Position numbers and translations under genes: made by a program. A DNA stretch of 63,464 bases from Prevotella sp. (GTDB taxonomy: Bacteria > Bacteroidota > Bacteroidia > Bacteroidales > Bacteroidaceae). The notes under the pieces are model-generated. The model was not told where the DNA came from. It was given only the letters and a program-made list of their open reading frames with translations, and searched no databases. Of this stretch, positions 1 to 63,464 are shown piece by piece (within the stretch, counting starts at the first letter, position 1; each line of letters opens with the position of its first letter). The stretch covers positions 1 through 63,464 of the forward strand of contig JAFZNI010000339.1 of the NCBI GenBank assembly GCA_017551005.1. The letters are read 5' to 3'.

Positions 1-12
1 CGTGAAAGGAAC

Positions 13-133
13 CTATTTAGGGTAAGAGCCCCAGTTGGTCTGGCAAGCGACTTATTAAAATAGAAGCACTTTTAAACTCCGTTTAGGACAGGAGTCCCAG
101 TTGCTCTGGCAAACGACCTGTTAAAACGGAGTT
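13..133 (-). ncRNA. Two tandem copies (66-nt period) of a candidate structured RNA hairpin directly downstream of the 151-aa gene
   Basis: Copy 1 (13-63) ctattt-agg-gtaag-agc-cccagttggtctggcaagcga-cttatt-aaaatag and copy 2 (79-129) ccgttt-agg-acagg-agt-cccagttgctctggcaaacga-cctgtt-aaaacgg align without gaps. Stem differences are compensatory. Strand is assumed from the adjacent gene. Confidence 0.6.
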
Positions 134-576
134 CCTTTTTTCAGGTTCTTTACTTCTGCGTCGAACATCGCCTGACTGATAATTGCGTAGGGCTTATACA
201 TTCCACCGTCAGCCATTTTGCGCATACATAGGATAGTTTTCGCGCCAAGTTCACGACTATAATAAGAAAAGTATGCCGTCTCAGGGTGTTTTCCCACAAT
301 CACCGAGCGCCATCCGAGATATTCTGCTTTTGAAAGATAACCAGGAATGTCTCTGGCTAATGCGTTTTTTATAGCATTGAACTTGTTGTTTTTCGTACTC
401 TTACCAACTATTGTTCGCAAATCAGACTTGGTAATCTCAACATTCATCGTTATTTCATTCGTTATGGTAAATCGCATGGGGTTACGCTTCAGTGCATCAG
501 CCATTTCCAACACCTCTTTACGAAGGCGCTTACTCTCACAATAGAATTCATCTGCTGTTCGCTTCTTGTCTTGCAT
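121..576 (-). CDS. Hypothetical 151-aa protein; pattern reminiscent of LPD3/BECR-like small nuclease-fold domains
   Basis: ATG-started ORF with its own Bacteroidetes promoter. The motif run VEITKSDL...NALARDIPGYLSKAEYLG...KH...FSYY...RKMADG..KPYAI is recognised by eye only. Confidence 0.6.
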   Translation of the reverse strand: MQDKKRTADEFYCESKRLRKEVLEMADALKRNPMRFTITNEITMNVEITKSDLRTIVGKSTKNNKFNAIKNALARDIPGYLSKAEYLGWRSVIVGKHPETAYFSYYSRELGAKTILCMRKMADGGMYKPYAIISQAMFDAEVKNLKKGTPF

Positions 577-669
577 ATTACTAGTTTAAAGAAACTACAT
601 TATGTAAAAGTGCAACGCCCATCGGCTTATCCCTCGTATTGGGCTGCATCATGTGGGCAGATGCAGGTG

Positions 670-701
670 CAAAAATACAAAGAATTTGGGAAATAAGCAA
701 A
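670..701 (-). promoter_or_regulatory. Bacteroidetes primary-sigma promoter (-33 TTTG / -7 TAnnTTTG) for the 151-aa gene
   Basis: Minus strand: TTTG (701-698), 20-nt spacer, TATTTTTG (677-670). Confidence 0.75.
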
Positions 702-808
702 AAAGAAGGGAAAAACTTGCAAGTTTCAGGAAAAGGTGCCAGAGATTCAGGGCTGATGATTCTAAAGTCGGAAGAATATGTCTGGATAGGGTTGGGACTT
801 TTCCAACC

Positions 809-1008
809 CCAAAAAGTATTCCCTTAAATGCGGGGGAATATATTTGCAAGCCAAAAAGTATTCCCTTGAAAGCGAGGGAATATATTTCCAAGCCAAAAAG
901 TATTCCCTTAAAAATGAGGGAATATATTTCAAACTCAAAAAATATTCCCTTAAATGCGAGGGAATATATTTCCAATCCGAAAAGTTTTCCCTTAAATCTA
1001 AGGGAAAA
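809..1008. repeat. Five tandem 42-bp palindrome-containing repeats
   Basis: Units start at 809, 851, 893, 935 and 977 (last partial). Consensus ccaaaaagTATTCCCTtaaatgcgAGGGAATAtatttccaag. Confidence 0.9.
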
Positions 1009-1044
1009 GATTGTTGGGTGTGCAAAGAAGTAAGCAGGATTCGA

Positions 1045-1761
1045 TTAATACACCACGTAGGGGGTGAGGCGGGCGATGGCTTCTGGAGGGAAGTCCTTGG
1101 AGAGGCGGAGATCGGCCAGAGACTTCAGCGGACCATGCAGGCGACGGTAATCCGTGATGGCGCGAGCCTGATAGAAGTTGATATAAGGATGTTTCTTCAG
1201 GTCGTTGAGCGAAAGCGTGTTGACATTCAACTTATGGGGCTGGGCGTTCTCTATGACCAGATAATCCTTGGCATCAAGAGGAAAATTCTCGATTTCATCG
1301 AGTTGATCGACACTGACATACCCTCCCAAACGCTGTCCGTACTGCACCACCTTGCGTGCAAAATAAGAGCCGATACCTGGCACCATCTTGAGTTGGGTGG
1401 TGTCAGCCGTATTGAGCACGATATGTTCACCCGCCTTGAGTTTCACCTGATAATGCGCCACCACAGAATCGTGCTCTACGTCTGTCAAAGCCTTCCCTCG
1501 ACTAAAAGCAGTATCACGATAGATGACCTTCGTACGGACATAGACAGTCTTAGTACGTTCCGAGTAAGACTTCTGATGGAAAGAGTCGCGAGTGGTTCGC
1601 TTTGCAGGGACGCTGTCAGCAGCCACGAGTGCATTCGACTCACTATTCTCGCCACCCGTCAAAAAGATGACACCCAAGGCAATGGCAATCACACAGAGCA
1701 AGGTGAGAATCACCTTACGATCCGACTTTCTCAGATAGAAGAATTCATTTAGTATTTTCAT
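1045..1761 (-). CDS. ComEA-like helix-hairpin-helix DNA-binding membrane protein
   Basis: N-terminal TM segment; LNTADTTQLKMVPGIGSYFARKVVQY..RLGG and LNVNTLS...HPYINFYQARAI..YR..HG HhH repeats. Confidence 0.85.
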   Translation of the reverse strand: MKILNEFFYLRKSDRKVILTLLCVIAIALGVIFLTGGENSESNALVAADSVPAKRTTRDSFHQKSYSERTKTVYVRTKVIYRDTAFSRGKALTDVEHDSVVAHYQVKLKAGEHIVLNTADTTQLKMVPGIGSYFARKVVQYGQRLGGYVSVDQLDEIENFPLDAKDYLVIENAQPHKLNVNTLSLNDLKKHPYINFYQARAITDYRRLHGPLKSLADLRLSKDFPPEAIARLTPYVVY

Positions 1762-1789
1762 AGTTTAAGGTAATCAACATTTTTCATTT

Positions 1790-3145
1790 TTATATGACTC
1801 CAAACTGATGCATCAGGATCAGGAAGATACAGACGGGTACGATATATCGGACGCAGAACACGTAGATGCCAAACAACGACTTCGCCCCCGTCGTCTCCCA
1901 GTTCGTGAACTCCTGGCGCACCAGTGTCTTCGAGGCAAACCAGCCTACGAGGATGCTCGTCAGAAGGGCGCCTGCAGGTAGCATGATCTGAGCCGTCAGA
2001 TAGTCGCAGAAGTCCATGAGCGGTTTGCCAAACACCTGTATCTCAGACCTCCCCACCGACAGGGAACAGAAGACGGCAATCACGCTGCACACCACCGTCA
2101 GAATCCAGGCCGCATACGAGCGTTTCATCTTCAGTTCCTCGTGGAAGAAAGCCGTACCAATCTCATGCATGGAGATGGTGGAGGTGAGGGCAGCGAACAC
2201 CAGCAGGGCGTAGAACATGATGGATATGACATAACCCAAGGCAGGCATAAACGCAAACGCCTGTTGGAACACATTCGGCAGGGTGATGAAGATGAGCGAG
2301 GGTCCACTGTCGGGCTGTACTCCTACGGAGAAGGCGGCAGGGAAGATCATGAGTCCCGCCAACAGCGCGATCAGAAAATCCAACAAGGCAATCTGCGTGG
2401 CAGATGCCAACAGACGGGTATGCTTCGAGAAATAACTGGCGTAGGTGCAGAGACAGGCCGTGCCAAGGCTCAGCGAGAAGAACGCCTGTCCCAAGGCCTC
2501 GAGGAATACGCTGTTGGTGACCTTCGAGAAATCAGGTTTCAACAGGAACTCAATACCCTTCGCTGCATTTGGCAACGAACAAGAGGCAATGACGATGACC
2601 AGCAACAGGACAAAGAGCAAGGGCATCAGCAATTTCGAGGCCCGTTCGATACCATTCTGCACACCCCGTACGATGATGAAATGCGTGATGAGGATAAAGG
2701 CAATACCCAAGACAGCCGGTTTCACAGGATCGCCAGAGAACGTCTGGAAGTACTGTTGCACATAGTCAGCATCACCCTTCAGACCTCCAATCGCAGACAC
2801 CCCCAGGTATTGCAGACACCAGCCAGCCACCACCGCATAGAAGCCAAGGATAATCGTGGAGGTGATGACACCTAAGATACCTACCAGTCCCCAGCCTTTG
2901 CCCTTGGTGAAACTGGCATAGGCACGATAGGCATTCGCCTGAGAGTGCCGGCCCACGATGAACTCGCTGACCATCCCAGGAATACCCAGTATCAGGATGC
3001 ACCCCAGATAAATCAGGATAAAGGCAGCACCACCGTTATGTCCCGTCATATACGGGAAGCGCCACACATTGCCCAGTCCGACAGCCGATCCCGCCGTCGC
3101 CAGCACTATGCCCAACCTGCTTCCGAAACCACCCCTCTCACTCAT
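1790..3145 (-). CDS. Sodium-dependent transporter, NSS/SNF family
   Basis: AGSAVGLGNVWRFPY signature, GQAFFSLSLG, GPSLIFITLP; many TM helices. Confidence 0.93.
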   Translation of the reverse strand: MSERGGFGSRLGIVLATAGSAVGLGNVWRFPYMTGHNGGAAFILIYLGCILILGIPGMVSEFIVGRHSQANAYRAYASFTKGKGWGLVGILGVITSTIILGFYAVVAGWCLQYLGVSAIGGLKGDADYVQQYFQTFSGDPVKPAVLGIAFILITHFIIVRGVQNGIERASKLLMPLLFVLLLVIVIASCSLPNAAKGIEFLLKPDFSKVTNSVFLEALGQAFFSLSLGTACLCTYASYFSKHTRLLASATQIALLDFLIALLAGLMIFPAAFSVGVQPDSGPSLIFITLPNVFQQAFAFMPALGYVISIMFYALLVFAALTSTISMHEIGTAFFHEELKMKRSYAAWILTVVCSVIAVFCSLSVGRSEIQVFGKPLMDFCDYLTAQIMLPAGALLTSILVGWFASKTLVRQEFTNWETTGAKSLFGIYVFCVRYIVPVCIFLILMHQFGVI

Positions 3146-3146
3146 A

Positions 3147-4517
3147 TTACAACAAGCCTAACTGATGCAGGAAGATAAACAGGATACAGAGCGGACAGAC
3201 GTACTTCACCAGGAAGAGGTAGACATGGAAATAGCGCGTCACACGCAGCGTACCATAGTTCGTAAACTCGTCGTGTACCAGTTTATGTGGCACGAACCAA
3301 CCAATCAAGATACAGGTCAGGAAGCCAACTATCGGCAGGAATATCTGTCCCGTCACGAAATCGAAGATGTCAAACAGCGATTTCCCCAAGACATGCATGA
3401 AATGACCTGTAGGTCCGAGCGACAGAGAACAGAAAGCACCGATGACACAGCAAGAGACAGTGACAATCAGGGCAGCCATCTTTCGCGTGATGTGGCACTC
3501 CTCCTGGAAGAACGATGTGCTCACCTCATGGAGCGACATCAGCGAGGTAAGAGCCGCCAACGACAGCAACAGATAGAACAGCAACGAGATAATATAACCC
3601 ACTATCGGTAGTCCGCTGAATGCCTGCTGAAATACATTTGGCAGGGTGATGAAGATCAGCGAGGGACCGCTGTCAGGATTCACACCCACGGAGAAGGCGG
3701 CAGGGAAGATCATCAGACCTGCGAGAATCGCCACGACGGAGTCGATGACACCAATCTGGACAGCAGAACTCGTCAGGTTCGTGGATTTCGAGAAGTAACT
3801 GGCATAGGTACAGATACAGCCCATCGCGATACTCATCGAGTAGAATGACTGTCCGAGGGCTCCGAGGAACACGTCGCCGTTGATCATATTCCAGTCAGGC
3901 TTGAACAGAAACTCAATGCCCTTGGAGGCATTCGGCAACAGACATGCTGCCACGACGATGATCAGTAATATTATAAATAAGGTGGGCATCAACAGTTTCG
4001 AAGCCCTTTCAATACCGTCGCGCACGCCATGCTCGATGATCAGATAGGTGGCAAGGAGCATCAGGATTGTCCAGAAGATAGGTTTCACGGGGTCTTCCGA
4101 GAACTGCACGAAATAATCCTTGAAGAACGCAGGATCGCCCCCGTTCAGATGACCGAGGAGCGAAGCCCAGATATACTGGAGGCACCAGCCAGACACCACG
4201 GCATAGTAGCCTGTGATGAGGAATCCGGTGAGCACACTCATATAACCGATGAACGACAGAGGGTTCCGGCCACCCACCTTACGATAGGCACGGGCCGTGT
4301 TGGCCTGCGCATGTCGTCCGATGATAAACTCGCTGATCATACAGGGGATGCCCAACAACAGCACGCATCCCACGTAGATGAGGATAAACACGGCTCCACC
4401 GTTCTGTCCCGTCATATAGGGGAAACGCCACACATTACCCAATCCTACTGCCGAACCGGCTGTGGCCAGGATGACCCCAAGTTTACTGCCGAAATTAGCC
4501 CTTTCCAGTTTAGCCAT
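3147..4517 (-). CDS. Sodium-dependent transporter, NSS/SNF family (tandem paralog)
   Basis: AGSAVGLGNVWRFPY, GQSFYSMS, GPSLIFITLP. Start moved to ATG 4517 (MAKLERANF) because the longer ORF start overlaps the promoter. Confidence 0.93.
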   Translation of the reverse strand: MAKLERANFGSKLGVILATAGSAVGLGNVWRFPYMTGQNGGAVFILIYVGCVLLLGIPCMISEFIIGRHAQANTARAYRKVGGRNPLSFIGYMSVLTGFLITGYYAVVSGWCLQYIWASLLGHLNGGDPAFFKDYFVQFSEDPVKPIFWTILMLLATYLIIEHGVRDGIERASKLLMPTLFIILLIIVVAACLLPNASKGIEFLFKPDWNMINGDVFLGALGQSFYSMSIAMGCICTYASYFSKSTNLTSSAVQIGVIDSVVAILAGLMIFPAAFSVGVNPDSGPSLIFITLPNVFQQAFSGLPIVGYIISLLFYLLLSLAALTSLMSLHEVSTSFFQEECHITRKMAALIVTVSCCVIGAFCSLSLGPTGHFMHVLGKSLFDIFDFVTGQIFLPIVGFLTCILIGWFVPHKLVHDEFTNYGTLRVTRYFHVYLFLVKYVCPLCILFIFLHQLGLL

Positions 4518-4542
4518 TATCTCTTTTCTCTCAATATTTGCC

Positions 4543-4624
4543 TGCAAAATTACAAAAAAAGCCACAGATTACACAGATTATCATAGAAAAATATGTTTAA
4601 TGCAAAATTATTTGTACCTTTGCA
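4543..4624. promoter_or_regulatory. Divergent promoter cassette, copy 1 (NSS genes leftward, vanZ-like gene rightward)
   Basis: TAATTTTG on minus (4552-4545) and TACCTTTG on plus (4615-4622); near-identical inverted copy at 8679-8761. Confidence 0.75.
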
Positions 4625-4640
4625 GCCTAATTAATGTTCA

Positions 4641-5024
4641 ATGGTCAATATAAAGAAATATCCGTTCTCCATGGTCTGTATCGCCCTGATATGGATCCTG
4701 TCGCTGACCCCTTTCTTCCCCGAGACACCACTCGACGATGTCCGTTTCATCGACAAATGGGTACATATCCTGATGTACGGTGGTACCTTCACCGTCGTCT
4801 GGCTGGAATACCATTTCAAGCACAAGAAACCTGATTGGGAAAAACTGTTCTTCTGGGGTTGGCTCGCTCCCATCCTGATGAGCGGACTCCTGGAGTTACT
4901 TCAAGAATACTGCACCTTCGGTCATCGCAGTGGCGACTGGATTGACCTCGCCGCCAATGCCACAGGGGTTACTGTCGCAGCCGTCATTGGACTGCTGATA
5001 ATAAAATTCGGAATTAGAAATTAG
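4641..5024 (+). CDS. VanZ family membrane protein
   Basis: DKWVHILMYG, LLELLQEY...RSGDWIDLAANATG motifs. Confidence 0.85.
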   Translation: MVNIKKYPFSMVCIALIWILSLTPFFPETPLDDVRFIDKWVHILMYGGTFTVVWLEYHFKHKKPDWEKLFFWGWLAPILMSGLLELLQEYCTFGHRSGDWIDLAANATGVTVAAVIGLLIIKFGIRN

Positions 5025-5026
5025 GG

Positions 5027-5515
5027 TTACCTCATTTCTGATTTCCAATTGGAATAAGGATTCTTTCTCAGATGTGAGTTATAGTAACGGCTATCGCCGG
5101 TCACTTCCTGACCGATGAAATCGGGCTTTTCATAAGATTCATCCTCTGCGCCGAGTTCCACCTCAGCGATTACCAGGCCTTCGTTCTCGCCAAAGAACTC
5201 GTCCACCTCGAAGGTGTGTTTGCCGCTCTTCACCAGGTAACGGGTCTTGTCGATGATGCCCGGCTCACAGAGTTTCATCAGTTGTTCCGCCTCATCGAGC
5301 GTAATCTCCTTCTCAAACTCATAGCGGCTCAGTCCACCGTTCTCCGAGGGACCTTTGATGGTCAGGTATCCGCGTTCGTCACGGATGCGCACCCTAACGG
5401 TACGTCCGTGACTACTGCTGATATACCCTTGTTTAATGTGGCTCTGACCATAGGCCTGTTGCTTATAGCCTTCGCCTTTCACCAGGAATTTGCGTTCTAT
5501 CTCCAGTCCGCTCAT
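5027..5515 (-). CDS. CYTH domain protein (triphosphate tunnel metalloenzyme)
   Basis: EIERKFLV, RVRIR, LTIKG, EFEKEI, KTRY, EVDEF, AEVEL motifs. Confidence 0.92.
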   Translation of the reverse strand: MSGLEIERKFLVKGEGYKQQAYGQSHIKQGYISSSHGRTVRVRIRDERGYLTIKGPSENGGLSRYEFEKEITLDEAEQLMKLCEPGIIDKTRYLVKSGKHTFEVDEFFGENEGLVIAEVELGAEDESYEKPDFIGQEVTGDSRYYNSHLRKNPYSNWKSEMR

Positions 5516-5673
5516 TAAGAAACGATAAAGACGGAATAGACCACGAACAAGAGGGCGAGCGCGATGAGTGCTGCGAAAATCCAGTTCACCACTTTCTTAC
5601 CCTTGTCTTCTACTTTCTTCTGATAAGCCGCCTTCTTACCGGTCGACTTTGATGCTCTTGCAATCTGTGCCAT
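5515..5673 (-). CDS. 52-aa small membrane protein (absent from the ORF track)
   Basis: Translates MAQIARASKSTGKKAAYQKKVEDKGKKVVNWIFAALIALALLFVVYSVFIVS*; its stop overlaps the CYTH start (TAATG). Confidence 0.75.
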   Translation of the reverse strand: MAQIARASKSTGKKAAYQKKVEDKGKKVVNWIFAALIALALLFVVYSVFIVS

Positions 5674-5700
5674 AATGCTTTGTTTTTAATTTATTATTGA

Positions 5701-6825
5701 TTATTGTTCTTCGTCGTTCACTGGAAATTCCATGAGGTAGGCCTTGATGAAGTCATCGATCTTGCCGTTCATGACAGCATCGACATCGGTGGTCTGGTAG
5801 TTGGTACGGTGATCCTTGACACGACGGTCATCGAAGACGTAAGAACGGATCTGACTGCCCCACTCTATCTTCTTCTTCCCCGCCTCGATCTTCGCCTGGG
5901 CCTCTAAGCGCTTCTTCATCGCACGGTCGTAGAGTTGTGACTTCAACAAGGTCATAGCCCGTTCCTTGTTCTTAGGTTGGTCACGCGTCTCGGTATTCTC
6001 GATGAGGATCTCCTCTTCCTCGCCTGTATCGGGGTCGGTGTACCAGTATCTGAGTCGCACACCCGACTCCACCTTGTTCACGTTCTGTCCACCTGCACCC
6101 GAGGAGCGGAAAGTGTCCCACGACAGTTTGGCGGGATCGACATACACCTCGATGGTGTCATCCACCAGTGGCGAGACGAACACCGAGGCGAACGAGGTCA
6201 TACGCTTGCCCTGAGCATTGAATGGTGACACGCGCACCAGACGGTGGACACCGTTCTCCGATTTCAGGTAACCGTAGGCATAGTCGCCGCCCTCTATCTG
6301 CATCGTCACACTCTTGATACCGGCCTCATCACCGTCGAGCAGGTTGGATATCGTCACCTTATAACCATGTGCCTCCGCCCAACGCATATACATACGCATC
6401 AGCATCGAGGCCCAGTCCTGTGCCTCCGTGCCACCGGCACCCGAGTTGATCTTCAGCACCGCCTCCATCGGGTCTTCTTTCTGACGGAGCATATTCTTCA
6501 GTTCCAAGTCCTCGATGGCCTGGATGGCCTTGGCGTAGGTGTCCTCCACCTCCTCCTCTGTCACCATCTCGTCCTTGTAGAAGTCGAAGGCCAGTTGCAG
6601 TTCGTCGGCTAAGGTACGCACCTCCTTATAGCCGTCGAGCCATTTCTTGATGCCCTTCACCTTCTTCATCTGTTCCTCGGCCCGCTTGCGGTCTTCCCAG
6701 AAGTCAGGGGCCTGCGTACGAAGATCCTCCTCTTCGTACTCCATCTGTTTCTTATCTATCTCGAGGTACCGGTGCAACGCATCGGCCCGCTCCAAAACGT
6801 CTTTCAGTTGATCCTGAGTAATCAC
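5701..6825 (-). CDS. prfB: Peptide chain release factor 2 (continuous ORF, GTG start)
   Basis: GAGGTEAQDW, GVHRLVRVSPF (SPF specificity tripeptide), GAGGQ, WGSQIRSYV. Confidence 0.97.
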   Translation of the reverse strand: MITQDQLKDVLERADALHRYLEIDKKQMEYEEEDLRTQAPDFWEDRKRAEEQMKKVKGIKKWLDGYKEVRTLADELQLAFDFYKDEMVTEEEVEDTYAKAIQAIEDLELKNMLRQKEDPMEAVLKINSGAGGTEAQDWASMLMRMYMRWAEAHGYKVTISNLLDGDEAGIKSVTMQIEGGDYAYGYLKSENGVHRLVRVSPFNAQGKRMTSFASVFVSPLVDDTIEVYVDPAKLSWDTFRSSGAGGQNVNKVESGVRLRYWYTDPDTGEEEEILIENTETRDQPKNKERAMTLLKSQLYDRAMKKRLEAQAKIEAGKKKIEWGSQIRSYVFDDRRVKDHRTNYQTTDVDAVMNGKIDDFIKAYLMEFPVNDEEQ

Positions 6826-6848
6826 AATTTCTAATTCCTAATATCTAA

Positions 6849-8657
6849 TTATTCAGTGTACATCGCATCGATCTCCCGCTTGTAGTTCTCGTTCAGCACA
6901 CGACGCTTGAGTTTCAGCGTGTTCGTCAGTTCGCCCTTCTCCATCGAGAAATGGTGGGGCAACAGGGTGAAACGCTTGATCTGCTCATAGTGGGCCAACT
7001 GCTGCTGGAGGGTGTCTATACGCTCCTTCATCATCTCGTTGACCTTCGGGTCGGCACAGAGTTGTTCACGGTTCTCAAACGGGATATGGTGCTCACGGGC
7101 ATATTCCTCCAGCAACGGATAGACGGGGATGATCAGCGCAGACACGAACTTCCGCTGGTCGGCGATAATGGCTATCTGGTCGATGAACTTATCCACAAGC
7201 AACTTCGACTCAATCATCTGCGGGGCGATATACTTGCCGTTCGAGGTCTTGTAGAGATCCTTGATGCGCTCCTTCAGGAACAGTTCGCCGTCCTTCAGAT
7301 AACCCGAGTCGCCTGTCCGGAAGTAGCCGTCCTCGGTAAATGCCTCCCGCGTCAGGTCGTCACGGTTGTAGTAGCCGATGGTGATGGTGGGGCCTTTCAA
7401 CAGCACCTCACCCTCGTCGCTGATACGGATGTCGATGCCCTCGATGGGAATACCGACACCGCCCACCGTCCAAGGTTCACCATAATGGTTACAACTCACG
7501 GTGGCAAGACTCTCGGTGAGTCCATAGCCCACAATCATATTGATGCCGATGGCATGCACGAACTCCTCCACCTGCGGATTCACCGTGGCACCTGCCGTGG
7601 GGAAGAAATGCGCATTCTCCAGTCCTAACTCCTTGCGGACGAGTGAAAAAACCGTCTTGTTGAGCATCTCGTACTCCAGATGCAATGCCAGTGGCGGACG
7701 CTTGCCCTTCGACAGGTAGTCGATGTTATGCCTCTTACCGACGATCAGGGCATGCTGGAAGAGTTTTCGCTTCGGAGCACTTGCCTTCTCAATCTGTTCC
7801 AGTACCCCCATATACACCTTCTCCCAGAAGCGTGGCACCGACGACATACAGGTGGGATGTGTCTCCTTCATCGACTGCTGCACCTCCAGAGGATACGTGT
7901 TCACGATGAGCGTGGCACCCTCCGTGAGACAGAGGATCTTCCAGCCTTTCTCGAAGATATGCGTAAACGGCAGGAAGTTGAGCACACGGTCTTTCTCGCC
8001 CACCGGCACACATTTGTCGTTGGCAATCATGGCAGCATGGTACTGTCCACAGGTCAGGATGACCCCCTTCGAGTCGCCCGTCGTACCTGAGGTATAGAGG
8101 ATATTCGCGATATCGTCCATCGAGGCCTGGGCCTGCAGCGCCTCCACCTCCGTCTGACGGGGCAGGTTCTCGCCCAGTTTCAGGAAGTCGTCGAAGTACA
8201 TCGCGTTGGGATCATGAGTAGAGATACGTACGTTCTTGTCGAAGATGATAATCCGCTCCAAGGTCTGACACATCGACACCACGCGACGGGCCTTGTCATA
8301 CTGTTCCTGTTCACCGACGAAGAGGAAACGTATCTTCGCGTCGCTGACCATAAACTGTATCTGTTGCTCCGACGAGGTGGCATAGAAGGGGATGGTCACC
8401 GCCCGGATGCCCCATGCACCGAAGTCGGCAAAGAGGTACTGGATGGAGTTCTGCGAGAACACGCCCACGTTCTCCTGCACCTTCACGCCGAGGTTCAGCA
8501 GTGCGTTCGACACCTGCTTGACCTTGTCAGCGAACTGGTTCCAGGACATCGACTTCCATTCCTTGCCGCCGAAGTCCTTATATATCAGTGCCTCGCGATC
8601 ACCGTATTTCTGGGCCTGGTCGTGTATCAAACGGGATAAATGACTGTTTGTCTGCAT
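6849..8657 (-). CDS. Long-chain fatty acid-CoA ligase (AMP-dependent synthetase)
   Basis: YTSGTTGDSKGV AMP-binding loop, GYGLTES, FRTGDSG, ELTNTLKLKR. Confidence 0.92.
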   Translation of the reverse strand: MQTNSHLSRLIHDQAQKYGDREALIYKDFGGKEWKSMSWNQFADKVKQVSNALLNLGVKVQENVGVFSQNSIQYLFADFGAWGIRAVTIPFYATSSEQQIQFMVSDAKIRFLFVGEQEQYDKARRVVSMCQTLERIIIFDKNVRISTHDPNAMYFDDFLKLGENLPRQTEVEALQAQASMDDIANILYTSGTTGDSKGVILTCGQYHAAMIANDKCVPVGEKDRVLNFLPFTHIFEKGWKILCLTEGATLIVNTYPLEVQQSMKETHPTCMSSVPRFWEKVYMGVLEQIEKASAPKRKLFQHALIVGKRHNIDYLSKGKRPPLALHLEYEMLNKTVFSLVRKELGLENAHFFPTAGATVNPQVEEFVHAIGINMIVGYGLTESLATVSCNHYGEPWTVGGVGIPIEGIDIRISDEGEVLLKGPTITIGYYNRDDLTREAFTEDGYFRTGDSGYLKDGELFLKERIKDLYKTSNGKYIAPQMIESKLLVDKFIDQIAIIADQRKFVSALIIPVYPLLEEYAREHHIPFENREQLCADPKVNEMMKERIDTLQQQLAHYEQIKRFTLLPHHFSMEKGELTNTLKLKRRVLNENYKREIDAMYTE

Positions 8658-8678
8658 ACGTATCGTATTTATTTTGGA

Positions 8679-8761
8679 TGCAAAGGTACAAATATTTTTG
8701 CATTAAACATATTTTTTCTTTGATAATCTGTGTAATCTGTGGCTTTTTTTGTACTTTTGCA
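8679..8761. promoter_or_regulatory. Divergent promoter cassette, copy 2 (acyl-CoA ligase/prfB operon leftward, GNAT rightward)
   Basis: Reverse complement of 4543-4624 with 3 substitutions and 1 indel; TACCTTTG on minus (8688-8681), TACTTTTG on plus (8752-8759). Confidence 0.75.
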
Positions 8762-8763
8762 GC

Positions 8764-9906
8764 GTGATTCAGATAAAGAAAGTTACCAATACCAAGCAAC
8801 TGGAGCAGTTCATCCAGTTCTTTTACGACCTGTATCGCGGCAATGACAATGCCGTGCCATACCTCTTTTCCGATGAGATGGCGACGCTGCGGCGCGACAA
8901 GAACCCCTCGTTTGAGTGCTGCGAGGCAGAATATTTCCTGGCCCTCAATAATAATAAGGTGGTGGGGCGCGTGGCGGCCATCATCAACCACCGCGCCAAC
9001 GAACGGTGGAACAGGAAAGCCGTCCGCTTCGGCTGGTTCGACTTCATCGATGACATCGAGGTGAGCACCGCCCTCCTGAAAGCCGTCGAGGACTGGGGGC
9101 GCGAGAAGGGCATGAACGAGATTGTCGGTCCGATGGGCTTCATCGATACCGACCGCGAGGGGATGCTCGTCGAGGGTTTCGATGAACTCTCCACGATGTA
9201 CGTCAACTACAACCACCCCTACTACGCGCAACACATGGAGCGCCTCAGCGGGTTTGTGAAAGACAACGACTACCTGGAATATAAGGTGAAGGTGCCGGAG
9301 GTGGTACCGGATAAGTTTGCGAAGACCACCCTACTGGTGCAGAAGCGCTACGGTCTCAGCGTGCATAAGTTCACCCGCCGCGAACTCGTCGACGAGGGTT
9401 GGGGGCGCGAGGTGTTCCATCTGTTGAACGCCACCTACAAAGATCTCTACGGCTTCTCCGAACTCTCGCAGCAGCAGATAGACAAACTCGTGAACGACTA
9501 TATCAAGATAGCCGACCTGAACCTCGTCACTGCCATCATGGACGGTGACAAGATGGTGGGTTTCGGCGTGACCTTCCCCTCGTTCTCACGGGCCTTGCAG
9601 AAGACACGCGACGGACGCTTCCTGCCCTTCGGCTGGTGGCACCTGTTGAAGATCCTGAAATGGCATAAGACGAACATCGTAGACCTGTTATTAATAGGTG
9701 TGCTGCCCGAGTACCGCAGCAAGGGTGCCAACGCCTTGATCTTCGACGACCTCATCCGTCAGTTCCAGATCTACGGTTTCGAGTGGGCCATCACCGGTCC
9801 GCAGATGGAGACCAACGAGGGTGTGCTCTCGCAGTGGCAGTACCTGGAGTCCATCCCCTACCGCCGCCACCGCTGCTATAAAAAAGACCTAGGAAAAGCC
9901 CCCTAA
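8764..9906 (+). CDS. GNAT-family N-acetyltransferase (YghO-like, two-domain)
   Basis: VVGRVAAIIN, RFGWFDFIDD, GPMGF.D.DREGMLVEGF, IGVLPEYRSKG. Start placed at GTG 8764. Confidence 0.8.
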   Translation: MIQIKKVTNTKQLEQFIQFFYDLYRGNDNAVPYLFSDEMATLRRDKNPSFECCEAEYFLALNNNKVVGRVAAIINHRANERWNRKAVRFGWFDFIDDIEVSTALLKAVEDWGREKGMNEIVGPMGFIDTDREGMLVEGFDELSTMYVNYNHPYYAQHMERLSGFVKDNDYLEYKVKVPEVVPDKFAKTTLLVQKRYGLSVHKFTRRELVDEGWGREVFHLLNATYKDLYGFSELSQQQIDKLVNDYIKIADLNLVTAIMDGDKMVGFGVTFPSFSRALQKTRDGRFLPFGWWHLLKILKWHKTNIVDLLLIGVLPEYRSKGANALIFDDLIRQFQIYGFEWAITGPQMETNEGVLSQWQYLESIPYRRHRCYKKDLGKAP

Positions 9907-10013
9907 ATTAGGGGGTGGGGGGTCTGAACAGGCGCAGACCCCTAGAATGTGTAAATATTTAATGGTTTGATAAACGCTTGTTCAAACCCCCATCCCCCTA
10001 ACTTAGGGGGCTT
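9896..10013. repeat. Inverted pair of 39-bp REP-like palindromic elements around a 40-bp core
   Basis: 9896-9934 and the reverse complement of 9975-10013 match at 34/39 positions; each contains CCCCCTAAnTTAGGGGG. Confidence 0.85.
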
Positions 10014-10017
10014 ATAT

Positions 10018-10482
10018 ATGGATATGACTTGGGATTTTATCTTGCGCATATTCGTGGCAGCGCTGTTGGGCGGTGCCATCGGTCTGGAACGTGAATACCG
10101 TGCCAAGGAGGCCGGTTTCCGCACCCATTTCCTCGTGGCCTTGGGCTCGGCCCTGTTTATGATTGTCTCCGCCTACGGCTTTGAGGGAGCCCTCGGTTCA
10201 CCGGAGCACCGCTGGGATGTGTCACGAGTGGCGGCACAGGTCGTCTCCGGCATCGGTTTCATCGGTGCAGGCACCATCATCTTCCAGAAGAACGAGAATG
10301 CCGTCCGCGGACTCACCACCGCCGCCGGTCTCTGGGTTACCGCCGCCATCGGTCTGGCCTGCGGAGGCGGACTCTACATCCTGGCCGCCTTTTCGACCAT
10401 CCTCGTCCTCGTTGGCCTCGAAGCCTTCAGGATCATCCTCAAGAAGTTCGACAAGAAACGCGAAAAATCGGACAAGCAATAA
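10018..10482 (+). CDS. MgtC/SapB family membrane protein
   Basis: GGAIGLERE, AGFRTHFLV, RVAAQVVSGIGFIGAG, GLTTAAGLW. Start moved to ATG 10018, outside the repeat. Confidence 0.93.
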   Translation: MDMTWDFILRIFVAALLGGAIGLEREYRAKEAGFRTHFLVALGSALFMIVSAYGFEGALGSPEHRWDVSRVAAQVVSGIGFIGAGTIIFQKNENAVRGLTTAAGLWVTAAIGLACGGGLYILAAFSTILVLVGLEAFRIILKKFDKKREKSDKQ

Positions 10483-10545
10483 CCTCAAAAGCGCAAACCG
10501 GACAAGCAATAACCTCAAAAGCGCAAACCGGACAAGCAATAATCT
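10469..10545 (+). repeat. 30-bp tandem repeat (~2.5 copies) containing the MgtC stop codon
   Basis: cggacaagcaataacctcaaaagcgcaaac at 10469 and 10499; partial third copy at 10529. Confidence 0.9.
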
Positions 10546-10574
10546 AAAAGCCCTGCCAGTCGGCAGGGCTTTTT
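10546..10574. terminator. Bidirectional intrinsic terminator between convergent genes
   Basis: aaaaGCCCTGCC-agtc-GGCAGGGCttttt. Confidence 0.88.
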
Positions 10575-10588
10575 GTTATTAGTCATCC

Positions 10589-13500
10589 TTACGGGTTAGA
10601 CGGCTCGCTACCACCACCGGATTCACCGCCACCAGTCGATGTTGCTGGGGCCTCTTTTCCGATGACAACGTTCGTGTTACCCGTCACCTCGGCAGCATTA
10701 CCACCGCCGTAGACGTTTCCACGAATGTCAACACCAAGGACGGGAAGATAGTAAATTGTATTGGCTTTAGCCTTACCGGATGCCTTAGTGTACACATACG
10801 GACTTGCTGTAGTACCGTCACCTGAGCGAGTGTAGTAGTTACTCACATCAGTCTCATCAGCAACGATACGCTCTAACTTCACATACGACTCAGTACCGAT
10901 GAGCACATTCGTATTGCCATTCACTTTAGCCGCATTACCGCCACCGAAGACATTACCGATGACACCGATCTTGTTCTTCTCGTGAGGATAGAGTTGAACC
11001 GGTTTACCGTCCAATGTCTTTGTTTCTCCGTCGTAGTCCTGTCCGCCACCATCAACCAAACCAACGTTGATGCTGACCGTCGGGTTACCGTTCACGACAG
11101 CATTCTCACCCCTACCGCCACCATAGATGGTACCGATACTGGTAAAGGCACGGACATTGACCCTCGGCGACTGGTAGTCAGCGCCGTAACTTGCAGGTAA
11201 AGTATATGGTGCTTCATTTCCACCGCCATAAAGTTCGCCGATAATGACAGGCGTACCACAAGTCGGACACTCTTCGATATTCACTTCGACATAGCCTTCA
11301 ATCTTACCATCTGACTTGTTACCGCCATACACATGTTCAAACTTACCGCTGGTGATCGTCAGACTGACATCGTTACCGACATCTGCCTTACGTGCTCCGG
11401 CATAGACTTCGCCAATCCAGGAGTCAGGCATACAACGCAGGACAATCTCTGCGCCACCCTCCATGACGGCCTCGTTTCCGCCACCATAGAGTTCACCGAC
11501 TTCCAATATATCACAAGGATCAATAGTCGCCCCTGTTTCGTCTGACGTCAGAGTCGTTATGGAAGCACCGTTACGGATATCACCCAAACTATTACTGCCG
11601 CCGAAGACACTATTGACCTTTCCGGCCTTCAGTTGAATGATGGCTATCTTTGTCTTATCATCTACTACATTTCCATCTACGACGCCAATACCGTATGGTG
11701 TTCCATCTGTACGGAAGCCGACATTAGCACCAGGATTCTTTGGTTCTCCTTCCTCGGTCTTACCATAGCCGCCACCGAACACCTTATCAATAATCTTAGT
11801 TCCGTTGATGAGCACATCCGTACCAGGTGTAGAAGCACCATAACCGCCACCATAGACCTCTTGGATGCTCGTCAGGTTACAGCCTTCGATGATGACTTCG
11901 GCACTCTGCCTTGCATCGGCAGGCACATAGTCAGCACTCTTACCACCGCCAAAGACAGACGTCACATCGTAACCATGCGAATGGCCAGCAGAAACCGTCT
12001 TAAACACATGTACTTTGGTGTGTCCCTTGGGCGTTCCGTTCACGTTGTTACAGCCGAATACGCTGCCCTTTACCACACAATTGTCACTGGCAGTCGTCTT
12101 GTTCAGTTCCACCGTAACGTCACCATAGACAAGAGCCGCAGTAGTGGCATCACCTAATCCGCCACCATAGACATTACGGTTGATAGTACCGTTATGCAGA
12201 TTGACGGCAGTGGTATATGTCGTAGAGGTATTCGTGTCATCGGCCCATGTATTAGTGGAAGTTTCCCAGTTTCCTTTGTTCGTGTCAGCAAGCGAACCGC
12301 CGCCATAGACATCTTCGGTCACCGTGCCACCGTTCATGTTGACCTCCACACTACCCAAGGTAATACCTCTTTCGCCACCACCAAAGACAGAACCATTGAC
12401 AGTGGCGTCTTCTGCGATGGTCACAATGGGATGGCTGGTCAATGCCAGCGTCTCCAAGAAGTCACGGTAAGCAGCCGCATCTGGATAATACCTCCAAATA
12501 TAGGTGGGATCATCTTCATAGGGACTCCACAAACTAGCATCACTTGGTGCGTTTGTAGCGAGTTGCATACTCTTGGACCTATTAACACCATCAGCCACAA
12601 AGGCAGGCGTGACACCCTTGCAGGCACCAAAGACGTTGTGTCCTGTGCCATCGGCTCCAATCTTAGCATGGTCTTGGATAGTGACGGTACATTTTCCACC
12701 GCTCAACGGTTTTGTCGGTAATCCTGCTGGAACTTCGAATCTTCCCACCGAAGCAATCTCACCACCGCCATAGACGCTACCTCCGACCAGAGCAACGCCT
12801 TGAACGGTAACCGTAGCGTCGCCACGTACCAGAGCGGAGTAGCCATGTGTCATGACACCTGCACCGGCACCGAAGACGTTGCCTATGATGTTAGGCTTGC
12901 TTCCTGTAACATTTTCATTTGCTGTTCCTATTGTCACAGTCGCATCATTCTCCACGCGGCCTACTTGACCACCGCCATAGACGGTACCTTTAATCGTGCC
13001 GTCAGTGATGGTGACATTGGTCTTGTATGCCATGGCTTTCTCACACCACCATGTGTCTTCAAGACCCTTGCCCGCACCATAGACATTACCATTAGCGTAT
13101 GTACCATCATCACTCACTGCGACACCAGTACCTATAGTACCGCCATTGATAGTGACATTACAAACGCCGGTGCTGTTCCACTCGTAATTTGTACCTGGGT
13201 TAGCCTCGTTGGTCCACTTATAATTGTAATCGGCACTCTTGACAATGGTACCCACGTCGCCCAACTGACCGCCGCCATAGACGTTGCCCTTAACCGTACC
13301 GTTATTGATGGTGACGGTAGCGTTGCCTCTCACTCGTCCGGCTTCAGCAAATGTTGCAAGACCGAGTCCGCCGCCAAAGACGTTGCCGCCAGCGCTTCCT
13401 GTTCCAATCGTACCACCTGCTATCGTTACAGAAGTGTTGTGCTGTACAAATCCACTCTCACTACCGCCATAGACACTACCATTGACTTGGGCGCTTCCAT

Positions 13501-16500
13501 CAACTTTAACTACGGACTGTGTGGTTAAGCCCAGCGTCTCAAGGAAGGTCTGATACTTAGGCTTGGTGTCGAAGTATTCCCAAACATACTTTTCGTTTGC
13601 ATCAGCAAATTCCCAGATAGAATGATTATCTTCAGTAAAGAGCGCTGTATTATAACTCATCATACGCTTAGGCCTATTAGTGTTATCTGCAAAGGTATAA
13701 TTCTCTGGCTCCTTTCCTTTTCCACCACCGAATACACTACCTGTAATCGCAGCATTGCCTTTGATGGTGACGTTACAGATACCTAATTCGTCGCTTACCA
13801 AAGAATATGGCATTCCTATTTCTAAATTCGATTCGGGATGATCCTGCTTATATTGAGCGTCAACAAGGTAATACTTACCCACTGCAGCAATCTGGCCACC
13901 ACCATAGACGTTATGTCCAACCTTGGCCTTACTCTGAACGGTGACATACGTGTTACCACGAACCAGCGCAGAGTAGCCGTGTGTCTTGACACCAGCGCCT
14001 CCACCGAATACGTTACCTTCGATAGTAGGTTCAGCATTTCCTGTATCTGGACCTATCTTCACTACGGCATCAGTCTCTACACGACCAACCTCGCCGCCGC
14101 CATAAACATTACCCTTCACATTACCAGCAGTGACGTTGACATTCGCTTTATAGACAACACCTTTCTCACACCAGAAGGTATCTTCCTTACCCTTACCGGC
14201 TCCGAACACATTACCATTAGCGTATGTGCCATCGGAACTCATCGCAGCACCAGAACCAATCGTACCACCGGCAATATTAACATTACAAACGCCTGTATTG
14301 TTGTAGGGATCGCCCCACGTAAACGTTCTCATGTCCGCAGAAACGGTATATTTACCCACTGAGCCTAACTCACCACCACCATAGACATTACCATACATGG
14401 TACCATTATTAATATAGAGTGTGGTGGTTCCCTTTACGAGGCCTGCTTCGGCAAATGAAACAAGACCTTTACCGCCGCCAAAGACGTTTCCGTCGGTAAC
14501 CGTGGGGTTGTCGCCCGTGGTCTTCGTTCCAATCACACAACTGCCCTGAGTGGTTACTTGAGTATGATCCTGTACGAAACCACTCTCACTACCACCATAG
14601 ACGTTCTTCTTTACCTTGGCATTTCCGTCGATGGTCACAACGGTATTGCTGGCTAAGGCCAACGTCTGGAGGAACTTAAGATAATCTGCCTCTGTTTTAT
14701 AATATTTCCAAACAAAGTTTTCATTCTTTGTTTGAGTGTCTTCATCGACATAATAATCCCAAGTATCGCCTTCGCTACCACTAGGTTTATTTGCAGCGGT
14801 CACCATACTCTTGAAATTCTTATAATCAGTTTGATTATATGCAGGCGTGACACCCATACCGGCACCAAAGACGTTGCCTGTTACTTCGGCACTGCCTTGT
14901 ACGGTGACGGTACATAATCCGCCACCTGTCGTTTCTACCGGTAAATCATTCTCAATTCTATATCTGCCCGCCGTAGCAATCTCACCACCGCCATAGACGC
15001 TGCCTCCTACACTGGCGTCGGCCTGTACGATGACAGTCGCATTGCCACGCACCAAAGCCGAGTAACCATGTGTCTTTTTGCCAGCACCGGCACCGAATAC
15101 ATTGCCATTGATAACGGGGGCACTTGTTCCAGACGTGAGACCTACTGTCACCGATGTGTTTTGTTCCACACGGCCTACTTCACCGCCGCCAAAGACGTCG
15201 CCTCTCATTGTGCCGTTACCTATTCTGACATTCGTATTGCCGACGATCATGGCTTTCTCGCACTTGAAGGTGTTTTCTTTACCCTTACCGCCACCAAATA
15301 CATCACCAGCAATAGTGACTCCACCACTACCTGCCTCAACACTCTGCCATATCGTTTCACTGTTTTCGGTCACTTCCTTGGCACAGATATTCACATTGGT
15401 ATTGCAATAGACAGCATTAGGATCAGGATTCTTGGTGTCATCATGCAGATAACCCACATCTGCCAGATTACCACCACCATACACATTTCCATGGATATAA
15501 GCACCCAGAACGGTTTGGTCTGCGCTATATTCATAGCCGTCATGTGTCGCATCTATCTTTGTCTTATCATAACTCAAGTGCAGTTTAACCGTTGTAGCCG
15601 TTCCGATATTGACTGTGGGGTTACCCATGACAGCAGCGGCATTACCACCGCCAAACACATCACCGATGATACCCAGATTTTGGGGATTGTCAGAAGCATT
15701 AATAGCCTTCGCTGTCATAACAGCAGGAACGCCTACGGTATTATCGTTGGCAAAGTGACCTGGAATCATATTGATATTCACAGTCGGGTTAGCATACATG
15801 GTACCACCTTCACCGTAACCACCGCCAAACACCTGATCAATGCGCGTACAAGAAACGACATTCAGCACAGGCTCATCGTATGGTGTGAACACATCCGTTC
15901 CTGTTCCTGAATAAACAGTCCAAGAGTTGTCTGCCCTATTATATGTTTTTACGACCTTGTGAGGATCATCCGCAGACGTTCTTGGCATAAAGGTAAGTCT
16001 TCCCTCCGTCAGGACTGGAGTCTCGCCTGGAGCGCCATATTCATCGTTTGTCTTTATATAATAGCCAAATCTTGAGTAAGCAGCATTGTTACCACCGAGA
16101 TAAAGTTCGTCAATGGTGATAGGTGTATCACAACCGCCGGTCTCCTCAATGTTCAGTTTGATATGTCCGAAGATGGCACCACCTTCGTTGTTACCACCAA
16201 ATACCTTACCGAAGTTACCGCTGGTAATAGTAAGTTCCACATTACCCTTGACGTTAGCGTTGTCAGCACCTGCGTAAAGAAGAGGCGTCTTGGTACTTGG
16301 CTTACAACCCATAATCATAATCAAGTCACCGTTCACATCAGCATTCTTACCTGCACCGACAAGTTTTTCTACATCCAAAGTACAAATACCGTCAGTATGA
16401 TCAGCACTGGATCCTACACCCATATCAATGGAAACAGAACCAAAAATCGTACCCTGCTCGTTACTACCACCGTATGCCTCGTGGATAAAACCACCAGTCA

Positions 16501-19500
16501 GCAAGGTTGTCGCATTTCCTGGATTCGTCGCATTACCAATATTGGCACCAGGGTTGTCGATCCAGTCAGTGCCATTGGTATATGGGTCTTTACCATTACC
16601 ACCACCGAACACCTCCTGTATTTCGTAAGCACCACGCACAAGGACATCCGTTCCGGGAACCTCAGCCGCATTACCGCCGCCATAGACATCTCGGATACTG
16701 ACATCACAAGTCTCGATTCTGACATACGCTTTCTTGCCTGCTGTTGTAAAGTCAGCCAAGTTACCACCGCCATAGACAGCAGCAACATGATACTTATGCT
16801 TCGACGCGTCACTACTCTTCAAATCACCCGAAGCGGTTTTAGGAGTATTACCTTCAACCGTCTTATAGACTGTCACCCTCACATCGCCCTGTGGCGAACC
16901 CATCAGGTTGTTACAGCCAAACACGCGACCACTCTTCACGATACCCACATGGCCAGCGTCTGTGTATTTAGTGACATTGAAAGCAGTGGCAGATGAACCG
17001 TCTTCCTTACCCAGTTTCACATTGATATCACCATAGACTACAGCAGCAATATCACTCGTAGCGCTATTGAAGCCAGTCTTCTGTCCCAGACCACCGCCGT
17101 ATGCATCACCACTGATGGTACCGCCAAGCAGGTTGACGGTAGTGGTATAAGGAACTGTCGAAGAAGTCTCCGTATTCGTATTGGCCAAAGCACCGCCGCC
17201 ATAGACATCGTGCTCAACGGTTCCCCCGTTGAGAGTGACATCCACACTACCATTGACGATACCGACCTCACCGCCACCGAAGACACTGCCATAGATAACA
17301 GGACTCTTCGCAGGAGTAGCATTCGCATTGACGGTTACGGAAGTAAACATCGATGTGGAGAACTTCGTCGCATCCAACGAAGCATCACCACGGCTACCAC
17401 CAAACACACGACCACCATAGACATAGTTTCCATTAGCATCGTAACTATTTGTATCACCTATGTTACCACCAGAGATGACTACCTCGTTAAGCGTCTGCTT
17501 ACCCACTCCATGACCCTCAGTTGTATCGCCCTTGCGATACTCAAAATAGTCTTGTCCTATCTTCGGTGCACCGACACTTGCCAGCGAACCACCTCCATAG
17601 ACATTACGGTGGATTGTTCCACCCTGGATATCAACCGTCGTGGAACCAGTCACAGAACCGGCAGAGGTACTCTTACCAGTTCCAGTTAGTTGAGTTCCTG
17701 TATAGCTGCTACTATATTGAATAACACTGGCGTTGTACTCACCGATACCCGAACCGGCACCATAGACGTTACCACGTGCCAGCCACTGGATATTATTGGG
17801 ATCATTACCCAAAGTACTAGTTGCGTCGAAAGTTTTACCTATTTCACCGCCCTTGATGGTCACAGAGGCATCACGACGGACGTGACCATCCATACCACCA
17901 CCATAGACTGAGCCGAGAATCTTGGTAGTAGAACCATCGATAGTTACTTCGGTTTCGTTGGCATAACCCATGAAGAACTCTGGACTATAGAGATAACTTG
18001 GTGTCACATCAAGGTCTGGCGCAGCCTCTCCTCGACAGCCACCGAATACGTTACCGTATGGCAGACTTGCTGGAGAATTATAAGGATACATACTATTCGA
18101 AGGAGTAGTTGTATCAATATAGCCGATGGTTCCACCGGTAATCTTCACCGTACACTTACCACTGCCTAGGAAGTCAGTATTCGACCAAAGATTATTTACC
18201 TTCTCGCCATAACCATCCGTAGAGTAGTCATCCGATCCACCAGCATAGTTACCCTTACCGACAGAGCCCATATTACCACCACCATAGATATTGCGCACCA
18301 CATAACCGCCGCTCATATTGACTTCGGTGTTACCAAACACCTTACCGGCCGTGATACTATAGACTTCGCGGTTATAGTAATCACTCGCAGTAGCAGATTC
18401 TTCTGTAGCACCAATCTTTAAAAGTCTTCCTTGGTACGTTCCCTTACCACTACCGCCTCCATAAACAGAGTGATAGATCAGACCTCCCAAAATGGTCATC
18501 TTAGTATCGCCCATCACGTGACCATCCTCACCACCGCCATAAACGGCACCAGCAACAAGGTCACCAGTACCAGTATATGCCTCTGGGGTGGATGTATATG
18601 CAATCTTCACATCCGTAGAACCGACGTTGGCACAGAACAGATAGTCTTTGAAGTCACCAGCCTGACCCTTACCGGCACCATACACATCACCATTGTCATC
18701 AAAACCAGTATCCGTGTCACCCGTTTTTAGACCAAGACGTCCGCCGGACACTTTAACATGCGTTGCACCAGGATAGCCATCTACATAATTAAACTTATAC
18801 GGCCAACTAAGGGCAAAACCAGTGGCTGGATCCCCATGCTTGACCATATTATCATAGTAATAAGTTGTGCCATCTATCGGGCCGATTGTCACTTCGTCAG
18901 CAGTGGGTTTCGTTGTTGAAGCCCTATAGTCAATGACACCCACAGAGGCCATCTCACCACCGCCATAGACGCTCTTTCTGATATAGCCACCGGCGATGTT
19001 GACGTATGTATTCTTACCCACACAGCCTGCAAACTGCATTGGTGTAAAGGCATAAGTATGAGACTCGTAGCTTGCAGGATTAGTTGGATCAGCAGTTGCT
19101 GATTTGAGTTCCGGAATCGTGAAGATGGTATAGTTCATGTCTTCACTTCCGTAACCGCCACCATAGACATCGCGCATTACGGTTGGAGAATCAGAATTCG
19201 ATGAGGTAACTGCTACGTTACCATCGTTATCTGCATCAGCAGTCTTATAACCGCCTATCGTCACGTATGCATTTTCACGAACCGTACCTAACTCACCACC
19301 GCCATAGACGCTTCTGCGAACTACTGCCGTGCCATAGATATTGACGTTAGTCTCCTTTACCTGAGCCATCTTAGGCCAGATGGGGTTACGTGTGCCATTC
19401 AAAAGGTTCAAACGTCCCATCGAACCACCGAAGACGTTTCCGCTATGCTCTATACCGTCTGGTAAAGGAGTAGTAGTAGAGTAATCTTTACCAATGGTAC

Positions 19501-22500
19501 CACCGCTGATATTAATGGTGACATGTCCATAGGTATTACTACCACTATCTTCCTTGAACTGACCGTATGCAGGATTGGGTCCTCCATTTTCCTTCGTTGG
19601 GAATTCAAACATGGTTCCCACAGAGGCCAGACGACCACCACCATAAACACTACCATACACACTACCGGCATTGATATTCACTCGGGCATTTCCACCGACC
19701 GTACCAGCAGTCTGTGCTTCACCACTGAATCCACGACCTCCACCAAACACGTTACCGTCGTTATATGATGTTCCCGTGGTACCAATAATCAATCCGTTAT
19801 TTTCGACATCTTTGGTTATCTCAACACCACTATTCTTACCGGTCTTTATTGTTACATTACCGATATTCGTCTCAGCATCGCCTATGACGTGGCCATCCTC
19901 ACCACCGCCAAAGATGGAGCCAAAGATATGGGCATCACCCGAAATGTTGACTTCGGTATTGATAACGTTTGTCCAGGTATTGAAGAAGATGCGCTGGTCA
20001 CCCTTACCGGCACCGAAGATGTTACCGACAACAGGGTGTTCTTGTTTTTCTGTATCCGTGCGAGGCACACCGACGGTACCGCCCGTCATATTGACGGTAC
20101 ACTTACCTCTTGCATTATTTGCCGCTGGTGTTGTCGTAGGCTGACCATTTTCATCCTTTTCGTACGTACCCACATCGGTATGCTCGTTACCGCCATAGAC
20201 AGAAGTCAGGATATGTCCTCCAGTAATAGTCACATAAGTGTCGCCACCCACTGAACCTGCTCCTCGGTGCCACAGGCCCGGTGCATATGGAATAGAACCA
20301 CTACCGCCGCCAAACACGTTGCCGTAGTAGGTATGGCCGTCCTTGGCTTCGGGCCGACCTCCATCTGAATCAATCTTACGGTCAACTGCTGGAACAAAAC
20401 CATAGTTTCCGTAATCGTAATTACCGCTCGTTGTAGCCAACGGGTCATAAGGTGCACCACTACTTGCATCATAGTCCCAGTGTGGACACTCTGCGAGTGA
20501 TGTTGAAGCCCAATCCTCAGTCGAATAGCGTCCCTTCGTCACACCTGCACCTTGGCCTATCTGACCACCTGCAATGTTTACGTGTGTATCGTGCTGCACG
20601 TGACCATTCATGCTACCACCATAGACAGAACCCTTGACAAAGGCGTTTCCACCAATAGTTACATTAGTCTCGGTGGCCAAAGCCAGCGTCTCAATATACT
20701 TAAAGTATTCTTTTTCGTAATTCGTGTAATTAGTAGAATTAAAGATATCCTTTTGGTCGTTAATACTTACGCGCCAAGGATCCGATATCCAATCATCAGC
20801 CGTCACTCCGTAACCATCATAAGGCAGTACACCCTTACCGGCACCAAAGACGTGACCCGTGTCATCAGGACCACCAACCTTCTTCATTTGCATCTCGGTT
20901 TCCGGTCCAATTTCTGCATTACCTTGTACGATGACGGTACAATATCCACTGCCACTATTAGCCAAAGAATACGGCATTCCTACCAGTACATCATCAGGTG
21001 CGCCTACGGGGTTATTATCTCCCTTCTTTACATTATATTTGCCTACCGAAGCAATCTCACCACCGCCATAGACGCTGCCTCTTACCTTGGCATCGCCCTC
21101 AATCGTAACCGTAGGATTACCGCGCAGCAAGGCTGAGTAGCCATGTGTCTTCTTACCCTTACCGGCACCAAACACATCGCCTAAGATGATAGGAGCACTT
21201 GCAGGTGTCGTATTACCTGCTCCAATTCCTACCGCTACCACAGAATTCCCTTCTACGCGGCCAACCTCACCGCCACCATAGACGGTACCGTTTACTGTGC
21301 CGTTACCAATGTGGATATTGGTTTCGCCAGTCACGATGGCTTTAGCGCATTTGAATGCGCCTGCACCACTCTCTGCTGCTTCACCTTCGCCACCGCCGAA
21401 CACATTACCAGCGATGAGCACCTTGGAAGTTCCTTCAGCAACACTTTCCCACGTCGTGTTGTACTTCGCACCGATGTTCACATAAGTGTTTCCAGCCACA
21501 TCTACATGGTCATTATCCACATCATATTGACCCACATCAGCCAACTGACCACCACCATAGACGTTGCTAACGATGTTGGCACCTAATACGTTGTAACGGT
21601 TGTTATCATTAGCCGTTTGTCCTACTGGTGTTGTTATAGGAGCCACTTCTGTTAAGGTACCTATATTCACCGTCGTATTTCCGATGACCGAAGCCTGGTT
21701 ACCACCGCCAAACACACCGCCATCGACGGTTTCACCATCCAGGGTATATTGGCCGCCTATTTCACCAAGCGTTGTTGCCTTAGCAGTATAACCACCGTTA
21801 CCATCAGACATTATACCATATATCTGGTTGATGTTCACTATTGGGTTACCATAGATCACAGCGGTAGAACCCAAACCACCGCCGAACACCTTACCGATTC
21901 GAGTACAGGAGATGATGTTCAACTCGGGATCAGCGTATGGAGCCTTTGTGTGGTCATTCTCAGAGTTATCACCAAAGTAAACAGCTGTATGAGTATCACT
22001 TGCTGATTGTCTTGCAACATATTTGGGCTTATCTGTTCCGTCGATAGTCCCATCCTGATAATAGCCATATACGGAATATGGAGCATTGTAGCCACCAAGA
22101 TAGAGTTCGTCAATCTTAATGGGACGGCAGCCGGTTTCCTCGATGTTCAGTTTGATATGGCCGAAGATGGCACCACTGGTGTTGTTGCCGCCAAACACCT
22201 TACGGAAGGTTCCACTCGTAATGGTAAGCTCCACGTCACCTTTCACGTTGGCATTCTCGGCACCACCATAGACCTCTTCTGTTGGATTCTCGTCACCAGG
22301 CATACAGCCAAGGGTCACAATCAGGTCTCCCTCGATATCGGCATTCTTACCGGCACCATATAATTTACCTAATCTTAGAGCGCAGTCAGGGTTAGTGTCA
22401 GTAGTTATAGAAACAGAGCCGGAGATTGTACCCTTCTCATTACTACCGCCGAAAGCTTCATGGATAGTACCGCCAGCCAACACGGTGTTAGCATCTCCAC

Positions 22501-25500
22501 TGACATTGGCGCCGGGATTGGCAATCCATGTAGTACCGTCCAGCGTGTATGGGTCTTTACCGTTACCACCGCCAAACACATAGGCTATTTCATATGCAGC
22601 ATTGATATCTACATCGGTCTCACGAACGGCAGCAGCATTACCACCGCCATAGACATACTCAATACTTGTATCACTACAACCATTGATGACGACATGTGTC
22701 TTTTTGCCTGTTGCTGTATAGTCAGCCAAGTTTCCGCCACCATACACAGCGGCCACCTCATAATCAGTAGAATTTGAGACTGTCATTGGAGCCTTCCCGT
22801 CAGTACCAGCAGGCGTTCTTGTATTACTTCCGGCTACCGTCTTCCAGACTGTTACCGTCACATTGCCTAAAGGAGAGCCATTCAGATTGTTACAGCCAAA
22901 TACACGACCGCTCTTCACAATGGTTGATTCATTAATAGTAGTCTCAGAGTTATCTTCGTAATGGTCTATCCAGAAAGCAGTAGCAGATGACCCATTTTCA
23001 GAACTGCCAAGATTCACGTTCACATCACCATAGACCTTTGCTTCAATACCTTCTGTCGTAACCGTTTCACCTGATTTCACTTCCATTCGTCCCAGGCCGC
23101 CACCGTATGCATCACCATTAATGATACCGCCAAGGAGATTGACCGTAGTCTTGTAGGTCGTCTTGCCGTCAGAATCCACTTTGCCATCTGCCCAATCATC
23201 AGTTGTCGTATTCCAATTGCTGGTCTGAGTATCGGCCAGTGCACCACCGCCATAAACATCCTTGGCAACGACACCGCCAGTCATAGAGACTTTCACGTTT
23301 TGTTTGACATTACCGGCCTCACCGCCGCCATAGACGCTACCCCAGATCTGTGCGCCAGGCTTGGTGTTATCTGTAGAATGTCCTTGAATCTTCACCTCTG
23401 TCTCAAGAGAGTTGGCCAAATTAGAGCCGACTATGGTGACGCCTTCCTTACCACGGGCTGCACCAAAGACACTACCGCCAGCACTACCATTTACTCCGAT
23501 GATGGCATCGTCACTGATAGTAACAGTCGTCTTACCGCCAGCTGAACCTAAGGCACCAGCACCATAGACATTGTGAACAACTTGTCCACCATCTATCGTC
23601 ACGTTAGCCGTACCAAGCACGATACCTGCCAGCGGGTTGAAATCTTCTGTATTGGGATAGTAATCCTCACCACAACCGCCGCCATAGACATTACCACGCA
23701 GGCGGTAATTTGGACCGCCTAAGTCATCGTTTGTTGTAATACCGATGGTACCATTATGAATCTCTACATTTGTGTTATTAAATACATGTCCGTTTTCACC
23801 ACTACCATAGACAGAACCCTTAATGGACGGATTCTTTCCTTCGCCGCCAATAACGACATTGGTATTATATACCCAAGCCAGATGGTCATTAGGATCAACA
23901 CCGTCAGTTCCTGGAGTATCCACATCACCACGTGACGAGCCGAACACCATTCCGTTCTCTTTACCATTCACACCGATGGTACCACCATAGACATAAACCT
24001 CTGCCTTACCAGTATTTTCTGCCCATTCGGTAGGCATGTTCGAAACTGCATCAGTCTTTCCCGGAATATAAGTTGCAGAGCCATAAGTGATAGTACCCAC
24101 TGAACCATAAGCACCGCCACCATATATATTATGGTATATAGTAGGTGTGGTTGTCGTAGAGCCAGAAATGCCGTTTTCAATCTTGATCAAGGTATTCGTC
24201 TTGATAAGGCCTGCCTCTGGCTGGGTTGTATTACCTTTACCACCGCCATAGACATTGCCCCATATATCACGACCTTGACCTGAGATACCAATGAAACCAC
24301 CACTGATGTTAATCTCTGTACCAACCGAGATATTTTCGTTCTTGTCATTCTTAGCAGTATGACTACCCACTACCTGAGCCAACTCACCACCGCCATAGAC
24401 GCTGGCGTATGCTATACCACCGGTCATATTGATAGTCGTAGACCTGGCGATGCCCAGTCTGAAGTCTGTTGTCGTACCCTTACTACCGCCATAGATATTA
24501 CCACTAATACCCGTTGAACTTGCGGTTCCGATGGTTCCGTCATTGACGGTAACGGTGATGTTACCATGTTTGGTGGCATCATCATCCAGCAACTTACCAT
24601 AGTTGGAATTGTCAGTTTTAACTAAGTATGTACCAACTGCAGCCAAGCGTCCGCCACCATAGACGGAGCCCAATATGGTACCGCTCTTGATAGTGAGGCC
24701 GACATTACCTCTTACCACACCTGCCGTCAGTGACGTGACAGAACCACGTCCTCCACCGAAGACATTACCGTCGGCACCCGACTCTCCAGTAGTACCAATT
24801 GTGATGGTCTTATTGTTGGCTTTGTCTTCTTCGATCTTCGTCGTAGCATCACCAAGTATGTGACCATCCTCACCGCCACCGAATACAGAGCCATAGACAA
24901 TACCGCCCGTAATGTTGACACTGGTACTGGCCACATTTGTCAAAGTATTGAAGAGTACACGCTTGTCTCCCTTACCGGCACCGAAGAGGTTACCGATAAC
25001 AGGATGATTCTCAATCTGTGTCTTAGTACGCGGCACACCAACGGTACCACCCGACATGTTGATAGTACAACTGCCCTCCACATTGGTCATTTCATTACCG
25101 CCATAGACACTGGAGAGGATATGACCAGCGGAGATGTTTACCACAGTATTACCCCCTACAGAACCAGCAGACTCGAGCCATTTGCCTGCAGCGTACGGGA
25201 AGTAGCCAGAACCACCACCGAAGACGTTACCATAGAAGGTATGTCCGTCGTTGGCATCTGCAACTGTAGCACCACCCTCCGAGTTATATCCATCAGTTCC
25301 ATGGAAAGGATCGTAAGGTTTGCCTTCCGTGTCATACTGCCAAGAAGCACATGCCTTGAGAGCATTAGTAGTAGTCACAGGAGTATCGGGATCGGTAGGA
25401 TTGATGAATGCAGATTCAGCATAAGCGGCTGTCTCACCTTGTCCGCAACCTATCTGTCCACCTTGAATATTCACAAGCGTATTTCCACGCACATGACCGT

Positions 25501-28500
25501 TCTCACTGCCACCATAGACAGAACCCATGACAAAGGCTGTGCCGCTGATGGTGACTTCGGTCTTGTTCACGAAGTTCAATTTTGGAATTAAGGCATTGCC
25601 GTCTGTTCCAGAAGTCGCACCCGTAATACCCTTACCTGCACCGAACACGTGACCATCGAACGTCGGCATCGTCATATTATCAGGCCCAACCTTTCCAGCA
25701 AAGATATTAACGGTAGCAGTTCCCGTAGGAGCCTCTTTCTCGTTTGTTGTACTATTCGTTGTTTCGTTATTGATACCCGTGATTATATTATCGGTATCGT
25801 AGGTAAAGTCACCCACACTGGACAGTTCACCACCGCCATAGATGGTTGCTTTCACCCAGCCACCGCCCATGTAGACGTAGCTATTACCCTTAACCAGAGC
25901 AGACTTCACATCTGTATCCAAACCCTTACCGGCACCGAATACGTCACCTGCTATCGTTACTTTGGCTGTTCCTTCTGCGACACTTGTTGTACCATCCTCC
26001 GTACAAATATTAACCAAAGTATTACCCGTAATTTCTGCCTGGTTACCACCGCCATAGACGTTGCCCGTGATGTTGGCACCCAGTACTGTCTCTTTTTGGT
26101 AAACCATCGGTTGTTGATCTGCTGCTGTATTAACTACATATTCAGGATCGCCCTCCACAGCATGTACCTTCGCTAACGAAATCATTTCAACTTTCGCCTT
26201 TGTTCCGATGTTAATAGTGGTATTACCTACAACCGGAGCCTGGTTTCCTCCGCCAAACACACCGCCATCGACAGTTTCGCCATCCAGAGTATATTGGCCG
26301 CCTATTTCACCAAGCGTTGTTGCCTTAGCAGTGTAACCGCCACTACCATCTGCCTTTATACCGTAAATCTGGTTGATATTCACAACGGGGTTACCATAAA
26401 TCACAGCGTCAGTACCCAATCCACCGCCGAACACCTTACCTATACGAGTACAAGAGATGATGTTGAGTTCAGGATCATCGTATGGAGCCTTTGTATGGTC
26501 GGTACTGGTTCCATTACCAAAATATTTGGCTGTATGAGTATTATCACTTGCTGATTCTATGGGCTTGTAGAGAGGCTTGTCTGTTCCTGAGATTGTTCCA
26601 TCCTCATAGTATCCATAAACCGAGTAAGGAGCATTGAATCCACCGAGATAGAGTTCGTCAATCTTTATGGGACGGCAGCCGGTTTCCTCGATGTTCAGTT
26701 TAATATGACCGAAGATGGCACCGCTGGTGTTGTTGCCACCGAACACCTTACGGAAAGTTCCACTGGTGATGGTCAGTTCCACGTTACCTTTCACGTTGGC
26801 ATTCTCTGCACCGCCATAGACCTCTTCTGTCGGATTCTCGTCACCAGGCATACAGCCAAGGGTCATAATCAGGTCTCCCTCGATATCGGCATTCTTTCCG
26901 GCACCATATAGTTTACCTAAACTCAGATCACAATCTGGGTTAGTGTCAGTAGTAATAGAAACAGAGCCGGAGATTGCACCCTTCTCATTACTACCACCAA
27001 ATGCTTCATGGATAGTACCGCCAGCCAATATGGTGTTAACATTGCCATTGACATTGGCACCAGGGTTGGTCTCCCAACCATTATCATCCTTATACTTATC
27101 CTTACCGTTACCGCCGCCGAACACATATCCTAACTCGAATGCTTCATTGATATCCACATCGGTCTCGGGAACGGCTGCCGCATTACCACCGCCATAGACA
27201 TACTGGATGCTGGTATCTTCACATCCGTTAATGATGACATTTGTCTTCTTGCCAGTCGCAGCAGTATAGTCAGCCAAATTACCACCGCCATAGACTGCGG
27301 CAATTTCATATTCACCCTTTGTGTGGGTTGTCTTCAGTTGGCCAGAACCGTCAAGACCAACCGTCTTGTTGACTGTCACCGTCACGTTGCCCTTGGGTGA
27401 GCCATACAGGTTGTTACAGCCGAACACACGACCGCTTTTCACTACATCGGTATATCCTGCATCATCATAATTACTGATTTTGAAGGCTGCACCATTCACA
27501 TTCACAAATACATCACCACCGACCTCTGCTGCAACATCACTCGTAGCATTATTGAAGCCCTTCTTCTGTCCCAATCCGCCACCGTAGGCATCACCATAGA
27601 TAATACCCTTATTCAGGTTGACGGTTGTTGTATTGCTGCTATTGTATTGGATGCTCGTGGTAGTATTTCCTCCACTTGTTGTCGATACCATCTCGGCATT
27701 CACATATCCCTGGGCACTGCCGCCATAGATATCGCCATAAATGGTTGTGCCACCGGTGGTCTGGTTGCTCTCGCCTACATTGACCAATACGTCGCCACTT
27801 ACATAGGTGTTATGACCGAATCCACCGCCAAACACATTGGCAGAGGTTGTCGTAGTACCCACTTGGCCACCAATGAGCGTCACCTTGGTAGTACCAGCCG
27901 TACCATTTGCATTACAGCCGCCGTAGATAGCATTTGCGTTTGCCTCATACAGGTTCACTTCAGCCTTGTTTGTAATGGTTGCGCTCTGTGCTTCCACAGC
28001 AGGAACAGGATGTTCAGGGTCAGAGTTGTCGGCTGGTTTGGCCAACTGTCCCATGCCGCCACCAAACACATTTCCGCTCACCTTACCTGCATAAAGGTTC
28101 ACCTGAGTGTTATTGACCGTACCAAGGGCCGAGCCGCCATAGATATCGCCGCCAAAATTACCAGTTGTAGAAGCATCGTGAGCAACGTATGTGATAGTCG
28201 TATTCTCGCCTGAAGTTGTTTCCACCTTCTCACCGATATTTACGTATGCCGTTCCCGTTACGTTTGTTTCAGCACCGAAGCCACCGCCAAAGACATCGCC
28301 AGTGATGTTGGCACCTTCCACGGTTACGCCTTCATAAAGTTTTGTTGTCGAATTATAAGTATATTTCCCTGATCCAAGATAAGTGGGCTCCGTGACAAAA
28401 TCAACAGTTCCTGCTGTACCAATGTTCACATAGGTGTCACCTTCAACATTAGCACCATAGCCACCACCATAGACATGGCCAATAGTACCCAATTGATCTA

Positions 28501-31282
28501 AAACAGTCTCACCATATACGGTTTGTCCAGCCCAACGGCCTTTCACCATGTTGATATTTACGTGTGTGTCGCCTGTCACTATAGCAGAAGAACCATAGCC
28601 ACCACCAAACACATTGTCAATGCTGGTACACGACCTTACATTAATGGTCGGGCCATCCTTTCCGTTTGGTGTTGTATATGGAGCCAGATTACCGCCACCA
28701 TAGAGGTTAGTAATATGGATAGGACGACAGCCTGTCTCTTCAATATTGACAGTGATAGAGCCTTCGATAGTACCTTTCTCGTTGTTTCCACCAAACACAT
28801 TGGTATAAGTGCCGTTTGTGATGGTCAGCACCACGTCGTTGTGAACCGATGCTGCCCTCGCACCGCCATAGACGGAGCCGACTCCGGGAATACAGCCTAA
28901 ACTCAGGATGGCCTTACCATCCATCTCGGCACTCTTACCGCCACCGTAAGCCTCATCCACCTCAAAGCAGTCCTCCTCGGAAGTCTGGTCAAGCATGGCA
29001 ACGGCCACCTTGCGGACATTTCCTTTCGTGTTGCTGCCGCCATAGACCGAATGGATGATACCTCCATCGATGTTCACCCTGGCCACACCATAACCATATT
29101 TGCTCGTGGCCTTCTCTTCATCGGTTGTATATGCCTTGAAACCTACATGGGCACCGGGGTTGTTTGTACTCGATGAAATCTTGTCTTTACCATTACCGCC
29201 GCCAAACACTTCTTCAATCTCATACGAACCGTTAATGGTGACCTTGGTGGCAGGTGTAGAGGCAGCATTACCGCCACCATAGACCTGCTTAATGCTGGTC
29301 AGATTACAACCGTCGACAATCACTTCCGTCGAAGCGATGGTGTCATCATAACTGTCATCGGTGTCGGCAGTCGATTCACTTTCTGCTTTTACCGGCTCGT
29401 ATGGTGCTAAGTTACCACCGCCATAGACGGCTGCCAACTCATATTTACGCAACTCTGGCTCTGTAACGCTTGAATTATCTGGCTTATCATTGTTTATGGT
29501 TCCGTCTTCTTTTAGGCCAACCGTCTTAAAGACATGCACCGTGACGTTACTCTTCGGTGAACCGTTGATGTTGTTACAACCAAATACGCGTCCAGTCTTG
29601 GGAATCAACGATTCGTCGGCATTTTTATAACTTTCATTCGTTTGGGTAAATGCTGTACCGTTGACATTTACTTTTACGTCGCCATAGACGTATGCAGGGG
29701 TGTCAGCATCACCCAGACCGCCACCATAGGCATTACCGATAATACCACCAGTCAGATTAACGGTGGTGTTATAAAGTGCATAATATGTTGTCCCTGATGC
29801 GGCTTTAGCATTCTTATCTGTAATCAAGGTGTAAACACCGTTGGATAAGGTATAGTATCCTGTGACCGATGAAGTCTCATCTGTTAGACCCTCTACAGCG
29901 AAATACAATAATTTGCTATTTGTAGCATCCCAATTTGCAGTATTCGTGCTGGCCAAAGCACCGCCACCATAGACATCGCCAGTCACAGTACCGCCCGTCA
30001 CATTCACAGTGATTTGTTTCAAGGCATCTGCCTCATGGCCACCACCAAAGACATCCACACTGATAGATCCACCATCTATATTTACTACCACGTCCTGCTG
30101 CGGCGAACCATAGAGGTTGTTACAACCGAACACATTTCGGGCTGTACCGCCTTCAACAGTCACCGTGACAGGGCCATATACATTGGCTGCTATCTCGGCA
30201 TCAGTTGTATTATCACCCAGGCCACCGCCATAAACATCACCATTTACAGTGCCGCCATAAAGGTTCACCTTGGTCTCCATCATAGTCTTACTAGTAGGAG
30301 TACCTGTAAACGGAGTGACTTCACACTTTCCTTCACTGTCATTCCAAATGGCATTCACATTACCCTTTGCAGAGCCGCCATAGACATCACCAAGAATTGT
30401 GGCAGCACCTGAATAAGTGTAATCCGGTGATGTTCCAGTCCTCTCACCAATGTTTACCGTCACATCGCCTTTCACCAGCGTAGGCTGTCCATAGCCGCCG
30501 CCATGCACATTACCCCCCTCAATAGTAGTATTTTCGCCTTCTGTGGTTGATTTACCGATAGTTCCACGAACGACATCAACTGAAACATCGCTTTCCAATA
30601 TACCATTCACATCACTGCCACCATAGACACTACCTTCAACTTTAAGAGTCTTGTCCACAGTTACATCTCCAATCTTCACAGTAACAGTTCCAAATGACCT
30701 TGCAGCAACGGGAGCCTCATAGTCTGTTTGCCCTTCTGTTCCTTTAGCTAATGCGCCACGGCCTCCACCATAGACATTGCCATTCACAGTACCGGTATAG
30801 ATATTCACTTCAGTGGTTTTGCCAGAAGTAGCACTAATTCTATCGAGATGATCTTTATCCCAATCATTTGCCTTCGTGGCATTCACAGCACCAAGGGCAC
30901 TACCGCCATAAACGTTACCCATTACATTGCCTTTATCAGGGTATGTGACAGTGGGAACATTATTCTCTACGACAACTTTCTTTCCGATATTCACTTCCAC
31001 CTTGCCAACAACAATGGTGACCTGGCCTTTACCACCACCAAACACGTTTCCGTGCTCATCATCTACTGTACTTTCTCCTATCGTTCCAGCGCTGATGTTC
31101 ACCGTAGCATCGGCTCCTACGTCGGCAGCGTTTCCGCCGCCATAGACATTGCCTTTGACAACAACGCCTGTGCCTGTACTTGACCCTTGTGCCAAAGTAT
31201 TACCGCCCATAAGCGACATCATTGCCACCACGAGCACAGCCCGGAGGGCTTTCCCAAAGGTGTAGTTCCTATCTTGTATCAT
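10589..31282 (-). CDS. Giant 6897-aa secreted Gly-rich repeat protein (G[ND]V[YF]GGG repeats, predicted beta-solenoid); no recognisable C-terminal secretion domain
   Basis: 20.7-kb uninterrupted ORF; Sec signal ending NTLA|Q; V[YF]GG[GS] motif recurring along the whole length; ends TNVVIGKEAPATSTGGGESGGGSEPSNP. Confidence 0.9.
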   Translation of the reverse strand: MIQDRNYTFGKALRAVLVVAMMSLMGGNTLAQGSSTGTGVVVKGNVYGGGNAADVGADATVNISAGTIGESTVDDEHGNVFGGGKGQVTIVVGKVEVNIGKKVVVENNVPTVTYPDKGNVMGNVYGGSALGAVNATKANDWDKDHLDRISATSGKTTEVNIYTGTVNGNVYGGGRGALAKGTEGQTDYEAPVAARSFGTVTVKIGDVTVDKTLKVEGSVYGGSDVNGILESDVSVDVVRGTIGKSTTEGENTTIEGGNVHGGGYGQPTLVKGDVTVNIGERTGTSPDYTYSGAATILGDVYGGSAKGNVNAIWNDSEGKCEVTPFTGTPTSKTMMETKVNLYGGTVNGDVYGGGLGDNTTDAEIAANVYGPVTVTVEGGTARNVFGCNNLYGSPQQDVVVNIDGGSISVDVFGGGHEADALKQITVNVTGGTVTGDVYGGGALASTNTANWDATNSKLLYFAVEGLTDETSSVTGYYTLSNGVYTLITDKNAKAASGTTYYALYNTTVNLTGGIIGNAYGGGLGDADTPAYVYGDVKVNVNGTAFTQTNESYKNADESLIPKTGRVFGCNNINGSPKSNVTVHVFKTVGLKEDGTINNDKPDNSSVTEPELRKYELAAVYGGGNLAPYEPVKAESESTADTDDSYDDTIASTEVIVDGCNLTSIKQVYGGGNAASTPATKVTINGSYEIEEVFGGGNGKDKISSSTNNPGAHVGFKAYTTDEEKATSKYGYGVARVNIDGGIIHSVYGGSNTKGNVRKVAVAMLDQTSEEDCFEVDEAYGGGKSAEMDGKAILSLGCIPGVGSVYGGARAASVHNDVVLTITNGTYTNVFGGNNEKGTIEGSITVNIEETGCRPIHITNLYGGGNLAPYTTPNGKDGPTINVRSCTSIDNVFGGGYGSSAIVTGDTHVNINMVKGRWAGQTVYGETVLDQLGTIGHVYGGGYGANVEGDTYVNIGTAGTVDFVTEPTYLGSGKYTYNSTTKLYEGVTVEGANITGDVFGGGFGAETNVTGTAYVNIGEKVETTSGENTTITYVAHDASTTGNFGGDIYGGSALGTVNNTQVNLYAGKVSGNVFGGGMGQLAKPADNSDPEHPVPAVEAQSATITNKAEVNLYEANANAIYGGCNANGTAGTTKVTLIGGQVGTTTTSANVFGGGFGHNTYVSGDVLVNVGESNQTTGGTTIYGDIYGGSAQGYVNAEMVSTTSGGNTTTSIQYNSSNTTTVNLNKGIIYGDAYGGGLGQKKGFNNATSDVAAEVGGDVFVNVNGAAFKISNYDDAGYTDVVKSGRVFGCNNLYGSPKGNVTVTVNKTVGLDGSGQLKTTHTKGEYEIAAVYGGGNLADYTAATGKKTNVIINGCEDTSIQYVYGGGNAAAVPETDVDINEAFELGYVFGGGNGKDKYKDDNGWETNPGANVNGNVNTILAGGTIHEAFGGSNEKGAISGSVSITTDTNPDCDLSLGKLYGAGKNADIEGDLIMTLGCMPGDENPTEEVYGGAENANVKGNVELTITSGTFRKVFGGNNTSGAIFGHIKLNIEETGCRPIKIDELYLGGFNAPYSVYGYYEDGTISGTDKPLYKPIESASDNTHTAKYFGNGTSTDHTKAPYDDPELNIISCTRIGKVFGGGLGTDAVIYGNPVVNINQIYGIKADGSGGYTAKATTLGEIGGQYTLDGETVDGGVFGGGNQAPVVGNTTINIGTKAKVEMISLAKVHAVEGDPEYVVNTAADQQPMVYQKETVLGANITGNVYGGGNQAEITGNTLVNICTEDGTTSVAEGTAKVTIAGDVFGAGKGLDTDVKSALVKGNSYVYMGGGWVKATIYGGGELSSVGDFTYDTDNIITGINNETTNSTTNEKEAPTGTATVNIFAGKVGPDNMTMPTFDGHVFGAGKGITGATSGTDGNALIPKLNFVNKTEVTISGTAFVMGSVYGGSENGHVRGNTLVNIQGGQIGCGQGETAAYAESAFINPTDPDTPVTTTNALKACASWQYDTEGKPYDPFHGTDGYNSEGGATVADANDGHTFYGNVFGGGSGYFPYAAGKWLESAGSVGGNTVVNISAGHILSSVYGGNEMTNVEGSCTINMSGGTVGVPRTKTQIENHPVIGNLFGAGKGDKRVLFNTLTNVASTSVNITGGIVYGSVFGGGEDGHILGDATTKIEEDKANNKTITIGTTGESGADGNVFGGGRGSVTSLTAGVVRGNVGLTIKSGTILGSVYGGGRLAAVGTYLVKTDNSNYGKLLDDDATKHGNITVTVNDGTIGTASSTGISGNIYGGSKGTTTDFRLGIARSTTINMTGGIAYASVYGGGELAQVVGSHTAKNDKNENISVGTEINISGGFIGISGQGRDIWGNVYGGGKGNTTQPEAGLIKTNTLIKIENGISGSTTTTPTIYHNIYGGGAYGSVGTITYGSATYIPGKTDAVSNMPTEWAENTGKAEVYVYGGTIGVNGKENGMVFGSSRGDVDTPGTDGVDPNDHLAWVYNTNVVIGGEGKNPSIKGSVYGSGENGHVFNNTNVEIHNGTIGITTNDDLGGPNYRLRGNVYGGGCGEDYYPNTEDFNPLAGIVLGTANVTIDGGQVVHNVYGAGALGSAGGKTTVTISDDAIIGVNGSAGGSVFGAARGKEGVTIVGSNLANSLETEVKIQGHSTDNTKPGAQIWGSVYGGGEAGNVKQNVKVSMTGGVVAKDVYGGGALADTQTSNWNTTTDDWADGKVDSDGKTTYKTTVNLLGGIINGDAYGGGLGRMEVKSGETVTTEGIEAKVYGDVNVNLGSSENGSSATAFWIDHYEDNSETTINESTIVKSGRVFGCNNLNGSPLGNVTVTVWKTVAGSNTRTPAGTDGKAPMTVSNSTDYEVAAVYGGGNLADYTATGKKTHVVINGCSDTSIEYVYGGGNAAAVRETDVDINAAYEIAYVFGGGNGKDPYTLDGTTWIANPGANVSGDANTVLAGGTIHEAFGGSNEKGTISGSVSITTDTNPDCALRLGKLYGAGKNADIEGDLIVTLGCMPGDENPTEEVYGGAENANVKGDVELTITSGTFRKVFGGNNTSGAIFGHIKLNIEETGCRPIKIDELYLGGYNAPYSVYGYYQDGTIDGTDKPKYVARQSASDTHTAVYFGDNSENDHTKAPYADPELNIISCTRIGKVFGGGLGSTAVIYGNPIVNINQIYGIMSDGNGGYTAKATTLGEIGGQYTLDGETVDGGVFGGGNQASVIGNTTVNIGTLTEVAPITTPVGQTANDNNRYNVLGANIVSNVYGGGQLADVGQYDVDNDHVDVAGNTYVNIGAKYNTTWESVAEGTSKVLIAGNVFGGGEGEAAESGAGAFKCAKAIVTGETNIHIGNGTVNGTVYGGGEVGRVEGNSVVAVGIGAGNTTPASAPIILGDVFGAGKGKKTHGYSALLRGNPTVTIEGDAKVRGSVYGGGEIASVGKYNVKKGDNNPVGAPDDVLVGMPYSLANSGSGYCTVIVQGNAEIGPETEMQMKKVGGPDDTGHVFGAGKGVLPYDGYGVTADDWISDPWRVSINDQKDIFNSTNYTNYEKEYFKYIETLALATETNVTIGGNAFVKGSVYGGSMNGHVQHDTHVNIAGGQIGQGAGVTKGRYSTEDWASTSLAECPHWDYDASSGAPYDPLATTSGNYDYGNYGFVPAVDRKIDSDGGRPEAKDGHTYYGNVFGGGSGSIPYAPGLWHRGAGSVGGDTYVTITGGHILTSVYGGNEHTDVGTYEKDENGQPTTTPAANNARGKCTVNMTGGTVGVPRTDTEKQEHPVVGNIFGAGKGDQRIFFNTWTNVINTEVNISGDAHIFGSIFGGGEDGHVIGDAETNIGNVTIKTGKNSGVEITKDVENNGLIIGTTGTSYNDGNVFGGGRGFSGEAQTAGTVGGNARVNINAGSVYGSVYGGGRLASVGTMFEFPTKENGGPNPAYGQFKEDSGSNTYGHVTINISGGTIGKDYSTTTPLPDGIEHSGNVFGGSMGRLNLLNGTRNPIWPKMAQVKETNVNIYGTAVVRRSVYGGGELGTVRENAYVTIGGYKTADADNDGNVAVTSSNSDSPTVMRDVYGGGYGSEDMNYTIFTIPELKSATADPTNPASYESHTYAFTPMQFAGCVGKNTYVNIAGGYIRKSVYGGGEMASVGVIDYRASTTKPTADEVTIGPIDGTTYYYDNMVKHGDPATGFALSWPYKFNYVDGYPGATHVKVSGGRLGLKTGDTDTGFDDNGDVYGAGKGQAGDFKDYLFCANVGSTDVKIAYTSTPEAYTGTGDLVAGAVYGGGEDGHVMGDTKMTILGGLIYHSVYGGGSGKGTYQGRLLKIGATEESATASDYYNREVYSITAGKVFGNTEVNMSGGYVVRNIYGGGNMGSVGKGNYAGGSDDYSTDGYGEKVNNLWSNTDFLGSGKCTVKITGGTIGYIDTTTPSNSMYPYNSPASLPYGNVFGGCRGEAAPDLDVTPSYLYSPEFFMGYANETEVTIDGSTTKILGSVYGGGMDGHVRRDASVTIKGGEIGKTFDATSTLGNDPNNIQWLARGNVYGAGSGIGEYNASVIQYSSSYTGTQLTGTGKSTSAGSVTGSTTVDIQGGTIHRNVYGGGSLASVGAPKIGQDYFEYRKGDTTEGHGVGKQTLNEVVISGGNIGDTNSYDANGNYVYGGRVFGGSRGDASLDATKFSTSMFTSVTVNANATPAKSPVIYGSVFGGGEVGIVNGSVDVTLNGGTVEHDVYGGGALANTNTETSSTVPYTTTVNLLGGTISGDAYGGGLGQKTGFNSATSDIAAVVYGDINVKLGKEDGSSATAFNVTKYTDAGHVGIVKSGRVFGCNNLMGSPQGDVRVTVYKTVEGNTPKTASGDLKSSDASKHKYHVAAVYGGGNLADFTTAGKKAYVRIETCDVSIRDVYGGGNAAEVPGTDVLVRGAYEIQEVFGGGNGKDPYTNGTDWIDNPGANIGNATNPGNATTLLTGGFIHEAYGGSNEQGTIFGSVSIDMGVGSSADHTDGICTLDVEKLVGAGKNADVNGDLIMIMGCKPSTKTPLLYAGADNANVKGNVELTITSGNFGKVFGGNNEGGAIFGHIKLNIEETGGCDTPITIDELYLGGNNAAYSRFGYYIKTNDEYGAPGETPVLTEGRLTFMPRTSADDPHKVVKTYNRADNSWTVYSGTGTDVFTPYDEPVLNVVSCTRIDQVFGGGYGEGGTMYANPTVNINMIPGHFANDNTVGVPAVMTAKAINASDNPQNLGIIGDVFGGGNAAAVMGNPTVNIGTATTVKLHLSYDKTKIDATHDGYEYSADQTVLGAYIHGNVYGGGNLADVGYLHDDTKNPDPNAVYCNTNVNICAKEVTENSETIWQSVEAGSGGVTIAGDVFGGGKGKENTFKCEKAMIVGNTNVRIGNGTMRGDVFGGGEVGRVEQNTSVTVGLTSGTSAPVINGNVFGAGAGKKTHGYSALVRGNATVIVQADASVGGSVYGGGEIATAGRYRIENDLPVETTGGGLCTVTVQGSAEVTGNVFGAGMGVTPAYNQTDYKNFKSMVTAANKPSGSEGDTWDYYVDEDTQTKNENFVWKYYKTEADYLKFLQTLALASNTVVTIDGNAKVKKNVYGGSESGFVQDHTQVTTQGSCVIGTKTTGDNPTVTDGNVFGGGKGLVSFAEAGLVKGTTTLYINNGTMYGNVYGGGELGSVGKYTVSADMRTFTWGDPYNNTGVCNVNIAGGTIGSGAAMSSDGTYANGNVFGAGKGKEDTFWCEKGVVYKANVNVTAGNVKGNVYGGGEVGRVETDAVVKIGPDTGNAEPTIEGNVFGGGAGVKTHGYSALVRGNTYVTVQSKAKVGHNVYGGGQIAAVGKYYLVDAQYKQDHPESNLEIGMPYSLVSDELGICNVTIKGNAAITGSVFGGGKGKEPENYTFADNTNRPKRMMSYNTALFTEDNHSIWEFADANEKYVWEYFDTKPKYQTFLETLGLTTQSVVKVDGSAQVNGSVYGGSESGFVQHNTSVTIAGGTIGTGSAGGNVFGGGLGLATFAEAGRVRGNATVTINNGTVKGNVYGGGQLGDVGTIVKSADYNYKWTNEANPGTNYEWNSTGVCNVTINGGTIGTGVAVSDDGTYANGNVYGAGKGLEDTWWCEKAMAYKTNVTITDGTIKGTVYGGGQVGRVENDATVTIGTANENVTGSKPNIIGNVFGAGAGVMTHGYSALVRGDATVTVQGVALVGGSVYGGGEIASVGRFEVPAGLPTKPLSGGKCTVTIQDHAKIGADGTGHNVFGACKGVTPAFVADGVNRSKSMQLATNAPSDASLWSPYEDDPTYIWRYYPDAAAYRDFLETLALTSHPIVTIAEDATVNGSVFGGGERGITLGSVEVNMNGGTVTEDVYGGGSLADTNKGNWETSTNTWADDTNTSTTYTTAVNLHNGTINRNVYGGGLGDATTAALVYGDVTVELNKTTASDNCVVKGSVFGCNNVNGTPKGHTKVHVFKTVSAGHSHGYDVTSVFGGGKSADYVPADARQSAEVIIEGCNLTSIQEVYGGGYGASTPGTDVLINGTKIIDKVFGGGYGKTEEGEPKNPGANVGFRTDGTPYGIGVVDGNVVDDKTKIAIIQLKAGKVNSVFGGSNSLGDIRNGASITTLTSDETGATIDPCDILEVGELYGGGNEAVMEGGAEIVLRCMPDSWIGEVYAGARKADVGNDVSLTITSGKFEHVYGGNKSDGKIEGYVEVNIEECPTCGTPVIIGELYGGGNEAPYTLPASYGADYQSPRVNVRAFTSIGTIYGGGRGENAVVNGNPTVSINVGLVDGGGQDYDGETKTLDGKPVQLYPHEKNKIGVIGNVFGGGNAAKVNGNTNVLIGTESYVKLERIVADETDVSNYYTRSGDGTTASPYVYTKASGKAKANTIYYLPVLGVDIRGNVYGGGNAAEVTGNTNVVIGKEAPATSTGGGESGGGSEPSNP
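21660..27450 (-). repeat. Recent ~1.2-kb intragenic duplication (about 21660-22920 and 26205-27450)
   Basis: Long shared DNA runs at ~4545-bp offset, e.g. tattggccgcctatttcaccaagcgttgttgccttagcagt. Boundaries approximate. Confidence 0.85.
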
Positions 31283-32262
31283 ATCTTGTTCTGTTGTTCG
31301 TTTTTAATTACATTGTACCTGCGTTGCAGGGCCACCAGCACGCTACGCTCTGCCAACGGATTCAGACCTCGAAAAGTCGTATGGCGTTTCAGTTCCTCAA
31401 GCGACATCTCATGAAGCAGTTTTGCTATGCACTCATCAGCAAATGAGTTAGACACCACTTCGACACCAGTAAAGTCAAAGATGACCTTATTATCGCCCTT
31501 AATGAGTGCCAGCAACTTTTGACGCAGTTTCTGCCCCATGTCGCGCGTCCCGAAATCTGTTCCGTATTTTGAGAACTCAAAGACTGTCGAATTAAAGATT
31601 GACTGTGTGTCGTACCATAATGAATCCAATTCTTCTGTACCAATAAAACTCTCATTATATTCTTCCTCCACATCAGTCCGATGGTCAACCACCTGACCTG
31701 GATCTATCTCAACAGCAGTGCCTATCTCCATATAAAGAAGTGTTCCCTGCCAATAACCATTTTCAACAACTGAGGTTTTCCCGTCTTCTACAATCAACTT
31801 ATGACTACCCGAATGTAGGATAAACTTCTTGCCGATATTGTCCACAAGCCTCGACGTCGTGTATAGTCCAAATCCCATACCTTTACCGTCAGTAATCTGG
31901 TCTTCCAGACACAATCTAAGGGCTTCAGCCTCAGTTACATTCTTATATTTCTCGTTCTCTGACAGTGACGCTTTAATGCCCATTCCGTCATCAGCAATCA
32001 GTATGCAAAGCGTGTGATGAAGGCCATCATAATAGGTCATCGCAGTACCCAATGGTTTGCCAGAGTGGATATGGACGTTGTCCATCATTTCGTAAAGACA
32101 ATAACTCAGAGCCTGAAGGACGCTGATTTCTATCTCGAAGTGGGATGTCATAGCATTGATGACATCCTTATAGACAGTGTTTAATGTCTGGGCATCAAAC
32201 ACGTCTATCGAGACTTTCTTCGCTCCCCTGAAATACTTGTCTAAAAGAAATGCTACATCCAT
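31279..32262 (-). CDS. HATPase_c (GHKL)-like domain fused to a C-terminal STAS-like (DUF4325-type) domain
   Basis: EMMDNVHIHS (N box), IADDGMGI (G1), GMGFGL (G2), QGT; C-terminal TRDMGQKLR...FDFTGVEVVSNSFADE. ATGA overlap with the 6897-aa gene. Confidence 0.8.
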   Translation of the reverse strand: MDVAFLLDKYFRGAKKVSIDVFDAQTLNTVYKDVINAMTSHFEIEISVLQALSYCLYEMMDNVHIHSGKPLGTAMTYYDGLHHTLCILIADDGMGIKASLSENEKYKNVTEAEALRLCLEDQITDGKGMGFGLYTTSRLVDNIGKKFILHSGSHKLIVEDGKTSVVENGYWQGTLLYMEIGTAVEIDPGQVVDHRTDVEEEYNESFIGTEELDSLWYDTQSIFNSTVFEFSKYGTDFGTRDMGQKLRQKLLALIKGDNKVIFDFTGVEVVSNSFADECIAKLLHEMSLEELKRHTTFRGLNPLAERSVLVALQRRYNVIKNEQQNKI

Positions 32263-32303
32263 ATTATATATTCTTATTCTTTATTCCGTCTTCCGTCTTA
32301 CAT

Positions 32304-35300
32304 CTATTCCTCTATGTTCACCGTCGTGCTTCCACCGACAGGGGCCTCGTTACCACCGCCAAAGACATTGCCATCTACGTGAGCATTGTTCTTAAGATAT
32401 ACGTTTGTGTTACCATTGACAGTACTTTCATTACCGCCCCCATAAACACTACCTTTAACTTCTGTAGAACCACTAATCGTCAGGGAAGTGTTACCTGATA
32501 CTGCACCTAGTCCTTCAAGAGAGACTGTGGTGAGAACATACCATTTATTGCTATTTTTGGGATATTCAAAAGTAGACTTTAGATTCGTGTCAGTGCTAGC
32601 ATCAGATGGAATAACCACCCCTTCAGGATAAAATTCTGTATCCGATTTACGGTAACACCACGTATAATATCGATCAGAGCCATCAGTATTCTTTACATAA
32701 TCGAACTCGCCATTTCCTCTCTGCATCACACCTGCATCGTCAATATAAGGGAATTTTGTCGCATTTTTATCATGAATGCGGAATGGTTCAATATTTCCAG
32801 AATAGCCGCCACCGAAGGCATTGCCCTTTACGGTACAGTCTTTGAGTGTGGAGGTGACTGTACCATTAACGTTGCCAAGATTTCCACCTCCATAGAAATC
32901 CTCTTCAATAGTGCAACCATCAAGAAAACTTGTGGTATTACCCGTTGAAGTGGAACCAAATTGAGCCCAGTGACGGTATGTACGTAACGTTGGCTTTGCC
33001 CCTATGCCATTAGACTCCACAAAACATTCAAACTCAAATTGTGCATGATAGCCTTTGTTATCACTATTCTCTCCTGGCCCTTCGTATGATTTAGCAACTC
33101 CCGAAATAGTATTAAGGGGGTTGAATGTACCATAACCAAAATCTTTCCAACCGGCAGCGGTCTGTGCAGGCATAGCCCAGTCATTGCCATCTCGTACACC
33201 ATCACGATAGAAGCTGGTTCCACCGTTTCCTCCACCAAAGTATTTGGTAAACGTAGTTCCAGTTGCATAAGTAGTGACTGTTTGATTATCCATTAGACCA
33301 ACCTTGGGTCCTCCACAGTACTTGGTCACCAAACTATGGTCAATGGTGACATTGATATTCCCCCCCACAGGTCTAGTTCCATTGATGCCGCCACCATAGA
33401 ACTCATCGATGACAGAATGATCAATTTTGAAAGTGACATTACCAAGAATCTTATCATATCCTCCACCAGCCATAATACCAAAATAGCCTCCATTTGTGTA
33501 GCAATGTGGATTTCCTTGATTAAAATCACTCTGACTGGCAGGATCGAGGTCAGGCCGATATATTCCTGATAGGTAGAATTCTGGATATTCGCCACCAATA
33601 GCATTGACAGCGCAAAGGCGTATATATGGGAAGTTTTTTTTGTTGGCATGGGCACCAGGAGCAAAACGCAACATTCGGAAATGACCTCCCATAAGGAAAT
33701 ACTGAATATTGTTGAATGGAGTATAGCGAACCACTATTTGGTCAAAGTGACCTCCATTAAGGATTATCGGAGCAGGAACTTTTTTCTGAGTAATTGTATT
33801 ATTGTCCTTATTACCATCGTATTCGAACTGGGTGAGATGCATAAAAGATGTTTCAGTGATTTCGAAATGTCCCTGTGGGATAAAGATACCTATAGTGTTC
33901 TGCTCCTTATCGTGGCGAACAGCCATACCTAATTCAGGAACTGGGAGAAAGTCGAAACGGATGGGCTGGATACCGTCACGGTTCCATTCTTTTCGAAACT
34001 GGAACTCGAAACAATAGTCAGGTTCATTATCCATATCCTGATCTATGCTCATGATTGTGTATGGGAACCAATCATTACTGCTCGTTATTTTGGTACCTAC
34101 AGCACCATTTTCGTTTCTCAACTGATGGTTACTTAACAGTACTATTGCCTGATCGTAAACAGTAAGACTGAGTGTTGGATTGTTTCCAGATCCTGCCTTA
34201 TCAAGGGCTTTGACAGCGTTCTGCCAATCATCATATACAGTCTGATTCTGAAAGGCTGTAGACAAAGTGCCAGACGGCTCGAAAGGATTGCCCAGTTTAC
34301 GGTTTCCATCTGCTGTTTGGTTAGTAACGTTCACACGATCAATATAGTGTCCTGTGTTGTGCAAATAGACAGCCTTGCCCCAATAGGCCTCGATGGTGAT
34401 TGACGTAACACCTTCTGGCACATAAAAGAAACCACCTTGGGCGAAAACACGCTTGCTTACACTATAGAGATCTTTATTAGTACAATAGCGGTCTGCAAAA
34501 TTATATCCGCTTTCCCAATCCTCTATGAAAGTATGATCAAAGGCAACGCCATTAGCATCTTTACCTGTTGAATTGGTAACACCAGTTACACCTCCAGGAA
34601 TACTAGTTATCTTCCAACCAGTGACAACATTGGCCTTATAGTTTCCACCATAACGCTTGTCCCACTCCGTAGTTGGATCTGCTGTGGGATCGCCAAACAC
34701 CTCGTTGTAATATGGCAATTGCACCTTGTAGTAACCATAATCGTGGTTTGGAGTATCCATATCAGTAATGATCAGAGATATGGTTTTAGAGCCAATTCCA
34801 CTGGCGGCCTTACTACCGGGATTAACAGTGACACTTAACTTTTGGGTAAAACTCTTACCACGATAGGCGGCAGCCGACGAACGAGTCTGCCAGCCACCAA
34901 CATAGTTATTTGCCTCTGGATCCCAAGTCTTGTTCGGATCAGGATTGATGACAGAGGGATAATAGCCCCATTTCTTCAAAACAGGATAAGGTGCGATACT
35001 AGGGTCGAGCACCCACTTGGCTATAAGCGCAGTATCAGCAGATGTCTGGTTAGACACCTCCTTGTCTGTTACCCAGTATGTGCATAGTTGACGATTACTA
35101 TTTAATATGCTTCTGTAATATTCGAAGCGGGTTAGATATTCCTCCTCAGCGGGCCAAGAGCGCTTATAATACTTAATGTCATTGTAACTGTTATCAAAAG
35201 TGGCATTTCCGCGATAATAACAATAAGGATTAACGCCATTTACGGCATCATTCTTGATCATTGCGCCATCTGCACCTCCATAAACAGGAGAAATAGAGGT

Positions 35301-36332
35301 ACCGCCTGTGATGTCACCATAGAACATACAGTTCACCACCATAGGTTTTGAGTCAACATCGTCCTGAGTGATGGAAGTATTTTCTTCGTAGCCAATATTA
35401 CCCACGATGCCCGCCACTACACTACCGCCTGTTATTGTAGCATAACTAAAGCTGTTGATGACTCGGGCGTTACCATCAAGTTTTCCTACTAAACCACCAA
35501 CGTTTCCACTACCACCAACTGAACTTCCACTGAAGCCAGTAATTTTCTTTTTGTCTTTTGCGTCCTCTCGTAAAACTTTTGTTGGCAGTATTCCGCAGTT
35601 ATAGATACGGGTAGTGCCATTGGCTGTGCCACAGATGGCACCGACATTATCACTGCCAGTAACAGTGATGCCCTTGAATATGAGATTACTGATGATTGCA
35701 TCAGTGGCAGTGGTAAAGAGCGGCTTAGAAATACCACTGATAACAGGGTATGTCCCATCAGCTTTTGCCTGGGCTGTCAACGTACCAGAAAAAGCAGATA
35801 CTCCCGTTTCGCCACCAGTGATGTCACCAGTAATGATGTAATTCCCAGTACTGCTGGTAATTTCCGACAATGAGGTAATAGGCGTTAGTTGAGAGAATGC
35901 AACCGTGACATAAGCGCCATTATACATTGACGGTAAATCAAAATAATACGAATAGCCACTGCCATTAGTTGTGAGTTCATCCATCAAGCCTGGGGTGCGT
36001 TGAGGGGCACGGGCTGGGGCAGGAGAGATGACATTAAGAGGTACTGCAGTGATTGAACTCTTGGAAACTATGTAGCCAGCGTTAGGCGACACAGATATGG
36101 TGACTCTACGCTTGCCATCAGAGATATCACCTACACTTGTCAGACTGACCGTACCTCCACCACTTGGAGTTATATCAACATAAACAGTTACGCCATTTTT
36201 TGTTCCAAGACTCTGTTCCGCCCACGCCCCACTGGCCATACCCATGAAGAGTACTAGCAGTAGGAAGAGGTTTCGTATGTTATTTCCAATGTTCATCTTA
36301 TGTGTCATATTGTGAATCATATCTATTATCAT
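32304..36332 (-). CDS. 1342-aa secreted protein: GLUG-like N-terminal region, C-terminal GNVYGGG repeats; no C-terminal secretion domain
   Basis: Signal ending GAWA|E; NVGAICG / NVGGLVG / VAGIVG motifs; ends GNVFGGGNEAPVGGSTTVNIEE. True start may be 36308. Confidence 0.85.
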   Translation of the reverse strand: MIIDMIHNMTHKMNIGNNIRNLFLLLVLFMGMASGAWAEQSLGTKNGVTVYVDITPSGGGTVSLTSVGDISDGKRRVTISVSPNAGYIVSKSSITAVPLNVISPAPARAPQRTPGLMDELTTNGSGYSYYFDLPSMYNGAYVTVAFSQLTPITSLSEITSSTGNYIITGDITGGETGVSAFSGTLTAQAKADGTYPVISGISKPLFTTATDAIISNLIFKGITVTGSDNVGAICGTANGTTRIYNCGILPTKVLREDAKDKKKITGFSGSSVGGSGNVGGLVGKLDGNARVINSFSYATITGGSVVAGIVGNIGYEENTSITQDDVDSKPMVVNCMFYGDITGGTSISPVYGGADGAMIKNDAVNGVNPYCYYRGNATFDNSYNDIKYYKRSWPAEEEYLTRFEYYRSILNSNRQLCTYWVTDKEVSNQTSADTALIAKWVLDPSIAPYPVLKKWGYYPSVINPDPNKTWDPEANNYVGGWQTRSSAAAYRGKSFTQKLSVTVNPGSKAASGIGSKTISLIITDMDTPNHDYGYYKVQLPYYNEVFGDPTADPTTEWDKRYGGNYKANVVTGWKITSIPGGVTGVTNSTGKDANGVAFDHTFIEDWESGYNFADRYCTNKDLYSVSKRVFAQGGFFYVPEGVTSITIEAYWGKAVYLHNTGHYIDRVNVTNQTADGNRKLGNPFEPSGTLSTAFQNQTVYDDWQNAVKALDKAGSGNNPTLSLTVYDQAIVLLSNHQLRNENGAVGTKITSSNDWFPYTIMSIDQDMDNEPDYCFEFQFRKEWNRDGIQPIRFDFLPVPELGMAVRHDKEQNTIGIFIPQGHFEITETSFMHLTQFEYDGNKDNNTITQKKVPAPIILNGGHFDQIVVRYTPFNNIQYFLMGGHFRMLRFAPGAHANKKNFPYIRLCAVNAIGGEYPEFYLSGIYRPDLDPASQSDFNQGNPHCYTNGGYFGIMAGGGYDKILGNVTFKIDHSVIDEFYGGGINGTRPVGGNINVTIDHSLVTKYCGGPKVGLMDNQTVTTYATGTTFTKYFGGGNGGTSFYRDGVRDGNDWAMPAQTAAGWKDFGYGTFNPLNTISGVAKSYEGPGENSDNKGYHAQFEFECFVESNGIGAKPTLRTYRHWAQFGSTSTGNTTSFLDGCTIEEDFYGGGNLGNVNGTVTSTLKDCTVKGNAFGGGYSGNIEPFRIHDKNATKFPYIDDAGVMQRGNGEFDYVKNTDGSDRYYTWCYRKSDTEFYPEGVVIPSDASTDTNLKSTFEYPKNSNKWYVLTTVSLEGLGAVSGNTSLTISGSTEVKGSVYGGGNESTVNGNTNVYLKNNAHVDGNVFGGGNEAPVGGSTTVNIEE

Positions 36333-36358
36333 TAGTGCAATTCGTATAATTTATGCTC

Positions 36359-39300
36359 TTACTTAATCACTGTTACGCTGCCCTTCTGACCATCTGCCGA
36401 GCGCTTGATGTAAAGGCCCTTCTTTGTGGGTTTGCCATTGAGGCGACGACCGTCGATGGTGTACCAGACTTCATCCAATTGTGAACTGTGAATTGTGAAT
36501 TGTACATCATCAATGTCGGTAGTCCTACCAACGACAATGCGCAGTCGGGCACCTGACGTACTGCTTAGGGGATTCGGGTTGTCGAAATAGTAAGTGCCTG
36601 TTGGCAAAGTACCATCAGAGGTAAGTACGAACCTTCCTTTGTAGAACATATAAACCTGACCGAAGCCTACTTCCATGCCACCTGTTCCCGTTACTTTTTT
36701 CAATATATTTGAACTGACGTCTGCTGGTGTAGTAGGCGTGAATTCTGATACGGTGATCCTGTTATTAATTGCACCATTAGCATTTGGAGTTCCATCCAAG
36801 TCATCCAACAACAATACAGGCACACCCTCTGGTGCATAGTCTATCTTCAGCAGATCCACTGCGTTTTCAGTAACACCCGTCACGAGATAAACGCTCTTTC
36901 CCGTTATCACCATATTCTTAGGAGCTTGGTAAGGTGCCACGTCTTTTACATCCTCATCAGTAGCTGTAGGTGTTTCTCCTGTGTCATAGAAATCTAAGTT
37001 CAAAGCTATCACCTGTGCCGAACCCGAATAATTGTTTATTCCAGTGATAGTCCACACATCATTCTCATCTTTCGAAGCTGTAAAATCAGAACCTGCAAGA
37101 GTATTATCACCATCCTGCACTGTGACATCACTACCATCTATAGTGATTACAATACCTGTAGCAGGAATGGAACCATCTCCAATGCTCTTTGCCGTCACTT
37201 CCAATGTACCGTTGGTATATGTGATGTTGTAGCTCGCAGTCACGTTATTATTAGTGCCATTCTTGATGACTGCTGCACTGGGTACGTTGTTGCTACTGCC
37301 AGCAACTGTCTGACTACCTGTTACGGTAACACTCTCAATGGCATCGCCCTCAGCAAGTGCTGTATTTGTATAGCTGTTTTTGGTCAAAGCCGTGCCATCA
37401 TAAGTCTTTGTATCGCTGTCAGCGGTAATGGTCAGAGTTTTCTGAGTCACCTCCAGTGTACCGTTGGTATATGTGATATTGTAACTCGCTGTCACATTCT
37501 CATTGTTTCCGTTCTTGATGACTGCTGCACTGGATACATTGTTGCTACTGCCAGCAACTGTCTGACTACCTGTTACGGTAACACTCTCAATGGCATCGCC
37601 CTCAGCAAGTGCTGTATTTGTATAGCTGTTTTTGGTAAGAGCCGTGCCATCATAAGTCTTTGTATCGCTGTCAGCAGTGATGGTCAGAGCTTTCTGAGTC
37701 ACCTCCAGTGTACCGTTAGTATATGTGATGTTGTAGCTCGCAGTCACGTCCTCGTTGCTTCCGTTCTTGATGACTGCTGCACTGGGCACGTTATTACTAG
37801 TACCAGCGACTGTCTGACTACCTGTTACGGTAACGCTCTCAATGACATCGCCCGTAGCAAGTGCAGTATTTGTATAACTGTTTTTGGCAAGAGCCGTGCC
37901 GTCATAGACCTTTGTATCGCTACCAGCAGTGATGGTCAGAGGTTTCTGTGTCACCTCCAGTGTACCATTCACATATTTAATGGTGTAACTTGATGTAACG
38001 TCCACATTAGAGGCGTTCTTGATGACTGCTGCGCTGGGTACATTGTCGCTCGTGCCTGCAACAGTCTGACTGCCAGTAATGGTGACACTCTCAATGGTAT
38101 GACCTGTTTGTAACCCCGCAACGGTATAAGTGTCCTTTGTCAGCGGTGTGCCGTCATACACCTTAGTCTCGCTGTCAGCTGTAATAGTAACAACAATATT
38201 CGTTACTTCAAGTGTACCGTTAACAGTGGTCACCAAGTAGTTGCCAACCGCAGTTTCTTCTCCGGTAGTCACAGCCACACCATCCACTGTGGCTATCACA
38301 TTAGGCTGGGTTCCCACATTGGTGATGGTACTTCCTTCTGTCATGACGACGGTGAAGGTATGCATATCGCCTTCCTCTAAGGCAGAGGCAGTGAAGCCGG
38401 GCTCGGTCAGTGCCGAGCCGTTATAAACTTGAGAGGCATCTTTGGCTGTGATAGTTACAGCCTTTGCATTAATGGTTAGCGTACCGTCAGCAGTAGTAAC
38501 CAAGTAGTTTCCGACCTCCGTTGGAGTGTCTGTAGTCACAGCAGTGCCATCCACTGTGGCTATCACATTAGGCTGTGTGCCCACATTGGTGATGGTACTT
38601 CCTGCTGTCATGACGACGGTGAAGGTATGCGTATCGCCTTCCTCTAATGCCGAGGTGTCGAAACTTGTCTCGGTCAGTGCCGCCCCATTATACGTTTTTG
38701 AGGCACTGCCAGCTGTGATAGTTACAGCCTTTGCACTAATGGTTAGGTTAGCCCCCGTATATGAGATAGTGTAATTGTTACCAGCAGTCAGCGTCCCCTG
38801 GTTGATGGCATAAGTGCCGACATTCTCACCATTTTCACGAGACAACGAGCCAGTGAAAACATCTTCTCCGACAAGATCATCTGAGGTATAAGTCAATACA
38901 GGATCTGCCTCACCATAGGTCTTTGACTTCGCTTCAGCCGTAACGGTTATTGCCTTTGCGCTAATGGTTAGGTCGGCCCCCGTATATGAGATACTGTAGT
39001 TGCTGCCAGCAGTCAGCGTCCCCTGGTTGATGGCATAAGTGCCGACATCCTCTCCATTTTCACGAGACAACGAGCCAGTGAAAACATCTTCTCCGATAAG
39101 ATCATCTGAGGTATAAGTCAATGCAGGATCTACTTCACCATAGGTTTTTGACTTCGCTTCAGCTGTAACGGTTATTGGCTTTTTGTTTATAGTAAAATCT
39201 CCAGAACCATATACCATATATTCACCACCGGCCTTGTCGGTAATCGTAACAGTATATGTACCAGCATCCTTACACTCTGTGACTTCATTTTCGCCCAGTT

Positions 39301-40891
39301 TATAGCTGACATTATATTCTTCGGGATCAATAGTCGTCTCACCAAATTTCACTTCAGGAACTTGAGTCGTTTTATTGTAATGAGTCGTTCCGTCGTAAGT
39401 AGAAGGGGCAAAAGTCTGAACATATACAATCGTTTGAGTTATCACTCTGGAATCACCCTTTTCGCCTCCAATTGCCCTAACCTTGATGGTCGTTATACCT
39501 TCACTAACACTTGGTTTGTTTGTGGCATTATACTGCGTGCTACCTGTTGTTGGAGTACTTCCATCTGTCGTATAATAGAAAACTGCATCATCTTCACCGT
39601 TGGTTATTGTAATAGTACCATTCTCATCACAAGTCACTATAGGATCAGCCCATAGTTCTTCTATTGTCCAGTGAGCATAGTTATTGTCCGTTCCTCTATC
39701 GTTGTAGATACCGATTTTCATATCGTTGCTAAGGGTAATCTTAGTATAGGTATTCTCACTAGCATTTCCTGGGCTCAAGCTGGCGGACTTATTATAGTAA
39801 TAACTTATTTCCAATTTAGGCATGATGGAATAAGCACTATAACCTGTTCCAATGGCATTCAACACCATGAATTGGAATCTGTTTTCAGTTTCTCCCGTTT
39901 CAGTCCCATCATGCTCATAAAGCCGCAATGAACTAGCTTGCACGTTTCCGTTTGCTGTTCCAGTAAACTTCAAGTATTTGCCAGTAATGGCATTCACAAT
40001 GTAATAATACTTGAGGTTAGGAATGGCATTGTCCGAAGCGGCTTCCACAAAATACCATACTTTTTTATCATCATCGACATCTGAAGTAACGGTAGCGTAT
40101 GGATCCGAATTATCGTCGATGGACATGTAAAATGTGGATCCTTTTGTTGTGGCATTGTGAATATAGAAGTAATGCTTTACTTCGTTGGTAGAATTGGTAA
40201 AAGGATGAGCCCATGCCACAGAGTTCTTTGCCACGAAATTCCACATGGAGTTTGCGTCTGGGGAACCGCCATAGTTGCTAGATTTGAGGTATCTATTCTC
40301 ATAAGGAACATTACCCGATTTCTTATTCACCCAGTAATTACCATTTCCGCTCTTTGGGTATAAAATCCATTCGCCTTCGCTGCCACCGATTGAAAACTTA
40401 TAGGCATCTCCTCCAGAACCAAAACTTGCAATCTTAATTGTATTATCATTTCCAATTGTTCCATCAAGCTTAAGATAATACCCAGTATTTTGGTTGACAA
40501 TATAATAGTATTGGGTGTTACTTTCAGTTCCAGCATCCATAAAATACCACAATGCTTTCAAGTTGGGCATATTGGTGGTGGATACATTCGAGTTATTTGT
40601 GTGAGGAATGGCATAAAATCCATCCGCACCGACAGATTCCATCCAGTAAAGTGTTTCCGTGTGGTTGGTCACATCGTCTTCCGTTGTCAACGTAAAAGGA
40701 TGTTGTCCCCACACACTATTTACTTCCAAGAATAAGGTCAGGAGCAGGGTTACGATGAGACGATTGCAACGCCACACTCCGCCCAAAGGTCGGAGAAATG
40801 TCGTGAGACACGAGCCATGGTCTCGTGAGGCACGAGCCGTCATGTAGTTGTTAGCGTGAAATATCGTCACTATCTTCATATCTTGTGTCAT
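36359..40891 (-). CDS. 1510-aa surface adhesin-like protein: beta-trefoil-like head, CHB_HEX_C/Fn3-like domain, MBG-type stalk repeats, Prevotella-type T9SS C-terminal domain
   Basis: Signal ending VWG|Q; YYYIVN..TG.YLK repeats; FYYTTDGSTPT; SKTYGE.DP MBG-like repeats; WYTIDGRRLNGKPTKKGLYI C-terminus. Confidence 0.82.
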   Translation of the reverse strand: MTQDMKIVTIFHANNYMTARASRDHGSCLTTFLRPLGGVWRCNRLIVTLLLTLFLEVNSVWGQHPFTLTTEDDVTNHTETLYWMESVGADGFYAIPHTNNSNVSTTNMPNLKALWYFMDAGTESNTQYYYIVNQNTGYYLKLDGTIGNDNTIKIASFGSGGDAYKFSIGGSEGEWILYPKSGNGNYWVNKKSGNVPYENRYLKSSNYGGSPDANSMWNFVAKNSVAWAHPFTNSTNEVKHYFYIHNATTKGSTFYMSIDDNSDPYATVTSDVDDDKKVWYFVEAASDNAIPNLKYYYIVNAITGKYLKFTGTANGNVQASSLRLYEHDGTETGETENRFQFMVLNAIGTGYSAYSIMPKLEISYYYNKSASLSPGNASENTYTKITLSNDMKIGIYNDRGTDNNYAHWTIEELWADPIVTCDENGTITITNGEDDAVFYYTTDGSTPTTGSTQYNATNKPSVSEGITTIKVRAIGGEKGDSRVITQTIVYVQTFAPSTYDGTTHYNKTTQVPEVKFGETTIDPEEYNVSYKLGENEVTECKDAGTYTVTITDKAGGEYMVYGSGDFTINKKPITVTAEAKSKTYGEVDPALTYTSDDLIGEDVFTGSLSRENGEDVGTYAINQGTLTAGSNYSISYTGADLTISAKAITVTAEAKSKTYGEADPVLTYTSDDLVGEDVFTGSLSRENGENVGTYAINQGTLTAGNNYTISYTGANLTISAKAVTITAGSASKTYNGAALTETSFDTSALEEGDTHTFTVVMTAGSTITNVGTQPNVIATVDGTAVTTDTPTEVGNYLVTTADGTLTINAKAVTITAKDASQVYNGSALTEPGFTASALEEGDMHTFTVVMTEGSTITNVGTQPNVIATVDGVAVTTGEETAVGNYLVTTVNGTLEVTNIVVTITADSETKVYDGTPLTKDTYTVAGLQTGHTIESVTITGSQTVAGTSDNVPSAAVIKNASNVDVTSSYTIKYVNGTLEVTQKPLTITAGSDTKVYDGTALAKNSYTNTALATGDVIESVTVTGSQTVAGTSNNVPSAAVIKNGSNEDVTASYNITYTNGTLEVTQKALTITADSDTKTYDGTALTKNSYTNTALAEGDAIESVTVTGSQTVAGSSNNVSSAAVIKNGNNENVTASYNITYTNGTLEVTQKTLTITADSDTKTYDGTALTKNSYTNTALAEGDAIESVTVTGSQTVAGSSNNVPSAAVIKNGTNNNVTASYNITYTNGTLEVTAKSIGDGSIPATGIVITIDGSDVTVQDGDNTLAGSDFTASKDENDVWTITGINNYSGSAQVIALNLDFYDTGETPTATDEDVKDVAPYQAPKNMVITGKSVYLVTGVTENAVDLLKIDYAPEGVPVLLLDDLDGTPNANGAINNRITVSEFTPTTPADVSSNILKKVTGTGGMEVGFGQVYMFYKGRFVLTSDGTLPTGTYYFDNPNPLSSTSGARLRIVVGRTTDIDDVQFTIHSSQLDEVWYTIDGRRLNGKPTKKGLYIKRSADGQKGSVTVIK
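37196..39189 (-). repeat. Intragenic tandem domain repeats: 4 x 252 bp, 2 x ~261 bp, 2 x 225 bp
   Basis: Equivalent positions at 37201/37453/37705/37957 and at 38761/38986; protein repeats visible in the translation. Confidence 0.88.
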
Positions 40892-40925
40892 ATCGCAAAT
40901 CCTTCGAAGTTCATCTTATTATCTG

Positions 40926-40957
40926 CAAAAATACGTTTTTTCGGCGAAACAGCCAAA
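40926..40957 (-). promoter_or_regulatory. Bacteroidetes promoter for the 1510-aa gene and downstream genes
   Basis: Minus strand: TTTG (40957-40954), 20-nt spacer, TATTTTTG (40933-40926). Confidence 0.75.
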
Positions 40958-41076
40958 TTATATATATTATTTAATTTTTAAATTATATATTAATTTAATT
41001 ATTTATATGCCCCTTATAGGGGCATTAATTTAATTATTAATTTTTTAATTAACTAACACGCGTGCGACCCGATTTT

Positions 41077-41205
41077 GTTCGGATTATCTTAACGCGTCAT
41101 CCGGATAGTCTCTTCGAGTCGTTCGAATAATCCCTTTACCCTATAAGGAATCATCTCTTTGAGTCGTCCGGATTATCGGAATGCCCCATCGGGATTATCC
41201 CGATG
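41077..41205. repeat. Six degenerate ~22-bp-period repeats ending in a perfect palindrome
   Basis: gttcggattatc-like cores at 41077, 41099, 41121, 41144, 41166, 41188; catcgggat-t-atcccgatg at 41187-41205. Confidence 0.7.
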
Positions 41206-41224
41206 AAGCATAGAGATACCCTCG

Positions 41225-44200
41225 TCATTTCACCGCGAGTTTCTTCATATAGCGGCCATCGGCACTCTGGACGATGTAAACACCTTGGTTGGCAACAAAC
41301 GTCTCGATGGTCTCACCCGGCTGGATGGTGAACGTCTTCAGCGTGATGCCGGCAGGCGTAACAATACGCACGTCGGTGGTGTAGGTGAGCGACGACTCCA
41401 CGACAATCTCGTGCTTCTTCGTGTATATCCTGAGCGTGCCGTAGATCTTACCGTCGCGCGGATCCTTCTCTTCATCGCCACCGATAGAGGAGTCATCGTT
41501 GCCGAAGATAATCTGTTCGACATCACCGCGCGTTCTGGCTCCACTGCCTGCTGCCATGAAGTACGGACGGAACGGAACGGCTGCTACGTCAGCGGTATTC
41601 TTCTTGAAACTGCTACCGTCAGCATTGAGCAGATAGCCTGTACCTGCCTCTATGGTCTTACCCATATAGTTCGGCACGAAGCGGTAGTTATTTGCCGTGA
41701 CAGGTGCCAGTTCGTCATCACTTACACCGATGGTGATGCCTTTATCAGAGGCGAAGGAGATGACCTGCGGTTTGAGTTGGTCAATACCTGAGTGCGTGTA
41801 CTTAGGCACGAACGTGCCGCTGAGGTCGAACTCATAGTAACGGTTGCCTGGGAATCCGACGATGTAAGGTGTACCTGCGCCACTGTAGGGATAGCCGCCA
41901 TAGGTATGCTCATCCCGGTAGTAAGTCTTCTGATACTCGTCTGTATTCTTATCCAGGTATTCGTCGAAACTGTAATAGTAATCCCAGAGGAAGGTGTTCT
42001 CGAACTCCTTCGAACCGCTACCGGCATCAGGCTTACCGAAGGATGCCACAAACGTGTTAGCATCAGTACTGGAGACTGAGCCGCCCTTATACCCGCGGAG
42101 CCAGTACTCGTGGCCCGTGGTACTTCCACTATAGAAGTGGGTAATCTCACCCTTGTCGGACGTGGTGACAAGTTCGGCACTGAACGGCAGGCTCACGGCT
42201 TCCCAGCCCTTCTTGTCGTCGACGTAGTTGTCAGGCGTACGCTGGTACCACATCCGATAGCCTTCGCCCATCGTGTAGCCGATCGGGGCATTGAAGTCCT
42301 GCTTATCGACGAGGTAGTGGTCACGATCAGTGACGAAATTATCGCCCGACTTGAAGATAACATGACCCTTGATGCGCTCGTTGTCGGATGTCGAGACGGC
42401 AGCGATTCTGCGGTAGTTGGATTCATCAATGTCAGCAGTCATCTCATCGTCAGCCTCCTCTACGCATGCAAGATCGCTAAAGTAATTGTCGAGCACGTCG
42501 TGGGTGGCCGCATTGACTGTCACCTCTGGAGCGTATGCCAGGAGGTTCTGCGTCAGATTGACATTGCGGAAGCCTGTCAGGCCGTCGTCATCAAGCAGTG
42601 GCGGGAAGAAGTGCTTTATACCGTCGGTATTTTCGACAAGTCCCTTCTTATAGCCCTTCGACACGTCATTATAACCTGTAAAGTCGATGGCAGTCATATT
42701 CTGGTAAGCAATCTCGCTGGCATCACCCTTCTTTGTCTGTGCAAAGACAGCGTATGGGTTATAGTAGGCCACCTCCATCTTGTTGCTGCGGAAGTAGGCC
42801 GGCGCACGATAGACACGATTGCCGCCGAGAGAGGTCTGGGTACGGGTATCGCTCTTGTTGATGGACGACGGCACATCCTGATGCTCATAGTCAGTCAGGT
42901 GACCATAGTTCAGCACCTGTCCGAAGTAGATATAGTCATCGGGCCAGATGGGATAATAGTAACTCTCGAGTCCCTCATCATACTGACGGATGTTCGTCGT
43001 CTCAGGAATGATGCCATCGGCATAGAAGATGTCACCGTCGGCATAGCGATCCTCAACGTATGTGAACTGTTTGAAGTCGGTGCCATACTTACCCTCCTTC
43101 TTCGTCAGAACGGCATCACCATTGTCGTCGGTACCGTCGACGAAGTAGTTGTAGGTCTGAGGCGTCGTACCCATGTCAGACGTATTGTTGTCGTAATATC
43201 GCTTATGCAGATAATAACCGTTCAGGTTGTAGGCCACCTCACCATTGTAGAAGGCCTTCTCCGGCATCTTGCGCAGACCGTCGCCAGCAGCATAGCCGTT
43301 GGTCTCCGGGTAGTAGCAGTTGAACACCTGCGTGCTGCCATCATCGGCATTAGGATTACCAAAGACTGCCTTCACACCTTCGTCAGGTGTGCCTGTGGTC
43401 TTCACCCAACAGTTAGCCACATAGCCTTCACCTGTGTCAGCCACACCGGCAGAGTTGAACGAGCCCATCACACCAAGGTTATAGACATCACCGCAGAGTT
43501 TATGGATCAGTGAGTTGTTCAGGCCACTGATATAATGGCCGTCACCATGGAGTTTACCCATGAAGCACTCACCATCATTGTTGGCTATCGGCGTCCAAGG
43601 ATTGGCTGTGGTGCTCTCGCGTTCCAAGTCGGTGTTCAGGATGAATTCCAGATACTGGCCACCCTTCATCGGCTGGTTCTTATGCGTGAGGTCGAGCGGC
43701 ATGTGACCGTCGAGTGCTCCGCCACTGATAACCTTCGGGTTACCCTCTGCGTCATTGTTCACGACATACGTCAGATCCATCAGATTCTTGAACAGGTCAA
43801 GACCGTTCTGCGGATTGTCGTCACCACTATAGTCGTTGATGTAGATCTTCGGTTCACGATCCACGTCCTTGTGGTCGATGAAGTAGTGGTTCTCCTTGTC
43901 AGCCATCACCTTAGCCAGGTCGTGGTAGTTGGCCACTGTGAACTGCACGGAGTTCGAATAGGTCTTGCCCAAGTGGGTCTGGGCATAGTAGGCCAGATAG
44001 TAGTCGTTCTGATACCAGTAGAGCGGCGTCACATTATTATAGAAAGGCTGTCCGTTGGTATGCGTGTCGGCATCATTCTGGTTAGAGAAGATCTCCCAGC
44101 CTGAATCTGTCACGCGGAAGGCGCCCTGTGAGACTGTCGGCGGCATGAGACCGACGGTAGTACCCGGCAGGACGACAGACGGATTGCTGAGTTTACCAAT

Positions 44201-47200
44201 CTCTGGCACACCGCTCTTGAACTTGATATGGATATTGACGATGTGACGCTCACTGACCGGCGTGACATTGAGACCTGAGGCATCGCTCTCCTCATATTCA
44301 TAGAGGTAGATGACAGTGATGATCTTCTCCTGACTGAGGTTGTAGATGTCGGACTCGCTCGAGACGTAGAGCGTACTGATCTCCGTAGGCGATGTGCCGT
44401 GGATGACGAAGCCCTGCTGGTAGTTCTTCAACTGTCCGTAGTCCGCCTCACCGATAATCACACCCTTCGGCACTTCCTCACCTATATCATAAGTCGTGCT
44501 GGAGGTACCGGTCTTGATACCCATCGTCGTGACTGGCACACCCTCACCCTTCTCGTTGACGGTATAGGCCTCACGGCAATAGTAGTAGTTTGTGGGTACA
44601 TATTCACCACCCACCTTGTTGGTGTGCGACTCGGTAAAGGTCAGCACATCGACGTTTGTCTTCTGCTGGGCAGTCAGAGACGTATAGAGCGTCTCGTCGA
44701 TCACCTGACCGATCGTGTAAGGAATGTCACCACGCATAAACGCATTGTTGACGACATAGTAGTCACCCGGTTCCTTCACCGTGACAGGCGAGTAGTGGTG
44801 CTTCTCGTTGGGGATATCCTCATAGCGCTCACGTGTCATCCACTTATCCGGATCGGACTCTGGCTTAATCGTTACCGTCGTGCCATTCTCATCAATATAG
44901 GACTTCTGGTCGCCCCTATATTCCGCCTGATAGTCTATAGGCTGTGTGACGGAGTATATCTTCGGACTGTTCGGACCGTCGTACTGCGGCTTGTTTCCGT
45001 AGTTGCTCTCCAGACGATCACTATATGTCGGATCGACAAGCACGTCGAAGGCATCGTAGTTGAAGTCGAAGTTTTCTCGATCCTCCTTCGACATCGAACA
45101 GAAGGTGTCAAGGGCACGGTATGCCTTACCCTCCACGAAGTAAGAACCGCCGTAGAGTCCGGTTTCCGTACAGTAGTAACCGTCGGACAGGTATTCGCTG
45201 AGGAAACTGTTAACCTCTGCATCCGTCCATGAGTTCTTGGCCTTCAGTTTGGTCTTGATCTCGTTGACATCGTCCGTCGAGAGCAACTTACCCGCATAGA
45301 TATAGTCTGTCGTTGAGAACTCGATGAGATTGTTACATACCATAGCCGCCTCCATCTTACCGGTGAGTGCCGTCCACTGAGCATCGGTATAGTTGGACTT
45401 ATAGACGGGCGTACCGGGATAGAGGTGCTGCACCTCATCGCCATTCGCATCCTTCACAGAGTGTTCATCGGTCATGATATAGGCCCGCTCCACCTTGGCC
45501 TGACCCACCTTCTCGCTCGCACTCAGGTTAGGATCAACCTGAGTCATATAGGTGTTGTAAACAGTTCCAAGGACCACCTCGCCCTTCTTGTAGGTGTGCT
45601 GTCCATAGACACCACCCTTGCCGGCCTTCGGCGTAAACGTCGGACCTTCGGTGTACTGACCCTGGCTACCCGATGACTCGTTACTGTACTGCTCCGTACT
45701 GAGACGTTTGCTCTGAGACGGGTCATTCGTCAAGGTGTAGTAGTTGTTCCACACCATCGGGTTGTTGATGTCGTAAGTCAGGACATATCCCGTCTCATGA
45801 CCCAGGTTATTCGACGGGCGGAAGACAAAGTCGAAGGCCACATCCTCATTCTGCTCCACATGGAAGACTGACGGCACTGCCTCAGCGTCCTCACCGTCGA
45901 TCTGCTTCTTGGGTGCGGCATTCCTGAGCCTCAGATACTCGTCGGGCAGCATCACATAGCCCTCGGGATAAGTATTCCCGTTGAGGGTACATTCGGCAAT
46001 GGTGGTATAGGTCTCCTCGACGAACTTCGCCTGGTCGGCCTCATTCAGCACGCGGTACTCCCAATAAGAGATAGGATCGTTAAGTTTGTAACTTATGTTG
46101 TTGGCCTCGAAGTGGTCATCGGCATTCTCGCCGCCCATCTTCATGCCATTCTTGTCGTAGTAAGCATAGTAGTTGGGCTGCACCTCGCGCAAGGTCATCC
46201 TACCGTTGGAGGCAGCAGAGATGGTGAGCGGCAACTCCACCTTCTCGGCGTAGGCGTTGGCCGTGCCGGTATAGGCAGAGATATACTGGTCGTAGACGTA
46301 GATAGAGCCCTTGATGAACCAGTAGTGAGCCGGTGATTTCACATAGCCGTCATTGTAGATACCGCCATTGGGATAACAGTCGTCGACAATCTGCTTGGTG
46401 TTATGGACGAAGTTACCCGAGGTCTCGATACCCTCCAAGTTGCTCTGGTTGTAAGTGAAGTGTCTGTATGTGACGGCAGGAATATTATAGTCAAGGAGAG
46501 TGACCTTACCCCAATCATTGCGTGTCTTCTTACCATGTTGATTCTTGGCATAGACATAGCCACCACCCATACCCTGCATCACATTGATGAGGTCGAGTTC
46601 GATGACACCCGTGACGTAACCCCATTCGTCTGTTGAAGTAGCCTCACCATCCTCACGCTTGATTTCCAGATAGACACCCGATGCAAGAGCCACCTTATTC
46701 AGGCTGGTACCGTTGTTGCGGTACTTGCTCTGCGGATCCTTGGCTTTCCAAGCATAATAGGTCTCGCCGTCGGCATCAATACCGCCGTTAGCCACGTCGG
46801 TCTTGCGAGTGTCCTTGTCACTGTCGAAGAACACGTCGCTGGTCAGGTTACCCAGGTAGTTCACCACGCTGTAGATGCCGAAATAGTTGCCGTGTACGGC
46901 ATCGTCGCCTGTGTCGCCGGCCTGCGTCTTGCGCTGGTTCAGCGACAACTCGCCCACACGGTTAATGGTATAACTGTTATAGTCTGATGCCTTCACACGG
47001 TCCTGGGCACCCTTCAGGACGAGACGGCTACCAAACACGCCGCATAAGTCAGCACGCTGGATGGTATTCATCGGGCGACCGGCATAGCGGCTGCACACAC
47101 CACCCAAATCCCACATGGCCTTCTCTGCGGCATCCATCAGGGCATATTCACCCTCTTCTATCTGATCGTCTGCCTGATAGACCTTTGTGCCTTCAGCCCA

Positions 47201-50200
47201 ATAGATCTTCTCAGTATCCGACAAGGTGTCATACTCAGCCTGGGTGATCTTCTGACCCTTACGATAGGTTGTTTCCGTATCATGATCGGTATGCAGTTGC
47301 CTGCTCTCATAGTACTTATAAACATGCGTCACATTAGTCACATACTTCAACTGGTAGTAGGCTTTCTCACGCTCAGTCAGTGTCTGATAGCCTGTATAGT
47401 CCATCGTCGGGTCAAGGCTATAATAGTCTGTACCATAGTTATCGATATGCAACTCACGGAAACCATCGACGAACGTCAGGTTGCCATCACCATAGATGCC
47501 ACCGATATCATCCGTACCAATCGTAATCAAGTCACGGTTATAGGTATCTCGCACCGACACGGCCGCATTTCCATATACAGTATATGCGTCTGCCGCCACG
47601 TTTTCACTGCCCTCACGGCTGTTACCACCGGCGAAGACGGCGTTATGGATGATGATACCGTCGGTATTATCACCCCTGAAGAGTGTACTCCAATCGGCAG
47701 AAGAGCGAGTCTTGTTGCCCAACTTGTTCAGAGCCTCCACCGGGACATAGGATCCCTTAGAATAGGTGGTACCACCGATAGTGACACCTCCGTCGGCAAA
47801 CACCTGGCAATAGGGCTCTACAACAACACTGCAGTCGAGGGTCAAGCCATTTGCGATGGCACCATTCTTATAATAGAATCCACCACCCTCTGTGGGCATT
47901 CCGTTGGTAAGTTCATCATCACTGACCCTTGGACCGATTTTCTTGCCAATAGCACTATAGACGTATCCTTCGTTACCACCAGCGAACACATTACCATCAC
48001 CGCTGAGGGCACCTGCCTCGGTACCAACCTCACCGCCACGGATATGCACTTCGGTAGAACCAAAGACATAGCCCTTGGAACTGAGGTAGAAAGGAATCTT
48101 GTTCTCATCCTTCATGTACTTCGTACCGTCACCGCCCCAGTTTTCAAAGCCGCGACCGCCACCGAACACATTACGCTTCACATGACCATCGTACAAGACA
48201 GTCTTCGTGCTACCGCCCTTATAGATCTTTGCATCAGCATTGATAATGGCTCCCTCTGTAGGTGCGTCGTCACTCACCGAACCGCGTCCGATAGGGCCTA
48301 TCTCACCGCCACCGTAGAGACAACCTCTCACAGTGCCACCATACATACAAATGTCTGAAGCGTCAGTATAACTGTTAGCCACATATCCACCTCCGAAAAT
48401 ATTACCGCCTTCAGCAAGCAGATTGTCATTAAGAACGGCATCGTCGAGTTCCTCCACATAGTCGTCGTTCTTATAGCGGTAGCCAACATGGCCGTTATTC
48501 ATGGTGACATAGGCCTTACCAAAGATAGAACCACCCTCACCGCCACCGTACACATTACGGGTAACGGCAGGAGCGCCCGTATAGAAATTGTCATCACCGA
48601 CAACTCCAACCACCACATGGGCTTCGGCATCACGGTCATTCACGTTATTAGCCACATTACTGACCTTGCCATCATGATAGCCCACATTACCTTCCCAGCC
48701 GCCGCCATAGACGTTTCGCACCGTACCACCCTTGATATAGGCATTGGCGGTGGCGATGAAGCCAGTCTTACCGACACCGAAGATATCGCATACATCTCCA
48801 GTAGTACCCGCCGCATAAAGGTCTTTCGCAACCGTACCGCCGAGCACGGCAATATAAGTAGAGCCGAACACGCCACCCGTCAAAGGATTCGATGCCGAAC
48901 CATATCCGCCACCGTAGGCATAGCCACCCACCGTGGCACCCTTCTTGATGATGACATTGGTATTGTATCTCTTATAGAATCTTGCCTTCACCTCGTCTGA
49001 GAAACTGCTCAAATCACGATCATCGATCTCTGCTGGTCGAACAAGCGGATTGTTGAGGTTGGTGTATTGATATGGATTATTGGCATTATATACATATCTC
49101 TGAAATTCTCCAATAGGAGCATAATAATCGCCGATAGTCCATGCATCTTTCCATGCTTCTAACCATTCATCCTTATAAGAAGCCTTCAGCGTACCACCCA
49201 CAGTGCCTCCTTCCCATTTATCTGAGGCACCCCAATACTCATCTTCATTGGCCACCATTTCTGCAGGCTGGGTGCTATAGAGTTGCAGGTACTTCTGTAC
49301 ACTCTCGGCATTGAGCACATTACCCAACTCGCCGCCACCATAGACCTCATAGACATTGGCACCTTCTTCCAGGTTCACCTCGGTATATTCCGCCCATGTA
49401 TATTCACCACGGCCAGCCCCAAAAATCTTGCCGGTATAATTATTATCCTTAAGCACCGGTGCGGAGATATTAACCTTGGCGTAAAGCGTGCGACGCACGT
49501 TGTTGTTACCGCCATAGATGGCACCGTTCACACGGGCATCTCCACTCTGGTAGTTCACGTTCGACTCATAGACATCACAGGGCGGGAGGATCTTCATACC
49601 ATACGCTCCACCGAAGATGTTATTGATTTTGATGGTAGACTTTTTGTTAGACTTTGCCGGCACATTGACAACAGTACGGCGGGTGACGCCTTCCTCAAAA
49701 CTACCGCCATAAGCGGCAGCCACCTTTCCACGCATCAGGTCGATAATGGCAGACGCCTCGTTGGGATCGAAGCGTTCTCCACCATCCTTGCCGTCCTTAA
49801 ATGTTTCTTCGGCTTTATAACTCATACCGAGACCATTATAGGCACCTGCACCAAAGATTTCCAGATTAGCGAAATTATCAATGTTGTCGGGAATGTCGAT
49901 AAGCACATAACTGTGATCCTGCAACTTGTCACCATCACGGTCGCCCGAATAACCCTCTCCGCTACCGAAGACTTTTTCGATATGATTTTGGTCGTTCGTG
50001 TTGGCTCTGATATTGACGAAAGTGTTGTGGAGATAGGGCTTCTTCAATTTACCATCCTTATCCTTCTGGACACGGGCTATAATAGCAGCATCTTTATAAT
50101 CATAGCAGCCATAACTGCCACCGAAGATACGATCCACCCTACCCTGAGTATATTCCATGTAGGCCTTGACCTTTTTGACCTGCTCCTTGTAGGTATTATT

Positions 50201-53173
50201 CACCAGGTCACTGACTTCACTACGGATGCGGCCCGTGAAATCTGCATTATTCTCACCTAAGACACTGCCGCCCAAGTCGTTGCCGCCATAGATATGGTCA
50301 CGGATCCAAGGGAATCCAGACTTGGTCGTCGTTCCTTCTGTCCATTGACCCACGTAGGTCTCCGTATGTCCGATGATATCAGCATTACATGAGCCTGCGA
50401 AAGAATTGAAGATACGGCCATTACCGAGATAGACATGGGTGTTACCGGCAATGAGGCCCTCGTAGGCACCACCGTAGAGATACTCACACTCAGCCATATC
50501 TTGGCTGTCTCCTGCAGCGCGCCTTGCCACACCAGGAATCGTACTGGTGTTACCAAGGGTGATATAGGTGCTGTATTTCTCGTCGTATCCGTATTTTAGA
50601 TCAGAAGAATTCGAACTTTCGTCGGCTTTGCCGATGGCACCCATCTCGCCACCGCCGAAGACTTGGAAGGCATAGCCCTTGTTCAGGTTGATGGTGGTAC
50701 TGCCCCATATCTCGGAGTCGCCGCCATAGCCGCCACCGAACACGCTGAGAGCAGAGGCAAGCGCATCTACGCCCTGCTGAGAGAGGATGACACCGGTATT
50801 ACGCGTCGAGATGTTATAGTCTGCATTCTCTGCATTCTCGTATATCTTATCTCCCTCATCCGTCACATCAAAGATTATGTCGCGCTCATGGATAGAGGCA
50901 TTCAGGTTGATGACCACATTACCGTTCACATGGCCTCTTAAGTAGCAGCCGCCATAGATGTTTCCGCCTAAGAGACGACGGTCGAGGTCATCGGCATTGC
51001 TCTTGCCAGATCCTGACGTGACAGGAGCGACATCCTTACCTGTAGAGGCACTAACCGTGTTCCATTCCAACTGGCGACTACCATTGTCAAGAATATAGGT
51101 AGGATTACCATTCGCATCCTTGACAATATCATAGTTTCCATCTCTTTGCACTTTCCAACGCATGGGCCGAATCTTCAGACCACCGAAGTTCAGGATGAGT
51201 TTGTTGCCATTCGTGTCAGCATCACCCAATATACCGCCCAAATATTGCGTATTATAGGCAGTCTCATAGACATTGGCCTCGTTACTGCCACCCACAACCT
51301 TTTCATAGATCACCACTTTGTCGTTGAAGTCAACAGTAATGGCATCGTTTCTCCTCATACTGCCCACGTTTCCTCCACAATAGAAAGAGCCGAAATAGGT
51401 GGAATACGGTTCATATTTTCCAACGTCATCGAAGACCACACGGGGCATGACGTCCATCGTCACACCGTTCATGTACTCGTCAAACTGATCCTTTTGGGTC
51501 AGGTCCATCGAGTTAAACCTCTTAGTTGAGCCGGTGACGGTACTCCGTAATGTACGCAGAACACCTTCCGCTATTCCCTTTGAATCATCTTTTTCATCAG
51601 TCTTCACCATGTTGGCACCATTGTTGCCCAGGAAAACCTTGTCGGCAATGACATAGGATCCGATCTTAAGTTCTGCCGCCTTGGTAGCATCGTCGTTGTG
51701 TAGCGTTGCGCTGTTGCCACCACAGTAGATGGCTCCACCGATGACGGTATTGGTTATCTTTCCTGTCGTTGCATCCTTATTTCCTACCACACGGATGGAA
51801 ACAGACTCGGCATTGGGGCGGAACTGGTTAAGCGCCTGAACAGACTCCAATCCGGTAAAAGCGGATCCTGCAGCCTTTCCTAATATCTTATTGACATCAT
51901 AATAGAAGTCCTTGTATGTCTCTAACGCGCCTAACTCTGCATTGTCGGTATAGGCATACGAGCCATTACCACCACCATAGACATCACCCTTGATACTGCT
52001 ATGGATACCCACGGCATTACCCCCATAGATGTTGCCGGAGATATCATTACCGCCATAGACATTGGTAATGTCTCCTCCCGTAATCAGCACGCGGGCTGAA
52101 TAGCCAGCAGGGAAATATGTACCATCAATGGTCTCCTCGGCAATAGTATTCTTATCTGGGTTCACGTCAGCCATACGGCATCCGCCAAAGACATTCTCAA
52201 TCGTCAGTTTGTTAGACTGGGTCGGATTGATAGACAAAAGAATACCATTATCATAGGTCATAGCGCCCTGGTTACCACCGCTGTAGATATCACGAATGAC
52301 ACCTGCCTGCAGATTCCATTTCGGACGGATGGCCATCGGTGCCTTGTTGTTTCCGCCAAAGACACGGGCAAAGTTAAAAGCATAACTGGTCAGGTTGCTC
52401 TGGTAAGTTGACAATCCCACCCTTTGTGCCAAATCTTGCAATTGTTTTTGGCCTGCGGTAGATGTCGGGTCTGCAGGCCATACATTTGTCTGCGACAGCA
52501 CAGGGCTCTCATTGTCAATACAGATGGTGGTGTTGGCCGTTACTGTCACGTTATTACCACCGCCATAGAGGTGAGCGATGCAACCACCCATAATTTCCAA
52601 ATACGTCTTGCCGAGTTCGGGCAGTTTGACCTTCTCGTATGTCGTACCGTCTATGGTGGTATTATATGTACCCGCTTCTTCTGTATTTTTGGTGTAGGTA
52701 TAGTCACCATTGCCTCCACCATAGAGACTACCAATCACAAGGCTTAAGCGATCTTTTGCATCTTGCGTCACTGGTGTCGGACTTGTGCGGACAAAGGCAT
52801 TCCAGGAGTTGTTAATAGCGTTTTCTCCCTCCTTCTTCAAGTCGTCAGCAGGAATAAGATTCGTACCTACATCATTTGGATTAATCTTGGTACCTACCGT
52901 TCCTGCGATATCATTTCCACCATAGACTGAGGTGATGAAGATATTGTCGGAAGCATGATCGCCATCGATATTCACGAAGGCACTGCCGCCCACGTCAGCC
53001 AATCGGGCACCGCCATATACATTATTCAGGTCACCAGCACGCACGGTGACAGAGGTGCTACCATCGACAACACCTTCATTACCGCCGCCATAGACATTGC
53101 CGCTAATGGTAATCTGGGCCTGCATCAAGGATGCAAACAAACTACACAGTACTATGGTAAATATCCTTTTCAC
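41225..53173 (-). CDS. Giant 3982-aa secreted protein: N-terminal GNVYGGG repeats, central Tyr-rich repeats, C-terminal T9SS-type domain
   Basis: GTG start; signal LMQA|Q followed directly by ITISGNVYGGGN; ends VRIVTPAGITLKTF...GVYIVQ...KKLAVK, resembling a T9SS CTD. Confidence 0.87.
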   Translation of the reverse strand: MKRIFTIVLCSLFASLMQAQITISGNVYGGGNEGVVDGSTSVTVRAGDLNNVYGGARLADVGGSAFVNIDGDHASDNIFITSVYGGNDIAGTVGTKINPNDVGTNLIPADDLKKEGENAINNSWNAFVRTSPTPVTQDAKDRLSLVIGSLYGGGNGDYTYTKNTEEAGTYNTTIDGTTYEKVKLPELGKTYLEIMGGCIAHLYGGGNNVTVTANTTICIDNESPVLSQTNVWPADPTSTAGQKQLQDLAQRVGLSTYQSNLTSYAFNFARVFGGNNKAPMAIRPKWNLQAGVIRDIYSGGNQGAMTYDNGILLSINPTQSNKLTIENVFGGCRMADVNPDKNTIAEETIDGTYFPAGYSARVLITGGDITNVYGGNDISGNIYGGNAVGIHSSIKGDVYGGGNGSYAYTDNAELGALETYKDFYYDVNKILGKAAGSAFTGLESVQALNQFRPNAESVSIRVVGNKDATTGKITNTVIGGAIYCGGNSATLHNDDATKAAELKIGSYVIADKVFLGNNGANMVKTDEKDDSKGIAEGVLRTLRSTVTGSTKRFNSMDLTQKDQFDEYMNGVTMDVMPRVVFDDVGKYEPYSTYFGSFYCGGNVGSMRRNDAITVDFNDKVVIYEKVVGGSNEANVYETAYNTQYLGGILGDADTNGNKLILNFGGLKIRPMRWKVQRDGNYDIVKDANGNPTYILDNGSRQLEWNTVSASTGKDVAPVTSGSGKSNADDLDRRLLGGNIYGGCYLRGHVNGNVVINLNASIHERDIIFDVTDEGDKIYENAENADYNISTRNTGVILSQQGVDALASALSVFGGGYGGDSEIWGSTTINLNKGYAFQVFGGGEMGAIGKADESSNSSDLKYGYDEKYSTYITLGNTSTIPGVARRAAGDSQDMAECEYLYGGAYEGLIAGNTHVYLGNGRIFNSFAGSCNADIIGHTETYVGQWTEGTTTKSGFPWIRDHIYGGNDLGGSVLGENNADFTGRIRSEVSDLVNNTYKEQVKKVKAYMEYTQGRVDRIFGGSYGCYDYKDAAIIARVQKDKDGKLKKPYLHNTFVNIRANTNDQNHIEKVFGSGEGYSGDRDGDKLQDHSYVLIDIPDNIDNFANLEIFGAGAYNGLGMSYKAEETFKDGKDGGERFDPNEASAIIDLMRGKVAAAYGGSFEEGVTRRTVVNVPAKSNKKSTIKINNIFGGAYGMKILPPCDVYESNVNYQSGDARVNGAIYGGNNNVRRTLYAKVNISAPVLKDNNYTGKIFGAGRGEYTWAEYTEVNLEEGANVYEVYGGGELGNVLNAESVQKYLQLYSTQPAEMVANEDEYWGASDKWEGGTVGGTLKASYKDEWLEAWKDAWTIGDYYAPIGEFQRYVYNANNPYQYTNLNNPLVRPAEIDDRDLSSFSDEVKARFYKRYNTNVIIKKGATVGGYAYGGGYGSASNPLTGGVFGSTYIAVLGGTVAKDLYAAGTTGDVCDIFGVGKTGFIATANAYIKGGTVRNVYGGGWEGNVGYHDGKVSNVANNVNDRDAEAHVVVGVVGDDNFYTGAPAVTRNVYGGGEGGSIFGKAYVTMNNGHVGYRYKNDDYVEELDDAVLNDNLLAEGGNIFGGGYVANSYTDASDICMYGGTVRGCLYGGGEIGPIGRGSVSDDAPTEGAIINADAKIYKGGSTKTVLYDGHVKRNVFGGGRGFENWGGDGTKYMKDENKIPFYLSSKGYVFGSTEVHIRGGEVGTEAGALSGDGNVFAGGNEGYVYSAIGKKIGPRVSDDELTNGMPTEGGGFYYKNGAIANGLTLDCSVVVEPYCQVFADGGVTIGGTTYSKGSYVPVEALNKLGNKTRSSADWSTLFRGDNTDGIIIHNAVFAGGNSREGSENVAADAYTVYGNAAVSVRDTYNRDLITIGTDDIGGIYGDGNLTFVDGFRELHIDNYGTDYYSLDPTMDYTGYQTLTEREKAYYQLKYVTNVTHVYKYYESRQLHTDHDTETTYRKGQKITQAEYDTLSDTEKIYWAEGTKVYQADDQIEEGEYALMDAAEKAMWDLGGVCSRYAGRPMNTIQRADLCGVFGSRLVLKGAQDRVKASDYNSYTINRVGELSLNQRKTQAGDTGDDAVHGNYFGIYSVVNYLGNLTSDVFFDSDKDTRKTDVANGGIDADGETYYAWKAKDPQSKYRNNGTSLNKVALASGVYLEIKREDGEATSTDEWGYVTGVIELDLINVMQGMGGGYVYAKNQHGKKTRNDWGKVTLLDYNIPAVTYRHFTYNQSNLEGIETSGNFVHNTKQIVDDCYPNGGIYNDGYVKSPAHYWFIKGSIYVYDQYISAYTGTANAYAEKVELPLTISAASNGRMTLREVQPNYYAYYDKNGMKMGGENADDHFEANNISYKLNDPISYWEYRVLNEADQAKFVEETYTTIAECTLNGNTYPEGYVMLPDEYLRLRNAAPKKQIDGEDAEAVPSVFHVEQNEDVAFDFVFRPSNNLGHETGYVLTYDINNPMVWNNYYTLTNDPSQSKRLSTEQYSNESSGSQGQYTEGPTFTPKAGKGGVYGQHTYKKGEVVLGTVYNTYMTQVDPNLSASEKVGQAKVERAYIMTDEHSVKDANGDEVQHLYPGTPVYKSNYTDAQWTALTGKMEAAMVCNNLIEFSTTDYIYAGKLLSTDDVNEIKTKLKAKNSWTDAEVNSFLSEYLSDGYYCTETGLYGGSYFVEGKAYRALDTFCSMSKEDRENFDFNYDAFDVLVDPTYSDRLESNYGNKPQYDGPNSPKIYSVTQPIDYQAEYRGDQKSYIDENGTTVTIKPESDPDKWMTRERYEDIPNEKHHYSPVTVKEPGDYYVVNNAFMRGDIPYTIGQVIDETLYTSLTAQQKTNVDVLTFTESHTNKVGGEYVPTNYYYCREAYTVNEKGEGVPVTTMGIKTGTSSTTYDIGEEVPKGVIIGEADYGQLKNYQQGFVIHGTSPTEISTLYVSSESDIYNLSQEKIITVIYLYEYEESDASGLNVTPVSERHIVNIHIKFKSGVPEIGKLSNPSVVLPGTTVGLMPPTVSQGAFRVTDSGWEIFSNQNDADTHTNGQPFYNNVTPLYWYQNDYYLAYYAQTHLGKTYSNSVQFTVANYHDLAKVMADKENHYFIDHKDVDREPKIYINDYSGDDNPQNGLDLFKNLMDLTYVVNNDAEGNPKVISGGALDGHMPLDLTHKNQPMKGGQYLEFILNTDLERESTTANPWTPIANNDGECFMGKLHGDGHYISGLNNSLIHKLCGDVYNLGVMGSFNSAGVADTGEGYVANCWVKTTGTPDEGVKAVFGNPNADDGSTQVFNCYYPETNGYAAGDGLRKMPEKAFYNGEVAYNLNGYYLHKRYYDNNTSDMGTTPQTYNYFVDGTDDNGDAVLTKKEGKYGTDFKQFTYVEDRYADGDIFYADGIIPETTNIRQYDEGLESYYYPIWPDDYIYFGQVLNYGHLTDYEHQDVPSSINKSDTRTQTSLGGNRVYRAPAYFRSNKMEVAYYNPYAVFAQTKKGDASEIAYQNMTAIDFTGYNDVSKGYKKGLVENTDGIKHFFPPLLDDDGLTGFRNVNLTQNLLAYAPEVTVNAATHDVLDNYFSDLACVEEADDEMTADIDESNYRRIAAVSTSDNERIKGHVIFKSGDNFVTDRDHYLVDKQDFNAPIGYTMGEGYRMWYQRTPDNYVDDKKGWEAVSLPFSAELVTTSDKGEITHFYSGSTTGHEYWLRGYKGGSVSSTDANTFVASFGKPDAGSGSKEFENTFLWDYYYSFDEYLDKNTDEYQKTYYRDEHTYGGYPYSGAGTPYIVGFPGNRYYEFDLSGTFVPKYTHSGIDQLKPQVISFASDKGITIGVSDDELAPVTANNYRFVPNYMGKTIEAGTGYLLNADGSSFKKNTADVAAVPFRPYFMAAGSGARTRGDVEQIIFGNDDSSIGGDEEKDPRDGKIYGTLRIYTKKHEIVVESSLTYTTDVRIVTPAGITLKTFTIQPGETIETFVANQGVYIVQSADGRYMKKLAVK

Positions 53174-53179
53174 TATTCA

Positions 53180-54304
53180 CTAATCACTATTCACTACAAT
53201 CGCAGGGTTATTCAGTTCACTCTCAGAGAGCGCGTAAAGGTAAGTAGGCTTCACTGTCAGAGTGATAGTCGTACTCTGCCCCCGTAACAAGCCGGCCAGA
53301 CCACTAACATCCGACAGACTGTTTATTGCCTCACAGTTTTCTCTCACACGCGTACATTTATTATTATTGAAGACATCGTAGGCATAGATGTCGTAGGTAA
53401 AGCGGAGTAGCAGATGACGGCCGATAGCCCCCTCGGCCTCGCCACCTGGAGCGAAATAGCCAGGAATGGTCCAACTGGCATCCTCTGGGAGATCCACACC
53501 ATCAGAGTGGTCCGGATTGGTATCATCGTTGTAGTCGTAGATGATGCCTGAAGGTCTTTCTGCCCCGGCAGTGACATTCTCCACCGCATAGGTAATCGTG
53601 CCAATAGGACTGTTGTTATCGGCATTAGCCGTCAGCGGCACTGCCACCTCCTTCAGTGTCTTGTCTGACAGCAACTCGATCTTTTTCACCTTGATAGCAC
53701 GCATCTTGTGATAGTCGGCATCAATCCTGACACTGAAATCAATCTTAGCAAATAGGTGGTCGAGCAGCAGACTGACATGGTTATACACCCCTTTCTCAAA
53801 ATAAAAATTGCCCTGATCCGGCACACCGGCAACGTCTGCGGCACTTGTGCCATGTTTGATACCAACGATGACACAAATGTCACTTCCTGTGACGGGACTG
53901 ATATTCTTCAGCGTGAGTACAGCACCGTTGTTATAGGTTGACGATGTGCTAATTGTTGCAGAGGCGGCGGTGGCAGGTGAGAAACCGTAGATGCAGTTAT
54001 GTGGGTTCTTCACGCCGATGGTGGATTTCCAAGTTCCATCATAGATGAACTGTCCCTCTGTCTTATGGGTGGTCGTCGTTGCCGTTTCGCCAGACATCAG
54101 GAAGATATGGATCGGGTCGTAAGCCTCGCCGGCATCTATAACCGCCATACGGGTAGCAGCGAAGAGAGACAGCGGAGCCTCCTTCGTTTCGGGGAGAACA
54201 GGTCCTGGATCTGGCAAATCCCCACCTGCCTGTTCCGAATCTTTGGAACAGGCTGCAAGCAGCAAGGCTGCCAGAAGAAATAGCCAACTCTTATATCTCG
54301 TCAT
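53180..54304 (-). CDS. Fimbrillin-like lipoprotein (type V pilus accessory subunit)
   Basis: Lipobox LAAC-SKD, AATR motif, LDHLFAKIDF strand typical of fimbrillins. Confidence 0.7.
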   Translation of the reverse strand: MTRYKSWLFLLAALLLAACSKDSEQAGGDLPDPGPVLPETKEAPLSLFAATRMAVIDAGEAYDPIHIFLMSGETATTTTHKTEGQFIYDGTWKSTIGVKNPHNCIYGFSPATAASATISTSSTYNNGAVLTLKNISPVTGSDICVIVGIKHGTSAADVAGVPDQGNFYFEKGVYNHVSLLLDHLFAKIDFSVRIDADYHKMRAIKVKKIELLSDKTLKEVAVPLTANADNNSPIGTITYAVENVTAGAERPSGIIYDYNDDTNPDHSDGVDLPEDASWTIPGYFAPGGEAEGAIGRHLLLRFTYDIYAYDVFNNNKCTRVRENCEAINSLSDVSGLAGLLRGQSTTITLTVKPTYLYALSESELNNPAIVVNSD

Positions 54305-54310
54305 ACTTCC

Positions 54311-55510
54311 TTACCAATTATGTAGTTCGTGTGGGTCCTCAGGATTCTGTGGATCCCACTCAGTTACTTTAACAGTGTTCACCTCGAGTTTCGAGGATCC
54401 GATGTAATAGGCATAGACGACCCACGTCTGGTTGCGGCGGAAATCGCTGCCAATCATCGTAAAGGGAGCAGTCTTCGTTTCTGACGTATTACTGCCCACC
54501 CTATATTTTATGATACCCGTCAGTTTCTTGTCGCTCTCCGGCAGATAGACCACCGGGAACTGTGTCAGCGGCGCATGATCTCCAACAGTCCACTCATCAA
54601 GTTTTGCCTCATATCCCGCTTCTGTCATGCTACTGCTATAGGCATACTGCGTAGGGTCATCGTTCTGGGCCACCGGGCTGTTTAGAGAACTTTCCACAAG
54701 TGCCACTTCCTCATTCAAGGTTCCACCTTCCACCCAGAAATTGGGATGGGTCTTATCGAGGAAGAAGCGCTCCTCATAATACATCATATTCTTATCCAAG
54801 GTGATCCCTTCGACAAAGATCTGGTTGGCCAGAGCCTCCGCATCGTTCTCTCCTTTCAAAGAGGAGAACACAAAACGTATCTTCGACACATCGCGCACCA
54901 GTCGCAGATTGGCATCATTGATATGCAGGACATTGTTCTGATCGAAGACGCTCCTGCCCCGGGCCACACCGGACATGGGAACACCCTTGCCCTCTGGAAT
55001 AGAAGTGACAGCCTTATGTGGAGATTCCATAAAACTGAAGAAATGTCCACCGTCAAAGACGGCCTTGTCCAACTTTTGGCTGTTAACAATCGGGTCTTTA
55101 TATTCCGTGCCGTTGTTGCCAATCTGATTAGCCAGCACATAGATATCGACAGGCTCTGGATTGCGGACAAAACTCAGGTCGGTCAGTTCTATGCTATAGG
55201 AGTCGCTCCTGCTGTTGTTCAAGCCAGCCAACTCCTCCTCTGTAGTCAGAGAAAGGCTGGCCACTTTCTTAGTGGGGTCGCTGCTTCTGAATACCCAGAT
55301 CTGCAGGTTATATATCTTTGCTTCATTTTCGGTAGGAATGATCTCGCTACGTGTCACGGCTGGGCGTTCAGGGGCATAGATATAGATGTTCAGTCTGGGC
55401 TCGTCTTCCGACTCGTCACTGCTGCAACTGATACAGATTGTCTGCAGCACCAGCAATAAGAGCAGGGTGCCAGACCATATCCATCTATATCTTGTCTCCT
55501 TCTTCATCAT
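54311..55510 (-). CDS. FimA/Mfa-like fimbrial lipoprotein
   Basis: Lipobox ISC-SSDE, AVTR, EAKIYNLQIWVF, VPMSG, LVRDVSKIRF, FRRN, C-terminal V.EW. Confidence 0.72.
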   Translation of the reverse strand: MMKKETRYRWIWSGTLLLLLVLQTICISCSSDESEDEPRLNIYIYAPERPAVTRSEIIPTENEAKIYNLQIWVFRSSDPTKKVASLSLTTEEELAGLNNSRSDSYSIELTDLSFVRNPEPVDIYVLANQIGNNGTEYKDPIVNSQKLDKAVFDGGHFFSFMESPHKAVTSIPEGKGVPMSGVARGRSVFDQNNVLHINDANLRLVRDVSKIRFVFSSLKGENDAEALANQIFVEGITLDKNMMYYEERFFLDKTHPNFWVEGGTLNEEVALVESSLNSPVAQNDDPTQYAYSSSMTEAGYEAKLDEWTVGDHAPLTQFPVVYLPESDKKLTGIIKYRVGSNTSETKTAPFTMIGSDFRRNQTWVVYAYYIGSSKLEVNTVKVTEWDPQNPEDPHELHNW

Positions 55511-55517
55511 TTCTTAT

Positions 55518-57359
55518 TTATTGTTGCAACTCCAACGTGGTGGGCGGGACAGATTCCCAATTTGCAACTTTAACACCAATCTCCATCCGCGACGCCAAAA
55601 GGTTGGGCATCACATTATAGGCATTAGCAAAACTTTCGACCTTCATCATGAACGTCGTCGTATAATCCTGGGTGAACACACGGTTTTTGTTCTCCGCATA
55701 CATGCCAGTAGTCGATGACGGAGAACTTGGATCAACCTCGCCAACAAGATAGAACTTCGTACCAGGATAGACAATACCGTCGTGTCCCATGAACTTCTGA
55801 TTACTCTTGTTCTCAAACTCCAAGACTACTCGCACTTTCTTCATCTCATACGACTGTAGCACAAGGGTGTTGGTATTACCCGACTCCTCTGAACTGCTCA
55901 GGTAATAATAGTCATAAGTGTTAGTGCCTGTCTTTTTCGTCTTCACCTGTGAATCGTAGACAACAAGCATATTACTGGCGAAATCGGCAGATGCCGTCTC
56001 ATCTGTCGGCCATTCCTGCACAGTCTCAGGCCTGAAGTCAAAGCCTACAGGATACTGTCCACTTACGATAACGGCTGTCAGTGGATAGTAGGAGTCTTTG
56101 AAACTAACTTCCTCACCATTTTTATCTTTAAGCGTCGTTTTCAGCATATCCAATCTGACACTCATCCTTGCTACGCCATACTGCACCGGTGCAACCATAG
56201 CCGCTGACTTTGTACCGGAATTCACGACGGTACCCGTGGTATAGTGCCCAAGGACACCGTTCCATGTGGTCTCATTCTGATAGATGCTCTTCAACAATTG
56301 ATATTGAGAGGTCTTAATCGTACTGTTACAGTAGTAACAAAGTTCGGCAGGATAGACAAAGTGGCCTATGCTGGTGATAGCAGCCTCTATGGTGGTCTTT
56401 ATCTGAGGCACGAATTTTGATTCTGTTCCATTCCATTGCAAGGCTGCGGCCCCGTCAGGCAAACCGATATTAGCAGGATAGCCGCTGAGATCATCGGCAA
56501 GAGCCGTTACCTTTCCTCCTGTAACGATGGCCTTGGCAGCGATGTTGCCACGGATCGCCTCGGCTAAGTCATTATCTGACTCCCGAAGACCTACCTCAGT
56601 GTATAATTCCTCTACGAAAGCCCTGATATTGGCCGATGAGCCAGCGATGACACCATAATTCCCCGCATCGTCCTGATGGAGGAAGTTCAGATAGAGTGCC
56701 TTTAGTTTGGCATCGTCGGTAGAGGCCCAACCAGCCGTATTGACAATAGTGGTCAGATAATTGGCCAAGGCCTGTGCTTTGGCATCAACGGGTGCCTCTT
56801 GGCCATCTTCCATACTAATGATAGGCTCCAAATTAAATCGAATCTTGGAGGGCACTCTGCCGTCGGTACCCGGTGTCATCAGCGTTGAACCGTAATAAGC
56901 CTTGTTTGTGGCTGGAATAGCAGTGCCATCCACCATCACAGTATTGGCACCCTTGGCATAGAACAGCATGGAGGCCGTCTCTGGCCAGAACGAGCACTCT
57001 GGATAATAATAGAAAGCCGCATTCGGAGTCAGTTCGCTGGGTTTTCCCGCCACACGTCCGGACTCATTTCCATTGTTGGCGTCAAAGATATATGGAGCAT
57101 CATTCTTCATAATAGTCCCAGTAGTCTTAAATGGAATAATCCGTACATCCTTCAGCCCGCGATAATGGTTAGAGGATATCTGCACCACACTGTCGGCCAT
57201 ACGTGTCGTGACCACAGGCTCATCAAATATATCGGGAATGGAGAATGCCAGACTGATGTCAACAGGCAAATAGTTGACGACAGGCGACTCTTCACGCTCG
57301 CTGCAACCCGTCAGGATTGCAACTGCCATTATTCCTATTATGAGTATCTTATTCGTCAA
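55518..57359 (-). CDS. Pilin-like lipoprotein, paralog of 58434-60401 (TTG start)
   Basis: Lipobox LTGC-SERE, VTTR; shares GLPDG.A.L, YPAEL.YYCNST, YGV, KFYL.G and NAY..P.L with the paralog. Confidence 0.72.
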   Translation of the reverse strand: MTNKILIIGIMAVAILTGCSEREESPVVNYLPVDISLAFSIPDIFDEPVVTTRMADSVVQISSNHYRGLKDVRIIPFKTTGTIMKNDAPYIFDANNGNESGRVAGKPSELTPNAAFYYYPECSFWPETASMLFYAKGANTVMVDGTAIPATNKAYYGSTLMTPGTDGRVPSKIRFNLEPIISMEDGQEAPVDAKAQALANYLTTIVNTAGWASTDDAKLKALYLNFLHQDDAGNYGVIAGSSANIRAFVEELYTEVGLRESDNDLAEAIRGNIAAKAIVTGGKVTALADDLSGYPANIGLPDGAAALQWNGTESKFVPQIKTTIEAAITSIGHFVYPAELCYYCNSTIKTSQYQLLKSIYQNETTWNGVLGHYTTGTVVNSGTKSAAMVAPVQYGVARMSVRLDMLKTTLKDKNGEEVSFKDSYYPLTAVIVSGQYPVGFDFRPETVQEWPTDETASADFASNMLVVYDSQVKTKKTGTNTYDYYYLSSSEESGNTNTLVLQSYEMKKVRVVLEFENKSNQKFMGHDGIVYPGTKFYLVGEVDPSSPSSTTGMYAENKNRVFTQDYTTTFMMKVESFANAYNVMPNLLASRMEIGVKVANWESVPPTTLELQQ

Positions 57360-57373
57360 TTATCACTAATCTA

Positions 57374-58432
57374 TTATATCTCTGGGTTATACGTCCCAGC
57401 CTCCTTCCAGTCGAGGTTGACACTCACACCCACTATAGGAGAATCTGTCTCCACACTACCATCCTTACGAATGCGACCCCTGATAATCTTCAACTGACCC
57501 GCACGCAGCGGCTCACGGATACGGAGAAGGGTCTCTGTGATCTTTCCGTCGGAGTTTGGAACATACACACGGAACTCCCACAGTGATTTCTCACCTGGCT
57601 GGGCAATGAAAGGCTCCTCTGTCTCGATGACGGTTCGAGTGCGGTCGGTTGCTTTTTCCTCAGGCTCCGGCGAAGGGAACGTTACGGAACAAAAACCCAC
57701 ATCGCTACCATCATCTTGTCCTTTTATGAATGAGGTACGCACGATAGGCGACTGTTTGGGGAAGACAAACGCACTGTCGCAAATGCTGAACCCAGTGGCA
57801 AAACCTGTGCTAAAGACCTTTACTTTGCTGACATCGTGACCTTGTGGATCAAGCACCAACATAGAGGCACAGTTGGTCATGAACAGATGTACATTGAAGG
57901 TCTGGTTGACTCCCTCCAGCACATTCATCGGCAGGCGAGCCGTAAAGAGACCCGTATCGTGGGAGTCAACGGTATCACGGACCACCTGCTGGAGCATTGA
58001 CGGATGGCAATGCTCATCATTGGCCAAACCTACCAGTTTGTTGTCCACAATATTCGCCGCAGCCAAATGCATATAGTGGTGCATTGGAAGGTTCAGTGTG
58101 TAACTGGCCTGGTTGGCATCCATGATATGACGGTCGTGCTGTAGGCGCACAGAGTCTTTGACTGTATCATAGAAGGACAGATCGACATCATGGGCATAAT
58201 CGCTGAATATCTCACTCAGATGGGTACGCAAGGCCATGGCCAAATGGAAATCAGCCTGTGCGGACAACTGCGTCTGAATCTCGGTGGTCATATTGGTCAC
58301 CAGTTGCAATTCGTAGTCGACCTCAGCCTGTACGCCGCAATCACTCTGATCCTCGTCAACCATCGAGCAACCAGAGAAGATGACTACGGTAGCCATCGCA
58401 ATGACCGTTCCGATTATGCGCCAACGCCTCAT
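57374..58432 (-). CDS. FimB/Mfa2-like anchor lipoprotein
   Basis: FSGC-SMVDEDQSDC (C..D.D.S.C pattern of the Mfa2 family); no N-terminal TR motif; ends VSVNLDWKEAG. Confidence 0.7.
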   Translation of the reverse strand: MRRWRIIGTVIAMATVVIFSGCSMVDEDQSDCGVQAEVDYELQLVTNMTTEIQTQLSAQADFHLAMALRTHLSEIFSDYAHDVDLSFYDTVKDSVRLQHDRHIMDANQASYTLNLPMHHYMHLAAANIVDNKLVGLANDEHCHPSMLQQVVRDTVDSHDTGLFTARLPMNVLEGVNQTFNVHLFMTNCASMLVLDPQGHDVSKVKVFSTGFATGFSICDSAFVFPKQSPIVRTSFIKGQDDGSDVGFCSVTFPSPEPEEKATDRTRTVIETEEPFIAQPGEKSLWEFRVYVPNSDGKITETLLRIREPLRAGQLKIIRGRIRKDGSVETDSPIVGVSVNLDWKEAGTYNPEI

Positions 58433-58433
58433 C

Positions 58434-60401
58434 CTACTGAATTATCACATTGAAGTTCAGGCCAGCCTTCCACTCCAGATCCACAGAGAGGCCAAAAAGC
58501 ATCTGTGTAGAGCGCAGGTCGGGAATGGTAGAATAAGCATTCTGCAGGGCATTCGTACCAATCGTAAACGTGGCTGTAGTGACAGCATCACGAATGAACA
58601 CACGATCCTTACCATAGCCTGCGTCGCCACTCTGGAAACTGGTCTGCTTGGACCAGTCGATACCATTGCCTTCGCCTAATGTAGTCGGGTCAAGGCTACC
58701 AATCAGGTAGAACTTCTCGCCCTCCTTAATGAATCCACTCAAGCCATAGAAACTTCTGTCGGCTATCATTTCCAAAGCGACATACACTTTGTCCTGTGCA
58801 TTATCTTCCGTTTCCCGAGTCGTGTAGTTGTCAAGGACAAGCGTGTAGTTCGTCACCGTCTTGGTAATGTCCGTTGCAGGCAACTTGCCATCGGTATACG
58901 GGTCAAGATAAGAATCATAAATCACCTTGTTGAATGACGTGCTCTTAGGCAGGAACTCATACTGGGCCGCATCAGGCTGACCGCCAATCAGAATACCCGT
59001 CAGAGTAAACGAGATGGCATTGTCGGATGATACCGTTGTTCCATTGAACACATTATTCTCCAAGTCCCCGTTGGTAATCTTTTTGGCATTATCAATAAAA
59101 GTGTTATCACCATTACGCTGGACGATGGCCTTCAACTGAGAAACACCATATGTGATATTTTCCTTCATGGCCACAGCACGCGTTGAAGGAATCACAGCGC
59201 CCTCGCTCCAATTGTTACTAGTCCAAGAGGACTCGTCAGCCCAATCTGCTGCGGTCGTCGGGAAAGTGTTGGCATCTTTACCCACAGTGGTCTGCCATAG
59301 GGTAGAGTTACAGTAATAAGCCAATTCTGCAGGATATGTAATTTTGTCATAGTCCACAGAGACGCTCGACAGGGTGGTCTCGCTATTCTTGTAGGCAAAC
59401 TGTCCATTGCTGAATTCCAATATGGCACATCCGTCGGGCAGACCTAAACTATGAGGATAGTCAGACACAGATGAAGTGGCGTCATTATAACTGTCACCCC
59501 ATTGATATACTATATTTGGAGACTCTCCCACCTTAACGACGGTGAAAAACTGTGAAATCTTATCCAGAATTGTTTCGGACAAAACCTTAGCAGGATCGTA
59601 GGTGGTATTGCTATATACGTCATTGATGGCAGCAAACAACTCACCCACCATATTCCTGACGGCTGTGGAAGAGCCCTGACGAACATCACCATCCGAAGCC
59701 TGGTTGATAAACCTGTCATAGGCCTGGCCAAGAGCCACCAACTCATTATTGCTCGTTCCACTTGTTGCCGACCACTTCAGTGCTTCTGGTGCCGTAATCT
59801 CTATACCGACAAGACCGTTCAGAATACCAGCCAGCGTAGTTTGAGGATCTGTATAATCACTTTCATTCTCCACCTGATTAGAGAGGCTAAATGTGATGTT
59901 GTTTACCCCACTGATATCTCCGGCATAAGTCTTGTTCAACTTTCCATATTCTGTTGGCCGTGCAGTTTTGTAATCATCATTGGCTGTCGCATAGAACAGG
60001 AAATCCTTTGTTCCTGTAGGAATATACAGCGTATATACCTTGCTGGAATTTGTTGTCTCAGTTCCTGAGAGGGTGGGGTCTGGCTTGCCAAAAGCATCAA
60101 GGGCAAACTTGTGGTTAGCATCGAAAGTGCTATAAGCACCCGTCACACTGGGAGTACCATCAAAACAGAACAAATACATGTCATAGATGCCCTGGAACGA
60201 ATAATTGCCGACTGCCGTACTTGACTGACGTGTCCGTTCCTGAGGTTGCGTCACATTAAAGACAAACTGTGTCTTTACACTACCTGTCTCCGGGTTGTAG
60301 TTTGGGTTGTCGACCACCTCTTCAGAGGAGCAACCTAAGAGACCCACTGTGCCAATGAGTATAACTCCACTCATTAAGGCAAAAAGCATTCTTTTCTTCA
60401 T
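58434..60401 (-). CDS. Major-pilin-like (Mfa1-like) lipoprotein
   Basis: Lipobox LLGC-SSEE, VKTQFVFNV..ERTR motif, C-terminal amphipathic strands GLSVDLEWKAGLNFNVII. Start placed at ATG 60401. Confidence 0.72.
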   Translation of the reverse strand: MKKRMLFALMSGVILIGTVGLLGCSSEEVVDNPNYNPETGSVKTQFVFNVTQPQERTRQSSTAVGNYSFQGIYDMYLFCFDGTPSVTGAYSTFDANHKFALDAFGKPDPTLSGTETTNSSKVYTLYIPTGTKDFLFYATANDDYKTARPTEYGKLNKTYAGDISGVNNITFSLSNQVENESDYTDPQTTLAGILNGLVGIEITAPEALKWSATSGTSNNELVALGQAYDRFINQASDGDVRQGSSTAVRNMVGELFAAINDVYSNTTYDPAKVLSETILDKISQFFTVVKVGESPNIVYQWGDSYNDATSSVSDYPHSLGLPDGCAILEFSNGQFAYKNSETTLSSVSVDYDKITYPAELAYYCNSTLWQTTVGKDANTFPTTAADWADESSWTSNNWSEGAVIPSTRAVAMKENITYGVSQLKAIVQRNGDNTFIDNAKKITNGDLENNVFNGTTVSSDNAISFTLTGILIGGQPDAAQYEFLPKSTSFNKVIYDSYLDPYTDGKLPATDITKTVTNYTLVLDNYTTRETEDNAQDKVYVALEMIADRSFYGLSGFIKEGEKFYLIGSLDPTTLGEGNGIDWSKQTSFQSGDAGYGKDRVFIRDAVTTATFTIGTNALQNAYSTIPDLRSTQMLFGLSVDLEWKAGLNFNVIIQ

Positions 60402-60436
60402 AACTTCGATTGTTTTTATTTGTTTTCTAATTATGT

Positions 60437-61048
60437 TCAATTAATAATATACACGACATTCACACCCAACAGGGGTAGCAAGAAGATGCGGTCGCCCTTC
60501 CCATAGAAGGTGCCGCAGTGATCACAATCATACTCCTTAAACCAGGCGTAGCCGATGGCAATACCAGCCTCGGCTTCAATCCGCCAGTCACGGGCAAGTA
60601 TCCAACTATAACCATATTTTCCACCCAACGCAAAGAGGTCGCCCTGTAAGCGACGATCCTTGACGGCTGAATAGAGACCAAACGGAATCTTGGTATTACC
60701 CACATTAAAGTGGCTATAAATCGCATCCAGTTCCAGATAGTTGACACGACGAGTGACGAGAGAATCACGCTTGTAATTGTGATACCAACGCACATTGGGG
60801 GAAACGAGGACATGACGCCACTTTTTGTTGGTGTCCTTGTCAATGTCCCAGGCGTTGAAGCCTACATTCAAACCCAGCGCCCAAGTGCTATCGAGGCGAA
60901 CCTCCGCCCCCAGATTGGGAGACAAAGTAGCATCGTAGAACAAATTGTTACGCAATGCAACACGCTGAGCATCCGCGTCGTGACAGACGCAGAAAAATAA
61001 TAGCAACGCTATTAAAATTGGTCGTTTTGTGGTTGTAAATTTGTTCAT
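60437..61048 (-). CDS. DUF3575-like outer-membrane beta-barrel protein
   Basis: ADA|Q signal; ALRNNLFYDATLSPNLGAE, WRH..VSP.VRWY, GYSWIL...WRIEAEAG; terminal strand VNVVYI. Start placed at ATG 61048, downstream of the promoter. Confidence 0.82.
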   Translation of the reverse strand: MNKFTTTKRPILIALLLFFCVCHDADAQRVALRNNLFYDATLSPNLGAEVRLDSTWALGLNVGFNAWDIDKDTNKKWRHVLVSPNVRWYHNYKRDSLVTRRVNYLELDAIYSHFNVGNTKIPFGLYSAVKDRRLQGDLFALGGKYGYSWILARDWRIEAEAGIAIGYAWFKEYDCDHCGTFYGKGDRIFLLPLLGVNVVYIIN

Positions 61049-61066
61049 CTCAAACGTTTGACACGA

Positions 61067-61097
61067 CAAAAGTACAACTTTTTACCATAAAATCAAA
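61067..61097 (-). promoter_or_regulatory. Bacteroidetes promoter for the DUF3575-pilin operon
   Basis: Minus strand: TTTG (61097-61094), 19-nt spacer, TACTTTTG (61074-61067). Confidence 0.72.
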
Positions 61098-61207
61098 GGA
61101 TTTTATCGACGAATGCGCAAAAATTAACCCTTTTTCACAACTTTAACAGAGGGAGGATTTTTACCCCCCCCTATAAAATTTGCAATATTATTTTACATTC
61201 GTTTGAT

Positions 61208-63205
61208 TTAGTATTCGAGAATCAGGGATTGTCTGGGTTTAAGTTCAAGGTTGGTGGAGAGATCGTAATAGCGGTTTGTCAGGATATCCTTGACACGGGT
61301 AGCGGAGCCGATGACCTCGGCGTAGCGGGAGACATCAAGGGTGGCGGGCTTAGAGGTGCCGTTGAGGATGGCAAGAGCCGTCTTTCCTTTATGTTGGCGG
61401 GCAACGACATAGATGCCATTGTAAGGGATGAACTGGATCTGCTTACCCTTGGTGATGACCTCGTTGCCCTGACGCCAGTGGAGCAGACGGGAGAGCCATG
61501 AGAACATACTCTGCTCAGCCTTGGTACGTCCCTCTTTCGTGAAGCAGTCATGGGTGTCGCCAGGGAATCCGCCAGGGTAATCTTTTCTGACATTTCCGTC
61601 GGTTACCTCTTTGGTGCCATTCATGAGCACTTCTGTGCCGTAATAAAGTTGTGGTGTACGATTAACAATTAATAACAGAGCAAGTGCCTGCTTCAGGGCG
61701 AGGGTGTCCTTACCGTTACCCAAAAAACGGTCGGTATCATGGTTCTCGATGAAGGCCATCACATTCGACGGGTTCGGGTAGAGGTAGTCATAGACGAAGG
61801 AATTGTAAAGACGATTCAATCCGTTCCACCACGCATCGGTCTCCTCGTTCTTGGCCTGGTTCAGTTTGTCGAAGAAGGAGAAGTCCATGACGGTCTTAAG
61901 GTAGGTATTACCCAAGCGCTCGTTCATACCCCTGTCGCCCCCTAACTTAGGGGGCCTTGCTTGCCAGGCGGCGGTGTAGGCGGGTTCGGTGACCCACGTC
62001 TCACCGACGGTGTTGAAGTTGGGATATTCCTCGTTGAGTTCCTTCATCCACTGGGCCATCGCCTCGGCATAGGCGTATGGATAGGTGTCCATACGGATGC
62101 CGTCGATGCCAACGGTCTCAATCCACCAGATACTGTTCTGGATGAGATAGCGCATCAGATGGGGATTACGCTGGTTGAGATCGGGCATGGAAGGCACAAA
62201 CCAACCCTCGGTGGTCTCTTTGAGGTCAATCTTCGAGGCGTATGGATCGAGGACGGTGGTGAGTTTGTAGGAAGTCTGGAGGTAAGCGGACTTCCTGGGA
62301 TTTCCGGATTCTCCGGAGGACTGGGCGAAGCCTGTCATAGGATCACGACCAGACTTTTCCTCGTTGAGCCATTCGGGCATGTTGAGCCAGTCCTTGGAGG
62401 GCATGTCCTGTGTCCAAGGGTGCTCGAAGCCGCTGTGGTTGAAGATCATGTCCATCACAATCTTCAGACCTTTGGCGTGGGCCTCATCACAGAGTTTCTT
62501 ATAATCCTCGTTCGAACCGAAACGGGGATCTACACGGTAGTAGTTCGTAGTGGCATAGCCATGATAGGTGGAGTAGCCGTTATCGGTATCAGGGGAGTCA
62601 TTCTCCAACACGGGAGTGAACCAGAGGGCCGTCACACCCAGTTCCTTGAAATAGTCGAGATGCTCGCGGATGCCGTTGAGGTCACCTCCATGACGGAGGG
62701 AGGGCTTGGTGCGGTCTTCCTTATAGGTCCGCATGCCCTTGACCTGTGGATTGTGGTTGGCTCCTTGCGCAAAGCGGTCGGGCATGAGCATATAGAGCAC
62801 ATCGGCGTTGGTAAATCCCATGCGCTCCGCCCCACTCTTCTCCCGTGCTTTCAGCACATAGTCGAATCTCAACTCCTTACTCCTTCTCTCCTTCTCTCCC
62901 TTAAACACCAGAGTCATCGTGCCGGGCTGGGCATCACGCACGTTCATATAAACAAGGAGATAGTTGGGCGAGTCGAGACGCACCAGACTGTCGATACGGA
63001 CACCGGGATAATCGGTGGTCACGTCGGCTATATCACGAATGCCCGGGCCATAAACCATCAACTGCACCGAGGGGTTCTTCAGTCCCACATACCAGTCGGT
63101 GGGCTCTATCCGGTCGATCACTTGTTTCTTTGCTGCACTCATTGTTAAGACATTAGCCATCAGCATGGCAATTACAAATAATATTGTTCTCATATCGCTA
63201 TTCAT
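61208..63205 (-). CDS. GH13 neopullulanase/cyclomaltodextrinase (SusA-like)
   Basis: Signal peptide; IDRIEPTDWYVG, YMLMPDRFA, YHGY, DMIFNH, GIRMDT (nucleophile), VGETW, FIENHD. Confidence 0.92.
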   Translation of the reverse strand: MNSDMRTILFVIAMLMANVLTMSAAKKQVIDRIEPTDWYVGLKNPSVQLMVYGPGIRDIADVTTDYPGVRIDSLVRLDSPNYLLVYMNVRDAQPGTMTLVFKGEKERRSKELRFDYVLKAREKSGAERMGFTNADVLYMLMPDRFAQGANHNPQVKGMRTYKEDRTKPSLRHGGDLNGIREHLDYFKELGVTALWFTPVLENDSPDTDNGYSTYHGYATTNYYRVDPRFGSNEDYKKLCDEAHAKGLKIVMDMIFNHSGFEHPWTQDMPSKDWLNMPEWLNEEKSGRDPMTGFAQSSGESGNPRKSAYLQTSYKLTTVLDPYASKIDLKETTEGWFVPSMPDLNQRNPHLMRYLIQNSIWWIETVGIDGIRMDTYPYAYAEAMAQWMKELNEEYPNFNTVGETWVTEPAYTAAWQARPPKLGGDRGMNERLGNTYLKTVMDFSFFDKLNQAKNEETDAWWNGLNRLYNSFVYDYLYPNPSNVMAFIENHDTDRFLGNGKDTLALKQALALLLIVNRTPQLYYGTEVLMNGTKEVTDGNVRKDYPGGFPGDTHDCFTKEGRTKAEQSMFSWLSRLLHWRQGNEVITKGKQIQFIPYNGIYVVARQHKGKTALAILNGTSKPATLDVSRYAEVIGSATRVKDILTNRYYDLSTNLELKPRQSLILEY
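61917..61956. repeat. REP-like element inside the GH13 coding sequence
   Basis: cgctcgttcatacccctgtcgccccctaacttagggggcc resembles 9975-10013 and encodes RPPKLGGDRGMNER. Confidence 0.8.
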
Positions 63206-63220
63206 TATACGGTTACATAG

Positions 63221-63464
63221 TTAGTCGTGCAGGATGAGCGCTGACTGCGCATCAACCACAGCCCTGTCGCCTTGAAGGGTGCCGAGGCCGTTTTCGTTGA
63301 TATTTCCATCGCAGCAGACAATGGTATAGTTACCCTTTGGGATGGTCATCTCTATATCTGTCTTGTCGGCATTGAGAATGACGATGATGTTACGCCAGTC
63401 GTCGCGCCCTGCATAGTTCTTCAGACGGAAAGCGACGATCTTTTCCGGAGACTCCAAGAACTCC
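63221..63464 (-). CDS. 3' end of a probable type I pullulanase (truncated by the window edge)
   Basis: IVAFRLKNYAGRDDWRNIIVILNA...VDAQSALILH resembles the pullulanase C-terminal beta domain; adjacent to the GH13 gene. Confidence 0.65.
   Translation of the reverse strand, partial: EFLESPEKIVAFRLKNYAGRDDWRNIIVILNADKTDIEMTIPKGNYTIVCCDGNINENGLGTLQGDRAVVDAQSALILHD

What the first reader, a model, noticed from the sequence alone, without database searches (positions are those of the whole stretch)
10589..53173. Candidate head-to-tail beta-solenoid filament built from three giant proteins with uncapped, matching ends
Seen: three separately encoded Sec-signal proteins share the G[ND]V[YF]GGG repeat, and their ends fall on the same short unit, GNV[YF]GGGN...V....TV. 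The 1342-aa protein has a distinct N-terminal part and ends on it (GNVFGGGNEAPVGGSTTVNIEE*). The 6897-aa protein starts (VKGNVYGGGNAADVGADATVNI) and ends (IRGNVYGGGNAAEVTGNTNVVIG plus a short flexible tail) on it. The 3982-aa protein starts on it right after signal cleavage (QITISGNVYGGGNEGVVDGSTSVTV) and is the only one with a T9SS-like CTD. Known: beta-solenoids usually carry capping elements, and uncapped ones (e.g. curli CsgA) polymerise end to end. Inference: tip (1342) - shaft (6897, possibly repeated) - anchored base (3982), i.e. a modular surface fibre.
Basis: partly seen in the sequence, partly recalled or inferred. Interest (0 to 1): 0.88.

Follow-up and report, generated by a model that had tools for sequence, protein, structure and literature searches.

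The report
Giant snap-together beta-solenoid surface fibre
Three giant secreted proteins of a gut Prevotella-type bacterium end on one matching 23-residue connector and are predicted to stack end to end into a roughly 90-nm tip-shaft-base surface fibre, which would explain how the two that lack an export tag could still reach the cell surface.

Summary
Observation confirmed; the head-to-tail model gains strong computational support but is untested at the bench. The three genes belong to a conserved operon of rumen/gut Prevotellaceae-Bacteroidaceae: DUF3575 barrel, five pilin-like lipoproteins, one T9SS-tagged giant (3982), then untagged giants. A compact rung (VYGGGNxAxV type) is the last rung in 117 of 120 shaft homologues and the first in 108 of 120 base homologues, against 7% and 2% of internal rungs. 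1342-like and 6897-like parts are one gene in 13 of 26 loci and in a paralogue of this genome; 6897-3982 fusions were never seen (0 of 250). AlphaFold2 gives beta-solenoids with no terminal capping helix; the 6897 C-end and 3982 N-end co-fold in exact register (0.91, best control 0.00). Every intact locus follows one grammar: one rung-to-CTD base, one or more head-to-rung tips, at most one rung-to-rung shaft. Not curli, not a type V pilin, no Pfam family. Export by riding on the tagged base and anchoring on the pilus tip are inferred only. The scan noted this family before on other DNA (e1-3920475), with export left open.

The parts
10589..31282 (-). Shaft: 6897-aa Sec-signal protein, about 139 solenoid rungs in about five tandem super-modules, connector rung at both ends, no CTD
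10658..10735 (-). C-terminal connector rung of the shaft (residues 6850-6875); predicted to stack in register on the base N-rung
31094..31162 (-). N-terminal connector rung of the shaft (residues 41-63), just behind the signal peptide
32304..36332 (-). Tip: 1342-aa protein; Ig-like start (by eye), IgA1-protease-N/BACOVA_03286-like beta-helix (about 150-455), conserved core, C-terminal beta-solenoid ending on the connector rung; no CTD
32313..32378 (-). C-terminal connector rung of the tip (residues 1319-1340)
41225..53173 (-). Base: 3982-aa T9SS cargo; mature chain starts on the connector rung, beta-solenoid to about residue 1900, conserved non-repeat C-half, type A CTD
53042..53116 (-). N-terminal connector rung of the base (residues 20-44), first residues after predicted signal cleavage
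41228..41407 (-). T9SS type A sorting domain of the base
53180..54304 (-). 374-aa fimbrillin-like lipoprotein, directly upstream of the base in 75 of 80 loci; candidate adaptor between pilus and base (inferred)
54311..60440 (-). Four more pilin-like lipoproteins (399, 613, 352, 668 aa); 352 is Mfa2-like, 399 weakly FimA-like
60437..61069 (-). DUF3575 outer-membrane barrel gene, first gene of the operon
36359..40891 (-). 1510-aa MBG_2/Fn3_assoc adhesin without connector rungs; accessory, present at this position in 2 of 15 related loci
31279..32262 (-). HATPase-DUF4325 gene inserted between tip and shaft; passenger, no homologue in 15 related loci
61067..61097 (-). Bacteroidota-type promoter consensus before the pilin-base operon (consensus recalled)
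40926..40957 (-). Second promoter consensus before the 1510-1342-327-6897 block
10546..10574 (-). GC hairpin with T run after the shaft stop codon (terminator-like)

Best explanation
The 1342-, 6897- and 3982-aa proteins carry one conserved terminal solenoid rung and are predicted to stack on it in register, tip to shaft to base, into a polar surface fibre that likely reaches the outside by way of the only T9SS-tagged member, the base. Shown from sequence: the operon, the end grammar (base = rung...CTD, shaft = rung...rung, tip = variable head...rung), tip-shaft fusions, lack of a CTD on tip and shaft. Predicted: beta-solenoid folds with open ends; in-register shaft-base interface. Inferred: each chain crosses the inner membrane by Sec, signal cleavage bares the N-rung, the C-rung of the next subunit docks by parallel beta-sheet augmentation, so the stack has the polarity of one giant polypeptide whose C-terminal CTD leads it through SprA (about 50% likely; otherwise export by another route and docking outside). 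The base is then held either on the tip of the co-encoded type V pilus through the 374-aa lipoprotein (Mfa5-like; about 55%) or on LPS by PorU. The fibre (at least 139 + 31 rungs, about 90 nm at 4.8 A per rung) likely holds exchangeable lectin/Ig heads away from the cell for adhesion; shaft length varies from none to 11,866 aa between strains.
For: End-specific rung: last rung 117/120 and first rung 81/82 in shaft homologues, first rung 108/120 in base homologues, versus 926/13403 and 41/2563 internal rungs; 114/120 tip homologues end on it. Terminal rungs are 50-56% identical to each other versus 24% for adjacent internal rungs. Tip-shaft fusions: 25/120, 13/26 loci, paralogue C113; two fused junctions keep a hybrid tip/shaft rung; homologues of the C-rung inside 6897 (residues 990, 1735, 3234, 5260) are followed by further rungs. 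Grammar holds in divergent loci with unrelated shafts or heads (G249, G129, G219). Shaft C-module and base N-module co-occur in 28 genomes, 2 and 1 have one only, 220 neither (kin not independent). AF2: base 20-1000 pLDDT 89.7, pTM 0.91, first element a strand; tip 150-1342 pLDDT 90.7, last element a strand; best structural neighbours are beta-solenoids. Complex: 0.91, best of 3 controls 0.00; mark reached by 116 of 157 solved complexes and 2 of 215 mismatched pairs (holds only roughly with own alignments); runs agree in at least 98% of contacts, partner pLDDT 85; interface 6849-6878 on 20-47, V-V, Y-Y, I-I in register; the artificial cut ends were not used. CTD on base tails 17/20 at E<=0.1 (7 over cut-off), on tip/shaft tails 0/13. 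sprA, porU, porV present. Heads carry ricin-lectin, galactose-binding, Ig, Fn3 domains.
Against: No experiment. The complex controls were unrelated proteins, not other open solenoids, and predictors may extend any open solenoid. Only one of three junctions was modelled. No shaft-base fusion in 250 proteins, which a simple split-gene view would expect now and then. 23 of 130 further representatives do not end on the compact rung (second end type, or truncated products), and some carry an Ig/Fn3 domain after the last rung (P0409, P0422, P0469, P0272, P0338). A shaft open at both ends could polymerise in the periplasm and no inhibitor gene is evident. I found no paper showing CTD-less cargo riding through T9SS. 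Homologue sets were chosen with the terminal regions as queries.
Confidence: 0.68

Rival explanations
1. Same fibre, but tip and shaft leave the cell by their own route (the DUF3575 barrel/pilus pathway, or the C-rung acting as an unrecognised T9SS signal) and dock on the base outside, as CsgA does on CsgB.
For: DUF3575 and pilin-like genes are conserved upstream; outside assembly avoids periplasmic polymerisation; non-canonical CTDs exist (type C, PMC10202324 passages); the HMM also misses the short tail of the 1510-aa protein.
Against: Tip/shaft tails after the last rung are mostly under 30 residues, too short for a folded CTD; the C-rung is occupied in the predicted interface; tip and shaft have no lipoprotein signal as type V pilins do.
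Confidence: 0.3
2. The compact rung is a self-capping or folding-nucleus rung; the proteins are separate rod adhesins and do not bind each other.
For: Terminal repeats of solenoids are often special; most beta-solenoids are protected from edge aggregation (PMC10192328 and PMC6891781 passages); the compact rung also occurs at 7% of internal positions.
Against: A cap would differ between N- and C-faces, yet both ends share one sequence; ends facing a head or a CTD lack it; fusions show tip C-end and shaft N-end are neighbours in one chain; in-register interface 0.91 versus 0.00; leaves export of the untagged giants unexplained.
Confidence: 0.13
3. Rung exchange: the two equivalent terminal rungs compete and one is displaced or trimmed, as in donor-strand complementation, so the joint holds one rung, not two.
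For: Natural tip-shaft fusions keep one compact or hybrid rung at the joint (G197 2456 aa, P0205); the locus encodes pilins that use strand exchange (PMC7835359 passages).
Against: Both rungs are folded in the monomer models (terminal blocks pLDDT 80-96) and stacked in the complex; one rung at fusions is what recombination within a shared motif gives; no conserved cleavage site seen.
Confidence: 0.08
4. Tip and shaft stay in the periplasm as a structural polymer.
For: Sec signal and no CTD.
Against: Heads carry lectin and Ig domains typical of surface adhesins and vary between strains; always encoded with a T9SS cargo that has the matching rung.
Confidence: 0.04

Closest known systems
Curli (CsgA/CsgB; Pontibacter R15.5 CsgA, PDB 8c50)
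   Same: Open-edged beta-solenoid monomers stacked head to tail by beta-sheet augmentation on a cell-bound subunit (PMC10192328, passages read); 8c50 is the top VIA hit of the base model (Z 10.4, rmsd 10.0, 353 aligned).
   Different: No curlin repeat, no CsgG found in this 81%-complete genome; subunits of 1,300-11,900 aa with loop insertions; distinct tip, shaft and base roles; T9SS-tagged base.
Porphyromonas gingivalis mfa1-5 type V pilus operon with T9SS-secreted tip protein Mfa5
   Same: Lipoprotein pilin genes followed by one large T9SS cargo that could sit on the pilus tip (PMC7835359, passages read).
   Different: The base has no vWF domain hit, is a beta-solenoid of about 4,000 aa, and is followed by untagged giants with matching rungs, which have no counterpart in the mfa operon.
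Marinomonas primoryensis MpIBP region IV beta-roll (PDB 3p4g) and RTX adhesins
   Same: Similar two-sheet roll; Z 11.7 (rmsd 3.1, 249 aligned) to the tip C-part, Z 9.2 to the base; rung pattern resembles XGTGND-XUXU-GGXUXG-XUX (PMC6891781, passages read).
   Different: No GTGND, no type I secretion signal, single-chain adhesin rather than a multi-subunit stack.
Bactofilins (PDB 6ria)
   Same: End-to-end stacking of uncapped beta-helices (10.1101/617639, abstract read); Z 7.1-8.2, rmsd 1.6-2.3 over 82-85 residues.
   Different: Small, cytoplasmic, non-polar homopolymers; here secreted, polar, heteromeric.
Autotransporter and two-partner beta-helical adhesins (Hap, Ag43, TibA, FHA)
   Same: Long beta-helical stalks; Z 8-9.5.
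   Different: No autotransporter barrel or TPS domain hit in the giants; one chain per stalk.

Membership tests
Curli | Curlin repeat (PF07012) | tested here: not met
   No Pfam hit in the three proteins; none in the genome, E. coli control positive; QxGxxN count 0
Curli | CsgG/E/F secretion genes | tested here: inconclusive
   None in the locus; CsgG not found in the genome, which is 81% complete
Curli | Open-edged beta-solenoids docking head to tail in register | tested here: met
   In models only
Curli | Amyloid properties (SDS resistance, dye binding, self-assembly from unfolded monomer) | not testable with these tools
   Needs protein
Type V pilin (the three giants) | Lipoprotein signal, Arg propeptide, FimA/Mfa fold with donor strand | tested here: not met
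   No lipobox cysteine; solenoid folds; no pilin Pfam
Type V pilus operon (upstream genes) | Lipoprotein pilins of FimA/Mfa families | tested here: met
   Mfa_like_1 in 10 of 74 homologues of the 374-aa gene, Mfa2 in 10 of 50 of the 352-aa gene, FimA weak for 399 aa, BF1861 E 0.003; the 668-aa family had 0 of 39 hits; invariant Cys and conserved Arg
Mfa5-like tip accessory (base) | T9SS cargo encoded after the pilins | tested here: met
Mfa5-like tip accessory (base) | vWF domain | tested here: not met
   0 Pfam families in 3982
Mfa5-like tip accessory (base) | Physical incorporation into the pilus tip | not testable with these tools
   The one complex job went to the shaft-base joint
T9SS cargo | Type A/B/C CTD on the base | tested here: met
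   TIGR04183 23.3 bits (cut-off 23); 16 of 19 homologue tails at E<=0.1, 6 over cut-off
T9SS cargo | CTD on tip and shaft | tested here: not met
   0 of 13 tails (locus tails cut 4 residues after the last rung); 0 of 250 shaft-family proteins matched the base or 1510 tail where tested
T9SS cargo | T9SS machinery in the genome | tested here: met
   sprA, porU, porV over cut-off
RTX adhesin / MpIBP | GGxGxD or GTGND calcium turns and type I secretion signal | tested here: not met
   GTGND 0; GGxGxD 6 in 6897 aa; no RTX Pfam
Autotransporter / two-partner adhesin | C-terminal barrel or TPS domain | tested here: not met
Bactofilin | Small cytoplasmic bactofilin domain, non-polar filament | tested here: not met
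   No Pfam hit, signal peptides, predicted polar joint

The most novel reading that the evidence does not exclude
A new class of bacterial appendage: giant beta-solenoid subunits snap together through one universal 23-residue connector rung, are threaded as a non-covalent chain through the T9SS behind a single CTD-bearing base, and are mounted on a type V pilus tip; shafts can repeat and tips can be swapped, giving strain-tuned length and specificity.
Probability: 0.33. Interest if true: 0.94.

Novelty: categorically new. Interest (0 to 1): 0.82.

Why it matters
It gives a concrete, testable answer to how very large untagged proteins of rumen Prevotella could reach the surface, and would be a case of T9SS co-export of CTD-less cargo, for which my searches found no paper. 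It would add a fibre type to the short list of bacterial appendages, in about 12% of the genomes sampled from this family (30 of 251), abundant fibre-degrading gut bacteria. A short, portable, polar connector rung between folded solenoids would also be a useful part for protein design.

Tried and rejected
Pfam/NCBIfam: no family for 6897 or the body of 3982. PDB by sequence: nothing. Foldseek: no match at E<=0.001 for either model. ESM Atlas gave no result. Assembly artefact or broken single gene: rejected, each part has its own signal peptide and the split recurs in G146, G148, G159, G249, G219 and in 81 of 120 homologues; contigs of run X2 match across the tip stop and shaft start but may be the source sample. 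No RNA holder listed. Shaft-base fusions sought in 120 + 130 proteins and 80 loci: none; one search covered only 878-2505 aa and cannot show long fusions. Phase-variation elements between genes: the gaps hold unrelated passenger genes, no shared recombinase seen by eye. Distribution: base found in 1 of 300 genomes across the order, shaft module in 0 of 300 across the phylum: not found in those searched. Literature: ten full-text searches found no description of this family or motif; subscription papers and supplements are outside the library. Rows for the shaft alignment were chosen by the end pattern, so that alignment is no evidence of conservation; the counts come from unselected hit lists, which include the window's own 6897 and 1342 proteins once each.

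Full report
1. Observation. The three ORFs, their ends and signal peptides are as described. The repeat is far above chance (132, 6, 26 loose matches against shuffled means 2.8, 0.3, 1.0). No Pfam or NCBIfam family covers the repeat. Transcription order is DUF3575 barrel, lipoproteins of 668, 352, 613, 399 and 374 aa, then 3982, 1510, 1342, 327, 6897, with promoter consensus sites before DUF3575 and before 1510 and a terminator-like hairpin after 6897.

2. A conserved operon. The shaft C-module is found in 30 of 251 genomes of the family and the base N-module in 29, 28 of them shared; the tip core in 24. Named relatives are rumen/gut Prevotella, Prevotellaceae and Bacteroidaceae. In 75 of 80 loci the gene directly before the base is a homologue of the 374-aa lipoprotein; 3 had no upstream gene called. 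These lipoproteins look like type V pilins: Mfa_like_1 in 10 of 74, Mfa2 in 10 of 50, none in 39 for the 668-aa family. This genome has a second copy spread over contigs C128, C328, C303, C113 and C315 (linkage assumed), in which tip-like and shaft-like sequence lie in one ORF (C113).

3. End grammar. In 26 loci (some cut by contig or fetch ends, G077, G243 and G165:C93 broken by frameshifts) the rung-bearing proteins fall in three classes: one base per locus (starts on the rung, ends in a CTD), one to three tips (variable head, ends on the rung), and zero or one shaft (rung at both ends). Tip and shaft are one gene in 13 loci and separate in G146, G148, G159, G249, G219 and the window. Divergent loci keep the grammar with unrelated shafts or heads; G129 has base and tip only; in G219 the gene order is tip, shaft, base. 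Among 120 giant homologues 81 start on the rung, 25 are tip-fused, 14 have other heads, none carries base modules; the same absence holds for 130 further representatives. The compact rung is the last rung in 117 of 120 and the first in 81 of 82 shafts and 108 of 120 bases, against 926 of 13403 and 41 of 2563 internal rungs; 114 of 120 tip homologues end on it. Terminal rungs of all classes are 50-56% identical to one another, adjacent internal rungs 24%, so the ends look interchangeable. Against: 23 of the 130 representatives end otherwise (a second end type or truncated products), and a few carry an Ig/Fn3 domain after the last rung.

4. Structure. AlphaFold2 models of base 20-1000 (pLDDT 89.7, pTM 0.91) and tip 150-1342 (90.7, 0.91) begin and end, respectively, on a strand with no terminal helix (only secondary structure was visible to me). 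Best neighbours are beta-solenoids: Pontibacter CsgA Z 10.4 (rmsd 10.0), TibA 9.5, MpIBP RIV 9.2 for the base; BACOVA_03286 Z 19.4 for the tip head and MpIBP RIV 11.7 for its C-part. The shaft's last 341 residues and the base's first 395 co-fold at 0.91, best of three controls 0.00; this mark was reached by 116 of 157 solved complexes and 2 of 215 mismatched pairs (roughly, as I supplied the alignments); runs agree in at least 98% of contacts, partner pLDDT 85. The interface is shaft 6849-6878 on base 20-47 in exact register, and the open cut ends of the fragments were not used. Controls were not solenoids, so a general tendency to extend solenoids is not excluded.

5. Export. The base tail scores as a type A CTD (23.3 bits; 16 of 19 homologue tails at E<=0.1), tip and shaft tails do not (0 of 13), and sprA, porU and porV are present. 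T9SS moves folded proteins and needs a C-terminal domain (PMC9251779 and PMC10202324, passages). A stack tip-shaft-base has the polarity of one chain ending in a CTD, so co-export is the simplest reading; it is inference. The absence of shaft-base fusions suggests the base must be made or placed separately, for example on the pilus tip like Mfa5 (PMC7835359, passages).

6. Comparison. It works like curli in geometry (PMC10192328, passages) and sits in an mfa-like operon, but fails the sequence tests for curli, type V pilins, RTX adhesins, autotransporters and bactofilins (see membership table). Ten literature searches found no account of the family.

7. Verdict. A real, intact, conserved system. 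Head-to-tail joining is likely (about 0.75); co-export through T9SS about even; shaft repetition and pilus mounting untested. Interest 0.82.

Noticed in passing
window 31279-32262: HATPase + STAS-like DUF4325 gene (GC 43%) sits between tip and shaft and overlaps the shaft start codon; gaps in related operons hold other passenger genes (by eye toxin-antitoxin-like, Rpn-like, HU-like, transposase-like; labels recalled), so these gaps seem to be insertion hot spots.
   Followed up: partly
window 36359-40891: 1510-aa MBG_2/Fn3_assoc adhesin whose N-part resembles the heads of some fused tips; ends in a short Prevotella-type tail that TIGR04183 does not detect.
   Followed up: partly
P0365, P0368, P0380, P0416, P0441, P0452, P0463, P0474: A subset of shaft/tip proteins has a low-complexity tail ending in a conserved N(A/V)ATE(S/A)..R(S/T) motif after the last rung; function unknown.
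   Followed up: no
P0409, P0422, P0469; G146:C4 43090-61923: Some shafts end in a variant rung followed by a small Ig-like domain (BACON-like by eye), a possible second docking mode.
   Followed up: no
G197:C11 38415-61740; G213:C18 260-13707; G148:C104 27066-35226: Two or three alternative tip genes follow one base, which suggests competing tips on one connector.
   Followed up: partly
G000:C113 near 710: The fused tip-shaft paralogue of this genome has an in-frame stop inside the repeat region: assembly error or decay.
   Followed up: no
window 53180-54304 (C-terminus): The 374-aa lipoprotein family ends in a conserved PTYLYVLSDPDLDNP motif instead of a typical donor strand; candidate docking site for the base.
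   Followed up: no
G148:C104 35247-70847: An 11,866-aa shaft with about 234 rungs (about 110 nm) in one ORF.
   Followed up: partly
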